Below are positions 1-46,028 of a stretch of 46,028 nt of DNA, piece after piece (position 1 is the first letter of the stretch; each line of letters starts with the position of its first letter). The translations under genes were made by a program, and so were the position numbers. Below the pieces are notes generated by a model. The model was not told the origin of the DNA. It worked only from the letters and a program-made list of their open reading frames with translations, and did not search any database. The stretch lies in IMG/VR virus record IMGVR_UViG_3300031963_000269, positions 1 to 46,028 of that record; one strand, given 5' to 3'. The DNA comes from a virus. Lineage: Duplodnaviria; Caudoviricetes.

Positions 1-759
1 ACCGTTCGCCCTGATCTTTGAGGTTGTGTCAACCGTTGTACCGACCAACAAATTATTTGTGGTTGGAGCAAAGCGGGCAACCTCATTGGCAATGAGCGTT
101 CCACCCTGAATGAACTTGATGATCTTGGCGGCAGTCTGCGTACCAATAATTAAGTTGCCACCATTGATGTAGTAGTAACCGTCATTGGGAAGAACCACGC
201 TGTGGGTTGGGTCATTGTGACCGCTACTGGCAACACCCATGTCAGAGTAATTGGTGGTGTCATTACCGTTGTCTGCGGTGATCACAAAGTCGGCAGATGC
301 CAATGTTCCGGCATTTAAATTCTGCAAACTAAATTGCGTGTAGTTGTTTAAATTGGTCAAGAACTGAGCAATTGACTGCGGAAGAATAGTTCCAGAGCCA
401 GCCGCCGCACCTTGGGTGTACAACGCCAATACACCAGTGGCATCCAAGTTGACAGACCTTGACGCAGGGTAAGTACAGAAAATTAATTTTGTACCGGCAG
501 TAAAACTGACTGCGGCTGTAGTGCCAAGGTAGTTGTCAAGAATGGTTGTGCGTACAAGGGTTGTTGTTCCGCTTAACGTGCCAATACCAACTTCCCATTC
601 GCCTGTGTTTGGGTTGACACAAGAATAGTAGGTTGTGTTGCCAACACCAATGCCAGAATTAAACGACTGAAAGTCAGTTAAAGCCCCGGCAAGAGTAAAA
701 GAACCCGTACCAGTGGTTACGGTGGTTTCTGATACTCGATCATTAAGAATTAAAGCCAT
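1..759 (-). CDS. Tail fiber/tail-associated protein, runs off the left edge
   Basis: Read manually: MALILNDRVSETTVTTGTGSFTLAGA...GEWEVGIGT..., Gly/Thr-rich, open to position 1, AGGAG RBS upstream; missing from the ORF track because its stop lies outside the window. Confidence 0.8.
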   Translation of the reverse strand, partial: MALILNDRVSETTVTTGTGSFTLAGALTDFQSFNSGIGVGNTTYYSCVNPNTGEWEVGIGTLSGTTTLVRTTILDNYLGTTAAVSFTAGTKLIFCTYPASRSVNLDATGVLALYTQGAAAGSGTILPQSIAQFLTNLNNYTQFSLQNLNAGTLASADFVITADNGNDTTNYSDMGVASSGHNDPTHSVVLPNDGYYYINGGNLIIGTQTAAKIIKFIQGGTLIANEVARFAPTTNNLLVGTTVDTTSKIRANG

Positions 760-771
760 GTGGCACTCCTA

Positions 772-1218
772 TTAGGCAATGCGAAGAACGGCATTTGATG
801 CATCGGCAGTTGGAAAGACGATTGTGAATGCGCTTGAAGATGAAGTCTTGTCACTGCCAAAGTCAAAGATTGCCACAGCATTCTTGCCAGCCGCAGTGAA
901 GTTGTAGATCATTGCGCCACGAGCAGTGATGGTTGATGCCGCCCATGTCACGTTTGAAAACGAGATAAAGGCTGTTGTGCCGCCTGATGTTGGCGGGGTT
1001 GAAATTGATAGCGCCTGTCCACCTGCCGTGTATCCGGGCGTTCCGGGTGGAACTTCACCTGCACTTGTGTAAGCTGTTGTGCCAGTACCAAGACTTGCTG
1101 TTGATAAATACAAAGCCATGTAGTACACATTTGGGCCGCCACTCAAAGAGCTGAAGTTTTGTTGGGCGCTCAAAATATCTACTTTGAAGCTTGTTGGGAT
1201 GCACTGAGTGATTGCCAT
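772..1218 (-). CDS. Putative virion structural protein (tail region)
   Basis: 148 aa, Ala/Ser/Thr/Gly-rich and beta-rich, GYTAGG and ITARGAMIYN motifs, GGAG RBS, in the tail operon. Confidence 0.7.
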   Translation of the reverse strand: MAITQCIPTSFKVDILSAQQNFSSLSGGPNVYYMALYLSTASLGTGTTAYTSAGEVPPGTPGYTAGGQALSISTPPTSGGTTAFISFSNVTWAASTITARGAMIYNFTAAGKNAVAIFDFGSDKTSSSSAFTIVFPTADASNAVLRIA

Positions 1219-1229
1219 AAAAATCTCCG

Positions 1230-1934
1230 TTAATTAACTGGGTTGTTTGCTTGACCGTTGCGGTACGCATCTTTTCGATCCATGCCATCACCCAGACGCT
1301 TAAGTTGTGCCAAAGCTTCATCGTATCGTTTCTGATACTGGGCAATTACATCTGGTTCACCCTTCATAAAAGTATACGCCTCTAAGAGTGATCCGTACAT
1401 GAGAACGCTCTCGAAATTTTCTCCGAGCCAAGAGGTTCCAGTAGATGCTGTAGTGATGGATTCTGGGTAGTAGTAGTAATGCAATTCAACCTTGTAGTCC
1501 GCATCTGGGCTTGGGCCAACAATCAGCGAAAGGTTGAATGGGCTGTTGAATGGTGCGCTTGAGTCAGTGCCGAACAAAGCGTAATACTGCGGCTCTGCGC
1601 CATACGCCGGGTCTGGATAAGTCTCACGAATAAAACTTACGTCCTTGGGTAACAAGAAGTGCTGTGGACTCATCACGCCGAGCGCAGGGGTAGTAAAGAC
1701 TGCCAATGAATAAACAGCCAGAAAATCAGGCGGCACACTCAGGTAGTGCTTACCAGAGGTAAGCGAGCCTTCCACATTCTTTTTGAACTGAGGCATCTGC
1801 ACCGTGTTGTAGATGCGAATCTCTGCATTTCTGATGAATGTGTTGACCTGAGTGGTCGAGGTCATGCCCAAGGTATCGGGGAACGAGTTCTCCGTGTAAC
1901 CTTTGATCGCAGTGACCAACTGACTGTAGTTCAT
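1230..1934 (-). CDS. Putative head-tail adaptor / tail tubular protein
   Basis: 234 aa; MNYSQLVTAIKGY...FIRNAEIRI...YGSLLEAYTFMK pattern of podophage adaptor proteins; position in operon. Confidence 0.65.
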   Translation of the reverse strand: MNYSQLVTAIKGYTENSFPDTLGMTSTTQVNTFIRNAEIRIYNTVQMPQFKKNVEGSLTSGKHYLSVPPDFLAVYSLAVFTTPALGVMSPQHFLLPKDVSFIRETYPDPAYGAEPQYYALFGTDSSAPFNSPFNLSLIVGPSPDADYKVELHYYYYPESITTASTGTSWLGENFESVLMYGSLLEAYTFMKGEPDVIAQYQKRYDEALAQLKRLGDGMDRKDAYRNGQANNPVN

Positions 1935-1945
1935 CGGGTTATCCC

Positions 1946-2221
1946 TTACGCCATTGGCCCACGAGCCATACGACCTTTGGTTGCCGCACCGCTACCACGG
2001 ACTTCAATGCCGCTGGTCTTGATGTCATCAGCATTGGGGTTTCCCAAGCTCACACGCATGGCGCTGGTACGGGGGCTTACCTTGTCAGCAGACAATGTGT
2101 TTGGGTCTGTGGCTTTGCTTTTCTGATTTATGTTCATGCTCTTCCCTTTCATGGTGTGAGGAGGCGCATACACAGATGCATCGCCAACCTCTTTGCCCAT
2201 CATTTTTTTGCTGAATCCCAT
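1946..2221 (-). CDS. Small basic protein, putative internal virion protein
   Basis: Lys/Met/Gly-rich, RGSGAATKG motif; start moved to ATG at 2221 just after the upstream stop. Confidence 0.7.
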   Translation of the reverse strand: MGFSKKMMGKEVGDASVYAPPHTMKGKSMNINQKSKATDPNTLSADKVSPRTSAMRVSLGNPNADDIKTSGIEVRGSGAATKGRMARGPMA

Positions 2222-2222
2222 A

Positions 2223-2411
2223 TCAGCCCCCACGACCAGAACGCTTCTGGTTCATTACACGAGCCATATTCCGACCAACAGCCTTCATGGCTTTGCCAGA
2301 AACGCCGTGTTTGGCTTTGCCGCCCACCATTGAAGGAACCTTTGGGCCGTCAATCCCAAGTTGTTTACCGACTGTTTTGCCTTTTTTGGCAACTCCGTCA
2401 AATCCAGCCAT
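2223..2411 (-). CDS. Small basic protein ending in RGG
   Basis: 62 aa, AAGGAG RBS, tightly packed in the operon. Confidence 0.7.
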   Translation of the reverse strand: MAGFDGVAKKGKTVGKQLGIDGPKVPSMVGGKAKHGVSGKAMKAVGRNMARVMNQKRSGRGG

Positions 2412-2422
2412 GATGTTTCTCC

Positions 2423-2848
2423 TTATACCTGTACTGTAACGCTGTTTAAACTTGCTGTGGCAATCAAATCATTGGGAGTTAACCCATTGTCATTTGCCCT
2501 AGCCCCTCCAATAGGATTCCAGCCCCACTGAAAAACTCTGCTACCACCATCTGGACTTCCGCCAGCCAACTGCTCAGTCCCGTTGCCGGGAATGACTTGC
2601 AAGCCGTTTAAACCTGACGAGTAGTAGCTTAGGTCTGGCCTTGGGTTGCGGACACCTTGCGGGTCGTTTACTGGATACATACCCAATTGCAACTGAGGCT
2701 GATCCGGCTCCCAGCATTCTGGGCAAACCAAGATATTTGCAATCTTGGTTTTGATCGTCAGTTTCTTCAACTGTTTCAACATATACCGCTGACCACAACG
2801 GTCGCATTCCGCAATGGAATACTTGCCAGAGGCAAACGGATTAGGCAT
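2423..2848 (-). CDS. Zn-ribbon (CxxC...CxxC) phage protein
   Basis: MPNPFASGKYSIAECDRCG...LVCPECWEPDQPQL; ATG at 2848 overlaps the end of the upstream gene. Confidence 0.75.
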   Translation of the reverse strand: MPNPFASGKYSIAECDRCGQRYMLKQLKKLTIKTKIANILVCPECWEPDQPQLQLGMYPVNDPQGVRNPRPDLSYYSSGLNGLQVIPGNGTEQLAGGSPDGGSRVFQWGWNPIGGARANDNGLTPNDLIATASLNSVTVQV

Positions 2849-3764
2849 AGAACAAATTCCTTGGAACGTATCTGTCTGAAGCTTTGTCTCGGTCTTCTGT
2901 CGAAGCAAGATACCACTGCTCCTCGTACTCACTCTTCAAGAAGTCACGAACATTCATGGCTTGAGGAATCTTTTGCGACAGGTAGAAGGCCAAGCCAGCC
3001 ACCATGCAGGGAATGAATCGAAATGGAATGTCTTGGTACACCTGACCAGAAGTGCCAGAATCTTGAATGCGGCGCAAGCGGTAGTACGCAAAAATATACG
3101 GGCCACCGCCGTCACCTGTTGGGTAGACATTGATGTTTGGTAGGTTTTGAACCGTCAAGCTTGCCCCGCTCAAATGAGATGCGGCAGTTGTTCCGTTTTG
3201 ACCACGAGCGCAGTTGATGAGTTGATTCCCATCCACAGATTGGTAGTAGATGGTTTCGTTGTCAATCAACACAAAGCCATTGGTCGTCAACTCGTAAATG
3301 TTGTTTACCGTGATGGTGGTGTCGGTTGCAGAGATTGTGCCGTTTAAAGTGGCTGTGGTGGCGTTGGACTGCCCTGATTGGCGGTTGATCCACACCTGAA
3401 TGGGTCTGCCCTGCGCCAGCTTGTTTGGAATCGTCATGTAGGTCGATTCGCTGATGCGGGTGATGTTGATGTCAGACTGTTGAGGTGTACCGTTTCCGGT
3501 ACGGGTTACCGTGTCCAAGAGGTCAATTGTGTCCACGGGGATGGGGTAGCAAGCCTGTCCAGTGACAATGGGTATGAAGCCTTGCTCAATTGTCCAAAGG
3601 TTGATGCCACGGTTTGCCCACTCAATGGTCATAATGTTTAACGACCGTCTAGCTGTCCTCATGTCATAGCCAGTCTTCATTTCCTGACCGCAACGCTCAT
3701 ACGCCTCTTCAATCAAATTGACGAGGTCAAGATTAAACGATGCTGATCCGCTGGTGGTAGACAT
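2841..3764 (-). CDS. Putative head-tail adaptor/connector protein
   Basis: 307 aa; IEEAYERCG...ARRSLN...EWANRGINLWT...CMVAGLAFYL pattern; internal beta-rich insert (RGQNGTTAASH). Confidence 0.65.
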   Translation of the reverse strand: MSTTSGSASFNLDLVNLIEEAYERCGQEMKTGYDMRTARRSLNIMTIEWANRGINLWTIEQGFIPIVTGQACYPIPVDTIDLLDTVTRTGNGTPQQSDINITRISESTYMTIPNKLAQGRPIQVWINRQSGQSNATTATLNGTISATDTTITVNNIYELTTNGFVLIDNETIYYQSVDGNQLINCARGQNGTTAASHLSGASLTVQNLPNINVYPTGDGGGPYIFAYYRLRRIQDSGTSGQVYQDIPFRFIPCMVAGLAFYLSQKIPQAMNVRDFLKSEYEEQWYLASTEDRDKASDRYVPRNLFYA

Positions 3765-3997
3765 TATCTAAATCCCGCTGTTTTCTTTGCAATACTCTTT
3801 GGCTGGGCAACAAATTGTTTCCCCGCCTTCTTTCCCGCCCTCTTTGCACGGGTTGTAGCGGCATACTCTGACGCTGACAATGATTTGATTGCCGCCTCTG
3901 GCAGATAGCGTTCGCCTGTTTTTGACGAAGGCTTTCCTGACTTGGTTCGCCATTTCTGGTCGCCCCAGTCTTTCAAAGACTTTTGTGGCGCTTTCAA
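3764..3997 (-). CDS. DUF5872-like protein, C-terminal half
   Basis: QKSLKDWGDQKWRTKSG...RYLP...GKQFVAQP; TTG start overlaps the upstream TGA. Confidence 0.65.
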   Translation of the reverse strand: MKAPQKSLKDWGDQKWRTKSGKPSSKTGERYLPEAAIKSLSASEYAATTRAKRAGKKAGKQFVAQPKSIAKKTAGFR

Positions 3998-4269
3998 TCT
4001 TTGTATCCCCCGCCAGCGGCTTTGTACTTCTTGGCAACAAGCTGTGCTTTACGGGCTGACCATTGACCAGCCCCAGTGCCTTGGGTTGCCGCCGCCTTGA
4101 CTTGAGAAACAATCCGTTTGCGCAAGCTGGGCTTGGTGTAATTACCTGCGGCGTTTACACCTCCACCCTCTTTGAACTGTTTAAACGCAGTGTCATCCCG
4201 CCGAGCTTTACGCTTGGCTACAGGCATCTTGGAGGGGGCTATTGCCCCCATTCCACGACTAGCAAGCAC
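3994..4269 (-). CDS. DUF5872-like protein, N-terminal half
   Basis: NYTKPSLRKRI...GQWSARKAQLVAKKYKAAGGGY motif. Confidence 0.7.
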   Translation of the reverse strand: MLASRGMGAIAPSKMPVAKRKARRDDTAFKQFKEGGGVNAAGNYTKPSLRKRIVSQVKAAATQGTGAGQWSARKAQLVAKKYKAAGGGYKD

Positions 4270-5329
4270 CTTTGCCTCCGTACATACCGCCAGACTTCAT
4301 CTTGGAGATCATGCCTTTGGTCTTGCCACGAATAGCACAACCATCTGCACGACTGGACGCTGAACTTACAGAACCGCCTTTGGCAAACTTTTTCACTGAG
4401 CCGCCTTTTTTGTAGCCAAAAGAAATATCCATTGCCTCGTCTGTCTCGTACTTGGATTTTGGCTTTGCCTTGGACGTTTTAGATGCTGGCTTTGCCTTGT
4501 CTGCGCCCGGTCTTGCATTCATTAAGGGGTCTTTGGCATCCCTCTTGTCTTGAGCGGCTTTCTTCTTGGCGGCGGCTTGAGCGGCACGGACAACCTGAGC
4601 CTCTTGAGCGGAAACTTTCTCCATCATTTTCGGCCCACCAGCCCAAGCCATAGGATTCGTTACAGCTTCTTTTCTGCCGGGCATAGCCACATTACGCACT
4701 TCTTCCATGTTCTTTAAACGCTGACCTGCGGCACTCAACTTGCCTTCGCCTTGCGAAGCTTTTGCCGCATTTCTGCCCATTGCAAACTCAGTGGCAACCT
4801 TTGAAGCTCCGCCAGTCATTGGAGTTAAAGCCGCCGCTGTGTTTGAAAGATTACGCATAACGCCTTCCTTTGAGGATGGGCTTGCGTAGTAGTCCTTTAT
4901 TGCGTCAAACATACCGTAATTTTTTTTGCGGTTCTCAGAACTTGCCACCGCTTCAGCAGATGGAGCTTGATATTTAAGTGACGATGCCGAGGGAACGCTT
5001 TTATCAACGGCGGGCATCCCACGACTCGTAGTGGCCTCCATGTTGCGCCGGTCTTCTTGTGACTTTTGAATTTTGTTTGCGGCTTTTACAAACTTGTTTT
5101 CTTTTGACTCTGGCAACTGAGTGTATTCAGGAGCAGAAGGACGCTCACCAGCCAAGGCACGGCGGACATCAGCATTGATGTTGTTCATATACGCAGAACC
5201 AGCATCACGATCCCGCATAGCCTTGCGGAAGATTTCTTCCCCCTCTCCCTCAACAAGGCTACCGTCAGTTTCGCCAGCGTAGCGTTTGATTTTGCCGCCG
5301 CCCTTGAATGTTTTCATTTTTTTAGCCAT
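4259..5329 (-). CDS. Basic low-complexity protein with repeated xKxGG motifs, putative internal virion protein
   Basis: 356 aa; FKGGG, YKKGG, FAKGG, MKSGG and SSASSRADGCAIRGKTKG. Confidence 0.75.
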   Translation of the reverse strand: MAKKMKTFKGGGKIKRYAGETDGSLVEGEGEEIFRKAMRDRDAGSAYMNNINADVRRALAGERPSAPEYTQLPESKENKFVKAANKIQKSQEDRRNMEATTSRGMPAVDKSVPSASSLKYQAPSAEAVASSENRKKNYGMFDAIKDYYASPSSKEGVMRNLSNTAAALTPMTGGASKVATEFAMGRNAAKASQGEGKLSAAGQRLKNMEEVRNVAMPGRKEAVTNPMAWAGGPKMMEKVSAQEAQVVRAAQAAAKKKAAQDKRDAKDPLMNARPGADKAKPASKTSKAKPKSKYETDEAMDISFGYKKGGSVKKFAKGGSVSSASSRADGCAIRGKTKGMISKMKSGGMYGGKGAC

Positions 5330-5338
5330 GATTTCCCT

Positions 5339-5875
5339 TTAACAGGCTTTGCCGCCCATGCTCATTTTGACCATCTTGCCTTTGGTGTGACCTTTGGCTT
5401 GAACTGTATGTTCACCGTGAGGGCGCTTGCCACCTGATGTGACTTTGCCCATTGGAGTGGCGATCATGCCACCTTTGGCAAACTTCATAGGGGCTTTGCC
5501 CATCATTTGCTTCTTGTCCATCATCATGTCTTTTTTAGAGCCTTCTTTAACGCCCTTCATTTCGACATCTTTCTTGGACTTCTCAAACGGCATCATTCCC
5601 TTTGGCATTCCGCCCTTTTTGAGTTTGGTGAGGTCAGTCTTCTTGCCGCCATGAGCTTGCTTGTCATGCATTGACAAAGCTTTTTTGACAATCTTTTTGT
5701 CTTGCTTGAGATTGGACTTCATGGAAGCGCCGCCTTCTTTGAATTTCTTGCCCATATCTGCTTTCATAAAATCTTCTCCAACTGATTGAGGAACTTTTAG
5801 CCGCTTTGCGGCTGACGGATTGTTGGCTACCAGAGCCATCAAATTGTGTTGCTTTTTACTTTGGCTGGGCATCAT
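5339..5875 (-). CDS. Lys/Met-rich basic protein with GG motifs
   Basis: 178 aa; MPSQSKKQHNLM N-terminus; FKEGG, LKKGG, FAKGG, MSMGG. Confidence 0.75.
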   Translation of the reverse strand: MMPSQSKKQHNLMALVANNPSAAKRLKVPQSVGEDFMKADMGKKFKEGGASMKSNLKQDKKIVKKALSMHDKQAHGGKKTDLTKLKKGGMPKGMMPFEKSKKDVEMKGVKEGSKKDMMMDKKQMMGKAPMKFAKGGMIATPMGKVTSGGKRPHGEHTVQAKGHTKGKMVKMSMGGKAC

Positions 5876-6111
5876 CTGCCGCCTTGAATAAGCTGGTCAA
5901 TTTTTTCTTCAAGGCGGTTAAAGCGTTGATCAATGTGGTCTGTAAGTCTTTGCACTTCTGCTTTAGTTGCTGTATCACGAGCGATTTCCTCACGAGTTAT
6001 GTTTAACAGGCGCTCAATGCGCTTTACATCTTCAAGCTTCTCACGAACAAAAAACCACAATGCACCAGTAACAAGAGACAAACCCAAAGACCAAATGGTG
6101 TTCATGTCCAT
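5872..6111 (-). CDS. Small membrane-anchored coiled-coil protein (possibly lysis-related)
   Basis: N-terminal hydrophobic helix IWSLGLSLVTGALWFFV followed by a heptad-rich tail. Confidence 0.65.
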   Translation of the reverse strand: MDMNTIWSLGLSLVTGALWFFVREKLEDVKRIERLLNITREEIARDTATKAEVQRLTDHIDQRFNRLEEKIDQLIQGGR

Positions 6112-6485
6112 TACACAAACCTACCCTTCGTCTTGCCTTTGATGGCACAGCCATCTGCGCGACTAGAGGCACTAGAGACTTTACCGCCTTTGGCTTTTTT
6201 AACGGAATTATTTAATGCTTTCTCGTACTCTGCACGAGCAGTTGTTCTTGCCGGGCCTTTATCCGGAAGACCTGATGGACGACCCGGTTCATACGCGCCC
6301 CTCTCACCCATTGTAAGAGGAATGTCATATGTGGCCATACCTTTCGGTTGTGACATTTTTGTAGCAATACCTGCTGATGCCCTGTATTGCTTGACGGCTT
6401 CGGCATTTTCTGGCGTTCCCGCCGGAAATCCAACATCAGCCATTCTTTTCTCAAGCGCCTCATAAGACATTTTATTTTTTGCCAT
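6111..6485 (-). CDS. Basic protein sharing the SSASSRADGCAIxGKTKG tail
   Basis: 124 aa; C-terminus nearly identical to a segment of 4259..5329. Confidence 0.75.
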   Translation of the reverse strand: MAKNKMSYEALEKRMADVGFPAGTPENAEAVKQYRASAGIATKMSQPKGMATYDIPLTMGERGAYEPGRPSGLPDKGPARTTARAEYEKALNNSVKKAKGGKVSSASSRADGCAIKGKTKGRFV

Positions 6486-6493
6486 TTTTTACC

Positions 6494-6739
6494 TCAACAC
6501 TTCCAAGCCCGAAGGCTTTTGTTAATCCTCGAATTTGGATCCTTGGCAGTTTTTTCGCTCGTCAATTTCTTCTTCATCCCTTCCATACGGGCGCAGAAGG
6601 AGTCGCGGCGTTTGCCGCCTTCTGGTTGTGGGCGCTTCAGATTCATCCCTTGAGCCTTCGCCGAAGCTCTCCCTTTGGCGTTTAAACCGCCCTTGGGATT
6701 CTTGCCCTCTGCTCTTTGCCATGCTGGGGATTTAGCCAT
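6494..6739 (-). CDS. DUF6321-like small basic phage protein
   Basis: GGLNAKGRAS...RRDSFCARM...SRINKSLRAWKC motif. Confidence 0.7.
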   Translation of the reverse strand: MAKSPAWQRAEGKNPKGGLNAKGRASAKAQGMNLKRPQPEGGKRRDSFCARMEGMKKKLTSEKTAKDPNSRINKSLRAWKC

Positions 6740-7484
6740 TGACCACCTTCTTTTCTTCCTCTATGGGGCGAAGCATTGGGTACAGGTAATCCTCGCCAAA
6801 AGAGCCTTCAAACTCATGGATGCCCATGTGTCCAAGCTTGATGGTGGGATCAATCCAAACCTCAAATCCAGCCTCTCTGGCACGGTCGCAGAAGGTGTAA
6901 TCCTCCCCAACGTAACCCTCTGGGGTGGACTTGAAATCAAAGAACGAATAAGACTTGCCGTCTTGGATACGGTCATCGATGTATGCCCACTCAGGATGTG
7001 CGTCCCGCAAGGTGGTGAAGACATCACGGCGGATGATCATAAAAGCTGTGGCAACCCGCAAGGCACGAACAAGACCCATTGGGTTCATTTGAACCTGACG
7101 GTCTTCATCAATATCCAGCGTAGAAATGTAGACCTTGCCTTTTTTACGAGCCACAGGAATACCAGCCACAATGCCTTTTTTGGGATCACTGTTCCAAGCC
7201 ATCAGACGGAAAACATCATCAGCATTGAAGGTGATGTCAGAGTCAATGAACATCAGGTCAGTGCAGTCAGACTCCAAGAAGTCATACGCAATCAAATTTC
7301 TGGCACGAGAAACAACGGAGCATCCAGAGACGTTGCCTACTTGGATTTGAACTCCGTGCTTCTGAGCTTCAACACAGAAATGGGCAAATGAGATTGCCCA
7401 CTTCGTTGCCACCTTGTAGTCATACGAAGGAATGCCGATCATTATTTTTCGACCAACCAAATTGAATGAGCCTTCTTGTTGCAT
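6732..7484 (-). CDS. Glycosyltransferase, GT-A fold (GT2-like)
   Basis: IMIGIPSY, SRARN, LMFIDSDI (DxD), TAFMIIRRDVF, GEDYTFC, IKLGH motifs. Confidence 0.85.
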   Translation of the reverse strand: MQQEGSFNLVGRKIMIGIPSYDYKVATKWAISFAHFCVEAQKHGVQIQVGNVSGCSVVSRARNLIAYDFLESDCTDLMFIDSDITFNADDVFRLMAWNSDPKKGIVAGIPVARKKGKVYISTLDIDEDRQVQMNPMGLVRALRVATAFMIIRRDVFTTLRDAHPEWAYIDDRIQDGKSYSFFDFKSTPEGYVGEDYTFCDRAREAGFEVWIDPTIKLGHMGIHEFEGSFGEDYLYPMLRPIEEEKKVVNG

Positions 7485-7487
7485 AAG

Positions 7488-7772
7488 TTAACCGTAGAAA
7501 ATAGTAACTGAATCGGCATCACCAATGTCGCAGTAAATGCTTGTTTTAAACAAAATTCCTTCACCGGGAATTTGAATATAAAGCCCTCCGGAATGATTGG
7601 AATCAATCTCCAGAATCACTGAACCTGTAGCGGTGGCGGCATCATAAAATTTAAGATGATCAAGAGGAGCGCCATCCGAAACATGAAACAGCACTCCTTT
7701 TAATCTGGCTCGACCAGCATACAGCAAGGCACTCACGTTTGAGTGGGCCGATCTAACATCCGTTTGCATCAT
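7488..7772 (-). CDS. Small beta-rich structural protein
   Basis: 94 aa; RARLKG...IPGEGILF...VTIFYG; follows the capsid genes. Confidence 0.65.
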   Translation of the reverse strand: MMQTDVRSAHSNVSALLYAGRARLKGVLFHVSDGAPLDHLKFYDAATATGSVILEIDSNHSGGLYIQIPGEGILFKTSIYCDIGDADSVTIFYG

Positions 7773-7788
7773 GGCTAATCCTTTCGAG

Positions 7789-7812
7789 AAAAAAAGGGGA
7801 GACTAGCTCCCC
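7789..7812 (-). terminator. Intrinsic terminator
   Basis: GGGGAG-CTAGT-CTCCCC hairpin followed by T7 on the minus strand. Confidence 0.8.
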
Positions 7813-7818
7813 GTCAGA

Positions 7819-8283
7819 TTAGTTTTGAGTGGCAGTTGGGTTTGCCGCACCATCTGAGTTGCGGACAGAATAAGTGATGATGATGGTTGCCGCACCAGTA
7901 GTCAATGCAGTTCCAGCCAAGGTGTAGGTAACGATGGCATCAGTTGAGCCAACATTGAGGAACAAGGCTGGTGTTGTTGCATTTGCAGTTAAGCTAATGC
8001 CGCCAACAGAGGTGATTGTTCCTGTGGTTGTGAAGTCTACAGCGCCAATACTTAGTTTGGCAGTTGTTGCCGCACTGAATACGGTAGTGGTGACAATTTT
8101 GATGTCGGTGATTTGAGCGCCAGCAGGAAGAACAAAAGCAGTTCCAGTTAAAGTGCCGAACACGACATTTGCGGACTGGCTAACTGTAGTAGCGCCCATG
8201 TTGCGAATTGTTCCGGAAGTTGTGCCGGTGGTGTTTTTGACAGTACCCAACAACCAAGGGCCAAGGTGAGTTGCGAATCCCAT
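7819..8283 (-). CDS. Putative capsid decoration/cement protein
   Basis: MGFATHLGPW...LPAGAQITDI; Thr/Ala-rich; AAGGA RBS supports a start at 8283 rather than 8301. Confidence 0.7.
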   Translation of the reverse strand: MGFATHLGPWLLGTVKNTTGTTSGTIRNMGATTVSQSANVVFGTLTGTAFVLPAGAQITDIKIVTTTVFSAATTAKLSIGAVDFTTTGTITSVGGISLTANATTPALFLNVGSTDAIVTYTLAGTALTTGAATIIITYSVRNSDGAANPTATQN

Positions 8284-8289
8284 AATAAT

Positions 8290-8360
8290 TCCTTTATGCA
8301 AAAGTGCCTACACCATCATTGCACTGTCCGCTGGGGCGGTTGATGTAGGTAAAAGCCCAG
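8290..8360 (-). ncRNA. Multi-pseudoknot cis RNA downstream of the gpT-like capsid gene (candidate Mu-gpT-DE-like motif)
   Basis: Interleaved pairings CUGGG/CCCAG, CCUACAUC/GGUGUAGG, CCG/CGG and UGCAA/UUGCA between a promoter and an RBS; family name suggested by location only. Confidence 0.55.
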
Positions 8361-8368
8361 ATACCTAG

Positions 8369-8397
8369 TTTATACACCACATTTAAACGCTGTACAA
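8369..8397 (-). promoter_or_regulatory. Sigma70-type promoter
   Basis: TTGTAC-17bp-TATAAA just downstream of the capsid terminator. Confidence 0.7.
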
Positions 8398-8408
8398 GGT
8401 TTAAACGC

Positions 8409-8435
8409 AAAAAAAAGGCCCCCGAAGGAGCCTTT
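8409..8435 (-). terminator. Intrinsic terminator after the major capsid gene
   Basis: AAAGGCTCC-TTCG-GGGGCC followed by T8. Confidence 0.9.
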
Positions 8436-8448
8436 CTTTCCAAGGGCA

Positions 8449-9363
8449 TTAAGCGCCTTGTGCGCCCCACATTCCGAGGGGATCAGACCAACCGAAGCTA
8501 TAACGCTCACGGGACTTGTAACGGACGTTGCCGGTATCAAAGTCGCCGTCCATGCTGTTAGACAGCGGGGTGCGAACGAAATGCTTCATGCCGTTTGGAA
8601 CATCGGTGGTCAGGAACCAGCCGTTTGGATCGGTCAAGAAGTTGTTAACAGTGTAACCTTCAGAGACAGAGCCATTGTTCTTGATGGCGTTGATGTCGTT
8701 GTCGGTTGTGCCAACACGCAGTTCGGTTTCGAGCAAACGAGTTGCAACGAACTGAAGCTGTGGAGGAACAATCAACTTCTTGGGCTTGGCGGCGATCAAC
8801 AGATCACGCTCGTCAGTCCACTGTTGGATTTGGATGATGGCGGCTTCCAAGGAAGTCTCATTCAAATCTGCGGCGGTTGACTGGGTGTTGCTGTTGGTTC
8901 CACCAGAAACCAAGGGGTGGTTGGTTGCAAACAAAGGCACACCGTCACCGCCGTAATAAGCGGCTGAGTTGGTGAAACCGTTGTTCAACACGGCGGCGGC
9001 TTTGACCTGTTTGGTGTAAGCCATTGCACGAGCCAAAGCCTTGGTGTAACGAGCAGACAGGCTGTCGTACAAGTTGTCTTCGATGGCCTCTTCGGTCAGC
9101 GAAAAACCCAGAGCAATGGTTTCGTGGTTGTAACGTGCTGTAAACGCCTCTTGAGCATTGTCATAAGCGATGGCTTGGCCTTCGTTCTTGACAGGTGCGG
9201 CAGAGAAGCCGGACAGCTTGGTTTCTTCTTCAAAAGAACGCTCTGAAGTCTCAGTTTCATAAATTTCTTTATGTTGCTGACCATACGTTGCGTATTCCAA
9301 ACCGAACAAAGCGTTCAGTCCGGGGAGCAGTTCTTTGAGTAGTTGCGCACGGGAAATAGCCAT
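8449..9363 (-). CDS. Major capsid protein (Mu gpT-like, HK97 fold)
   Basis: MAISRAQLLKELLPGLNALFGLEY...EEAIEDNLY...KLIVPP...DFDTGNVRYKSRERYSFG; follows scaffold; strong terminator. Confidence 0.92.
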   Translation of the reverse strand: MAISRAQLLKELLPGLNALFGLEYATYGQQHKEIYETETSERSFEEETKLSGFSAAPVKNEGQAIAYDNAQEAFTARYNHETIALGFSLTEEAIEDNLYDSLSARYTKALARAMAYTKQVKAAAVLNNGFTNSAAYYGGDGVPLFATNHPLVSGGTNSNTQSTAADLNETSLEAAIIQIQQWTDERDLLIAAKPKKLIVPPQLQFVATRLLETELRVGTTDNDINAIKNNGSVSEGYTVNNFLTDPNGWFLTTDVPNGMKHFVRTPLSNSMDGDFDTGNVRYKSRERYSFGWSDPLGMWGAQGA

Positions 9364-9375
9364 TTAGATGCTCCT

Positions 9376-9990
9376 TTAAGCGGCGGTTACTACGTTCGTA
9401 GCAGACGTATAAGTGTGAACGCCAAAATTGAATTTGACGATCACCTCTGTAAACGAGCCAGAAGCGTTGACGGTTTCTGGAACCACATCAACAATGCGGA
9501 AAGGCAAAGTTGTGGTTGAACCAGTCGAGTTGTACACACCTTCTTTAGAGTCGCCAGAGGTAGTGCTACCAGCGGTCAAGAAGAAAGCCACGTTTTGACC
9601 AACAGCCGCACGGGTCAAGCCACTGACTGCTGTCGAGGTAGACAGCACAGCAACTTTGTACAGGGTGTTGGGATCGTCGGCAACAATACCAACGGCATCA
9701 GAGGCGACAGTGCCACCGGGCCAGTATTGAGCGAAAATCTTTTGGTTGGTTGATGGGTTTGTGTAAGAACAACCCAAGAAAACGCCGACTGCATCAGTAG
9801 CGGAGGTAGTGCCTGTGGCGGCTCGGCTCAGAGTACCACCAGTGTTCAGACGGACAACATCACCTGCAAAGATAGATGTGCCAGAGCCTGAAGCAATGGG
9901 AATATTACGAGTAGAACCAGCAAAGACCTGACCGCCGATCAGATTGATCGGTTGAAAGCCGTAAGGGCCTGAGACGGTAGGATACGCCAT
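9376..9990 (-). CDS. Putative minor capsid/decoration protein
   Basis: 204 aa; PYGFQPI...IFAGDVV...GVFLGCSYT...DDP; immediately upstream of the capsid gene. Confidence 0.7.
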   Translation of the reverse strand: MAYPTVSGPYGFQPINLIGGQVFAGSTRNIPIASGSGTSIFAGDVVRLNTGGTLSRAATGTTSATDAVGVFLGCSYTNPSTNQKIFAQYWPGGTVASDAVGIVADDPNTLYKVAVLSTSTAVSGLTRAAVGQNVAFFLTAGSTTSGDSKEGVYNSTGSTTTLPFRIVDVVPETVNASGSFTEVIVKFNFGVHTYTSATNVVTAA

Positions 9991-10008
9991 GAAAAAACTC
10001 CAAAAAGT

Positions 10009-10467
10009 TTAAAAGCCTTTGCCAAAGGTTGTCGAAGACTTGCCTTCTTTGAAAAGGGGCATCCTCGCATCGCTTTGACGCATAAAACTGTTGTCTACAG
10101 CATCCGTCTGAGCTTGGGTCTGTCGAGCGTAATACGCCCGTCTTTGAGCCGTGAACTCTTTTGGAGTCTTGCAAAGCAACAATCCGGTGATCTCGATGTT
10201 GTCTTTGTATCGACTACCGGGATCAACTAACAGTTGGAACTTGGGTTGTTCTTCAATTCCTACAGGTTCCCAGCCCTCACGCAACATTCTCGAAACATTA
10301 CGGGGGTCTGCGTAACCCAGAGTTGCAGTACGCACCCAGTGATAGTCGTAATCCGGGTGCTTATCAGGCTCCGGCAAGAGTTCCGCTGGCATCCACTGCT
10401 TTGGACGTTCATGGGTTGCTCTTGTATCGACATCACGGCTTAAACGGTTTATTTCAGTCTTTGTCAT
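10009..10467 (-). CDS. Conserved head-module protein
   Basis: 152 aa; YHWVR...REGWEPV...GLLLCK motif between scaffold and capsid genes. Confidence 0.75.
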   Translation of the reverse strand: MTKTEINRLSRDVDTRATHERPKQWMPAELLPEPDKHPDYDYHWVRTATLGYADPRNVSRMLREGWEPVGIEEQPKFQLLVDPGSRYKDNIEITGLLLCKTPKEFTAQRRAYYARQTQAQTDAVDNSFMRQSDARMPLFKEGKSSTTFGKGF

Positions 10468-10468
10468 T

Positions 10469-11416
10469 TCAAATCTCCAGTTTTAAAACTTCTTTGGCGT
10501 ATTGCTCGGGGGTGATTCCAAGTTTTCGGGCGAGATCAACTTGGGAAGGCTTCAGCTTCAATTTCTTTGAGGCCGTGCTTCTTGAGGCCGGAGCTACGAC
10601 AACGCTCGGTTTCGTACGAGCGGGAGGTTTAGAGTCGATTTCGACTTCCGTTCCTTCGTCTTCCTCGAATCTTTCGGGGAAGCGTTTGCGCATTGTTGCG
10701 TCAATGCGCCTGTAATACTCATCAGTTGTGGCATAGCCAGCACCGTTTTCAGCAACGAGTCTTTCGTGTGTACCCATTGCCAAAGCTCGCATTTCCGAGT
10801 CTGAATCAATCCAAGAGTTACGCTCTCGCCATTTCTCAAACTTCTGGTCACGAGTCGGCTGTTTAGGCCGTTGGGGCGTTTGTACCACAAATTCTTCTTC
10901 CTGAACAGGCCGGTTTTTAAAATTATGTTCAGCCGTTTCTGCTTGGGAAATGGACATCTTGGCTTCAGTCATTGCTTCCTGAGCTTCGATAATCTTGTCT
11001 GTGTCGCCTGATTCGTACGCATCCCGATACTCACGCTTGGCCTTTTCAAGGGCGGCATGGGCATTGGATTTGATGGAATTGATTGCAAAGCTTTCAGTGT
11101 TGTTTACACGCCCTTTGAGGGCTTTGTTTTCCTCAAAAAGCTTTTTGGCAACCTGTATGGCCTCTTCACGCTCACGGTCAGCGGCTTCTTTCGCCCTTCG
11201 TTCATCGTGGTAGACCTTTTTGAAGGCGGCAATCTTTTGCTTGGCGGCGGCTGAATACTCATCCAACTCGTCTTTGTCCAATTCCTCTACAAACTTGGGG
11301 TCTGAGGGGGTTTTGCCACGGTCTTCTTCAGGGGTGTCATCCTCGATTTCAATCTCCAAGTCAGCTGGGTCTTGCTCATCGGGGAACTTGTATTCTTCGC
11401 CTTTGTATGTACTCAT
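10469..11416 (-). CDS. Capsid scaffolding protein
   Basis: Acidic N-terminus, long coiled coil, C-terminal LKPSQVDLARKLGITPEQYAK capsid-binding-type motif. Confidence 0.75.
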   Translation of the reverse strand: MSTYKGEEYKFPDEQDPADLEIEIEDDTPEEDRGKTPSDPKFVEELDKDELDEYSAAAKQKIAAFKKVYHDERRAKEAADREREEAIQVAKKLFEENKALKGRVNNTESFAINSIKSNAHAALEKAKREYRDAYESGDTDKIIEAQEAMTEAKMSISQAETAEHNFKNRPVQEEEFVVQTPQRPKQPTRDQKFEKWRERNSWIDSDSEMRALAMGTHERLVAENGAGYATTDEYYRRIDATMRKRFPERFEEDEGTEVEIDSKPPARTKPSVVVAPASRSTASKKLKLKPSQVDLARKLGITPEQYAKEVLKLEI

Positions 11417-11425
11417 GTGCGCTCC

Positions 11426-11842
11426 TTATTTGCGTTTGATGCCACGGGGGTCTTCCACAGTGCCTTCAACGGAGTCATCGTTGATGATGCGAAATTCTTT
11501 GCCGTGGATAACAAGCCGGGTTCCGGCGTGGGGGCGAACAAGAATGAAGTCGCCTTCTTTGCACCAAGGGCCATTGGGAAAGCGCTTTTCGTCCTTGTAA
11601 CAATCGGGGCCAAGCTTGACCACAAACAGCACGGTGGTCAGCGTTTCCTCGTTTTGCACAGTGAGTTCGGCTTTGATGATGCCGCTCTCGTACTCCTTCT
11701 CCTGCTCTGGGATGGCGCAAAGAATGCGGTATCCAGTGGGGGTTGGGAGTTGTTTTGCCTTTTCTTCGTGGGTCAAAGGTGCAACCTCTTTCAATGCACT
11801 TTCTTCTGCCAGCCTCGTGCCGACACTTGAGAAGTCATTCAT
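11426..11842 (-). CDS. groES: GroES-like co-chaperonin
   Basis: LPTPTGYRIL...ESGII...VVKLGPD...KEGDFIL...AGT...FRIINDDSV matches the Cpn10 pattern. Confidence 0.85.
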   Translation of the reverse strand: MNDFSSVGTRLAEESALKEVAPLTHEEKAKQLPTPTGYRILCAIPEQEKEYESGIIKAELTVQNEETLTTVLFVVKLGPDCYKDEKRFPNGPWCKEGDFILVRPHAGTRLVIHGKEFRIINDDSVEGTVEDPRGIKRK

Positions 11843-12026
11843 TAAATCTCTCCGATTTTTGTTTTTGGTCTAATACGAATTCCCGTGCAATCAGCAGACC
11901 TCGAATCTGACCGCACGTTGCCTTGTATTCCGACAGGTCACTTACGTTGCCTGTGGCTACAAAATCTCGTAATTGATAAATTTTGTCGTCAATATTTTTA
12001 ACAATTACGTCAAAGTTATCCATCAT
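11835..12026 (-). CDS. Conserved hypothetical phage protein
   Basis: 63 aa; EYKATCGQIRGL; coupled to portal and groES. Confidence 0.7.
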   Translation of the reverse strand: MMDNFDVIVKNIDDKIYQLRDFVATGNVSDLSEYKATCGQIRGLLIAREFVLDQKQKSERFNE

Positions 12027-14527
12027 TCACCTGTCGTTGGTTTTGTTGGGGGTTTGTTTTTTGCATCATGCAGTTTGAACAGCGACTCTCTGTTTAAACG
12101 GTCTTTGGAAGAGGCCATCTCGTAGCCCAATCGGTGACCGCCAAGGTTGAGTTTTTCCTGTTCTGCTTCTGCTTTTTGAGCCAAAGTCGCCTTTTCGTGG
12201 GCAATCTTGACTCCCAGCTTGTGGCCTTCCAAGTTGGTTTGCGCTTCCAATTTGGCTTCTTCGACCTCCAGTTGAGCCTGTTTGAGGGCTGTATCTGCTT
12301 GGTCTTTTGCCATTTTTCGTTTGATTTCTTCGCCCTTGAGTTGCAATTCCTGCATCTGCATTTGGATGATGGGGTCTTGCTGTTGCTGGGCAATTTGCTG
12401 TTGAGCGGCTTCGGCTTGGTTCTTTTGAAGCAATTGCTGGCTGGCTTGCGCTACCAGACGGGCGATCTGGACTTCGTACTCCTGCGGCAGTTCGTCATCG
12501 TCCTCCGCCATATAAGGCAGGGGAGCGCCAATCTGCTGTTCAATCTGCTGACGGTACTGGAAGCCAAAATGCTCCGCAATGTGCGCCTGAAGACCTGCGG
12601 TAATTTGCTGTGCGTTGGGGCTTTGACCCACAATTGCCGCCGTCTTGGGGTCTTGCAGGAAGTTCATGTGGGAAGCGATGTGAGATTCGTGATCTTGGTA
12701 GATAAATGCCTTGAGCGGTTTGCTCATCATGGCATTCATGTTTTCGCTCAATGGATCACGAGGCTTCTGGTCATCCTCCAGAGGGATAAGCTTTTGGGCA
12801 TTCCTGATGCCCAGCACATCCAGCATTTGGCGGTGTAGCTGTGGCATATTGTAAATACCGGGTGCGCCTTGGGCCAACTGCAAGACCGCCTGATATTGCA
12901 CGATCTTTTGAGCCATTGTGGCGGCATTGGGGTCGCTGACAGGTATGACATCACAGCAGTCATAGTCGGATTTCTTGGCGCTACGGCTACCTTCTTCTGG
13001 CTCGTAGTCATACTCATCTGGGGTGTAGTCCCTGATGATGTCTCGCAACAACACCAATTCCTGCTTCATGGAGTAGTGGATACGGGCTTGAACAGCAGAC
13101 ATCACCTTCAGGGTGCGTTCTAGCAGTGCCAGCGTGGAGCCAACGGGAGCGTTTGCAGACATATCTGCCACGTTTAAATCGCCTGAGCCAGCGGCTCTGC
13201 GGCCTTCTTCCACGATGTTTGCCAGCAACGCCATCAGGACTTGGCTTGGCTCCTTGTATGGAAGCGGCAAGAGGTTGTCTTTGAGTGTTCCGGAGGCAAC
13301 ATCCGCATCTCGCCACTCCCCGGGCGAAATTGGGGTGTCATCGCCCTTGACTCTCATGCCTTTGGTTTTGAATCCGCCGGGCAAATTGCTCAGAGTTCCA
13401 GCGTCCACCAACTGACGGATCAGCGATGTGCCTGACTTAGCAAAAGCACCGATCAGATGAATCAGGCCGAAGTAGTAGAAGCCAAAGCCGGGGACGTAGC
13501 CATAGTGAACGAAGTGGCTTCGTTTCTGATGGGTGGTGTCCTCTGGTCGCCAGTTGCGGCGCACAGCCAGCACGGTTGTGGTGTCTTTGTCGATGGTAAC
13601 AATGTAGGGCAGAGCAATGCCGGTTGGCTCTCCGTTTTCATCGCAGTCTTCAAATCCGGGGATGTCAAGGTCAACTTGGACTTCATAGAACTTGTACCTG
13701 TCGTCTGTAGTCGCCTTGAAGCCCATCTTCTCGGCAATCTTTTTCTCCACCTCATCAAGGCTGGTGCTTGGCTCGCCCAAGTCCTCATCAACGTAAAAGC
13801 CTTGGTGAACCAAACGAGCAAACTCGTTTTTGGTTTTGCGCATCACATGAGTGATACGAGGAGAGTTTTGCAGGGAGGATGCGCCATACGGGACGATGAT
13901 GTCTTCGGCTGGCACAAAGATGGATGTCTGGCGGTCAAGTGCAGGGTCAAAGTAGACCTTTTTGAATGCATTGCCTGAGAGTCCCAATCCCCAAATCATG
14001 CGCTCATGCTCTGGTCGGAACTCTGTCATCACATCCGTCAACTCGTAATTCATGTCATCCTGAACACGGGTGGCGGCTTCTTTTTTCTCTGGAGTTTCTT
14101 TCCCAATGATCTGGGTCTTGACTGGCCCAGCGGCGGGGAATGTCGCCATGATGGTTTCTGCTTGGAACTTGACCAGCGCCTCTGAGAGCAGTGGATGGTA
14201 AACGCCACAAGCGCCTTCCCAAGGTTCTGACCGCTCTTCGATTTTCATGCCGAGGAGTTCAAGCCCATCGACATAGGTTTGCATCCAATCCTTGCGGGAG
14301 CTTAGGTCATCCTCAATGTCACCCAGCAAATCATTGGCAATGGTGGCGAGTTCTTGAGGATCAATGTGTTCTGCAAGATTGGCATCAAAGGGGATGTCAG
14401 GAGTCTTTGTCTCTTCAACTGAAGCATCTTCGTCCTCGCCAATGATCTCAATTTCAATGTCAATTGAGGGGGCTTCCTCTATGACTGCGAGTCCTATTGG
14501 CGCTTGGTACAAACTTTTTTCGATCAT
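12023..14527 (-). CDS. Portal protein
   Basis: 834 aa directly after TerL; GNAFKKVYFD, QLVDAGTLSNLPGGF, Gln-rich coiled-coil tail. Confidence 0.9.
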   Translation of the reverse strand: MIEKSLYQAPIGLAVIEEAPSIDIEIEIIGEDEDASVEETKTPDIPFDANLAEHIDPQELATIANDLLGDIEDDLSSRKDWMQTYVDGLELLGMKIEERSEPWEGACGVYHPLLSEALVKFQAETIMATFPAAGPVKTQIIGKETPEKKEAATRVQDDMNYELTDVMTEFRPEHERMIWGLGLSGNAFKKVYFDPALDRQTSIFVPAEDIIVPYGASSLQNSPRITHVMRKTKNEFARLVHQGFYVDEDLGEPSTSLDEVEKKIAEKMGFKATTDDRYKFYEVQVDLDIPGFEDCDENGEPTGIALPYIVTIDKDTTTVLAVRRNWRPEDTTHQKRSHFVHYGYVPGFGFYYFGLIHLIGAFAKSGTSLIRQLVDAGTLSNLPGGFKTKGMRVKGDDTPISPGEWRDADVASGTLKDNLLPLPYKEPSQVLMALLANIVEEGRRAAGSGDLNVADMSANAPVGSTLALLERTLKVMSAVQARIHYSMKQELVLLRDIIRDYTPDEYDYEPEEGSRSAKKSDYDCCDVIPVSDPNAATMAQKIVQYQAVLQLAQGAPGIYNMPQLHRQMLDVLGIRNAQKLIPLEDDQKPRDPLSENMNAMMSKPLKAFIYQDHESHIASHMNFLQDPKTAAIVGQSPNAQQITAGLQAHIAEHFGFQYRQQIEQQIGAPLPYMAEDDDELPQEYEVQIARLVAQASQQLLQKNQAEAAQQQIAQQQQDPIIQMQMQELQLKGEEIKRKMAKDQADTALKQAQLEVEEAKLEAQTNLEGHKLGVKIAHEKATLAQKAEAEQEKLNLGGHRLGYEMASSKDRLNRESLFKLHDAKNKPPTKPTTGE

Positions 14528-14535
14528 GGGGTTCC

Positions 14536-16041
14536 TCAGTAGTAGGCCGCTTTCTTTCGGCGGGGGACAAAGTCTTCTTCATCATCCGTGTTTAAACGGA
14601 GAAAACCGCCCTGCCGGAACCTTAACAGCGCCTGACTGGTTGAGTCAACTAAGTCGTCATGCTCACCATTTGGGAATGAGGCACACTCCTCCATGACCTC
14701 TTCAGCCCAGCGTCTATCTGGACACCAGACAAAGCCGGACGCAAATATGTCAGATATTGCGTTTACACGGGCTATCTTATCATTGCCTTTGCTCGGTGTG
14801 TACTCTTGCAGAGGGATTCCTGTGCGTCTCATCTCGTAGATCAGCGGCGCTCCTGCCGCCTTCTTTTCGATCAGTAGGGTGTCAGGTTCCCACTCGTTGT
14901 ACATCTCAAACGCCTTGGCTTTGAGTTCAGGAAACTCCAGTCGGTCTTTGAATGCGTCAAGCAAGATGATGTTTGGCTGGGCATTGCCCTTTTCATCGGG
15001 GTGTCTGAACACTCCCCATGTGGTGCAAGCTGAATAGTCAGCCCTGTTGTGCTTCTCAAACGCCGTATCCCAGCTTTGAATGGTGTATTCGCACTCAGGC
15101 GGCTCGTCTTTGTCCCAAATCTTCCACATTTCCCGCTTGATGAGCGCACCGCCCTCAGATGTTGGGTTTTGTTGGTACTGGGCTTCCCATTTTGGGACTG
15201 GAATCTCAGATTTGATGGCCTCAAGCTCTTCCTGTGACCAGAATTCAGGCCAAAGTGGCGCTCCAGAGGGCATTAATGCAGGAAATTCGATGACTTCCCA
15301 CTCATCTCCGTCCCTTTTGACCGAGTTTGACACCACCTGACCCGTCAAATCCCGTTTTGACCACCGTGTCATCACGATGATGATGGCTCCCCCGGGCTGT
15401 AAACGCTGGCGAGGGCCTGAGCTATACCATTCATACACCCTGTCATAGACCTTTGGGTCGCCTTGCATGGCTTCCTGCTCGGAATGCGGGTCATCAATGA
15501 TGAGAACGTCAGCGCCTTTTCCGGTTACAGCACCGCCCACACCAATGGCGAAGTAGTCACCGCCCTTGTTTGTATTCCAGCGTCCAGCGGCCTTGCTGTC
15601 TGTGGATAACTTTGTTGGGAAGATGCGTTGGTAGTGGCTTGTGTTTACAAGGTTTCTGACCTTTCGACCAAAGCCCACTGACAATTCTGCGGTGTGGGCT
15701 GTCTGGATGATCTTCTTGTGCGGGTATTTACCTAGAAACCAAGATGGAAACAGAAAAGAGGCAAACTCTGACTTGGTATGACGGGGCGGCATATTGATGA
15801 TGAGCCGCTTGAGCTTGCCGTTGGCAACCCGCTCAAAGGCATCTGCCATGATCTTATGGTGTCGCCCTGCGATGAATGAGGGCCACATATCTTCTACGAA
15901 CGGTATGAAGTGTTCCTTGCACTGCTCACGGCGATCAGCCTCCATAAGGAGTTTGATCTTGGGAATCATTTCATGCTCAGGCGGGAGTGTCTCCAGCATC
16001 TGGAGGTACTGCTCCATTTCCTGAGTGGTCAGAAGACTCAT
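14536..16041 (-). CDS. terL: Terminase large subunit
   Basis: Walker A-like MPPRHTKS, Walker B LIIDDP, MTRW, nuclease QSWDTA...DYSA...HDDLVDS. Confidence 0.95.
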   Translation of the reverse strand: MSLLTTQEMEQYLQMLETLPPEHEMIPKIKLLMEADRREQCKEHFIPFVEDMWPSFIAGRHHKIMADAFERVANGKLKRLIINMPPRHTKSEFASFLFPSWFLGKYPHKKIIQTAHTAELSVGFGRKVRNLVNTSHYQRIFPTKLSTDSKAAGRWNTNKGGDYFAIGVGGAVTGKGADVLIIDDPHSEQEAMQGDPKVYDRVYEWYSSGPRQRLQPGGAIIIVMTRWSKRDLTGQVVSNSVKRDGDEWEVIEFPALMPSGAPLWPEFWSQEELEAIKSEIPVPKWEAQYQQNPTSEGGALIKREMWKIWDKDEPPECEYTIQSWDTAFEKHNRADYSACTTWGVFRHPDEKGNAQPNIILLDAFKDRLEFPELKAKAFEMYNEWEPDTLLIEKKAAGAPLIYEMRRTGIPLQEYTPSKGNDKIARVNAISDIFASGFVWCPDRRWAEEVMEECASFPNGEHDDLVDSTSQALLRFRQGGFLRLNTDDEEDFVPRRKKAAYY

Positions 16042-16268
16042 AGCTTGGTCATCTCATTGACCACTTTGTTGGTCAGCTTTATGGTTCGCATCTTCTTGGG
16101 TTGCATCTCAATGGCCCCCATCTTCTCCAGCTTGCGGATGTAGCGGAATATGTTGGACTTGCTCTTCATGCCAAGACCAATGGCAATCTCTCTGTAGGAG
16201 GGTGTGATCTTGCGTATTTGCTGACAGGCCACGATGAAGTCGTAGACCAATTTGGTTTTCTTTTCCAT
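16038..16268 (-). CDS. LexA-type winged-helix DNA-binding protein (no peptidase domain)
   Basis: VYDFI...TPSYREIAIGLGMKSKSNIFRYIRKLEKMGAI...KMRTI matches the LexA N-terminal domain; start placed at ATG 16268. Confidence 0.8.
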   Translation of the reverse strand: MEKKTKLVYDFIVACQQIRKITPSYREIAIGLGMKSKSNIFRYIRKLEKMGAIEMQPKKMRTIKLTNKVVNEMTKL

Positions 16269-16300
16269 GCGAACCCTTATGCGAACATTTGTACGAACGC

Positions 16301-16329
16301 AATATAGCACGTTTAAACAGGATTAAGAA
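16301..16329 (-). promoter_or_regulatory. Putative extended -10 promoter of the LexA-like/terL operon
   Basis: TTCTTA-17bp-TATATT with TGn extension; GTTTAAAC in the spacer. Confidence 0.5.
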
Positions 16330-16408
16330 CGATCAAGAAACCCGAAGGGTTGCAGTCCTATACACATCCACGCCGTCATGTATAGATTTTGCTGAAATGT
16401 TTACATGA

Positions 16409-16483
16409 TGGTTGCAGGGACTGGAGTCGAACCAGCGATCTTCTGGGTATGAACCAGACGGGATACCACTTCCCCACCCTGCT
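16409..16483 (-). tRNA. tRNA-Met(CAT), initiator-like, CCA encoded
   Basis: 75-nt cloverleaf AGCAGGG-TG-GGGA...TCCC-G-TCTGG-TTCATAC-CCAGA-AGATC-GCTGG-TTCGACT-CCAGT-CCCTGCA-A-CCA; 1:72 mismatch, purine11:pyrimidine24, A73. Confidence 0.92.
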
Positions 16484-16489
16484 ATAGAT

Positions 16490-16637
16490 TGTTGGTGGCA
16501 GGTGCTGATCCCCTGCTTTGCGCCTTAACGAATAGGTCTGTTATTGCGCTTAGACGACCTGACTTTGCGTATCAGCCTACGCATTCACCAACACGGCTGG
16601 AGACTATTACTAATAGTACCTAGTGACAATCCCCATG
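16490..16637 (-). ncRNA. Structured RNA with kissing loops upstream of the tRNA
   Basis: Closing stem UGUUGGUG/CACCAACA, hairpins GCGUA-GGCUGA-UACGC and GCAGG-GGAUCAGCA-CCUGC with complementary loops GCUGA/UCAGC; preceded by a long hairpin at 16599-16634. Confidence 0.65.
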
Positions 16638-16883
16638 CGAATTGGAGCTAGAGCAGGGAGTTCCAGACCGAAGGAGCAACCAACAACCCAAAGTATCACA
16701 ACAACAGGGAGTGGTCTGGTTACTATGCTCTAGCGAACGAAATATACATCAATTGGCTTGCCTGTGTACACCGATCTTGCAGAATTATGTGGAACGATGC
16801 AAACCACACCTCCAGAAGTCTCCACAAGATTATTTGCTTGTTGTTTAAACAATGCGAACGATACTGCCATTTTCAAAATATAT

Positions 16884-17150
16884 AGGGGTGGGGGTTTGTA
16901 ATAGGAAAGTTAAGGGGGTGTGTTTTGTGGGATTGGATGTGTGGATTTGAGTGTAGAGTCAGCCCAGTCAACGCCGTCACAAAAGGGAGGGTCGGGGTAG
17001 GTGGGGTCACGCCTAGCGCACACGCCTCCAGCCGCCTAGCGCACGAGTGGAGAGCCAGCGTTTACACGCTCTGCACACCTCACGCTACGCCACACACACG
17101 CCTCATGCATACGCACATACGCCACGCATACACGCCTTGCACATAGCCGC
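16884..17150. repeat. G-rich then CA-rich low-complexity non-coding tract (candidate packaging/terminus region)
   Basis: Several G3-G5 runs at 16884-17007, CGCCTAGCGCAC direct repeat at 17010 and 17033, then CACACGCC-like repeats; lies between terS and terL. Confidence 0.5.
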
Positions 17151-17180
17151 TATGCACCCTCTCTGACCCGTTCTCTCCCC

Positions 17181-17807
17181 TCAGTGCTTGGCTGATGGCA
17201 GTGTGACGTTGAGCATCGATGCCATCTTCGCCTTGAGTTCACTCTTGAGCTTCTCTACATCTAGATCGTTCTCATCTTTGTCACCAGTCTCATTGAACAT
17301 ACCAATGGACTTGCCCATCATCTCCAATGCTCTGAGCTTGTCACTCACTCGCTCAGTGTTCTTGGCGTGTTCAAAGAGTTCCTGCATGATGAATCGCCTT
17401 GTGGCTAGTTCATCGTTGATCACCATCTCTCGTTTGGCTTGGAAGACAGGCTCAAGTAGTAAGGTAATCCTGCTGTCATTCAGCAATCGGTTCGCATTTG
17501 CCATCACTGTTGCATTGGTGCTATTCGCACAGTCATACACCTTCCGATACGCCTCTGCTGGACTGAGTCCATCTGCAATTGCAGAGGCGAACAATTTCAT
17601 CTTGGTAGTGGTCTTCTTACTCTCAACGATTTCATCTTCCATTGGTTTATGACCGAATGGCTTTCCATCTCCTCTCTGTGTTACCTCTACTTGGTGAACA
17701 GCTTGCCGTATCGCTTCGCTGTACTCTCCCTCGCCATCAATGATTGCATCTGCGAACGGTGCAGTGCTTACACCAGTATCGTTCTCATTCGTTTTGATTT
17801 GTGCCAT
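17181..17807 (-). CDS. terS: Terminase small subunit
   Basis: KLFASAIADGLSPAEAYRKVY...ANRLLNDSRI HTH and DKLRALEMMGKSIGMF motif; AAGGA RBS supports a start at 17807. Confidence 0.82.
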   Translation of the reverse strand: MAQIKTNENDTGVSTAPFADAIIDGEGEYSEAIRQAVHQVEVTQRGDGKPFGHKPMEDEIVESKKTTTKMKLFASAIADGLSPAEAYRKVYDCANSTNATVMANANRLLNDSRITLLLEPVFQAKREMVINDELATRRFIMQELFEHAKNTERVSDKLRALEMMGKSIGMFNETGDKDENDLDVEKLKSELKAKMASMLNVTLPSAKH

Positions 17808-17855
17808 GTTGTGATCCTTTTCGCTTGGTTTAAACACTCTGCATTTGCTCTCAGC

Positions 17856-17884
17856 ATTTTCTCAGCGAGACACACACAACGCAA
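17856..17884 (-). promoter_or_regulatory. Putative terS promoter
   Basis: TTGCGT-17bp-GAAAAT with TGn extension. Confidence 0.4.
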
Positions 17885-17899
17885 CTCGTTCGCATATTG

Positions 17900-17940
17900 C
17901 ACTTCGATGCACTTGGTCACACTTCAATGCACTTCGCCAC
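17900..17940. repeat. Four CACTT motifs in exact 10-bp phase
   Basis: CACTT at 17900, 17910, 17920 and 17930 (imperfect 20-bp tandem duplication). Confidence 0.7.
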
Positions 17941-18255
17941 ACACAACAACAGGGCGACAACCGCAAGTGCGGTGAACACCAGCAAGCCAACAGCAAGACC
18001 GTTTAAACATTGGCTCACTGCAAGCTCATGCTTTGCACCTTGTGTCGCCTCTCTCTTTGCTCACTGCCTATCAAGCACCTGTCCATTCGGCTTCGCCTTG
18101 TCCCTCGACCCCAATCGTTCGCATTGAAAACCGAAGTACTCAAATCACCAATGAAAACAAAGGTATACATTGACCGTTTCCAGCTGTCTCCCAAATCTGT
18201 AACTCGTTGATTCATAAGGCTTTTACAACTTACAGCAAACTTACAAAAATACCTG

Positions 18256-18283
18256 TTGCAAAGGTGTGTAAACGTGCTAGCAT
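18256..18283 (+). promoter_or_regulatory. Early sigma70-type promoter
   Basis: TTGCAA-16bp-TAGCAT with TGn extension and A-rich upstream element; heads the plus-strand early operon. Confidence 0.7.
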
Positions 18284-18659
18284 TCGTTTCGTTGTGGTGC
18301 TTGCATCACACAACAAAGACGGCTTCGATGAGTGACTCGCAAACACTCTAGCCCGAGCAGACAGCCCGTCAGGTACAGGCTCTCAACGTGTCACCCACCT
18401 ACACACACAGGGGACAGACAGAGAGCAACAGCCCTGATGACTACGACAGTCACCTACGTTGACCGTTCACGCCATGCCTACCACCTACACACTCAGGGGG
18501 CAAACAGCGAACGATCTGACCGCTCTGAGAGGAGTGGACGCAAGGCACTGTCCCCATGCACCGTCCTCGTGAATAAGGGCGGCAAGTGGATTCCACTTCA
18601 AGCACATTGTTTCAGTGTGCTTGTGGATGCAATCCGCATCAATCAACAGGAGGCTATCC

Positions 18660-18827
18660 ATGACACCATCACAAGAGCTAAACCACAGCAAAAGCGTTCT
18701 CATTGCATCGCAAAAGGCGTTCGCAAAGCACCCTAGTGCAACCAACTGGCAACGAGTTTTGTTCCACATGGAGCATTACCAAGAACTGTTCAACACGGTA
18801 TCGCTGAAAAAGGAGGCTCACGCATGA
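18660..18827 (+). CDS. Hypothetical early protein (55 aa)
   Basis: CAGGAGG RBS before ATG 18660; ATGA overlap with the next gene. Confidence 0.65.
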   Translation: MTPSQELNHSKSVLIASQKAFAKHPSATNWQRVLFHMEHYQELFNTVSLKKEAHA

Positions 18828-19048
18828 AACAACTTGTCAAGGTGTTTGGTGTGATTGCACCAAACCAAAAATACATCGTGTCTCTGTACCGTGTAGAGAC
18901 ATACAACCACCGCACCACTCCACTTGTCGTTTGGCAAGTGTGGATCAAGTCCAGCGAACACGCCTCTTGCGTTCGTGAATGCACAACCAAGCGTGAGGCT
19001 ATCGAATGGGCGTTCATCTACAACCAACCACAGAAAGAGATCGCATGA
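18824..19048 (+). CDS. Hypothetical early protein
   Basis: AGGAGG RBS, coupled overlaps at both ends. Confidence 0.7.
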   Translation: MKQLVKVFGVIAPNQKYIVSLYRVETYNHRTTPLVVWQVWIKSSEHASCVRECTTKREAIEWAFIYNQPQKEIA

Positions 19049-19182
19049 AACAGGACATTCAACTTCTCGCAGAGACGCTTGAAGAGGCGTACAAGGCTCT
19101 TCAGCAGGGCGACAAAGACATTGCGTTGGCTTGCATTGCCTACGCACAGACCATCATCAACGGCACAAACAGGGAGGTTTAA
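19045..19182 (+). CDS. Hypothetical early protein (45 aa)
   Basis: Read manually: MKQDIQLLAETLEEAYKALQQG...NREV; ATGA overlap; fills the operon gap. Confidence 0.6.
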   Translation: MKQDIQLLAETLEEAYKALQQGDKDIALACIAYAQTIINGTNREV

Positions 19183-19184
19183 AC

Positions 19185-19466
19185 ATGGAGATCAAAGTTT
19201 TTTTCGAGGTGCATAACGGCTACACCGAACAAGTTGCAGTGTTCGCATCTGAGGCGGTGTATGCCGCTTGCCTCCCTGCGCTTGAGGCGTTAGCCAATGA
19301 GCTGGGCTTTGACTCAGTGACAGAGTCGGTGACCTACGAACAGCAGAGCCTGTCTCATGCCTATGCAGAGCGGGGTCTTGAGGATCGCACCAAGCCCATT
19401 CGACAACTGCCTGAGTTTCACGGCTGGAGTGACGCTCAGATCGCCAACTACTTTGAATCACTTTAA
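19185..19466 (+). CDS. Hypothetical early protein
   Basis: GGAGG RBS, MEIKVFFEVHNG start. Confidence 0.7.
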   Translation: MEIKVFFEVHNGYTEQVAVFASEAVYAACLPALEALANELGFDSVTESVTYEQQSLSHAYAERGLEDRTKPIRQLPEFHGWSDAQIANYFESL

Positions 19467-19476
19467 GGGGAACAAC

Positions 19477-19671
19477 ATGGAAAAGAAATCAATCGAATCA
19501 TTCAAGCTGTCCATCACTTGGAGCGATGGCAAAACAGAGGGCTTGGCAAATTGCCTACCCGAATATTTGGAGGCTGAGTTGCGTATTTATTTTCAAGAGC
19601 TTGAGGACTTGCGTGAAGAGCATGACGCTGATTTGCGTGACGAGCCTTATTCATTCGCACAGGACAACTGA
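19477..19671 (+). CDS. Acidic hypothetical early protein
   Basis: AAGGGG RBS, MEKKSIESF start; its stop codon lies inside the ribozyme core. Confidence 0.65.
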   Translation: MEKKSIESFKLSITWSDGKTEGLANCLPEYLEAELRIYFQELEDLREEHDADLRDEPYSFAQDN

Positions 19672-19713
19672 TGAGGCTTGATTAGCCGAAACCTGCGAGA
19701 GCAGGTCTTGTTC
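19662..19713 (+). ncRNA. Type I hammerhead ribozyme
   Basis: Stem I GGACAA/UUGUUC, core CUGAUGA, stem II GGCU/AGCC, GAAA, stem III CCUGC-GAGA-GCAGG, cleavage triplet GUC (cut after 19707). Confidence 0.92.
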
Positions 19714-19733
19714 AACTTTATGGAGGCTTATCC

Positions 19734-19886
19734 ATGTACTACGTTCTCATGTCTCTCGCTTCAGCGGCATCGCTGTTCGCAGGTTTCTCTCTCAGTGACG
19801 GTGTGCCACTGTGGAATTTCGTTATCGCCATTGGCGGTTTTTATCTTGGTCACGTTGTGACTGAGGCTCTCAACAAGGAGGTTTAA
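19734..19886 (+). CDS. Small membrane protein (50 aa)
   Basis: Read manually: MYYVLMSLASAASLFAGFSLSDGVPLWNFVIAIGGFYLGHVVTEALNKEV; GGAGG RBS. Confidence 0.65.
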   Translation: MYYVLMSLASAASLFAGFSLSDGVPLWNFVIAIGGFYLGHVVTEALNKEV

Positions 19887-19888
19887 AC

Positions 19889-20107
19889 ATGGTCATCGAT
19901 TCAAACAGCCCATTGGCAATTCGTGGCATCAAGCGCAGTGTTCCAGCCATTGCAGTGCCACTCGCAGAGATGGTTGATTACTGGGGTTCGCCCTGCGATG
20001 AATACGAGAAAGGTTGCTCTGCCTGTACAGCGTGGAGCTTGTTCAACAAGTCAGGCAAGTTTGCTACTGACGCTGAGGTCAATTCAAAAATGAAAGAGGA
20101 GGTTTAA
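19889..20107 (+). CDS. Hypothetical protein with Cys cluster
   Basis: AAGGAGG RBS; YWGSPCDEYEKGCSACTAW. Confidence 0.7.
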   Translation: MVIDSNSPLAIRGIKRSVPAIAVPLAEMVDYWGSPCDEYEKGCSACTAWSLFNKSGKFATDAEVNSKMKEEV

Positions 20108-20109
20108 AT

Positions 20110-20700
20110 ATGACTGCTACCAACCGTGAAGAGTGGCTTGCCCACGCTGTAGAAGAGCTTCGCTCTATCTTCAATTCAAACGGCTTCCCACTGCCCGACA
20201 AGATCAGGGTCACCTGTGGATTCCCATCCAGCAAGGCTCGTTCGCAACACCGTGCCATTGGTGAGCATTGGTCACCCAAGGCATCGTCTGATGGTCACCA
20301 TGAAATCTGCATCAGCCCTGTGGTTGATGACGCTGTTGAGGCGTTCGCAATCCTCTGCCATGAGTTGTCCCATGCGGCAACAGATGGTGACGGTCACCGT
20401 GGACGTTTCCCTGCTTGCGTTCGTGCCTTGTGGCTTGAGGGCAAGGTCACTGCAACAGAGGCTGGCGACACGTTCAGAGACAACTTCGCTTCACTGATCC
20501 AGTCATTGGGCGACTACCCACACGCCAAGCTGAACATCTCTGCTGTCCGCAAGGTGCAGTCCACTCGCATGATGTTGGCTGTCTGCCCAACGTGCGGCTA
20601 CAAGATTCGACTCACCGCCAAGTGGTCATCAATCGATCTGCCTTGGTGTTCGCATGGTCACGGCACGATCACAAGTGCAAATCAATTTCAAATCGTTTAA
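20110..20700 (+). CDS. SprT-like zinc metalloprotease
   Basis: HELSH zincin motif, downstream GH..F, C-terminal CPTCGYKIR...PWC Zn ribbon. Confidence 0.8.
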   Translation: MTATNREEWLAHAVEELRSIFNSNGFPLPDKIRVTCGFPSSKARSQHRAIGEHWSPKASSDGHHEICISPVVDDAVEAFAILCHELSHAATDGDGHRGRFPACVRALWLEGKVTATEAGDTFRDNFASLIQSLGDYPHAKLNISAVRKVQSTRMMLAVCPTCGYKIRLTAKWSSIDLPWCSHGHGTITSANQFQIV

Positions 20701-20718
20701 ATCAGGAGGCTTCCTATC

Positions 20719-22227
20719 ATGTCAAAAATTTCTCAAGCTCTTTCGCTCATCTCCACAGGCAAACTCAATGCCGCCCTCGTACAAACAGGCTACGGCTCAG
20801 AGGTCAGTGCCGACAAGGTGCGTGTGGTCACCATCCTCACAGACATTGTCAACAAGGGCGGCATCACCGTGGATGAGATTCGCAACCTCGTACCACTGTC
20901 AACAGCAGTGATCAACGCCAAGCAAGCACCGTCAGCAAACACTGGTGCAATCAATGATTCGATTGGCTTGGTGAATGACGCACTCACCGAGGTTCGCAAT
21001 TCGCAGACGATAGTCTCGACAACCTACAGCCTCGCATCCAAAACGCTGGACGAGGTGCGTGACTTGCGTAGCAAGATCGTCACGCAAGCCGACAAGATTG
21101 AGCGTGACTTGGTCAAGCGCATTGACACTGAGGTTGGCAAGATCACAGGCGTGGACTACAGCAAGATTGACAACGCCATCCGCTCAGAGGTCGGCAACTT
21201 GTTCTCCTCGTTTAAACAGTCTGTCACGCCTGAGCAATTGCAGACCGTTGCCAACAGCGTGGCGGTGTTCTCAACACACAAAGCCTCTGAGATTTTCCCT
21301 GCGCCCCTGTTCTACCAACAGGACGGTGAGACGGTTAATTTTGAAGACATGGAAGTGCTGGTCTGGAATGATCCAGAGGCATTGGCGGTGCTTGATGACT
21401 ACGTCTTCAACCCTGCCAACTTGCACCAAGCACTTTGTGCGCTGAGTGAGTCGATCCCCGACAACGTCTGGCTTGCAGGTGAACGGTCAACAGGTAAGAC
21501 TGCATTCACTGAGCAGATCAGCGCACGGCTCAAGCGCAAGCTGTTCCGCATCAACTTCGATGACGGCATGGAGCGGTCGGAATTCATTGGAGCCAACATT
21601 CTCAAGAATGGCGATGTCGAATGGAAAGCAGGGATCATTGCTCAAGCTATCCAGCACACTGGTTCGCTCATTCTGTTGGACGAGATCGGCTTTGCTCGTC
21701 CTGCACAACTCGCATCACTCCATGCACTTTGCGAACGCTCTGCCAATCGTGCGATTGTGATTGCAGAGACAGGCACTCGCATCCCTGTTGCATCACACGT
21801 TGCATTCTTCTGCGCAGACAACAGCAACGGTCATGGCGATGCGTCTGGCAACTTCGCTGGTGTTCGTGATCAGAACACTGCATTCATTGATCGGTTCAGC
21901 TACACGCTGGAATTCAACTACCTGCCACACGCTGATGAAGTCACACTCATTCACAAGCGCACTGGTTTGAATGCTGATGCCGCCAATGTTCTTGTGACCT
22001 TTGCGAATGTGGCTCGAGAGAAAGCAAGGGCTGGTGTTCTCACTCAGCCTCCATCTCTGCGCCAGATGCTTGCATGGGCAAGAGCAGTGACCAAGGGCGT
22101 ACCCACGGTGACAGCGTTCCGCTCTGCCATCGTCAACAAGTTTCCTGCCGATTGCGAACCTGAGTTGGTAGGCATCTTCACCGCCACGGTCAACACCGTG
22201 GAATTCAAATCCTTTTTGAACAAGTAA
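20719..22227 (+). CDS. MoxR/CobS-like AAA+ ATPase
   Basis: Walker A GERSTGKT, Walker B ILLDE, AFIDRF arginine finger, SLRQMLAW sensor II; N-terminal coiled coil. Confidence 0.88.
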   Translation: MSKISQALSLISTGKLNAALVQTGYGSEVSADKVRVVTILTDIVNKGGITVDEIRNLVPLSTAVINAKQAPSANTGAINDSIGLVNDALTEVRNSQTIVSTTYSLASKTLDEVRDLRSKIVTQADKIERDLVKRIDTEVGKITGVDYSKIDNAIRSEVGNLFSSFKQSVTPEQLQTVANSVAVFSTHKASEIFPAPLFYQQDGETVNFEDMEVLVWNDPEALAVLDDYVFNPANLHQALCALSESIPDNVWLAGERSTGKTAFTEQISARLKRKLFRINFDDGMERSEFIGANILKNGDVEWKAGIIAQAIQHTGSLILLDEIGFARPAQLASLHALCERSANRAIVIAETGTRIPVASHVAFFCADNSNGHGDASGNFAGVRDQNTAFIDRFSYTLEFNYLPHADEVTLIHKRTGLNADAANVLVTFANVAREKARAGVLTQPPSLRQMLAWARAVTKGVPTVTAFRSAIVNKFPADCEPELVGIFTATVNTVEFKSFLNK

Positions 22228-22237
22228 GGGGGGCATC

Positions 22238-23353
22238 ATGTACTTAGGCACACAAGTGAAACGAGGCGTTGCAACAACGCTTGAGCGAGTCTTCCAAGCA
22301 AGCGGTCAGAGCATCGACAAGCTTGAGATTCTTTGGTCTGGCAAAACAGCAGGGATCATCTTCAAACGCTCCAGTGCAAAGACATTGGCTAGTGTGCAGT
22401 TGATCTTCCCATCGATTGATGACATGGCAAACATCTCACGCAAGGTGTTCAACAACACGCTTGGCTATGCCTTGCATGAGCTGGGTCATGCATGGTTCAC
22501 CAACAACGCACCGTGGGACGAGGCTCGTACCCAGCACGGCTCTTATGTAAGCTCATTGATCAACGGTCTTGAAGACCCACGCATTGAGCAGTGTGTCATC
22601 GACTCAGGCTACGCACCGAATGCCAAGGCGTTGTTTGAAGAGCTAACCAACTCAGTGTTGGACGATAGCGGCTATGTCAAGCCTGATGACTTGAAGAATG
22701 TGCCGTTCATGTTGGCGATTGAGGGAAGGCGTTTAAACGGCTACCCAATCAAACACGCCACGGTGTTGGGTGCGTCCCCTTGGTCTGCTGATATTGAGTG
22801 GGCTTTGAAGTCTGCACAAAAAGCAAAGAACACGCAGACCATCGCTGACATTGCCATCGAATTGTTCAAGCGTTTACAGCAAGCGCATGAGAAACAAAAG
22901 CAACAGCCCAAGCAACCGCCACAAGGTGATGGCGGTCAGCAGGGTGATGACGGTCAGCAAGGTGACCAAGCTGGTGACCAGCAGGGTGATCAGCAGGGTG
23001 ATCAGCAGGGTGATCAGCAGGGTGATCAGGCTGGTGACCAAGGCGGTCAGCAAGGCGATAAAGCTGACGGTGAGGGCAAAGGGTCAGGCGGCAAAGATGA
23101 TGGTGCTGGTGACGGTTCTGGTGAGCCTGAGCAGGGGTCTGGCGATGGTCAGCAGGGCGAGTCGCAAGGTGAGCCAAACAATCAGGGCGGTAGTGGCTAC
23201 AGCAATGACCCATTCAATGACCTCAAGCGCAAGCGTCCTGAGTTTGACAAATTCATTCAGAATGGATTGCGTCCACACACTGCACTTGCAGACAAGATCA
23301 AGGTTCGCCCTGCAATCCTCAAGCCTAAGATCAACGAAATACTTTTCTTCTAA
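22238..23353 (+). CDS. CobT N-terminal-like metallopeptidase with a low-complexity Gln/Gly/Asp tract
   Basis: HELGH...NGLEDPRIE motif; follows the AAA+ gene. Confidence 0.75.
   Translation: MYLGTQVKRGVATTLERVFQASGQSIDKLEILWSGKTAGIIFKRSSAKTLASVQLIFPSIDDMANISRKVFNNTLGYALHELGHAWFTNNAPWDEARTQHGSYVSSLINGLEDPRIEQCVIDSGYAPNAKALFEELTNSVLDDSGYVKPDDLKNVPFMLAIEGRRLNGYPIKHATVLGASPWSADIEWALKSAQKAKNTQTIADIAIELFKRLQQAHEKQKQQPKQPPQGDGGQQGDDGQQGDQAGDQQGDQQGDQQGDQQGDQAGDQGGQQGDKADGEGKGSGGKDDGAGDGSGEPEQGSGDGQQGESQGEPNNQGGSGYSNDPFNDLKRKRPEFDKFIQNGLRPHTALADKIKVRPAILKPKINEILFF
22979..23026 (+). repeat. Tandem repeat (CAGCAGGGTGAT)x4 encoding QQGD
   Basis: Four perfect 12-bp units with degenerate flanking units at about 22930-23060. 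Confidence 0.9.
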
Positions 23354-23362
23354 GGATCAATC

Positions 23363-24166
23363 ATGCGTATCGACAAAGACACCGCAGACAACATTTACAA
23401 ACACAACTACACACTCACGCCTTCAGGTATGGGTGCAACACGAGCCAACTTGCTACGCATCTTGCGCTCCAACGATCTGGTGAGTTGGTCAAGCCATGAA
23501 GAGTCGGGGCGTGTTGATCGCAAAGCGTTTACACGCTATGCGTGTGGTGATGCCAACATCTTCAGCAAGCGTGAGGTGCGTGAGGCAGAGCGGTCAGCGG
23601 TCAGCATAATGATCGACTGCTCTGGCTCAATGAACTACCACGGTGAGATCGCTGTTGCTTGTCAGGTTGCAATTCAGCTATGCAAGATTCTGGACAAAGC
23701 CAACTCTGAGTTTAGTGTCACGGGTTTCTATGGCAACGACACAACTGTCGAGAGCGATAAGGCTGGAGCATCAAGAGAGATACTGGTGAGAGCCGAACGC
23801 CCTGTGTTCATCCCATTCAAAAAATGGGGCGAGTCACTGGGCAAGGCATCATCCAAGCTTGGCGCAATATCTCAGTGCGCTCAAGGTTCAACGCCAGACT
23901 ATTCATCGATTGCTCTGGCGATTGAAGACTTGGCGACACGCAAAGAACAGCGCAAGGTTTTGTTCTTGCTCACTGATGCGAATGGATACCATGCTGAACA
24001 CATGAAGTACTTGCAACAGCTTGCCGACAAACAACGCATCACACTGATTGCGATTGGCATTGGCAACACCAAGGTTGATCAGTGTTTCACCCACGCTGAG
24101 AATGTTCGCAACATCCAAGACTTGACCAGCGCATCGCTGAACAAGGTTTTGAAAGTCTTGAAGTAA
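23363..24166 (+). CDS. VWA-domain protein (CobT C-terminal-like)
   Basis: ESGRVD, MIDAS DCSGS, GSTP and LLTD motifs. Confidence 0.85.
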   Translation: MRIDKDTADNIYKHNYTLTPSGMGATRANLLRILRSNDLVSWSSHEESGRVDRKAFTRYACGDANIFSKREVREAERSAVSIMIDCSGSMNYHGEIAVACQVAIQLCKILDKANSEFSVTGFYGNDTTVESDKAGASREILVRAERPVFIPFKKWGESLGKASSKLGAISQCAQGSTPDYSSIALAIEDLATRKEQRKVLFLLTDANGYHAEHMKYLQQLADKQRITLIAIGIGNTKVDQCFTHAENVRNIQDLTSASLNKVLKVLK

Positions 24167-24207
24167 ACCAAGGGGGCTTGTCCCCCATCTTTTAAAAGGA
24201 AAGCATC

Positions 24208-24453
24208 ATGGAAGAACTCACAGCAGAAGAAATTGAAAAGCAATTCGACTCTTACATGGAACTCAGAGACAAAGTCTTGGATGTTCTTGAGGGTCACAAC
24301 ATAAGGATCATCTTGCCCATGCTCACAGCCCTGCTTGCGGAGACTGCATTTGAAACAGGCGTAGAACTTAAAGAAGTTTTAAGACTTGTTGTTGCCGCTA
24401 TCACCGTGAAGTACGCAAGCGAGATGCCCAATGAAGATGAACCCATTCACTAA
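24208..24453 (+). CDS. Hypothetical protein
   Basis: AGGA RBS; resembles the next ORF (YMELRDKV..ILPML vs YVDLRDEM..VMPIL). Confidence 0.7.
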   Translation: MEELTAEEIEKQFDSYMELRDKVLDVLEGHNIRIILPMLTALLAETAFETGVELKEVLRLVVAAITVKYASEMPNEDEPIH

Positions 24454-24462
24454 GGAGACAAC

Positions 24463-24747
24463 ATGAAAGAAAGAGTAGGAATCATTTATAAATTGGACGA
24501 TGACCAAGTCATTGACAGGGAAGAGTATGTCGATCTTAGAGATGAGATGATTGCCGCTGTTGATGGGAAAGACAGTGGGATGGTCATGCCAATACTCATA
24601 TCCTTGGTAGCCGAAATGGCAATGCTCAACAACCTAAGCCTTGAAGAAATTGTTGGTGCTTCTTTTCAAATAATGAAAAGCGAATATGAGCTTCATAGTG
24701 AACTCATAAAAGAATTTATTGAAGAAAACAAAAGGGGGTTAATGTGA
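24463..24747 (+). CDS. Hypothetical protein, probable paralog of the preceding gene
   Basis: AAGGAG RBS; shared motif with 24208..24453. Confidence 0.7.
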   Translation: MKERVGIIYKLDDDQVIDREEYVDLRDEMIAAVDGKDSGMVMPILISLVAEMAMLNNLSLEEIVGASFQIMKSEYELHSELIKEFIEENKRGLM

Positions 24748-24965
24748 TTTGGAACTATAGGGTCATTGACCTAAGAGAAGAGAATGGCGGTGAGCCTTGC
24801 TACAAAATCTGCGAGGTGTACTACAACGATGACGAGAAGCCTGATGGGTATGCGGATGCCACGGTGATGGGCGACAACCTTGCAGAGGTTCGACAAGAAC
24901 TCAAGCGCATGACAGCGGCAACCAATAAACCAGTGCTGACCCTCAAGGGCGGCAAACTTTTCTGA
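24744..24965 (+). CDS. Conserved hypothetical phage protein
   Basis: WNYRVI...ICEVYYND...A..KPVL motif; GTGA overlap. Confidence 0.72.
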   Translation: MIWNYRVIDLREENGGEPCYKICEVYYNDDEKPDGYADATVMGDNLAEVRQELKRMTAATNKPVLTLKGGKLF

Positions 24966-24970
24966 CCAGT

Positions 24971-25008
24971 TCCCCCCTTAGCTTCACGGCTTCGGGGGGA
25001 TTTTTTTT
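24971..25008 (+). terminator. Intrinsic terminator of the early operon
   Basis: TCCCCCC...GGGGGGA stem followed by T8. Confidence 0.85.
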
Positions 25009-25059
25009 GCCCTGTAAATCCTGACTTTCCCCGCTCAGGTGCTAGAGCGTTTAAACAGC

Positions 25060-26781
25060 CTAGAAGTCATCAGCAACTTTGTACGTTCCAGTCACCTTTT
25101 CATAATTCAATTGGGTTTCGCCCTGTGTTCCAACCCATCGATAGCGACATTTCCAAATTGCAATTTCAACGTCATTGGTCGGGGTTCGGTGTACGGTCAT
25201 GCCGCAATCAGCCTTTGCCCACCACGCCATTGAGCCACTGATTGCCATGCCATCAGGACGAGGTAAATCCATGCCTGAGCGTGTTATTTTGGCTGGGTGA
25301 GCCACAAACCACACATGAACTCCATAAGCCTTTGCGAACGCTTGTATGCGTGTCAGCATGGATGAAATGAACTCTGTCTCTGCCATGCCTGATTTGTTTT
25401 CGATGTAGTTGTAGGGATCGACTACCAGCCCCCTGATGCCCATGCGAACAACTGCAATCCTTGCCCTGTCCAGTATCGAATCAATTGATGCTGGCTCAAC
25501 GCCCTCTGAATCTAAAAATAAAAAATGTTGTTGAACCCAATCGAACGCATCCTTGCGGTCGTCCTCCGTCATCCTATTTGTACCCTCAAAGAATCGCTTC
25601 TCTTTGTAGATTTCCATCAGTCGTGAAATGTGAATCTCTGGAGCGTTCTCAAACGAACAAAGGGCGAACTTCCAATCATGTGATCGTCCAAGGTTGACCA
25701 TCAACTGGTCAACGAAATTTGATTTGCCGCTGGATGGGTAGCCTGTCACGATGGTGAGTTGACCTTCAGCCACGGTGTAAATCTGATCCACGTTTGAATA
25801 CCCTGTCGATGTTCCTCGTCCAGTGCCTTTGCTCCATAGATCGTTTAAACGGTCTTCAAACTTTGTGGCGGATGACAAACCAGCAACTGGGTAAGGCTCT
25901 GCCTTGTCAATTATTTCTTTGACCTTTGTCGCCCCCTCTGCGAGGAATGCCTCGTTTAAATCTTTGAAGTCTGACTTGGCGATGCGGCACTTGTCTTTGC
26001 CTATGCGCCTTGCCAATTCTTCTGCAAGAGCTTGACCAGCGGTGTCGGTGTCAACTGCAATCACAACGTAGGGTAGCTTTTCAATTGTCTCAAATGCATC
26101 CCAAATGAAACTGAATTTTTTATCTTCGCTTGGCGCAACCTTGCCATCGTTTACTTTGATGGGAGCGCCAGAGGGAACACTCACCACGTTCTCAATGCCG
26201 CATTCGATCAGCGTCAATGCATCTATTTCGCCCTCTACGATGATCATGGGTTTTGTTGGATCAACCTTGTCAATTGCAAAGAAGACATGAGTGCCGCCTG
26301 TGTCTTGCGTGAAGTCCTTCGATTCAATGCTTCGATACTTGGCGTTGATGTACTGACCATTCTTGAAATAAGGAAAGCCGATTGCATCGGTTTGCTTTTG
26401 CAGTCGATTGAAATATTTATTTGCCGCAAACAACTTCATGTCAAGGGCGGTCTGTTCTGATATGCCTCGTGTTTTCAAAAATGCAAAGTGCTGTGGCTCA
26501 AGTTGTGTTTGTTGAAAGGCTCTGATTGGAATCACGTTTTGCTCCTGAAGCTTGGGCGGTTGAATGTAGTTGGATGGGAAAAAAACAAAGCCGCCAATGT
26601 GGCAGTGATGGCAGTGGTAAGTCCATCCACGCTCTTTGCGGTGAATGGATAAATCTTGGTCGTTTGTTTTTGAACGCTCACCTGAGCATTCGGGACAAGT
26701 GGCACGTTTTGATACGTCCACATTGAGTGACGCAACGAGTTGGTCGATAGCACTCGTTGCAGATGATCCTGCAAATTTCAT
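25060..26781 (-). CDS. Primase-helicase (T7 gp4/Twinkle-like: Zn finger, TOPRIM, DnaB-type helicase)
   Basis: CPEC...CHHC, IVEGEIDAL, DTDTAG, KDLNE, GYPSSGKS, VVDPYN, VAHP, ISGS motifs. Confidence 0.93.
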   Translation of the reverse strand: MKFAGSSATSAIDQLVASLNVDVSKRATCPECSGERSKTNDQDLSIHRKERGWTYHCHHCHIGGFVFFPSNYIQPPKLQEQNVIPIRAFQQTQLEPQHFAFLKTRGISEQTALDMKLFAANKYFNRLQKQTDAIGFPYFKNGQYINAKYRSIESKDFTQDTGGTHVFFAIDKVDPTKPMIIVEGEIDALTLIECGIENVVSVPSGAPIKVNDGKVAPSEDKKFSFIWDAFETIEKLPYVVIAVDTDTAGQALAEELARRIGKDKCRIAKSDFKDLNEAFLAEGATKVKEIIDKAEPYPVAGLSSATKFEDRLNDLWSKGTGRGTSTGYSNVDQIYTVAEGQLTIVTGYPSSGKSNFVDQLMVNLGRSHDWKFALCSFENAPEIHISRLMEIYKEKRFFEGTNRMTEDDRKDAFDWVQQHFLFLDSEGVEPASIDSILDRARIAVVRMGIRGLVVDPYNYIENKSGMAETEFISSMLTRIQAFAKAYGVHVWFVAHPAKITRSGMDLPRPDGMAISGSMAWWAKADCGMTVHRTPTNDVEIAIWKCRYRWVGTQGETQLNYEKVTGTYKVADDF

Positions 26782-26796
26782 AAGCCTCCTGATGAT

Positions 26797-27072
26797 TTAC
26801 TTTTTCGGTCTGTTCACTTTGACAGTGTGGTCACTGTTGCGAGTGAATGAACGATTCTTTGATGGTGATTTCAATTTCAAGTTTGATGGTGCGTTTGTTC
26901 CTCCTTTGGATAGCGGCACGACATGGTCGATGTCTTTGCCCTTGCGGTCAATACCCTTCTTGTCCATGTCATATCTTGCACGTTCTCTTGCATTGCGTTT
27001 GGGTTGTTCGCCACGCTCAACTTGTTGCTCATATTCTTTTTTGTATGGTCTTGCTTTGTTCACATATGGCAT
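26797..27072 (-). CDS. HNH endonuclease-like protein
   Basis: DIDHVVPLSKGGTN..SNL...KNRS. Confidence 0.8.
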   Translation of the reverse strand: MPYVNKARPYKKEYEQQVERGEQPKRNARERARYDMDKKGIDRKGKDIDHVVPLSKGGTNAPSNLKLKSPSKNRSFTRNSDHTVKVNRPKK

Positions 27073-27095
27073 GGAATTTCCTGTAAATATTTACT

Positions 27096-27300
27096 CTTTG
27101 CGCTCCCTTTTGGGGGAGCGCAAGGCGCACCTAGCCTATCCTAGATGTGCCTTCACGCATGATGCGCCCCGACAGACTTCTCGTGCAAGGGACTCTGTCT
27201 TCGCCATCCCCTCTGGTGTCTAATGCACTTCCAACAGTACCAGCAATACACCTCTTGACCCTGTTGTCAATTTCTCCCAACGATCAAAAGAGGATTGCAG
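27096..27300 (-). ncRNA. Candidate structured RNA upstream of HNH/primase-helicase
   Basis: Consecutive stems CCUCUU/AAGAGG, CUGGU/ACCAG, GACAGA/UCUGUC, AAGGC..CUAG/CUAG..GCCUU and UUGCGCUCCC/GGGAGCGCAA in a gap with no credible gene. Confidence 0.45.
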
Positions 27301-27410
27301 TTTAAGCCATGAAAGAGGGGCGACACAATGGGGTAAACGCAAAATATTTTTGCGATGCGTTTAAACTTGCTTCATGCAATGCCACGGCGCTTCACCCGGG
27401 ATCATCAGCC

Positions 27411-27442
27411 AAAAAAAAGGGAGATGCGTTTAAACATCTCCC
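27411..27442 (-). terminator. Intrinsic terminator whose hairpin contains GTTTAAAC
   Basis: GGGAGATG-TTTAAACG-CATCTCCC followed by T8. Confidence 0.8.
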
Positions 27443-27519
27443 AAAGAATTGCCGCAAGAAAGCAGAAAACGAACGGCAACTGCCAATGCATTATTCCAAA
27501 AATATTTTGCGAACGAGTG

Positions 27520-27547
27520 TTGACACGCTTGATGGGGGAGCTACAAT
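27520..27547 (+). promoter_or_regulatory. Strong sigma70-type promoter driving a small RNA
   Basis: TTGACA-16bp-TACAAT; terminator about 55 bp downstream. Confidence 0.75.
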
Positions 27548-27553
27548 TCATGC

Positions 27554-27629
27554 ACCTAGACATGATTAAGCCTCCTGTATAGCAGATCGAAAGATCGGTA
27601 GAAGCCACCCTTGCGGTGGCTTTTATTTT
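27554..27629 (+). ncRNA. Candidate about 75-nt sRNA with anti-Shine-Dalgarno seed UAAGCCUCCUG
   Basis: Own promoter, GAUC-GAAA-GAUC hairpin, terminator AAGCCACC-CTTGC-GGTGGCTTTT; seed complementary to several phage RBSs. Confidence 0.65.
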
Positions 27630-27991
27630 GCCTGTATGGGGCTGACCTCAATCTCGCAACGAGAGTTCTCTTTGTCTACACCCATCCAATAGATGTGCTT
27701 CTCTTTCACTTGCCTGTCGTTGAGATACGCAACGTCCTGTAGCAAGTCCAAGATCAACGACTCATCCAAGTCAGGTCGCCTTGATGCATACCAAATGCGA
27801 ATGGTTACCGCAACATCCTCGCTGATGAACTTCAACAAGGGCGGCACAACAGCTTGCTGTTTAAACGACTTGGCATAGCCCAATGCTTTTGCGGATTTGA
27901 TGAACATTGACTTGCCATTGACCATCACCGCTCTGCGACTGTTTGCCTTGCTTGCGGGTTCGCCATAAATTTTCAACAAAAGTGTTTGCAT
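27623..27991 (-). CDS. rusA: RusA-like Holliday junction resolvase
   Basis: GEPASKAN, RPDLD...ILDLLQ...YLNDRQV, C-terminal EIEV. Confidence 0.8.
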   Translation of the reverse strand: MQTLLLKIYGEPASKANSRRAVMVNGKSMFIKSAKALGYAKSFKQQAVVPPLLKFISEDVAVTIRIWYASRRPDLDESLILDLLQDVAYLNDRQVKEKHIYWMGVDKENSRCEIEVSPIQAK

Positions 27992-28014
27992 GGTTTATTT
28001 TCTCGTGTTAGCAT
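27986..28014 (+). promoter_or_regulatory. Sigma70-type promoter of the recombination operon
   Basis: TTGCAT-17bp-TAGCAT with TGn extension. Confidence 0.7.
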
Positions 28015-28047
28015 AAGCGTTCGCATTTTATCAACCAAGGAGGCTCA

Positions 28048-28938
28048 ATGAAAATTACGAACAAGTTTGGTTTGCCAGCGCCACTATACGCTCTTGCGAA
28101 CAAACAGTACTACAGCAAAGGTGACGCTGATTACTCAGTCACCGAAATCATTTCACCGCCTCGCATTCAGCGGCTACGCAAGAAGCACGATCACGAAATG
28201 GAAACGGATGTCACCGATCTGTGGTGGTCAATCGTTGGCTCTGCCCTGCACGTTGTGATGGAGCGTTCTGTTGTTGACAACTATAAGAACGAAGAGCGTC
28301 TCACCACCGAGATCAATGGCGTTCGCTTGTCGGGTGCAATTGATGTTCAGCAGATTGAGAGTGACGGCATCACGATCATGGACTACAAGTTCACTTCAGC
28401 ATGGGCGCTGATGAACGAGAAGCCTGAGTGGTCAATGCAACAAAACATTTATGGTCGCCTTGTTCAAAAGGTTAAGGGCGAGAACGTCAAGGGCTTGAAG
28501 ATCATTGCTGTCGTTCGTGATTGGTCGAGGCGTGAGGCAGAGAGAAAGCCAACCTACCCACAAGCCCCACTCCAGATGGTGGACATTCCTTTGTGGGAAG
28601 AAAGCTTCACAGATCAATTCATTGAGAGGCGCATTGAGTTGCACCGTGACTCCAAGGTCAGTGCCGATTGGGACGATGAGTTACCCCCATGCACAGACGA
28701 AGACCGCTGGATGCGTGACCCCAAATTTGCAGTCAAGAAAGAAGGTCGCAAGACTGCCGTTCGTGTTTTTGACACGATGACCGAAGCAAGCGAGTTGTTG
28801 GCAACACTGCCAGCAAAAGACAAAGGGTTCATAGAAATCCGCAAAGCCGAACCTGTGCGCTGTACGCAAGATTATTGCGGTGTCAGCAAGTGGTGTTCAC
28901 AGTATCAATCCTATTTAAAGGAGCAGGAAAATGAGTGA
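28048..28938 (+). CDS. PD-(D/E)XK exonuclease (RecB/Cas4-like)
   Basis: GSALH, E, LSGAID, IMDYKFTS, QQNIY, C-terminal RCTQDYCGVSKWC. Confidence 0.85.
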   Translation: MKITNKFGLPAPLYALANKQYYSKGDADYSVTEIISPPRIQRLRKKHDHEMETDVTDLWWSIVGSALHVVMERSVVDNYKNEERLTTEINGVRLSGAIDVQQIESDGITIMDYKFTSAWALMNEKPEWSMQQNIYGRLVQKVKGENVKGLKIIAVVRDWSRREAERKPTYPQAPLQMVDIPLWEESFTDQFIERRIELHRDSKVSADWDDELPPCTDEDRWMRDPKFAVKKEGRKTAVRVFDTMTEASELLATLPAKDKGFIEIRKAEPVRCTQDYCGVSKWCSQYQSYLKEQENE

Positions 28939-29683
28939 GTTAGGAATTCGTGAGAACAGCCCTAGCGGCGGCGACAGCCATCCATCGCATTCGCATGAAT
29001 TGGTTTCGTTGGCTATGCAGGGTAAGCGTGGGGTGCGTGGGGTGCTTGCCCGACTGATTGCCGCAAGAGAAGAGTTTCAGAGATTGCCAATCAAGAAGTC
29101 GGGTCACAACAAGTTTGCTGGCTACAGCTACTTTGAGCTTGGTGACTTCTTGCCAACCATCCAGCAAATGTTTAACAAGTGGGGCTTGGTGGATGTCATC
29201 AGCTTCACGCCTGAGATGGCAACGATGACTGTCTACGATGTGATCGATGGATCGTCCGTGACGTTTACATCGCCTATGGCTGACGCTCAACTCAAAGGCT
29301 GTCACCCCATTCAGAATCTGGGCGCTGTTGAAACCTATCAGCGGAGATACCTTTATGTCACAGCGATGGCTATCGTTGAGCATGATGCGCTTGAGAGCGT
29401 GACAGGCTCTCCACAAGGCCAGCCAGCAGGAGAGGTAATCCAGCCAGTTCCCTCCAAGAAGCAATCCGCTGGAAACAGCGACTCAAGACTTTTTGTTGAG
29501 GGTTTGGTTGAGCTTGCTCAGGCAAGCACAGGACTCACAGACCTCGCCAATCTGTGGAAGCAAAACCAAAGGCGAATCGATCAGATAAAAGCTGAAGAGC
29601 CTAGTCTGTTCAAAGGACTGCAAATAGCATTTGCAGAAATCAAAAAGCAACTTTCATCAAGCATTGGAGCATCAAATGAATAA
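28931..29683 (+). CDS. erf: ERF-family ssDNA-annealing protein
   Basis: KKSGHNKFAGYSYFELGDF and IQNLGAVETYQRRYL...IVEHD signatures. Confidence 0.88.
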   Translation: MSELGIRENSPSGGDSHPSHSHELVSLAMQGKRGVRGVLARLIAAREEFQRLPIKKSGHNKFAGYSYFELGDFLPTIQQMFNKWGLVDVISFTPEMATMTVYDVIDGSSVTFTSPMADAQLKGCHPIQNLGAVETYQRRYLYVTAMAIVEHDALESVTGSPQGQPAGEVIQPVPSKKQSAGNSDSRLFVEGLVELAQASTGLTDLANLWKQNQRRIDQIKAEEPSLFKGLQIAFAEIKKQLSSSIGASNE

Positions 29684-29981
29684 ACCTGTTTACAACAAAC
29701 CGTATGAAGTGAAGCCGAACTCAGGCTCACTCCGCAAAACAGAAATCAAGAAGCGGCAAGAGTCGCCCGATTACTTTGGCTCGTTTAAACTTGATTTGAA
29801 TGGCCTCGAGGTAAAGGGAAACATTGTCGAGTTCAAACTCTCAGGCTGGAAATCTGTTGATGCATCTGGCAAAAGCTTTTTGTCTTTGAAGCTCAACAAC
29901 TACAAGGCAGATGAAGAGCAAGCCCCACAACAACGCAAAGCACCACAACCCGAGGAGCAAGACGATGACCACCCATTCTGA
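29676..29981 (+). CDS. SSB-like protein
   Basis: NSGSL...PDYFG...LSGW...FLSLK and acidic-aromatic tail DDDHPF; follows erf. Confidence 0.7.
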   Translation: MNKPVYNKPYEVKPNSGSLRKTEIKKRQESPDYFGSFKLDLNGLEVKGNIVEFKLSGWKSVDASGKSFLSLKLNNYKADEEQAPQQRKAPQPEEQDDDHPF

Positions 29982-30441
29982 AGCAAGCATTGAAATGTTC
30001 CCCTCAAATGGCGGCAAGAAAAAGCGAGTCCTTACCGAGAAGCAATATGCCGAGGCGGTAGAGAGGGCGAGAATCGCAAGGGAAGGAAGACAAAAGGCAA
30101 TAGCTAAACGCAAAAACGCAGAGGCTCAAAGAAGATACAGGGCAAAACTTCTTCAGGAGAAGAATGATCGGGAAAATTCTCTTAATAATGTAGCCAAAAT
30201 GGTGAAAGCCGCCACTGGCAACCCACAGAAGCCAGAAGCGCCTTGGATGCCTCCTCCCGCCCCACCTGCACCAGAGCCAAAAGTTGTTCCATCTACAGAT
30301 GCACTTGAAGCAAAGATCAGGAGCCTTGAGCATCAAGCCGCTCAGTATCGGGTTGTGATTGACTACCTTGAGTCAAAGCTTGCGCACACAGCGGAGACTC
30401 TGTCCATCATCAACCGCAAAAGAATCGGAGCGCCATTCTGA
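29965..30441 (+). CDS. Hypothetical coiled-coil protein
   Basis: GAGGAG RBS before ATG 29965; basic helix, Pro-rich linker, coiled coil. Confidence 0.65.
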   Translation: MTTHSEASIEMFPSNGGKKKRVLTEKQYAEAVERARIAREGRQKAIAKRKNAEAQRRYRAKLLQEKNDRENSLNNVAKMVKAATGNPQKPEAPWMPPPAPPAPEPKVVPSTDALEAKIRSLEHQAAQYRVVIDYLESKLAHTAETLSIINRKRIGAPF

Positions 30442-30845
30442 TGAATGCGTTGCAATTTGAAGGCGTGAAGATTGCCCTCAAACAGGATAGGACTGGTTAC
30501 GTCTTGACGCTAACCATCCATCCTGACGAAATCCCTGACGAGTTGCTTAGGGATTTTGTAGGGACAAGGTATGGCGTTGCTATGGTTCGCATTGAGTCTG
30601 ATGAAACGGCAAGGGTGTACGACAACCGAGTCAAGAGTGCTGGAAAGCTTTGCAGAAGCAAGGAGTTTCAGGATTGGGTTGGGGTGCAACTTGATTTAAA
30701 CATCGTGCTTGAGGAGACGGCAATCAATTACCTGTACAGCAGATGCGGTATTGCATCAAGAACCGAACTCAATGGAAACACTGAGGCTCAACAAAAGTTT
30801 GATGAGATGCTGGAGGAATATGAGCAATCCCAAGAGTCGTTTTAA
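30441..30845 (+). CDS. Conserved hypothetical phage protein
   Basis: QFEGVKIALKQD...HPDEIP...AGKLCR..EFQ...CGIASRTEL. Confidence 0.75.
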   Translation: MNALQFEGVKIALKQDRTGYVLTLTIHPDEIPDELLRDFVGTRYGVAMVRIESDETARVYDNRVKSAGKLCRSKEFQDWVGVQLDLNIVLEETAINYLYSRCGIASRTELNGNTEAQQKFDEMLEEYEQSQESF

Positions 30846-31137
30846 AACCATCGTCCCTTTGATGGTTTACCTTGAGCCAGATCAACCGTTGCGGCTAAAG
30901 CTGTATGCGGTTGACCGAAACCTTTCGGTAAGTCAAGTTGCAAGGGATGCGTTCAATGCGTTTATGTCTCCATCGAATGATCCATTTCACCAAGGCTACA
31001 ACGCTGGCATTGATGCGGCAATTCAAATCGTCAAAGGCACAGAGGGTGCAAAGATGATGTTCCCATCAGGCAAGTCGTTTGGTCAGTTGGTATGCGATCA
31101 ACTCTTGCAGTTTAAACGCAGTAAGGGGGTCAAATGA
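30820..31137 (+). CDS. Putative ribbon-helix-helix DNA-binding protein
   Basis: GGAGG RBS; PLMVYL...RLKLYA...SVSQVARDA. Confidence 0.6.
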   Translation: MSNPKSRFKTIVPLMVYLEPDQPLRLKLYAVDRNLSVSQVARDAFNAFMSPSNDPFHQGYNAGIDAAIQIVKGTEGAKMMFPSGKSFGQLVCDQLLQFKRSKGVK

Positions 31138-31346
31138 ATGAAGAGCATCAGGAAAACCTGCGTGACTTGGCGGCAATGTTTGCACTGAACGCCCTCATTC
31201 AGCGGCCTGAGATAAGCCTAGCTTCATCAGCCGAGAGAAGGGCTAACCTTTGTATGTCGGCATACGAATGGGCTGATTCCCTGATGTCCACCAAAGATGG
31301 ATTGAATGGCGTTGGCATCGCCTCTGCGAAGCGTAAGCGCAAATGA
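31134..31346 (+). CDS. Hypothetical protein (LRD..A...AY..AD.M family)
   Basis: Motif shared with the flanks of 32187..32627. Confidence 0.65.
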   Translation: MNEEHQENLRDLAAMFALNALIQRPEISLASSAERRANLCMSAYEWADSLMSTKDGLNGVGIASAKRKRK

Positions 31347-31528
31347 ACAAGGCCGAGCATTTTGAAGAGACAGCCCAATGGATTGCCAAGTTGGCTATGA
31401 CAAAGGGCTGGCTCGACTATGCAAGAGGTCGTTGTAAAGAGTTGGAAAAAGATGAGTCAGGTTTGTACGTTGGACTTGGCAAACGAATCAAAGAAATCAT
31501 AGAAGGTTTAAACAAGGAGGCGACATGA
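31343..31528 (+). CDS. Hypothetical protein
   Basis: ATGA overlaps at both ends. Confidence 0.65.
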   Translation: MNKAEHFEETAQWIAKLAMTKGWLDYARGRCKELEKDESGLYVGLGKRIKEIIEGLNKEAT

Positions 31529-31854
31529 AAGATGACACAAATTTTAACGGCAACACAAAGAAACTTTTTGACTTGTCAATATTTAACAGGGTTAGAAGTT
31601 CAGACCCTATAACGAGCCATGAGGCCGCTGATGCCGCCAAGGACTTAGCATCCAAGCACTTTGGCATTATTGTGGGTTGTTTAAAGGCTCATGGTGCGCT
31701 TGGGAAAGATGGGATAGCCACGCATAGTGGGCTAGAGCCTAATCAGGTTGCAAGACGCTTAAATGAGCTGGAGAAGATGAGCCTAATTGAGTTGACTGGC
31801 AAAACAGTTAAGTCTTCATCGGGTCGCAATGAGCGTGAATGGAGGGCAATCTAA
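31525..31854 (+). CDS. Winged-helix DNA-binding protein
   Basis: RSSDPITSHEAA...IATHSGL..NQVARRLNELEK..LI...SGR.ER.W. Confidence 0.72.
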   Translation: MKDDTNFNGNTKKLFDLSIFNRVRSSDPITSHEAADAAKDLASKHFGIIVGCLKAHGALGKDGIATHSGLEPNQVARRLNELEKMSLIELTGKTVKSSSGRNEREWRAI

Positions 31855-31973
31855 TGTGGGATGTACTTGTTACTGTGACCTTGATGTTGTTTGGAGCTTT
31901 CATGGTAGTGGTTGTTGGCGCAGTGTTCATTGCGGCAATTTATTTTTTACAAAATGGGGGCAGGGATGATTGA
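31854..31973 (+). CDS. Small membrane peptide (39 aa)
   Basis: Read manually: MWDVLVTVTLMLFGAFMVVVVGAVFIAAIYFLQNGGRDD; GGAGG RBS, TAATG overlap. Confidence 0.6.
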   Translation: MWDVLVTVTLMLFGAFMVVVVGAVFIAAIYFLQNGGRDD

Positions 31974-32190
31974 ACCGACAACACCAGAAGAGGACGAGGC
32001 GTTCAACGAAATTGAGCGCCAAGCCAAACAACGCATGGCGGCGGTCAATGCCGCATTTGATGAGCAGTACCCCATTTGGAAGCGCAATCAAGTCATTGAA
32101 GAGGTAGCACAGCACATTGAGAAGTTGACTGGCTTTGGTCAGGACACTATCAGCAGTTTTACAATTTTTATTAGGGGCATGAAAAAATGA
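31966..32190 (+). CDS. Hypothetical protein
   Basis: MIEPTTPEEDEAFNEIE...RNQVIEEVA...FGQDTISSF; coupled overlaps. Confidence 0.68.
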   Translation: MIEPTTPEEDEAFNEIERQAKQRMAAVNAAFDEQYPIWKRNQVIEEVAQHIEKLTGFGQDTISSFTIFIRGMKK

Positions 32191-32627
32191 ACAACCCACC
32201 AGCATTTCCAGTTTTGATTGTTGACCGACCAGAAGAACTAACCCACTTCAACGGCATGACATTGCGTGACTATTTTGCGGCAAAGGCTATGCAAAAAATT
32301 CTGCCTGATTCTTATGAAATGCCAAAAAAAATTGACCCAATTTTTTTTAGAACAGTTGAGACGCTTAAATTTAACACTAGGATTACAAATTGTTTAAAGG
32401 CTAAAAATATTTTTTACATAAAAGATTTGATTAGAGAAACCGACTACAGCTTGAGTAAAGTTGAAAATCTGGGTCATGTAAGCCTTCAAGAAATTATTGA
32501 TGGTTTAAACGCCGTTGGTCTTCATTTAGGTTGGCAATTTAATGAAATAAATTCTTTGTTTTTTGATGAGGTCGCCTGTATTTCATATGCAGTAGCAGAC
32601 GCAATGTTGAAAGCAAGAGAGATATGA
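32187..32627 (+). CDS. Small phage protein with an inserted RNA polymerase alpha-CTD-like domain
   Basis: Flanks GMTLRDYFAAKAMQ and SYAVADAMLKAR enclose IDPIFFRTVETLKFNTRITNCLKAKNIFYIKDLI...NLGHVSLQEI...GLHLG. Confidence 0.82.
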   Translation: MNNPPAFPVLIVDRPEELTHFNGMTLRDYFAAKAMQKILPDSYEMPKKIDPIFFRTVETLKFNTRITNCLKAKNIFYIKDLIRETDYSLSKVENLGHVSLQEIIDGLNAVGLHLGWQFNEINSLFFDEVACISYAVADAMLKAREI

Positions 32628-32845
32628 GTTTCAGATCAACAACAATTAAATACATCAAAGAAGTGATGAGGGCAAGGACTATTCATGAAGTCATTGCCGC
32701 TGAACTGCGTGAAGCACACCTGCGCAAGCTGGAAGCTGAGACTGCGGCTGAGTACGCCAATGCGGCTATTCAATACAACGAACAGCGCATTGCACGGCTG
32801 ATGGCAAGACTGACTGAACATACAGAAGAAGGGGACTACGCATGA
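32624..32845 (+). CDS. Hypothetical coiled-coil protein
   Basis: ELREAHLRKLEAETAAEYA...RIARL; coupled overlaps. Confidence 0.68.
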   Translation: MSFRSTTIKYIKEVMRARTIHEVIAAELREAHLRKLEAETAAEYANAAIQYNEQRIARLMARLTEHTEEGDYA

Positions 32846-33180
32846 CGCAAGATGAAGTACTTAATCTGGCAAGAGAGGCTGATGGACAAGTGACGATGTG
32901 GGTCAATCACAGCACGATTCAAAAGACTACAACATTTACATTTGAGTCACCCATTGATTACCGTGTCAGCGGCGACTACCCCGAGATGTACCACATCAAA
33001 TTCTTGGAAAGGTTTGCCAAACTTGTAGCCGCCAAAGCAACAGCCGTTGAAAGAGAAGCCTGTGCAAAGGTGTGTGATGCCAAGGTTAACGCCGAATATG
33101 CCACAGGCAAGGTAGACCATAACGAGATGGGCTGGACTCAATCATGCGCCATCGCAATCAGAGCCAGAGGTAAAGCATGA
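32842..33180 (+). CDS. EREACAK-motif phage protein 1
   Basis: MTQDE...LERFAKLV...EREACAK...AIRARG. Confidence 0.7.
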   Translation: MTQDEVLNLAREADGQVTMWVNHSTIQKTTTFTFESPIDYRVSGDYPEMYHIKFLERFAKLVAAKATAVEREACAKVCDAKVNAEYATGKVDHNEMGWTQSCAIAIRARGKA

Positions 33181-33464
33181 AATCACTTAGCAAATTACAT
33201 CAAGAGGCAATCACCCAAGCCCAAAACGAAACCGATCAAAACAAAGCGGCGGCGATGGCGATGATTGAGAAGCCAATTGAGATGATTAAGGCCATCATGC
33301 TCAAGCATGAATTGGCGGTCATCGAGGTGATGCGTGAGTTGCATGAGTCCCGTGAAGCGGCAGTCAGGGCAGAGCGTGAAGCCTGTGCAAAGTTGTGTGA
33401 GGATGGAATTATCAAAGGCGGTGAAGTGTTTGCCGCAAAAATCAGATCAAGGGGACAAGCATGA
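33177..33464 (+). CDS. EREACAK-motif phage protein 2
   Basis: EREACAKLC...KIRSRG. Confidence 0.7.
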   Translation: MKSLSKLHQEAITQAQNETDQNKAAAMAMIEKPIEMIKAIMLKHELAVIEVMRELHESREAAVRAEREACAKLCEDGIIKGGEVFAAKIRSRGQA

Positions 33465-33703
33465 CACAAGATGAAATCATTCGGTTTGCAATTCAATGCC
33501 GCCTTGTGACAACAGGTAATAGTGATGGCATATACATGGACGCATTAACTGAGTTTGCCAACCTTGTAGCCACCAAAGAGCGTGAAGCCTGTGCAAAGCT
33601 GGTTGATGAAGAAGCACTTGATGCCTATACTTTTGACGACTCCCTTGCGAGAGCAACTGAAGGTTACGCAAGATTAATCAGAGCCAGAGGAGAGCAAGCA
33701 TGA
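33461..33703 (+). CDS. EREACAK-motif phage protein 3
   Basis: MTQDE...FANLV...EREACAK...LIRARG. Confidence 0.7.
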   Translation: MTQDEIIRFAIQCRLVTTGNSDGIYMDALTEFANLVATKEREACAKLVDEEALDAYTFDDSLARATEGYARLIRARGEQA

Positions 33704-34164
33704 CACAAGAAGCATTACGCATGGCGCTTGAGGCGTTGGAAGAAAACCATCACCTTATTGAAGAACACGAACGACCTGAGTATCTGGTGCATTACGACCA
33801 AATAATTAGCTTACTCGCTAAAGCCTTAGCAAAAGAAAAAGCATTACAAGCACTGCATGATGAGAACGAACGCCTTGGGTTGTACAAGGATGCTTATGCA
33901 CAGCCAGAGCAAGAGCCTGTGGCGCATTGGTCAGATTGTGCTGTACATAGCGAGCCAGCATACCCAAAAGGTGAGTGTGACTGCGGTGGAATTGTTGCAG
34001 TCGCTGATTACACGGCACTATCCGACAAGTATGTTGCTTTGAAAGCACAGCGCACATGGGTTGGGCTGACTGATGAGGATTGGAAAGAAATAGAAGATAT
34101 GCCCGATACCTTTGACCAAGGTGTTGCATGGGCGCAAGCCAAACTCAAGGAGAAGAACACATGA
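33700..34164 (+). CDS. Mosaic phage protein
   Basis: ALRMALEALE, QPEQEPVA, HWSDCAVH...CDCG, WVGLTDE and AKLKEKNT modules. Confidence 0.72.
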   Translation: MTQEALRMALEALEENHHLIEEHERPEYLVHYDQIISLLAKALAKEKALQALHDENERLGLYKDAYAQPEQEPVAHWSDCAVHSEPAYPKGECDCGGIVAVADYTALSDKYVALKAQRTWVGLTDEDWKEIEDMPDTFDQGVAWAQAKLKEKNT

Positions 34165-34388
34165 GCAAACTTAAAAGCCTGACCATACCAAACCGTTACA
34201 AGGTAGATGCCAAAGAAATTTTGAATGAGGCGATGGACGAGGAGCCTGACACGGTGATTGTGCTGTGCTTCTGGAAAGACCGAGGTCAGTTCAAAATCAA
34301 GACTTCAATGATTCCTGACCGGCTGATGCTGATTGGGGCAATTGAAGAAGCCAAGAACAAAATCATTACGGATGGGTATACGCCATGA
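34161..34388 (+). CDS. Hypothetical protein
   Basis: AAGGAG RBS, ATGA overlap, LIGAIEEAK. Confidence 0.65.
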   Translation: MSKLKSLTIPNRYKVDAKEILNEAMDEEPDTVIVLCFWKDRGQFKIKTSMIPDRLMLIGAIEEAKNKIITDGYTP

Positions 34389-34399
34389 CAGGAGAACAC

Positions 34400-34579
34400 A
34401 TGAAATACGAAGACATCAAAGATTTCTATAAACGGTGTGAAGAACACCCTGACCATCAAAGCGGAATGATTAGCAACTCCATGCTTCAGCAACGGTTGCA
34501 TGAAGAAATTGACGAACTGCGTGAGTACATTGAACAGCAACTCAAGCAAGTGAACGGCTTTGCCGAGGAGAACACATGA
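34400..34579 (+). CDS. Hypothetical protein
   Basis: AGGAG RBS before ATG 34400; RCEEHPDHQSGM...EEIDELR. Confidence 0.65.
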   Translation: MKYEDIKDFYKRCEEHPDHQSGMISNSMLQQRLHEEIDELREYIEQQLKQVNGFAEENT

Positions 34580-34704
34580 AATTTATTTTTATACCCCTTT
34601 TTTGGGCAATGATTCCGCTTGCTTTTATTGTTGTTGTTTTTGATGTCGCAAAATCATTCGTAGAAGATAGAGTAGAAGCCAAATTTAAGGAGAAGAACAC
34701 ATGA
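34576..34704 (+). CDS. Small membrane protein (42 aa)
   Basis: Read manually: MKFIFIPLFWAMIPLAFIVVVFDVAKSFVEDRVEAKFKEKNT; GAGGAG RBS. Confidence 0.6.
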   Translation: MKFIFIPLFWAMIPLAFIVVVFDVAKSFVEDRVEAKFKEKNT

Positions 34705-34910
34705 TTGATCGGCTCATACTCAGCGTGGCGCTTATGGCAACAGGATGGAATGGCTTGTTCCCCGAACCCACGCCGCCAGTGGAAAAAACGCTGAAGCAAA
34801 AAGCAAAAGAACGACAGCTAAGTGAAATCTGTCTAAGAAAAGACAAAAGACACCAAAGTGAAACAGTCAAACGTATGTGTAAACGATGGAAGGAGCAACA
34901 AGGTGCTTGA
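34701..34910 (+). CDS. Hypothetical protein with N-terminal hydrophobic segment
   Basis: AAGGAG RBS; two Cys in a basic tail. Confidence 0.62.
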   Translation: MIDRLILSVALMATGWNGLFPEPTPPVEKTLKQKAKERQLSEICLRKDKRHQSETVKRMCKRWKEQQGA

Positions 34911-35085
34911 GGTACACAACATCAACGGCAGACTTACGACACGCAATGTTTGGTACACGACCGATGACTACGGCACGTTATGGCGATTTGTTGTAACAGA
35001 AGGCGGTGTTCGATTTTGGTGGGATGCAATTCATGAAACAGCGATGATGAAGATTCTTGGGTACACAGACTGGAGTAGGACATGA
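34903..35085 (+). CDS. Hypothetical protein
   Basis: AAGGAG RBS before GTG 34903. Confidence 0.55.
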   Translation: MLEVHNINGRLTTRNVWYTTDDYGTLWRFVVTEGGVRFWWDAIHETAMMKILGYTDWSRT

Positions 35086-35240
35086 TGGATGAAAAAGCAA
35101 TTCAAAAAGCGTGGGCCATGATGTCCAAGCACAACAACGAACTGTTACTTGAGAACGAGGAATTAAAGAAACAACTCATGCGAAAGAGCTTGTGGTACGC
35201 AGTCAAGCGAGCGATCAACATCTGGAGGGGGAAAGAATGA
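35082..35240 (+). CDS. Hypothetical protein (52 aa)
   Basis: Read manually: MMDEKAIQKAWAMMSKHNNELLLENEELKKQL...; ATGA overlaps. Confidence 0.55.
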   Translation: MMDEKAIQKAWAMMSKHNNELLLENEELKKQLMRKSLWYAVKRAINIWRGKE

Positions 35241-35398
35241 TTGAAGCAATCAGAACATTTTTTGGGAAAGTGCGGGGTGAGCGTGGCGAGCGTAAAACAA
35301 TTGTCAATCAAGGCTTGGTCTACAGATGCACCAAGTGCAATCTTCTTTTTTTAACCAAAACAGCAGGAGAGCAACATGACTGCCGTGAACGCCTTTGA
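35237..35398 (+). CDS. Small Zn-finger protein
   Basis: YRCTKCNLLF...HDC; GGAGG RBS. Confidence 0.6.
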   Translation: MIEAIRTFFGKVRGERGERKTIVNQGLVYRCTKCNLLFLTKTAGEQHDCRERL

Positions 35399-35615
35399 TT
35401 GGAGGGTTTACACAGAAGAAGAAATTGCAAAGAGGGGCGATCCTTTTGCGGTGTTAAACAAAAACGCTTTGCGAAGCGCCAATGTCACAGAGGGTGTTCA
35501 CAAACTACGGCAGAAGAACCCATCTCACGGAACACTGCATGGCTTAACAAAAAAGCGTTTAAACATCAAGCAACCAGAAATGATGAGGTCACCAAATGCC
35601 AAGGCCAAAAAGTGA
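35376..35615 (+). CDS. Hypothetical protein
   Basis: AGGAG RBS; NAFDWR motif. Confidence 0.62.
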   Translation: MTAVNAFDWRVYTEEEIAKRGDPFAVLNKNALRSANVTEGVHKLRQKNPSHGTLHGLTKKRLNIKQPEMMRSPNAKAKK

Positions 35616-35787
35616 AATAACAGGCTCAACCAAAGGAATTGGTATGAGGATGTCTACATGGGAGCATGAGACTTACATGGCTTTAGGGGGTAATAGGTGG
35701 CTCAGAGCGTTCTTGAAACAAAAAAGAATTGAAATGGTTAAGGAGGCGCACCAGAAGCCGCCTCTGTCTTTGAAGGAAATAAAATGA
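35596..35787 (+). CDS. Small putative DNA-binding protein
   Basis: MPRPKSE...GMRMS...LGGNRWLRAFL. Confidence 0.65.
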   Translation: MPRPKSEITGSTKGIGMRMSTWEHETYMALGGNRWLRAFLKQKRIEMVKEAHQKPPLSLKEIK

Positions 35788-35984
35788 GAGTTTATATGGT
35801 AGCCAGCAACAATGGCTCACGTTTGGTCAGAGCAGGTCACAGAGCGCAAGCATTGCAGTTTGTAGCCGCTCAGGATTACACAATCAGGGTCGCCTCTCAG
35901 GATGATCTGATCAAGTGCCTGTCCGAAGGCAAGACTGTTGAAACGGCGGTTGCGCCAGACCAAACCAAGCTTGAATTGGAATGA
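35784..35984 (+). CDS. Conserved hypothetical phage protein
   Basis: RLVRA...QALQFVA...VASQDDL. Confidence 0.7.
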   Translation: MRVYMVASNNGSRLVRAGHRAQALQFVAAQDYTIRVASQDDLIKCLSEGKTVETAVAPDQTKLELE

Positions 35985-36460
35985 TTGTTAGCATGACTCC
36001 ATCCGAGTCTGCTATAGCATTGACCTTGGCGGTAATGAGAAATACCACCGCTAGGGTCAATGGAGTAACAGACAAACAAATGGGTAAACAAAACCCAATT
36101 GAAATAGATCGGGACGGCATTCTTGCGGAGATGGCATTCGGGAAACAATTTAATTTGTATCCTGACTTGTCTGTATACCCTCGCAAGGGAGGCGCTGACC
36201 TGATCACTCACGCTGGCTTAAAGGTAGACATCAAAGCCACCAGATATAAGTCTGGAAGGCTTTTGATTCACATTGATAAGCCGGTGGAGGAGGTGGATAT
36301 TTATGTGCTTGGTATAGTTGACAACGACACTGTTGACTTTGTTGGGTATATAAAATCTGAAGACGCAATCCAACCGCAGAATTTAAACGACTTAGGTCAT
36401 GGTTCGGGTTACGTTATCGAGCAAGCCAACCTTAAAAAATTTAAGGGCGATGCAAAATAA
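35981..36460 (+). CDS. Putative PD-(D/E)XK nuclease-fold protein
   Basis: GILAEMAF...GADL...VDIKAT...DIYVL. Confidence 0.62.
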   Translation: MIVSMTPSESAIALTLAVMRNTTARVNGVTDKQMGKQNPIEIDRDGILAEMAFGKQFNLYPDLSVYPRKGGADLITHAGLKVDIKATRYKSGRLLIHIDKPVEEVDIYVLGIVDNDTVDFVGYIKSEDAIQPQNLNDLGHGSGYVIEQANLKKFKGDAK

Positions 36461-36848
36461 TATTAAATGGGAACTGGTGAGAAACAAAATTGAAAAACAA
36501 CATTACTCAGCCATTGCTGGACTGGGATGCTCACTCTGTCGCCATCTTGGCTACGGTGAAACTCCGTGTGAAATCCACCATATACGAAGAGCAGGGAAGC
36601 GAGACAACGCCCCTGTCATTGGACTATGCCCCGAACACCACAGAGGAAACAGCGGAGTCCACGGCTTAGGTCGGAAAGCCTTTGAGAGGAAATACAAAAC
36701 CTCCGAGGAAGAATTGCTTGTTAAATCCCTAGAGATTCTGATAGCCGCAGGTGTTGGCGGGCCACTCGTGCAAGCTGGGCTTGAAGCTCGTTTACACGCC
36801 TTAACCGCTCATCTGGCGGAATATTCTGGCTATTCTGTATCAACCTGA
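36450..36848 (+). CDS. Ref-like (RecA-dependent) HNH nuclease
   Basis: GCSLC...CEIHHIR...IGLCPEHHRG..GVH..G.KAFE; start uncertain (ATG 36450 or GTG 36477); 3' end overlaps the convergent giant gene. Confidence 0.72.
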   Translation: MQNNIKWELVRNKIEKQHYSAIAGLGCSLCRHLGYGETPCEIHHIRRAGKRDNAPVIGLCPEHHRGNSGVHGLGRKAFERKYKTSEEELLVKSLEILIAAGVGGPLVQAGLEARLHALTAHLAEYSGYSVST

Positions 36849-39800
36849 TTTGGCTGTTGATCTTGCCCATGTTGTCGGCAATTCGATTCAAAGCAGGGGC
36901 GGCACGGAGTAGTTTGACCTTGTCTTCGTCAGCATAAATCTCTTTGATGGCCTCGTAAGCGCCAGAGGACTTGTAGTCTTTGACTGCCGCAGAGACTTCA
37001 TTTGCTGTTCTGTACAACTCATAGAAGTCGCCCACCACCTTGTCCCTTGTGGGGTCGGTGATGAAGGATTTGAAGAACGGTTGCTGTGCAAGGTTCTTGT
37101 CCATTGGGGTTTCGCCCTTGACCTCAGTCACCGCCTTATCAACCAAAAAGGTCGTGAAGGTTCCCCATTCAGCAAAGTAACCTTGGATCAGGTGATCAAG
37201 CTTGGCTGGTGAAAGACCGAGCTTTCCAAGTCCAGCCTCGCTCAATGCCTTGGCTGTCTCAGATGCCCTGCGTCCACGCAACTCAACAGGAAGCTTGGAC
37301 TCACCAATGCTTTCAATTGGACTGAATGTAAACAGCGAGTAGTTGGTAATTGCTTCAAAGGCGGGTTTAAACAATTGAGGCAACGGAACCGCATCCCCGG
37401 GGAGGCTATTCAAAAGACCAGACCTGTAGGAGGCAATGACTTGCTTGCCTGTGCTGTTTCCATTCAAATAGCGAACCATCGCCTCTGGAACTGTCTTGAG
37501 CAAGAAGCCAACTTCAAATGGGGTTGGGATTTTGATGAATCCATCGCCAAGTGGATTGGTGATAAGCCAGTTGTTGTCACGGATGTAGTCGGGTACTTTC
37601 TTGTACTCCTCATCATCTTGCATCATCATGGCGTAGGCAATGCTCATTAGACTCATCATCAATGCTCTGCGTTTAAACATTGCACGGGCCTCTGCTCGCT
37701 CCTTGGGCGGGAGTCCGTATCCAGTTGCGGCTTTGTATAAAACATCCAAGCTGGAGATTGCGGCAGACAAGAATGGAGTCATGTGACGCAATGCGGTAAG
37801 GACTGGCGAGTTGCCACGCACCGCAAAGTTGATCGACTCACGAGCCTTGTACACGGCTTCATTGGTGGCATCAACATCGTTTAAACCACGAGCCAAAGCT
37901 TCCTGCTTGGCTTTTTTGTAGATTGCCACACGAGTTGCCGCATCAGATGCCTCATGCATTTCCATCAGCTTACTGAGCATGGCAGAGGTATTGCCTCTAC
38001 CTGAGAACTTCTGACCAGCGGTTTCCAAGAAGTCTTGCAAGTCCAATGTGGAGTCAACAGGGCCAATCACGCCACGCTCTGCAAGCAAGCGAGCTTCTGC
38101 CGAATCTCTTCTGAGGATGCTGATGTATTCCTTGGCTGAGTGCAAAGGAGTCACCAAAGGACTATTGGTCAAGGCGGCTTGGATTGGGTCACGAATCAAC
38201 TGGCGAATCCAGAACATTGGGTTTAACAAAGCGCCAGCACGAAGAACACCTGTTGCACCCGAAATCGCCTTCATCAACCAGTTAAGCTCGTAGTGCATGG
38301 ACTCAAATGCGGCTACATCGTTCGGGTTGTCAACCACCACAGAGACAATGCCTTCCTTGTTGGCTTGCGGGTGGTTTTGATCTTTGTACCGCAAGTTGAT
38401 ATCTCTGTCGTTTGGCGTGGTGATCTTTGCCAATCCAAGTCCGCTCAATTGCTCAACTGCAACCTTGCGGGTCTGGTTCTGGTAAGCGCCAGCCAGCATT
38501 GAGGCGTACTGCTTACTGACGTTCTCCCAGATGTTGCGGAAGAGTTCAGCGCCCTCTAGCTGATGGGTCTTGGCTACGCTCTTTGTTCCTTTGTAAGAGT
38601 GACCAAAGCCCTCACCCATGCGCTCTTCCATGTCAGCAATGGAGGCGGCAAGGGATACATAGGATTTCTTGCCACGATACTCGCTGGCGGTCTTGGCATC
38701 CAGCAAGCCAACCTTCTCCCATAGATCAACCAGTGAGGTGTTTACATTTTTCCAAATAGAGAAGATGTCCCTGAGTTCTGGGACGTTCTGCATTTGTTGC
38801 TTTGCCCATGCAATCTGGGCCGCATCAACTTGCTTCTCTCTGTTTAAATGCTTGTCTGGAGGATTGACGGCGTTGTGCGCCGCATCCTCTTGCATGATCT
38901 CTTCACCACGCAAGGCACGAGCAACTTCAGCAACGTACCCACGACCGTCAAGACCAGAGTCCTTCACATACTGATTGTTGTTTAAACCGTCTGCCAGCAG
39001 TTGGCTGTTTGCCAAGTTGTTGACCGCATCGTTCTTGATGATGATGGAGCCATCGGTGTTGAGTACAGGTACACCGCTTGTCAAACCATTTTTGATCAGG
39101 TTGATGGACTGCGCTCTTGCACGGTTCAACATATCAGCACGAAGCTGACCCTTGCTGTCAAAGATGGGCAGGTTCTGCAACCGCTTGGTCAAGCCAGCAT
39201 TGGGGTCAACCCAGTTGATGCGAAGCTTTGTCCAAAACTCGTTGGGGTCTTTGTGAAAGACCTCATGCACATCATTTGCCACTTTTTGGATTTGCTGTCC
39301 CGCTGTGTAAACAGGTGTCTGTGCAGTCAGTTGCTTGGGGGGTGCGTTGAGCGCAAAACGGATGTCAGGATTGGTAACATCAAATGCTCCTTTGTTGCCT
39401 GTAGCAGATTTAACAGAAGTTCCTTTATTCCATGCGTATACATCACTACCATAGGAATAAAGTTTTTCTGGGTCAACGCTACTTTTAGCACGGGGGCCAA
39501 TATCAACTACTTGTCGAGCAACCAATACAGTACCCGCTGGCAGGGCTTGCGCTCGGCGATCCATCTCAAAGTAATTAAAACGGCGGCTACCATACTTATC
39601 GACAGTTACAGGGAATTCAATTAACTTATCCGCTTTAATATACAACGGAGTGACTGCACCGGTTTCTTCAAAATCAGCCTCTGGATTAGCATAGCTACTC
39701 GCTACATAGGGGGATGAAGAGCCAAATGCGGCGTACCCTTTCCGTGCTTCTGCGTTCAATGCGCCTTCCGCTATACCATTTTTCTCTAAACCAACCACCC

Positions 39801-42800
39801 CCCGATAAACAACAAGTGGGTTACCGTTTCCATCAACAACTTTGCTGTCGCCAAACCACCGTTTAAACTCAGGCGTATTGGTTGCACGGAGGCTGAAGCG
39901 GATGTCAGGGTTATCGATGCTGTATGTGCCAATGTTGCCTGTGGCAGATTTGACCTGTGCTGGGTCATAGACAGCCAAATTCTTTCTGCCGCCTTCAAGC
40001 ACAAAGAAGCCATCGTGACCAAGCTTCTTGATTGCGTTTTGCACTTTCTCTGACTCTATCGTGTTCCAGTGACCACGCTCAATAAAGCCACGATTCTTGT
40101 CACCATACTTCTTCTCGCCCTCTTTCAAGAAGCGGTTGTATTCTGGCTTGTTCAGTTCTTTGGTAAGCGCATCGACTTGTTCTTTGTTTCCAAAATCAAA
40201 TGGGTTATCCGAACTGACAAACATTGGAATAATGTTTTGGCGAGTCGGCAATTGATTCTTCAAAACATATGTAACTTCTTGCTCAATTGAAGGTGGGATA
40301 AAACCAAAAGTCACATCCATTTGAGAGAATTCAGACTTGATCTCTGCAAATTCTTTTAAAGATATGTCTCCATTTTTGCGAGCAACATTTGCCCCATCCA
40401 TGATGTACTTGTTTCTCTCTTCTGGTGTCGCTCCGTTGAAGAGTTCTTTGATCATGTAGGCTTCGCTTGCATCTCCAAAGTCTTCTGCAAATGTTGGGTC
40501 AGAAGTCAAGAAGATGGCGTTAGCTTGTTTGGGCTTGAACTCAGTGATGTCACGAGCAGTACCGTGGAACATGACTAGAGGATTGCCTTTGTAATCCACA
40601 ATTTTGCTGTTACCAAACCAGCGTTTAAACGCAGGAGTGTCTGGCGCTTTAATTCTGGATGCTGGCTGGCGCAAAGAGAATTTAAATTTTGTAGCGATAG
40701 GTGCGGAGGGAGGCAGACTTCCAAGCTGTTGCTCAGGAGTCAACTCTTCCATCAATTTGCGCATAGGAACATCTGTCAGCGGATCACCGCTCAATGCATA
40801 TTGAATAGGTGGCAGAGCCGCCTTCTGAATGGCATAGGGGCGATCAATCAAAGGAATGGCTTCAACGCCTTTGGTAAAGTTCTGCCAAGCATTTTGCAAG
40901 CGAGTCTCAGCAATTAGCGCCCATTTAGCCATTGGGTCTTTGGTAACTGCCAAATGGTTACGAGCGGCGGTAAGCTCACCTCTTGGCCCAAACTCCGCTG
41001 GAGTCAAGTTGTGGGCGTAGTAGTCATGGACTGCACGAAGCAAGTCGTTGTACAGCATGGGGTAGCCGTTGGCATCCTTCAGGCCAGAGTCTTTGAGCAA
41101 AGGATGGGACTTGAAGTTTGATCCCTTTGGGCCAAATGTGTCGGGCGATGTTTTGTAAACCTTAAGTCGGTTGTTTAAATTGACATCGTCACGCATGGCT
41201 CTACTGCCAAGCTCTTTGGGGTATATGTCTTTGTTGTCTGCTTCAATGCGAGCAAGCAGTCCACCCTTCTTTTGCCAATCGGAGTCTGGTACACCGTAGT
41301 GGTCTTGCAAATACTTGATGGCGCTGTCGGCTTCAGCCTCGGTCATGCCACGAGTCAAGTCGGCTTTGAGTTCTTCAACTCCCTTTTTGCTAAAGTAGTT
41401 ATAGGACTTGCCATCCATCATCACATCAGTGACAACCTCAATCTTGATGGGGAGTATCTTGTACTGCTCAATCAGTTCACGAGTAAGAGCGGTGTATGCC
41501 CTGCGGACAATCGGACGCTTGAGATCGTTGTTGGGCAATGCCTCAAAAATTTGGGCAAGGCTTTTTTGCGCCGCAATCTCGTCCTTGTTTAAACCCTTCT
41601 GCTTGAACCCAGTGACAGGCTCGCCTTTGAAGTATTCAGCAATTAGCTTTGAGCTTCGGGTGTCGTGAGCTTGCTTGGGACGAACGTCACCTGCAATTGA
41701 TTCATATCCAAGTCTGGCTCCGTCTCCAGTTCCATAGACGTAGAGCCGTTCAACACTTGGTTTGACCGCTTTATCGCTTCTGCCCACCACTCGGGCGAGG
41801 GCCTTGTCGAGGGATTTGACTTGCTGGATGTATTCTTCATAAGCCTTCTCTGTGTTTTCAAATGGGTCTACAAAGTAGGTGGTGGCAGTCCACTGGGTCT
41901 TGCCGTCCTTTTCTTTGCCAGCCACGGTGATTGCTGGGATACCTGTTTCTTTGATGATCTCTGCAAGCTCGTCATTTGTCAACTGGCGATTGATGCCCAT
42001 CTTCCATACGTTGGTAGCATATGAACCATCGCCAAAGTCGTGACCAAATGGATATGCCGTAGCCTGACGGACATGAACTTGTTGTTGATTAAAGTTGGTT
42101 GCAAACCTTGCCAGTGCCGCCATAACTTCTTTGCGGTCTGCCTCTGGAAATGCAAGAGAGGCATTGATGGCTGGCTCACGCTCGGAACCATACGCACCCA
42201 TGACAGGCTCAATCTTGACCTTGGCAGATGCACCACTGAGCAAATGCTCAAGGTGCGCCTTGGCTGTGTCTTGCAACACGGCATAAGCTTTCTCATCTCC
42301 GCTCATGGAGCGTTGATATAGCTCGTTTAAACCGGGTATGCTGGATGTGACATTTGAGAGGTTAACCGTGATCTTTTCACGAATGTCTTTCTCTTCACGC
42401 AGTCTTACGCCACCTTCTGGCTGATAGGACTTGTCATAGCTAGAGCCACCTTCTGCAATGGTTTTGCCAGCGTCACTGCCAACCCATTGGGGGTCTTGCA
42501 TACCGCCAGCAATCTTGATGATCTTCTCTCTGGCTTCATCAAATGTTTGTTCGCCATTCTTGTACTTCGTCCACTGCCCACGGATGGGGGCCTTCATGGT
42601 GGCTTTCATATTTTCATCGAACAAGCCACGCACAGCCTCCCAAGTGATGGACTGCATCTCTCTGGCCTTCATGCCAACCTGCTTGGCGGCATCACGATAG
42701 GCATCAGCAATCAAGCCATATGTACCACCAACACCAATGTTGTCGGCAGTGCCAGTTGCTCCAAAGTTTTGTGCAACAGCCAAGTCAGTGCCAGCCAAAG

Positions 42801-45800
42801 CTTCAAACAAGCCAGCCGCCACGGCGTGGGTGTCAATGGTCACATGGCTGATGTCGCTGTTGGGGGCAACGATGTTGTTGTAGAACGAACGAATCTTATG
42901 TTCAAAGCCAAGCTGTTGGCTGATGTTGTCTCTGCCGCCGTCACGGTAAATGCTGACTGATTTTTCAATAGGATCGTAGGTAGACCACATCATGGTGGAT
43001 GGCTTGATCTCGCCCTTCTTGTCAGGCATATTCATCACCAGCCCACCAAAACCGCCCTCTGGAGTGACGATGCGGTAGGTGCGAGACTGGTAGGCTTCAT
43101 CGTAGGCACGGACAAAGGCGGCGGCAGACTCAATGTCCATGTCCTTAAGCTTTGCTCCAGACTTGGCTACCTTCTCAATCTTCTTGTATGCAATCTCACG
43201 CTTCTCACGCTCTTTGCGGTCTGCAATGCTTTTGACATAACTCTGGGCGTACTTGAGCATATTCTCATCCCAAGCCATGTCTCCACGCTTGGCAAGAATG
43301 TCGATGGCACGTTCAGCCATTGATACGTTCTGAAACCAATCCTTCTGCGGAGACATTGCCGCCAAGATGCCAGACACCTGCATATCTGTCAGGTCGTACT
43401 CCTTGCCCATCTGCTTGGCAATCTTGTTTGCACCGTCATACCAAAGCTTGCTACGGTTGCGGATTTCAGCAGGGACAGAGTTGTACAAGAAAAGCAAGTT
43501 GTTCACGATGTTCTTTTTGAACAGCGGGATCACTTGATCATCTGCAATGTCTTTTGGAATGAAGCCGTAGTCCTTGATGGCTTTGATTGTTCTGGCTTTG
43601 ATGGCTGGATTTATTTCCATTGCCTCAAGGACAGCCTTCTCGTCAATTGAGTAGATGTCTTCCAGCGGATCGAACTTAGCCTTAACGCCAGTTGCGTTTT
43701 GGGTGGAGATTTCTTTCTCACCCTTTTCGGCCTTGCGAACAAAAGAGAACCGACCAGCCTCACGGCGACCACTTTCCTGATTCATCTGAACCATCAGGTC
43801 AAGCGATTTTTCTTCGCCAACAAAATCAGTGACAGCTTTGTTTAAACGCCTAAACGCCATTGTTTGATTGCGCTTCAAGGCGTTTGGAGCTTTGCCTCTA
43901 CCGCCAACGCCAACAGGTGTGGCTCGTCCGGAAGCCTCGGCATCTGCAAGCAAAAGCTTCTCATGCAAATCCCAAATGTTCTGTGGGATGCCTTCTGGCG
44001 CTTTGGACACAGGCTCACGCTTGGCAAACTTACCTTCTGTTGTTGCTGGCGCTTTGGGCTTGTACTTGGTTGCCTCAATGCCACGGAAGATGGAGTCCGA
44101 GGTGTTGAAGCCTTGACCAGAGAAAGTGTTCTTCAGAGATTGGAAGAACTGCTTTAAACGGTACATCAGGTTACCAACCATTCCGGCGGGCAACTTGTTG
44201 TTGAAGTGTTTAAACGCTTCGGCAATGCCTTCTTCTTGCAGGTACTCGTCAAAGCCAGCCATGTCGCCGTTGTTGTCTTGGGCGTACTGTTGACGGTAAC
44301 GCTCCTGAGTGTCTGGCGTGATGAACTGAGGAATCCAATCAGACTTGGCTTTGTTGGTCAGCACCTGCCACTCTTGCGGCGTAAACGCATTCAGATTCTT
44401 CAGAGCGTGGACGGTTTCATGACGCAGAGTCCCTAAGTGGTTGTCTGAGTCCAGCGCCACGGTGACAAGGTTCTGGGCGTAGTAGCCATCGGCGGTTCCG
44501 TTGCCAAGGCTGTCCATGATTTGCAGACCAGTTCCCTCTAAGCCATATTGCTTAAGTGCAGGGATTAGGGTCTTGCGAACCTGTTGCACCTTTTGCTGGA
44601 CTTCAGGGGCGATGACAGGGGTTGTTAGGACTGGAGGAACGGTGTCTAGGACGGTCTGAAAGACCTGAGACAAGTCTAGCCTTCCTTGGGTATCAAACTC
44701 TTGTTTGGCGGCTTCAAATTGAGTTCTGAGCGCAGGGTTTTGCTTCAAGCCATCTGACAGCTTGAGAGCCAAAGCGGCAGATTCTTCTGGGGCTACAGTG
44801 GGTTGAACTGTTGCCGCCTCTGGAGCCAACAAGGTGGCGTTCTGTTTACCCAGCGCCTCGACTTCGGCTTGGGTGGAAGACAACTCCTGACCAAGAGGAG
44901 ACGATGTATCGATAGCCCCACCAATGGGGGTGGTTGAGGTAAGTGGAGCTTTGTCTTGATAAAGCTGTTGGCCTTGAGCCAAGCCCGTATCAACAGCAGA
45001 CTGTTTAAACGTCTCAGGAGCAACCCCGGCAGGTGCAATACCCTGATCGGTCAGGGTATCTGGCTGATCGGTAAGGGGGTTGACCTGATCGGTAGGGGGT
45101 CTGATACCCTGATCGGTTGGACGGGCAGGGCCTTCCAAGTACCGACCAATTGGGGCAAGTGTGCCGCCAAGCACAGCGCCGCCAATGAAACTGTCGAAAT
45201 ATTCTTTTCTGGCTTCTGCATCTGTGATGTTTAAACCAGCTTGCAACCGCTCAAGCGACTGCTGGGCCGCTTCGGTCAAACCTTCTCGGGTTGCCGTCTT
45301 TGCGGTAACACCGCCATAGTCTTTAAGGGTGGACATCAGCCCACGCTTGGCAATGTCTACCGCCTCTTTTTCTGCAAGGCTGATACCTGCGGAGGCAAAC
45401 ATCCTACGGATCAGCGGAGTCATACCCAAAGAGTATGTGTCGAGCAGTGCTTGAGGGACAGCGCCAGCAACGGCATAGCCAAGATTGGTTTCTTCAAGAC
45501 CTTTCTTGTCAGCCTCCATTTGGCGAGCAAGATTGGAACCAGTGTATTGAGCAGTACCAGCTAAACCAGCGGCAATTGCGGGAGCAAGGATAGGCGCACT
45601 TGGAACAGCAACCGCACCCAAGCCAGCGGCGGCAACTGGAGCCGCTATATAAGGAAGAGAGCCGCCAAGCAGTTCACGAAACTTTTGCCCAGTAGGCTCA
45701 AAAAAACCTTTTTCCGTTGGCTGGAATATTTCTCTTGCACGAGCTTCATGTTTGGCGCTTTCCGCCTCGGCTTCTTTTATTGGAAGAATTCCAAGCTTGC

Positions 45801-45987
45801 CAGCCGTCTTATAAGCATCTGCCTGTATTCTCTCTATGGATGCTTTTGCGGCTCCAGTAAGGCCAGTGTCACGCACAGACGGCTTTGCGCCACCAAGATG
45901 AGCTTGATACCTCTCAAGCAACTCTTCTTGTGTCATTCCCTCTGGAACATCTGTAATCGTTGTTCCGTCTGGCATCAAGACATTCAT
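36721..45987 (-). CDS. Large polyvalent protein, putative injected virion protein (zincin, several effector modules, two ART-PolyVal-like domains, LPD38-like C-terminus)
   Basis: 3088-aa ORF; HETVH...EE.IAEAF; two copies of FKRWFG.SK.VD..GNPLV..(H/R)G...VKSATGN.G...NPDIRF; DEEYKKVPDYIRDNNW...IKIPTPFEVG. Confidence 0.85.
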   Translation of the reverse strand: MNVLMPDGTTITDVPEGMTQEELLERYQAHLGGAKPSVRDTGLTGAAKASIERIQADAYKTAGKLGILPIKEAEAESAKHEARAREIFQPTEKGFFEPTGQKFRELLGGSLPYIAAPVAAAGLGAVAVPSAPILAPAIAAGLAGTAQYTGSNLARQMEADKKGLEETNLGYAVAGAVPQALLDTYSLGMTPLIRRMFASAGISLAEKEAVDIAKRGLMSTLKDYGGVTAKTATREGLTEAAQQSLERLQAGLNITDAEARKEYFDSFIGGAVLGGTLAPIGRYLEGPARPTDQGIRPPTDQVNPLTDQPDTLTDQGIAPAGVAPETFKQSAVDTGLAQGQQLYQDKAPLTSTTPIGGAIDTSSPLGQELSSTQAEVEALGKQNATLLAPEAATVQPTVAPEESAALALKLSDGLKQNPALRTQFEAAKQEFDTQGRLDLSQVFQTVLDTVPPVLTTPVIAPEVQQKVQQVRKTLIPALKQYGLEGTGLQIMDSLGNGTADGYYAQNLVTVALDSDNHLGTLRHETVHALKNLNAFTPQEWQVLTNKAKSDWIPQFITPDTQERYRQQYAQDNNGDMAGFDEYLQEEGIAEAFKHFNNKLPAGMVGNLMYRLKQFFQSLKNTFSGQGFNTSDSIFRGIEATKYKPKAPATTEGKFAKREPVSKAPEGIPQNIWDLHEKLLLADAEASGRATPVGVGGRGKAPNALKRNQTMAFRRLNKAVTDFVGEEKSLDLMVQMNQESGRREAGRFSFVRKAEKGEKEISTQNATGVKAKFDPLEDIYSIDEKAVLEAMEINPAIKARTIKAIKDYGFIPKDIADDQVIPLFKKNIVNNLLFLYNSVPAEIRNRSKLWYDGANKIAKQMGKEYDLTDMQVSGILAAMSPQKDWFQNVSMAERAIDILAKRGDMAWDENMLKYAQSYVKSIADRKEREKREIAYKKIEKVAKSGAKLKDMDIESAAAFVRAYDEAYQSRTYRIVTPEGGFGGLVMNMPDKKGEIKPSTMMWSTYDPIEKSVSIYRDGGRDNISQQLGFEHKIRSFYNNIVAPNSDISHVTIDTHAVAAGLFEALAGTDLAVAQNFGATGTADNIGVGGTYGLIADAYRDAAKQVGMKAREMQSITWEAVRGLFDENMKATMKAPIRGQWTKYKNGEQTFDEAREKIIKIAGGMQDPQWVGSDAGKTIAEGGSSYDKSYQPEGGVRLREEKDIREKITVNLSNVTSSIPGLNELYQRSMSGDEKAYAVLQDTAKAHLEHLLSGASAKVKIEPVMGAYGSEREPAINASLAFPEADRKEVMAALARFATNFNQQQVHVRQATAYPFGHDFGDGSYATNVWKMGINRQLTNDELAEIIKETGIPAITVAGKEKDGKTQWTATTYFVDPFENTEKAYEEYIQQVKSLDKALARVVGRSDKAVKPSVERLYVYGTGDGARLGYESIAGDVRPKQAHDTRSSKLIAEYFKGEPVTGFKQKGLNKDEIAAQKSLAQIFEALPNNDLKRPIVRRAYTALTRELIEQYKILPIKIEVVTDVMMDGKSYNYFSKKGVEELKADLTRGMTEAEADSAIKYLQDHYGVPDSDWQKKGGLLARIEADNKDIYPKELGSRAMRDDVNLNNRLKVYKTSPDTFGPKGSNFKSHPLLKDSGLKDANGYPMLYNDLLRAVHDYYAHNLTPAEFGPRGELTAARNHLAVTKDPMAKWALIAETRLQNAWQNFTKGVEAIPLIDRPYAIQKAALPPIQYALSGDPLTDVPMRKLMEELTPEQQLGSLPPSAPIATKFKFSLRQPASRIKAPDTPAFKRWFGNSKIVDYKGNPLVMFHGTARDITEFKPKQANAIFLTSDPTFAEDFGDASEAYMIKELFNGATPEERNKYIMDGANVARKNGDISLKEFAEIKSEFSQMDVTFGFIPPSIEQEVTYVLKNQLPTRQNIIPMFVSSDNPFDFGNKEQVDALTKELNKPEYNRFLKEGEKKYGDKNRGFIERGHWNTIESEKVQNAIKKLGHDGFFVLEGGRKNLAVYDPAQVKSATGNIGTYSIDNPDIRFSLRATNTPEFKRWFGDSKVVDGNGNPLVVYRGVVGLEKNGIAEGALNAEARKGYAAFGSSSPYVASSYANPEADFEETGAVTPLYIKADKLIEFPVTVDKYGSRRFNYFEMDRRAQALPAGTVLVARQVVDIGPRAKSSVDPEKLYSYGSDVYAWNKGTSVKSATGNKGAFDVTNPDIRFALNAPPKQLTAQTPVYTAGQQIQKVANDVHEVFHKDPNEFWTKLRINWVDPNAGLTKRLQNLPIFDSKGQLRADMLNRARAQSINLIKNGLTSGVPVLNTDGSIIIKNDAVNNLANSQLLADGLNNNQYVKDSGLDGRGYVAEVARALRGEEIMQEDAAHNAVNPPDKHLNREKQVDAAQIAWAKQQMQNVPELRDIFSIWKNVNTSLVDLWEKVGLLDAKTASEYRGKKSYVSLAASIADMEERMGEGFGHSYKGTKSVAKTHQLEGAELFRNIWENVSKQYASMLAGAYQNQTRKVAVEQLSGLGLAKITTPNDRDINLRYKDQNHPQANKEGIVSVVVDNPNDVAAFESMHYELNWLMKAISGATGVLRAGALLNPMFWIRQLIRDPIQAALTNSPLVTPLHSAKEYISILRRDSAEARLLAERGVIGPVDSTLDLQDFLETAGQKFSGRGNTSAMLSKLMEMHEASDAATRVAIYKKAKQEALARGLNDVDATNEAVYKARESINFAVRGNSPVLTALRHMTPFLSAAISSLDVLYKAATGYGLPPKERAEARAMFKRRALMMSLMSIAYAMMMQDDEEYKKVPDYIRDNNWLITNPLGDGFIKIPTPFEVGFLLKTVPEAMVRYLNGNSTGKQVIASYRSGLLNSLPGDAVPLPQLFKPAFEAITNYSLFTFSPIESIGESKLPVELRGRRASETAKALSEAGLGKLGLSPAKLDHLIQGYFAEWGTFTTFLVDKAVTEVKGETPMDKNLAQQPFFKSFITDPTRDKVVGDFYELYRTANEVSAAVKDYKSSGAYEAIKEIYADEDKVKLLRAAPALNRIADNMGKINSQIRLIQNSQNIPPDERLRRVNELQAQLARVARQHLRLSESLGI
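45043..45117 (-). repeat. Four CTGATCGGT repeats encoding TDQ spacers
   Basis: Copies at 45043, 45064, 45085 and 45109. Confidence 0.75.
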
Positions 45988-45996
45988 GCTTGCCCC

Positions 45997-46028
45997 TTAT
46001 GGTTTTTTTGGCATATCGTTCAATGATA
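45997..46028 (-). CDS. 3' end of an upstream gene (partial)
   Basis: Frame reads SLNDMPKKP-stop just before the RBS of the giant gene; too short to assign. Confidence 0.35.
   Translation of the reverse strand, partial: SLNDMPKKP

What the first reader, a model, noticed from the sequence alone, without database searches (positions are those of the whole stretch)
2444..45236. Palindrome GTTTAAAC is repeated about 37 times across the genome (HIP1-like hyper-abundance)
Seen, counted by eye: exact copies at 2444, 2606, 4179, 6680, 8399, 12092, 14590, 16311, 16843, 17828, 18001, 19177, 19881, 21210, 22731, 25049, 25843, 27359, 27428, 27859, 29783, 31110, 31506, 32503, 35557, 37365, 37671, 37879, 38980, 39861, 40623, 41587, 42325, 43840, 44208, 45003 and 45229, plus many one-off variants (GTTTACAC/GTGTAAAC, GTTTAAAT/ATTTAAAC). 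About 0.7 copies are expected at equal base frequencies. Sites occur in coding DNA in different frames (FK, LN, V-stop), between RBS and ATG (19177, 19881), in promoters and in a terminator hairpin, so no single peptide motif explains them. Phages usually lose palindromes, so the gain suggests either selection for a binding or modification site (genome coating, packaging, translocation, self-marking, decoy for a host protein) or a site-creating repair bias as proposed for cyanobacterial HIP1. No cognate methylase is visible in the window.
Basis: partly seen in the sequence, partly recalled or inferred. Interest (0 to 1): 0.88.

Follow-up and report, generated by a model that had tools for sequence, protein, structure and literature searches.

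The report
Phage DNA word with its reader
This uncultured phage has rewritten codons and even protein sequences to carry the palindrome GTTTAAAC 37 times, and the same word travels through unrelated phages and plasmids together with one small zinc-ribbon protein that likely binds it, which would be an undescribed way for mobile DNA to label itself.

Summary
All 37 GTTTAAAC sites are at the stated coordinates. Chance gives 0.7-1.7, and about 1.6 of the 30 coding sites under codon-preserving shuffles. The word is kept by selection:
- Sites are intact in relatives 9 times more often than control 8-mers.
- Peptide contexts that permit a site are about 3-fold enriched.
- Spacing is more even than random.
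- The phage lacks 27 of the 64 six-base palindromes.

It is not HIP1-like in the host sense. Bacterial bins holding such contigs are not enriched, and no methylase was found.

The word goes with one gene, window 20110-20700, a small SprT-like zinc protein:
- 27 of 35 word-rich IMG/VR contigs have it (9 of 9 near-complete ones), against 1 of 36 word-poor contigs.
- It is the only protein the window shares with four otherwise unrelated word-rich phages.
- Cultured phages of Proteobacteria and a cyanobacterium, and two plasmids, with the gene carry the word.
- Actinophage homologues go with the variant GTTTACAC, with the same Y/R flanks.
- Two contigs keep only the C-terminal zinc-ribbon module and are still word-rich.

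Binding itself is inferred, and the function is unknown.

The parts
2444..2451 (.). GTTTAAAC site, non-coding or gene edge by my ORF calls
2606..2613 (.). site, Phe-Lys frame in ORF 2574-2807 (-)
4179..4186 (.). site, non-coding
6680..6687 (.). site, Leu-Asn frame in ORF 6494-6739 (-); intact in 13 of 14 aligned relatives
8399..8406 (.). site just downstream of the major capsid gene (inside a doubtful small ORF); intact in 6 of 12 aligned relatives
12092..12099 (.). site, Leu-Asn frame near the 3' end of the portal gene; intact in 14 of 14 aligned relatives
14590..14597 (.). site, Leu-Asn frame near the 3' end of the large terminase gene; same alignment column in 41 of 74 TerL genes
16311..16318 (.). 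site abutting the start of ORF 16038-16310 (-), a LexA-type winged-helix protein; intact in 11 of 11 aligned relatives
16843..16850 (.). site over the stop of ORF 16642-16848 (+)
17828..17835 (.). site, Phe-Lys frame at the 5' end of ORF 17181-17837 (-), small-terminase-like
18001..18008 (.). site, Phe-Lys frame in ORF 17897-18127 (+)
19177..19184 (.). site forming the spacer between GGGAG and ATG 19185
19881..19888 (.). site forming the spacer between GGAG and ATG 19889, at the head of the small ORF that precedes the SprT-like gene
21210..21217 (.). site, Phe-Lys frame in the MoxR/CbbQ-type AAA gene
22731..22738 (.). site, Leu-Asn frame in ORF 22238-23353
25049..25056 (.). site, non-coding, just beyond the stop of the primase/helicase gene
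25843..25850 (.). site, Leu-Asn frame in the primase/helicase gene; intact in 16 of 17 aligned relatives
27359..27366 (.). site, Phe-Lys frame in ORF 27309-27569
27428..27435 (.). site inside the inverted repeat GGGAGAT...ATCTCCC (terminator-like on the minus strand)
27859..27866 (.). site, Phe-Lys frame in the RusA-like gene
29783..29790 (.). site, non-coding by my ORF calls
31110..31117 (.). site, Phe-Lys frame in ORF 30709-31137
31506..31513 (.). site, Leu-Asn frame in ORF 31343-31528
32503..32510 (.). site, Leu-Asn frame in the RNA polymerase alpha-CTD-like ORF
35557..35564 (.). site, Leu-Asn frame in ORF 35376-35615
37365..37372 (.). site, Phe-Lys frame in the 3088-aa polyvalent protein gene
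37671..37678 (.). site, Phe-Lys frame, polyvalent protein gene
37879..37886 (.). site, Leu-Asn frame, polyvalent protein gene
38980..38987 (.). site, Leu-Asn frame, polyvalent protein gene
39861..39868 (.). site, Phe-Lys frame, polyvalent protein gene
40623..40630 (.). site, Phe-Lys frame, polyvalent protein gene
41587..41594 (.). site, Leu-Asn frame, polyvalent protein gene
42325..42332 (.). site, Leu-Asn frame, polyvalent protein gene
43840..43847 (.). site, Leu-Asn frame, polyvalent protein gene
44208..44215 (.). site, Phe-Lys frame, polyvalent protein gene
45003..45010 (.). site, Phe-Lys frame, polyvalent protein gene
45229..45236 (.). site, Leu-Asn frame, polyvalent protein gene
20110..20700 (+). 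Gene of the candidate reader (P0001, 196 aa). The N-terminal part is a zincin fold with HELSH. The C-terminal part carries the YPHA...K.Q.TR...CxxC...C..H zinc-ribbon module. The one-off words GTTTAAAT at 20102 and 20695 bracket the gene.
19889..20107 (+).
4153..4160 (+). variant word GTTTACAC (the form that is hyper-abundant in actinophages)
11102..11109 (+). variant word GTTTACAC
14761..14768 (+). variant word GTTTACAC
17060..17067 (+). variant word GTTTACAC
23527..23534 (+). variant word GTTTACAC
35406..35413 (+). variant word GTTTACAC
36790..36797 (+). variant word GTTTACAC
18266..18273 (-). variant word GTTTACAC on the minus strand
34877..34884 (-). variant word GTTTACAC on the minus strand
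39305..39312 (-). variant word GTTTACAC on the minus strand

Best explanation
GTTTAAAC (best form Y-GTTTAAAC-R) is a real DNA word that this phage keeps by selection about every 1.2 kb. It is likely the docking site of the phage's own small SprT-like zinc protein (gene 20110-20700), whose C-terminal zinc-ribbon module is predicted to read it.

Shown here:
- The excess, and the conservation of individual sites.
- The cost paid in codons and in amino acids.
- The link between word and gene across unrelated phages and plasmids.
- The switch to GTTTACAC with the actinophage branch of the protein.
- Word-rich genomes in which the protease motif is lost, or in which only the C-terminal module remains.

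Inferred:
- The protein binds the word, probably as a dimer on double-stranded DNA. The word is a palindrome, and the asymmetric variant shows no strand bias relative to genes.
- The many sites serve to hold the protein, with or without its protease domain, on the element's own DNA.

My best guess at the purpose, held with low confidence (about 0.25): it acts on proteins bound to incoming phage or plasmid DNA, such as host defence nucleases, silencers or roadblocks, in the manner of the DNA-dependent proteases SPRTN/Wss1 and the plasmid anti-restriction protein ArdC.
For: Excess and selection:
- 37 sites against 0.66, 1.74 under Markov-3, and about 1.6 of 30 coding sites under codon shuffles.
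- 14 of the 18 Phe-Lys contexts and 16 of the 29 Leu-Asn contexts that permit a site use it, although TTA is only 97 of 1126 Leu codons.
- Peptide contexts that permit a site number 18 against 6.2 and 29 against 10.1; 0 of 1000 amino-acid shuffles reach either figure.
- Window sites are intact in relatives in 58 of 88 cases at 60-75% DNA identity (control 8-mers 7.3%), 26 of 30 at 75-85% (25.5%) and 29 of 29 at 85-93% (45.5%).
- The coefficient of variation of the gaps is 0.71, P=0.027.

Link to the gene, in contigs chosen by the word alone:
- Word-rich records: 27 of 35 encode a homologue. The 8 without are fragments of 18-35% completeness. All 9 of the 9 that are at least 78% complete have it.
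- Word-poor records: 1 of 36 has it, and 0 of the 9 that are at least 81% complete.
- The background rate of the gene in cultured phages is 164 of 50,697 records.
- It is the only window protein with a homologue in all 12 genomes compared. Complete phage G040 shares nothing else with the window, and G029, G045 and G048 share only a 22-24% identical terminase besides.

The reverse test, starting from the gene:
- All 9 of 9 loci found through the G029-type protein hold 1.3-3.4 sites per kb, and none holds the control word.
- Cultured carriers, word count against control word: Dinoroseobacter phage R5C 17 v 0, Pseudanabaena phage Pan1 16 v 0, Magnetospira plasmid 18 v 1, pUT1 5 v 0, Arya 7 v 1, Mano 4 v 0, Persinger 4 v 0, ep3 4 v 0.
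- The word or its one-base shift is the top de novo 8-mer in 8 of the 10 genomes with a full-length homologue of the Gram-negative type.

Covariation:
- Actinophage homologues go with GTTTACAC: Phives 21, Marky 35, Percival 14, control word 0 in each. The Gram-negative set has 0-1.
- The flanks are the same: Y at -1 in 21/21, 34/35 and 14/14; R at +1 in 21/21, 28/35 and 14/14.
- Homologues whose C-terminus lacks the K.Q.TR and Cys module (Dismas, Epa5, FP1) have no word.

Which domain matters:
- HExxH is lost in the word-rich G025, G029 and G048.
- G038 and G068 keep only a 55-63 aa C-terminal module.

Autoregulation-like placement:
- A site lies 18-74 bp upstream of the gene in Arya, Mano, Persinger, Pan1, the Magnetospira plasmid, G045, G048 and G029. 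The GTTTACAC form lies likewise in Phives and Marky. In G038 a site lies 45 bp upstream of the mini-ORF.

Fold:
- Residues 1-135 resemble minimal zincins, SPRTN and Wss1 (Z 7.1-7.8).
Against: - No binding was tested: every link is a correlation. No tool here folds protein with DNA, and the homodimer job was never accepted.
- Many word-rich contigs are kin, so the 27 of 35 are not independent. I count roughly 8 or more independent lineages (taxonomy lines).
- Some carriers have few sites (Persinger, Mano and ep3 have 4 each).
- One fragment, G070, has the gene but none of the 10-base form.
- One complete 20.5-kb phage, G033, has 7 sites against 0 of the control word and no homologue.
- Phives and G048 have similar C-terminal modules but different words, so I cannot name the residues that set the specificity.
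- In the window itself the nearest site is 222 bp upstream of the gene.
- P0001 does not reach Pfam's threshold for SprT-like (12.2 bits against 25.6).
- The proposed purpose rests on analogy alone, and the loss of HExxH in three word-rich genomes shows that a protease cannot be the whole story.
Confidence: 0.6

Rival explanations
1. The word is read by some other factor, from the host or the element. The SprT-like protein is linked only indirectly: for instance it acts on or with the true reader, or it rides in the same gene module.
For: - Binding is untested.
- Complete phage G033 has 7 sites and no homologue.
- The protease domain is dispensable, so the protein could be an accessory.
- In plasmids the gene sits next to parA and an RHH gene, which encode DNA-binding partition proteins.
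Against: - No other protein is shared among the unrelated word-rich genomes.
- The hosts span Alpha-, Beta- and Gammaproteobacteria, Cyanobacteria and Actinobacteria, so a host reader would have to be near-universal. Yet word-poor phages from the same scan lack the gene (1 of 36).
- The word changes with the protein branch and vanishes when the C-terminal module is replaced.
- A stand-alone C-terminal module is enough.
Confidence: 0.17
2. A HIP1-like mutational drive: a methyltransferase that marks the word, together with a biased short-patch repair, creates and maintains the sites without selection for binding.
For: - It has the same look as HIP1: an 8-base palindrome, in all permitted frames, in coding and non-coding DNA.
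- Variants at the first and last base (GTTTAAAT/ATTTAAAC, 10 against 4.2) are among the commonest one-off forms. As I recall, this was also noted for HIP1.
Against: - No DNA methyltransferase or Vsr-type family was found in the window's scanned ORFs, in 49 of the 59 ORFs of at least 90 aa of the complete relative G025, or in 39 of the 43 such ORFs of complete G040.
- Bacterial bins that hold such contigs are not enriched. The word against the control word is 41 v 45, 12 v 47, 7 v 50, 89 v 70 and 6 v 21. In three of the bins the matches that one search lists include 5, 5 and all 6 inside the one small contig.
- One-off variants are not depleted.
- The trait is found in E. coli, Arthrobacter and Streptomyces phages alike.
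- The actinophage word is not a palindrome.
Confidence: 0.07
3. The word is a Chi-like or other protective signal read by a host nuclease or recombination machine. It is selected in phages and plasmids because it spares incoming linear DNA.
For: - Density and even spacing resemble Chi or uptake signals.
- Sites are densest around the early region in G029, G045 and G048.
- The phage encodes its own Erf, exonuclease and RusA genes.
Against: - Known Chi words are asymmetric and enriched in the host chromosome (recalled).
- Here the candidate host bins are not enriched. A scan of 33 of the 64 parts of 185,579 species genomes for three sites in a row returned 120 stretches. Of the 20 I read, 15 were tandem repeats and 5 were small contigs with dispersed sites.
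- One signal would have to serve five bacterial classes.
- This rival does not explain the link to the gene.
Confidence: 0.05
4. The excess is a by-product of extreme palindrome avoidance or of codon and dipeptide usage, not a signal.
For: - 27 of the 64 six-base palindromes are absent, and only five are above expectation.
- Phe-Lys and Leu-Asn dipeptides are mildly common (45 against 37.6; 69 against 51.1).
Against: - Codon-preserving shuffles give about 1.6 coding sites against 30.
- Of 62 TTTAAA hexamers, 37 carry both G and C flanks.
- The rare TTA codon is used.
- Sites are conserved far above control 8-mers.
- The same word is the top word in GC-rich cultured phages that have other avoidance profiles.
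Confidence: 0.02

Closest known systems
HIP1 (GCGATCGC) and alternate highly iterated palindromes of cyanobacteria
   Same: An 8-base palindrome tens of times over chance, spread through coding and non-coding DNA in every permitted frame, about one per kb, of unknown purpose.
   Different: - HIP1 is a property of host chromosomes and goes with cognate methyltransferases.
- Here the word belongs to phages and plasmids of many phyla.
- It is absent from candidate host bins.
- No methylase was found.
- It goes with a small zinc-ribbon protein instead.
Stoperators of Cluster A mycobacteriophages (about 24-36 sites of 13 bp bound by the L5 gp71-type repressor; recalled)
   Different: - Stoperators are asymmetric, oriented with transcription and mostly between genes.
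- Here 30 of 37 sites are inside genes and the word is a palindrome.
- The asymmetric actinophage form shows no orientation bias.
- Density reaches 3 per kb.
KorB operators (12 palindromic OB sites) on IncP plasmid RK2 (recalled)
   Same: A palindromic site dispersed over a mobile element and read by an element-encoded protein. The plasmid homologues of the gene here lie beside parA.
   Different: KorB is a ParB-family protein with a few sites, mostly at promoters. P0001 matches no ParB family, and its sites lie mainly in coding DNA.
SPRTN/Wss1 DNA-dependent metalloproteases, and the plasmid anti-restriction protein ArdC (the roles are recalled; the structures 6mdx and 5xbn are)
   Same: - A small zincin domain with HExxH joined to a zinc-containing DNA-binding part.
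- Fold match Z 7.6 to SPRTN and 7.1 to Wss1.
- Carried by phages and plasmids, as ArdC is.
   Different: - Those proteins bind DNA without a known sequence word.
- P0001 is below Pfam's SprT-like cut-off.
- In three word-rich genomes HExxH is gone, and in two the whole protease domain.
Chi, and the uptake sequences DUS/USS (recalled)
   Same: Short words kept at about one per kb by selection for recognition by a protein machine.
   Different: Those are words of host chromosomes, are asymmetric, and are read by host machines. This word belongs to the mobile element and is palindromic.
DNA-triggered metalloprotease and regulator pairs: IrrE/DdrO, ImmA/ImmR, CapP/CapH (the structures 3dti, 8sln and 7t5t appear as weak fold hits; the roles are recalled)
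   Same: A small zinc protease whose action depends on DNA, found in mobile elements and defence islands.
   Different: Those sense single-stranded DNA and cut a partner repressor. No partner gene is conserved here, and the DNA signal is a specific duplex word repeated over the whole element.

Membership tests
HIP1-type highly iterated palindrome | Palindromic octamer at tens of times the chance frequency, in all permitted frames | tested here: met
HIP1-type highly iterated palindrome | Genome-wide property of the cellular (host) chromosome | tested here: not met
   Five bacterial bins holding such contigs give, word against control word, 41 v 45, 12 v 47, 7 v 50, 89 v 70 and 6 v 21. The triple-site scan of 33 of the 64 parts of the species genomes returned 120 stretches; of the 20 I read, 15 were tandem repeats and 5 were small contigs with dispersed sites. 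The true host is unknown, so this is a test of candidates only.
HIP1-type highly iterated palindrome | Cognate DNA methyltransferase present | tested here: not met
   No methyltransferase family in the window's ORFs or in complete G025 and G040. A host enzyme cannot be tested.
Stoperator-type dispersed operator array | Many copies of one short site across the element | tested here: met
Stoperator-type dispersed operator array | Sites asymmetric, oriented with transcription, mostly intergenic | tested here: not met
   The word is a palindrome and 30 of 37 sites are in coding DNA. The GTTTACAC form is co-oriented against anti-oriented with genes 7 v 8, 17 v 10 and 4 v 7.
Stoperator-type dispersed operator array | Bound by an element-encoded repressor | not testable with these tools
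   Needs EMSA or ChIP. Only the co-occurrence with P0001 is shown.
SprT / SPRTN / Wss1 zinc proteases (for the protein P0001) | HExxH zinc-binding motif | tested here: met
   HELSH in P0001. The motif is lost in the homologues of G025, G029 and G048.
SprT / SPRTN / Wss1 zinc proteases (for the protein P0001) | Reaches Pfam PF10263's gathering score | tested here: not met
   12.2 bits against a cut-off of 25.6. 2 of the 120 listed homologues carry PF10263. Cultured homologues are annotated SprT-like protease by their depositors.
SprT / SPRTN / Wss1 zinc proteases (for the protein P0001) | Shared fold of the protease domain | tested here: inconclusive
   Z 7.8 to abylysin, 7.6 to SPRTN 6mdx, 7.1 to Wss1 5xbn, over about 93-102 residues. 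These are middling values by the tool's own note. The best Foldseek E-value is 4e-3.
SprT / SPRTN / Wss1 zinc proteases (for the protein P0001) | DNA-dependent proteolysis | not testable with these tools
   A bench assay is needed.
Chi / uptake-sequence type host signals | Word enriched in the host chromosome and read by a host machine | tested here: not met
   the hosts of carriers span five classes.
Type II restriction-modification target (PmeI-type site; the enzyme name is recalled) | Phage avoids the site, or carries or meets a cognate methylase | tested here: not met
   The site is enriched rather than avoided, while 27 other six-base palindromes are purged. No methylase was found.

The most novel reading that the evidence does not exclude
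This is a portable two-part self-address system of mobile DNA. The first part is a zinc-ribbon module of about 50 residues, found alone, fused to a live SprT-type protease, or fused to a dead one, that reads Y-GTTTA(A/C)AC-R. The second part is the word itself: phages and plasmids of Proteobacteria, Cyanobacteria and Actinobacteria have each rewritten their codons and proteins to carry it every 0.3 to 5 kb. The element can thereby tell its own DNA from the host's and bring an effector to it, for instance to strip or destroy host defence proteins sitting on incoming DNA.
Probability: 0.3. Interest if true: 0.95.

Novelty: new variant of a known kind. Interest (0 to 1): 0.86.

Why it matters
Phages are expected to purge short palindromes, and this one has purged 27 of the 64 hexamers, yet it pays in codons and amino acids to keep one octamer. 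The word and a candidate reader gene travel together through unrelated phages and plasmids of several phyla, and the word changes by one base when the protein branch changes. That turns an unexplained sequence oddity into a testable protein-DNA pair.

If the pairing holds, it would be a widespread and so far undescribed way for mobile elements to address their own DNA. That bears on anti-defence, on genome annotation (a word that flags a gene, and the reverse) and on the old question of what highly iterated palindromes are for.

Cultured, tractable carriers exist: E. coli phage vB_EcoM-ep3, Enterobacter phage Arya, Dinoroseobacter phage R5C, and Arthrobacter, Microbacterium and Streptomyces phages.

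I found no paper on it in three searches of the held library. The preprint on the Arthrobacter homologue does not mention the word.

Tried and rejected
- Megablast of 20 kb of the window against cultured phages found no match. Distant blastn found only short terminase matches.
- I hunted for a host with the word. The triple-site scan of species genomes returned 120 stretches; of the 20 I read, 15 were tandem arrays and 5 were small contigs with dispersed sites. The five bins holding those dispersed-site contigs are not enriched. The host stays unknown.
- I looked for a phage methylase or Vsr and found none.
- A by-product of palindrome avoidance or codon use: rejected.
- The asymmetric GTTTACAC form shows no strand bias relative to genes, so I dropped a transcription-coupled reading.
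- The double variant GTGTACAC is not enriched: 0 in Phives, Marky and Percival, 1 in the window.
- I looked for another palindrome in the actinophages Phives and Dismas; none stood out.
- The small ORF 19889-20107 as an alternative reader: it is not shared with the unrelated genomes.
- Foldseek against the PDB gave nothing at E <= 0.001. A sequence profile against the PDB gave only E 0.26.
- The complex prediction homodimer job was never accepted because the queue was full, so there is no result of any kind.
- The scan's own notes by place and by sequence held nothing.
- My first paper search was badly framed and returned irrelevant papers.

Full report
**1. The observation**

How much chance would give:
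- Dinucleotide-preserving shuffles give 0.66 (largest 3; 0 of 100 reach 37).
- A Markov-3 model gives 1.74.
- Shuffling synonymous codons within each gene, 500 times, gives 8.6 (largest 15). Seven of these are the non-coding sites, which those shuffles leave untouched, so about 1.6 coding sites are expected against 30 seen.
- The word and its one-base shifts are the three commonest 8-mers of the window, and the top hit of a de novo scan of all 8-mers.

The flanks are otherwise unrelated, so this is not a dispersed repeat element. There is a mild preference for Y at -1 (29 of 37) and R at +1 (26 of 37).

The window is a 46-kb IMG/VR record rated 74% complete. It carries:
- large terminase, portal and major capsid genes;
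- a primase/helicase, an Erf-type annealing protein, a PD-(D/E)XK exonuclease, RusA and a small HNH protein;
- a MoxR-type AAA and vWA pair;
- a 3088-aa polyvalent protein.

**2. Selection at the DNA level**

In coding DNA only two frames avoid the TAA stop, and both are used: 16 sites read Leu-Asn and 14 read Phe-Lys.

- Of the peptide contexts that could hold a site, 14 of 18 (Phe-Lys) and 16 of 29 (Leu-Asn) do. This is despite TTA being a rare Leu codon, 97 of 1126.
- Those contexts are themselves three times commoner than in amino-acid shuffles within genes: 18 against 6.2 and 29 against 10.1, with 0 of 1000 shuffles reaching either figure. The proteins have therefore been bent to the word.
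- Non-coding DNA, about 5% of the window, holds 7 of the 37 sites.
- Spacing is more even than random placement (CV 0.71, P 0.027). The same holds in Pan1 (P 0.004), the Magnetospira plasmid (0.019), G046 (0.006) and G011 (0.0002), but not in G025 (CV 1.18), nor in G029, G045 and G048, where sites cluster.
- The phage avoids palindromes to an extreme degree. 27 of the 64 six-base palindromes are absent where about 10-12 of each are expected, and CGCG occurs 3 times against 128. Only TTTAAA, AAGCTT, CAATTG, TTGCAA and TGATCA are clearly above expectation.

**3. Relatives**

About 593 IMG/VR stretches encode a relative of the terminase. In the 80 best:
- The word occurs 556 times in 795 kb, against 5 for the control word CAAATTTG.
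- 70 of 80 loci have at least 0.4 sites per kb, and 1 of 80 has none.

Individual sites are conserved. In blastn alignments of the window with 95 related loci, window sites are intact as follows (the counts are not phylogenetically independent):

| DNA identity of the alignment | Window sites intact | Control 8-mers intact |
|---|---|---|
| 60-75% | 58 of 88 | 7.3% |
| 75-85% | 26 of 30 | 25.5% |
| 85-93% | 29 of 29 | 45.5% |

Relatives also hold 73 sites where the window has none.

In 74 terminase genes the site sits at one of two nearby columns near the 3' end (41 and 24 genes).

The nearest cultured relatives by terminase (58% and 57% identity) have 3 and 0 sites in about 60 kb. The trait therefore belongs to a subclade, and, as shown below, to other phages too.

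**4. Not a host word**

- A scan of the viral collection for two sites 40-70 bp apart found many contigs with 1-4 sites per kb and the same Y/R flanks.
- A scan of species genomes for three sites in a row covered 33 of 64 parts and returned 120 stretches. Of the 20 I read, 15 were tandem repeats and 5 were small contigs of freshwater bins with dispersed sites.
- The five bins are not enriched as whole genomes. The word against the control word is 41 v 45, 12 v 47, 7 v 50, 89 v 70 and 6 v 21. In three of them the matches that one search lists include 5, 5 and all 6 inside the one small contig.

The host of the window remains unknown.

**5. The gene that goes with the word**

A tblastn of the window's proteins against the word-selected loci showed one protein recurring even where nothing else matched. 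It is window 20110-20700 (P0001): 196 aa, with HELSH and a C-terminal Cys/His module. I then tested it.

Sample: from the 139 loci I took the contigs of 10-90 kb (80 loci). 77 records were held and searched.

Definitions:
- Word-rich means at least 0.45 sites per kb in the first batch, and at least 0.25 ten-base sites per kb in the second.
- Word-poor means under 0.2 per kb.

Results:
- With P0001 as the query, 24 of 35 rich records have a homologue. With a profile of 29 homologues, 27 of 35 do.
- The 8 rich records without it are 18-35% complete. All 9 rich records of at least 78% completeness have it.
- Of the 36 poor records, 1 has it (G070). Of the 9 poor records of at least 81% completeness, none does.
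- Six records of the first batch are intermediate; two have the gene and four do not. Among the four is the complete 20.5-kb G033, with 7 sites and no homologue. That is a mild counter-example.
- In cultured phages the gene is rare: 164 of 50,697 records.
- Among all window ORFs it is the only one with a homologue in all 12 genomes compared. Complete phage G040 shares nothing else with the window, and G029, G045 and G048 share only a 22-24% identical terminase besides.

**6. The reverse test and the covariation**

Starting from the G029-type protein, 9 of 9 loci hold 1.3-3.4 sites per kb and none holds the control word.

Cultured elements with a homologue of 32-47% identity. The counts are, and the C-terminal modules:

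| Element | GTTTAAAC v control | GTTTACAC (both strands) | C-terminal K.Q.TR + Cys module |
|---|---|---|---|
| Dinoroseobacter phage R5C | 17 v 0 | 0 | kept |
| Pseudanabaena phage Pan1 | 16 v 0 | 0 | kept |
| Magnetospira plasmid | 18 v 1 | 1 | kept |
| Sphingobium plasmid pUT1 | 5 v 0 | 1 | kept |
| Enterobacter phage Arya | 7 v 1 | 0 | kept |
| Achromobacter phage Mano | 4 v 0 | 0 | not examined |
| Pseudomonas phage Persinger | 4 v 0 | 0 | kept |
| E. coli phage ep3 | 4 v 0 | 0 | not examined |
| Arthrobacter phage Phives | 0 | 21 | kept |
| Streptomyces phage Marky | 2 | 35 | kept |
| Microbacterium phage Percival | 2 | 14 | kept |
| Microbacterium phage Dismas | 0 | 0 | KSRSGK instead |
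| Pseudomonas phage Epa5 | 0 | 0 | unrelated tail |
| Bordetella phage FP1 | 0 | 1 | unrelated tail |

- The control word for GTTTACAC is 0 in Phives, Marky and Percival. The Markov-3 expectation in Phives is 0.5.
- The actinophage form has the same flanks: Y at -1 in 21/21, 34/35 and 14/14; R at +1 in 21/21, 28/35 and 14/14. It shows no orientation bias relative to genes.
- In the de novo scan, the word (or GTTTACAC) or its one-base shift is the top 8-mer in the window, R5C, Pan1, both plasmids, G040, G045, G029, Phives, Marky and Percival. It is fourth in Arya and absent from the top six in Persinger.
- The window itself has 10 copies of the actinophage form (1.5-4 expected), and its relative G025 has 19.

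**7. Which part of the protein matters**

- HExxH is lost in the homologues of G025, G029 and G048, all word-rich.
- In G038 (2.1 sites per kb) and G068 the profile matches only positions 141-187, in open frames of 60-63 residues.
- In G038 this is a 55-aa ORF holding just the KQTTR...C...CPAC module. There is no protease domain upstream, and a site lies 45 bp before its start.

The C-terminal module is therefore the constant partner of the word, and the protease is an optional passenger.

The model of P0001 (pLDDT 84) has a zincin domain at residues 1-135. It resembles abylysin (Z 7.8), SPRTN (7.6), selecase (7.2) and Wss1 (7.1), which are middling scores. P0001 is below Pfam's SprT-like cut-off (12.2 v 25.6 bits) and gives only weak zinc-ribbon hits for the tail.

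[quoted passage not shown] The preprint does not contain the word.

**8. Placement of sites relative to the gene**

A site lies shortly upstream of the gene in many independent elements:
- 18-21 bp in Mano, Persinger and Arya.
- 57-74 bp in G045, G029, G048, the Magnetospira plasmid and Pan1.
- 38 and 63 bp, in the GTTTACAC form, in Phives and Marky.

In the four cultured phages with only 4-16 sites per genome this is very unlikely by chance.

Elsewhere the nearest upstream site is farther: 222 bp in the window (at the head of the small ORF before the gene), and 382-1094 bp in R5C, G040, G046 and G025.

In G029, G045 and G048 the sites pile up in the 8 kb around and after the gene.

In plasmid pUT1 the gene heads a parA-RHH pair next to repA. 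In the Magnetospira plasmid it lies near parA, a nuclease gene and ssb.

**9. Reading**

Shown:
- a selected word;
- a gene that goes with it across at least eight lineages of phages and plasmids in several phyla;
- a one-base change of the word with the protein branch;
- sufficiency of the C-terminal module for the association.

Inferred: that the module binds the word on duplex DNA.

Guessed, by analogy with SPRTN/Wss1 and ArdC (recalled): that the many sites keep the protein on the element's own DNA, so that it can act on proteins bound there.

No methylase was found in the window or in complete G025 and G040. That, together with the spread over unrelated hosts, argues against a HIP1-type methylation and repair drive. 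A host reader is hard to square with the range of hosts and with the absence of the gene from word-poor phages.

Weak points:
- There is no binding test.
- The samples are related to one another.
- G033 and G070 are exceptions.
- I cannot name the specificity-determining residues.
- The homodimer fold was not available.

**10. Novelty**

Three searches of the held paper library found nothing on these words in phages. The scan itself noted the pairing once before, on another genome (e1-8347478). New here, as far as I can see:
- the GTTTACAC branch with identical flanks;
- the dead-protease and stand-alone C-terminal forms;
- the site placement next to the gene;
- the two-way test on word-selected and gene-selected samples.

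The nearest known kinds are dispersed operator arrays (stoperators, KorB sites) for the mechanism and HIP1 for the look. It fails defining features of each.

Noticed in passing
whole window: Extreme palindrome avoidance. 27 of the 64 six-base palindromes are absent (about 10-12 of each expected), 52 of 64 are below 0.55 of expectation, CGCG occurs 3 times against 128 and GGCC 65 against 208. Other word-rich contigs show the same habit with different exempt palindromes. This suggests unmodified DNA facing hosts with many restriction systems.
   Followed up: partly
window 8571-28025, mostly 16-21 kb: A second over-represented word, TGCGAACG (12 copies on both strands against about 1.5 expected), is concentrated in the divergent regulatory and replication region. 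It is also among the top words of close relatives. Possibly an operator or promoter element.
   Followed up: partly
L322, L327, L337, L339 (terminase relatives): Some relatives carry other top 8-mers whose overlaps suggest longer palindromes of the CAATGCATTG and TTGCAATTGCAA kind, beside a lower density of GTTTAAAC. These may be further word and reader pairs.
   Followed up: no
window 36721-45987 (-): A 3088-aa polyvalent protein with LPD38, DUF7178 and ART-PolyVal (ADP-ribosyltransferase) domains, a fifth of the window. It holds 12 of the 37 sites.
   Followed up: no
window 32187-32627 (+): A phage ORF with a clear RNA polymerase alpha-subunit C-terminal domain (E 1.4e-14). Possibly a decoy or adaptor for host transcription.
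   Followed up: no
window 20102-20109 and 20695-20702: The one-off word GTTTAAAT sits directly before the ATG of the SprT-like gene and over its stop codon, so near-sites bracket the gene.
   Followed up: no
the 37 sites, flanks: In the window the mixed flank pairs C..A and T..G (14 sites) outnumber the perfectly palindromic pairs C..G and T..A (4 sites). About 10 of each are expected from the single-position frequencies. In the GC-rich cultured phages, C before and G after the word dominate.
   Followed up: no
G065 (IMG/VR record, 58 kb, complete): Its homologue of the SprT-like gene has one in-frame TAA within the match, in a word-rich genome.
   Followed up: no
window 20719-24166 (+): A MoxR/CbbQ-type AAA gene, a 371-aa ORF and a CobT-like vWA gene follow the SprT-like gene, and they are kept with it in family members. 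They are absent from the unrelated word-rich phages.
   Followed up: partly

Follow-up and report, generated by a model that had tools for sequence, protein, structure and literature searches.

The phage genome analysed here, from a family of uncultured aquatic phages, probably encodes a trans-acting small RNA (sRNA) that pairs with an extended Shine-Dalgarno (SD) tag in the ribosome binding sites (RBSs) of the phage's own early and replication genes and lowers their translation. The element has the make-up of a conserved non-coding transcription unit, with a predicted loop-exposed seed and co-evolution of seed and tags. A sequence-only reading of this DNA had proposed a trans-acting, multi-target RNA that reads an extended RBS code, and strong support for it comes from conservation, from structure and from the covariation of seeds with RBSs. 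It is the relatives, and not the single genome, that decide the case for such a putative code.

Genome setting of the sRNA locus

The window (the whole stretch of 46,028 nucleotides analysed here) is a linear virus record that is 74% complete. Its minus strand carries the late genes (terminase, portal, capsid, tail and a 3088-aa protein), and an early operon (18.6-25 kb) lies on the plus strand together with a recombination block (28-36.8 kb). Between the early operon and the recombination block lie, on the minus strand, the resolvase gene rusA (27623-27991), which converges on the sRNA and is the positional marker of its family, an HNH gene, and a primase-helicase gene (25060-26781). The plus strand encodes a MoxR/CbbQ-type AAA+ protein (20719-22227) and a PD-(D/E)XK exonuclease (28048-28938), and a LexA-like HTH gene lies at 16038-16268. 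The window also holds one tRNA gene (16412-16483, minus strand) and a GroES-like gene inside the late cluster (11426-11842).

The pointer to a host is weak: a search of 185,579 species genomes turned up no prophage junction and, as sole relatives, two small contigs binned as betaproteobacterial. Lifestyle appears mixed, with a tyrosine recombinase in two of four near-complete relatives (G005 and G007) and none in G002, G004 or the 46,028-nt window. G002 and G004 are complete or near-complete and carry the RNA, and neither an integrase nor a resolvase was found in them.

A predicted three-hairpin RNA with its own promoter and terminator

The promoter, the seed and the hairpin with its U-tract all lie where they had been claimed from the sequence. 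The promoter is of sigma-70 type (TTGACA-16-TACAAT, 27520-27547, plus strand), with the -35 box at 27520-27525, the -10 box at 27542-27547, a 16-nt spacer and 11 of 12 matching hexamer positions. It ranks best of six promoter-like sites in the 17-32 kb region, and a score of at least 9/12 was obtained in 61 of 67 distinct relatives when the best pair was picked per sequence. Because this promoter resembles a host sigma-70 promoter, the sRNA is likely to be made early.

Just upstream of the -35 box, a GTTCGCA motif (27508-27514, minus strand) is a candidate regulator site, and GAACG/CGTTC stands close to the -35 box in 38 of the 67 distinct relatives. The degenerate form GTTCGYA, itself a candidate regulator site, occurs 32 times in the window against 9.8 expected and is clustered in the early and control regions (15895-28101). 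Three copies (16268-16298) immediately precede the LexA-like HTH gene, and single copies lie before the sRNA -35 box (27508) and in the divergent promoter between rusA and the exonuclease gene (28019).

Folding and a covariance model predict an sRNA of about 76 nt (27553-27628, plus strand) made of three hairpins in a row; the model scored it at 54.5 bits, with the window itself in the training set. Hairpin 1 (27556-27582) has a weak stem with internal loops and an apical loop UUAAGCC (27566-27572). The seed, AAGCCUCC, occupies this loop and its closing stem; its string GACATGAT-TAAGCCTCCTG was located at 27559-27577 and, from covariation with RBSs, is read as an anti-start part, GACAUGAU, joined to an extended anti-SD, UAAGCCUCCUG. 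Hairpin 2 (27585-27596) is GAUC-GAAA-GAUC in the window, and most relatives have GACC/GGUC instead. The intrinsic terminator, a hairpin with a U-tract (27597-27629), overlaps the stop codon of rusA on the opposite strand. Its stem (27602-27622) and TTATTTT tail were found by folding (z -3.5) and were missed by a simple terminator scanner, and the terminator is conserved among relatives with compensatory changes.

At the level of sequence, an individual promoter, an intrinsic terminator and a length within 50-300 nt, the general marks of a trans-encoded sRNA, are all present. No conserved ORF was found on either strand, and the plus-strand unit has no conserved start in an alignment of 36 copies (A1). 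Among eight public RNA runs, available as contigs only, an assembled contig of a relative spans 27428-27663 in run X4, such contigs giving no ends, strand or level. A relative's contig also covers 27390-27633 in run X5, which is probably DNA, and X1-X3 and X6-X8 gave no cover of the element.

A conserved family beside rusA

Relatives were gathered by scans with the exonuclease and RusA proteins, which gave 138 loci in 82 groups of distinct rusA; loci with less than 55% rusA identity or shorter than 1 kb, and duplicates with identical rusA, were dropped before counting. The element lies directly behind rusA in 72 of the 82 groups, one locus is cut at the RNA (L452), and nine groups are without it. 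A held-out metagenome scan added 54 new rusA sequences, 43 of them with a seed.

In alignment A1 the -35 and -10 hexamers are kept and their spacer varies; the 5′ leader is variable, the seed is kept, and a GACC/GGUC hairpin and the terminator follow. Folded singly, the copies form three hairpins, the first of which holds the seed in its loop, and the mean unpaired probability was 0.74 for the seed versus 0.33 for the 3′ part (62 sequences). The stem of hairpin 1 is kept with differing sequences, and in 41 of 51 cases a copy folded better with its own flanks than after a swap. In a sequence-only alignment of 32 copies both sides change in 12 of 18 pairs, and the covariation score of the 32-copy alignment was 0.252, versus 0.144 for shuffles and at most 0.184 for slid structures. 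Fixed-column counts show hairpin 1 paired only 48-53%, because its register shifts, and shifting stem registers also explain why RNAalifold recovered the terminator as the only structure in the promoter-containing alignment. Some family members have a second C-rich loop in hairpin 2.

Covariance model R1 returned 69 hits (E<1e-4) in 91 sources, beside rusA, of which 32 are training sequences; it gave no hit in the nine seedless groups or in the distant marine-type loci L055 and L075. A second rusA scan, seeded with L033, brought in mostly unrelated phages and a clear model hit only in L533. Searches with nhmmer retained only copies adjoining rusA, and pattern scans returned mostly noise (ordinary RBSs or chance). 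No Rfam family covers the element, the best matches (E 0.1-1.3) being terminator look-alikes, and blastn of 27000-28100 against 50,697 GenBank phages gave no match. No description of the RNA was found in the literature, and it may be listed among unannotated candidate structures (Fremin 2023, PMC10690425; Weinberg 2017, PMC5737381). It appears to be a real phage sRNA family, as yet undescribed, for which natural compensatory changes give unusually strong evidence of multi-target pairing to a phage-private RBS tag.

Predicted target sites in the window

Six sites complementary to the seed lie at gene starts, each at the place first given for it. The RBS and start of the primase-helicase gene carry 11 nt (26781-26791, minus strand). 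The remaining five are on the plus strand. At the AAA+ gene, two stretches (20703-20712 plus 20716-20723, 10+8 nt) span the RBS and AUG (20703-20723). Three early ORFs carry sites at their RBSs: the first early ORF, 18660-18827 (18646-18655, 10 nt), ORF 18824-19048 (18811-18818, 8 nt) and ORF 19734-19886 (19722-19730, 9 nt). A weaker site is found at the RBS of the exonuclease gene (28038-28045, 8 nt). The site lengths originally reported stand, except that the 18646 site, before the ATG at 18660, is one nucleotide longer.

With the cost of opening structure included, the strongest predicted binding is at the AAA+ site (-25 kcal/mol), and the primase-helicase and six other early starts lie between -14 and -18.5 kcal/mol. 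Three of these six (19889, 20110 and 22238), predicted by wobble pairing, had gone unnoticed. At seven late starts the predicted binding was 0 to -13 kcal/mol, and at the exonuclease it is weak (-7.9 kcal/mol). The observation that no late structural gene uses such an RBS held among 27 late-strand gene starts, none of which has a perfect seed match longer than 7 nt.

The caveat that generic SD complementarity contributes to these matches proved justified. When the flanks of the CCTCC core were shuffled and the core was kept, 4.5% of 2000 shuffles equalled the observed number of gene-start matches of at least 8 nt (five matches counted, the start at 18660 having been missed by the start picker). 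Since flank shuffles reach the observed count this often, the excess over generic anti-SD pairing in the window genome by itself is weak evidence (p~0.04).

Seeds and RBS tags change together across relatives

Classified by their mirror, the seeds fall into five classes: AGGCTT (35 groups), AGGCTA (15), AGGCTC (12), GGGCTT (9) and AGGCCA (1). The last mirror bases fall outside what we take to be the pairing register of the 16S rRNA tail, so ribosome binding cannot explain them. Start codons were chosen from alignment position, not from the RBS.

Covariation in related phages had been proposed as a check on the code, and it was found. The primase-helicase RBS carries the 6-mer of its own seed class in 49 of 53 groups, with another class in one and no tag in three, of which two are probable start mis-picks (L483 and L516) that were kept as misses. 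For the AAA+ gene the figure is 34 of 35. The exonuclease RBS has the own-class 6-mer in 41 of 71 groups (other class 21, no tag 9) and the SprT-like gene in 6 of 34. Control genes do not follow the seed (rusA 0/72, HNH 1/62, Erf 1/53, vWA 0/39, terS 0/13). The held-out set gave own-class tags at 27 of 29 primase-helicase, 6 of 7 AAA+ and 24 of 39 exonuclease starts. Duplex energies likewise prefer own over other-class seeds at the primase-helicase (52/53), the AAA+ gene (35/35) and the exonuclease (62/71), and in controls the preference was 23/72, 32/62 and 13/39. The six targets originally named are thus unequal: the primase-helicase and AAA+ genes follow the seed nearly without exception, and as a target the exonuclease is weak.

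A FastTree phylogeny of RusA, exonuclease and primase (79 rows, gappy; L452, L071 and exonuclease-less rows left out) contains at least 10 changes of seed class. Parsimony on the 34 AAA+-tagged rows gave 7 seed, 7 RBS and 7 joint changes, and on the 49 primase rows 7 seed, 8 RBS and 8 joint changes. When RBS evolution independent of the seed was simulated on the tree under a simple equal-rate model (80,000 runs each), the maximum number of seed-RBS matches was 36 of 49 for the primase and 27 of 34 for the AAA+ gene, versus 48 of 49 and 34 of 34 observed. Independent-pair sign tests had at most 4 pairs per class, too few for significance, and none ran in the opposite direction for the primase or AAA+ genes. 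A seed change from CCUCC to CCCCC is accompanied by an RBS change from GGAGG to GGGG, L659 included. Some departures from the code fit G-U wobble: in G-seed phages, U is the last base of four of seven tagged exonuclease RBSs, and the L506 primase has GGGGC with a CCUCC seed. A conserved accessible seed, distant start regions and compensatory change, which mark the sRNA class, are accordingly found together.

Beyond the named targets, 61 of 88 distinct contexts of other ATG starts in the loci have the own-class tag, a count uncorrected for kinship. In six near-complete relatives the own-class tags at plausible starts mark early or replication genes; the exceptions are one tagged gene in the late region of G005 and, in G004, a short ORF contained in a late gene. 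In G002 two late genes carry a wobble-compatible tag. The primase RBS is itself marginal, with a spacing of 3-5 nt in 34 of 50 and a non-AUG start in 23 of 53, which fits a gene that is kept low.

Loci with absent or divergent seeds were also informative. In all nine seedless groups GGCT is absent at the primase-helicase, AAA+ and exonuclease starts; L482 had looked like an exception, but it carries the RNA 1 kb further off with a matching seed. L033 has a different seed in the same place, which fits six starts of this phage (with 11 nt at the exonuclease and SprT-like genes) and 0-1 starts in each of seven other phages. A like fit to own starts is seen on the other strand in L455 and L444. 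Candidate divergent seeds of L046 and L509 match none of their own starts, and a candidate in L038 was rejected as merely the RBS of a small gene. L669, L671 and L673 have a tagged exonuclease RBS and no seed beside rusA (L669 is cut short). Behind rusA in these three loci, and in the same place in L488 and L676, stand different short anti-SD units (CUCCU plus terminator), and the lineages that bear them are without the GCCUCC seed.

Neighbouring elements

The orphan Rfam motif Betaproteobacteria-1 RNA (RF02932) is phage-borne here (27167-27291, minus strand, 72.5 bits), upstream of the HNH-primase genes, and it also occurs in three of six relatives scanned. It is a separate element, 260 nt from the sRNA in the same intergenic block, without overlap or similarity. 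Two more strong hairpins fold at 27098-27154.

Back-to-back with the sRNA lies a divergent small unit (27490-27411, minus strand) with a GCAGTTG motif, a pyrimidine-rich stretch and, at 27442-27419, a strong terminator. Many relatives have a separate CUCC/CCUC stretch in this unit, which in L455 and L444 matches their own early RBSs; in the L033 clade the plus-strand unit is likewise headed by GCAGTTG. This unit could be a second sRNA or the rusA 3′ UTR. Read-through of rusA (27623-27411, minus strand) would produce a perfect antisense of the sRNA ending at the same terminator, possibly a natural sponge.

The palindrome GTTTAAAC occurs 37 times in the window against 1.7 expected under a third-order Markov model (for example at 2444, 16311, 19177, 27359, 27428 and 45229), about every 1.2 kb in genes and spacers alike. 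Six near-complete relatives have 25-47 copies, and 20-kb loci of distant relatives have 0-1. It is possibly a site for methylation, packaging or protein binding.

A proposed delayed brake and its alternatives

We propose that host sigma-70 polymerase would transcribe the sRNA from early in infection. The loop of hairpin 1 would nucleate on the GGC-U-N of the tag, the weak stem would open, and pairing would spread over the SD and, for the AAA+ gene, the AUG, blocking 30S binding and so reducing translation. Hfq may load the sRNA through the terminator tail; hfq is present in both candidate betaproteobacterial host bins, whose host status is unproven. The build-up of the sRNA would place a delayed brake on replication initiation and on early operon heads. 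Most late and most host genes would be spared because they are without the SD extension, and host targets should be few given the rarity of the extended tag: GGAGGCT-N1-7-ATG occurs at 34 and 27 sites in the two bins (3.1 and 2.1 Mb, host status unproven). Of the earlier claim of a translational repressor, the part concerning the site stands, since it covers the SD and start codon; repression is what we infer from that site, and the early-to-late or dormancy switch put forward with it is a conjecture.

The main alternative to the delayed brake, to which we give a small though appreciable probability, is immunity against relatives of the same code. Here the RNA would be an immunity or incompatibility factor with which a resident phage (carrier, lysogenic or first-arriving) silences the replication genes of same-tag relatives, the seed classes being immunity groups by analogy with c4 of P1/P7. 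The repeated switching among the five classes on the 79-row tree (at least 10 changes) speaks for a pressure towards distinct codes, no target is tighter than the primase-helicase, and c4 confers P1/P7 heteroimmunity (PMC12197685, in the part cited). However, close relatives are usually of one class, and drift with compensation could equally create the classes. Lifestyle does not decide between brake and immunity: two near-complete relatives have a tyrosine recombinase, whereas G002 and G004 combine the RNA with no integrase or resolvase, and the species-genome search yielded no prophage junction and only the two small contigs.

We consider it very improbable that a phage DNA- or RNA-binding protein recognises both the tag and its mirror copy, with the copy behind the promoter serving as an operator and no RNA-RNA pairing taking place. 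Positions +7 to +25 are normal for an operator, the LexA-like HTH gene is at hand, and a shift in protein specificity would likewise make the sites co-vary. Against this, the mirror copy has, relative to transcription, an antisense orientation to the tags in every case, and it sits in a hairpin loop with compensatory stems. Two further hairpins, also conserved, and a U-tract come next, and no gene follows them. The wobble-compatible departures at the exonuclease and at the L506 primase also speak for pairing.

Marginally less probable again is an RNA that mimics the anti-SD in general and has host mRNAs as its chief targets, the phage matches being incidental. CCUCC can pair with any strong SD, and both candidate host bins encode Hfq; but the phage-variable bases follow the phage RBSs and no fixed host target, and the extended tag is as infrequent in the bins as noted above. 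It is scarcely credible, finally, that a small minus-strand gene behind rusA, whether or not a cis-antisense RNA goes with it, accounts for the seed as no more than its RBS and ATG in reverse complement: the minus strand does read CAGGAGGCTTAATCATG and then a 53-aa ORF, most of 119 scan hits show the identical 17-mer as an ordinary RBS, and L483-L485 have a tagged minus-strand gene nearby, but the ORF was rejected as not conserved, being 38% identical in a relative whose flanking proteins are 86-88% identical, not found beyond it and, among 67 distinct relatives, without a start codon in 27 and shorter than 20 aa in 20.

Discussion

According to the cited part of PMC12197685, known phage sRNAs mostly target host genes, or one overlapping or antirepressor message. 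The present RNA appears to control a whole group of genes of its own phage by way of a tag embedded in their RBSs, which would offer phages a protein-free means to time replication or exclude relatives. Compensatory changes are the usual mutagenesis proof of an sRNA-target pair, and here the genomes record natural ones over at least seven switches among lineages. The seed classes would supply ready-made orthogonal seed/RBS pairs.

Several known RNAs invite comparison. Fremin 2023 describes six candidate RNAs upstream of RusA (PMC10690425, in part); the present RNA lies downstream and on the opposite strand. P22 sar and lambda OOP are also short phage RNAs with their own promoters, opposite a neighbouring transcript, but they are cis-antisense to a single overlapping target (PMC12197685, in part); here no conserved overlapping target ORF was found on the opposite strand, as a cis-antisense RNA (sar, OOP or type I antitoxin) would have.

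The c4 RNA of P1/P7 is alike in that a phage RNA blocks translation near an RBS through a loop-presented sequence, and in that sequence variants yield specificity groups, comparable to the five seed classes, which are known from genomes only. It differs in controlling the antirepressor (ant) message (all PMC12197685, in part), whereas the present RNA is predicted to have many separate early and replication targets, through the SD extension, and has its own promoter and terminator. The Rfam C4 model did not match the present RNA, and none of the 73 ORFs scanned is an antirepressor. RsaE/RoxS of Staphylococcus and Bacillus likewise have a C-rich unpaired region that pairs with several SDs and inhibits initiation, but they are chromosomal RNAs of Firmicutes with host targets (PMC4409812, in part). 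An unpaired C-rich region complementary to the SDs of several mRNAs is predicted here too; in contrast, the present RNA is phage-encoded and directed at same-phage targets whose shared tag changes with the seed, and neither a match to the RsaE/RoxS Rfam model nor a Firmicutes chromosome was found. The present RNA works like c4 or RsaE but belongs to neither.

A further parallel is offered by the SAS of cluster K mycobacteriophages, an extended SD on non-structural genes whose function is stated to be unknown (PMC3203893, PMC11373665, in the parts cited), and still was in 2024 (PMC11373665, in part). K1 genomes have one SAS copy in opposite orientation (PMC3203893, PMC11373665, PMC12699233, in part). 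Both systems extend the SD with bases that 16S rRNA cannot read and do so at non-structural genes (PMC3203893, PMC11373665, in part); SAS differs in its unrelated sequence and host and gave no match to model R1, and its mirror copy is part of a longer leader, whereas the present RNA is a stand-alone unit. In Adephagia we found 16 forward SAS sites and one mirror copy, which lies in the loop of a strong hairpin (z -4.7) in the 92-93 gap (L599 33661-33712, record 58660-58711), where late transcription is reported to start (PMC11373665, in part). The region is common to 182 phage records, and the loop is kept in LilPharaoh and Validus and absent in Pixie and Yuna (three of five aligned phages keep it). 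We regard this parallel as a lead, not proof, and it gives a concrete hypothesis for the SAS motifs. More speculatively, and at odds that we would put well short of even, the present phages might run an RNA-only lock-and-key regulon in which a private RBS barcode on replication and early genes is read by one sRNA key and barcodes diversify into immunity or incompatibility groups. If so, a resident phage would shut off competitors of the same code, and the same logic would cover SAS, whose single mirror copy is presented by a hairpin loop where the late transcript begins.
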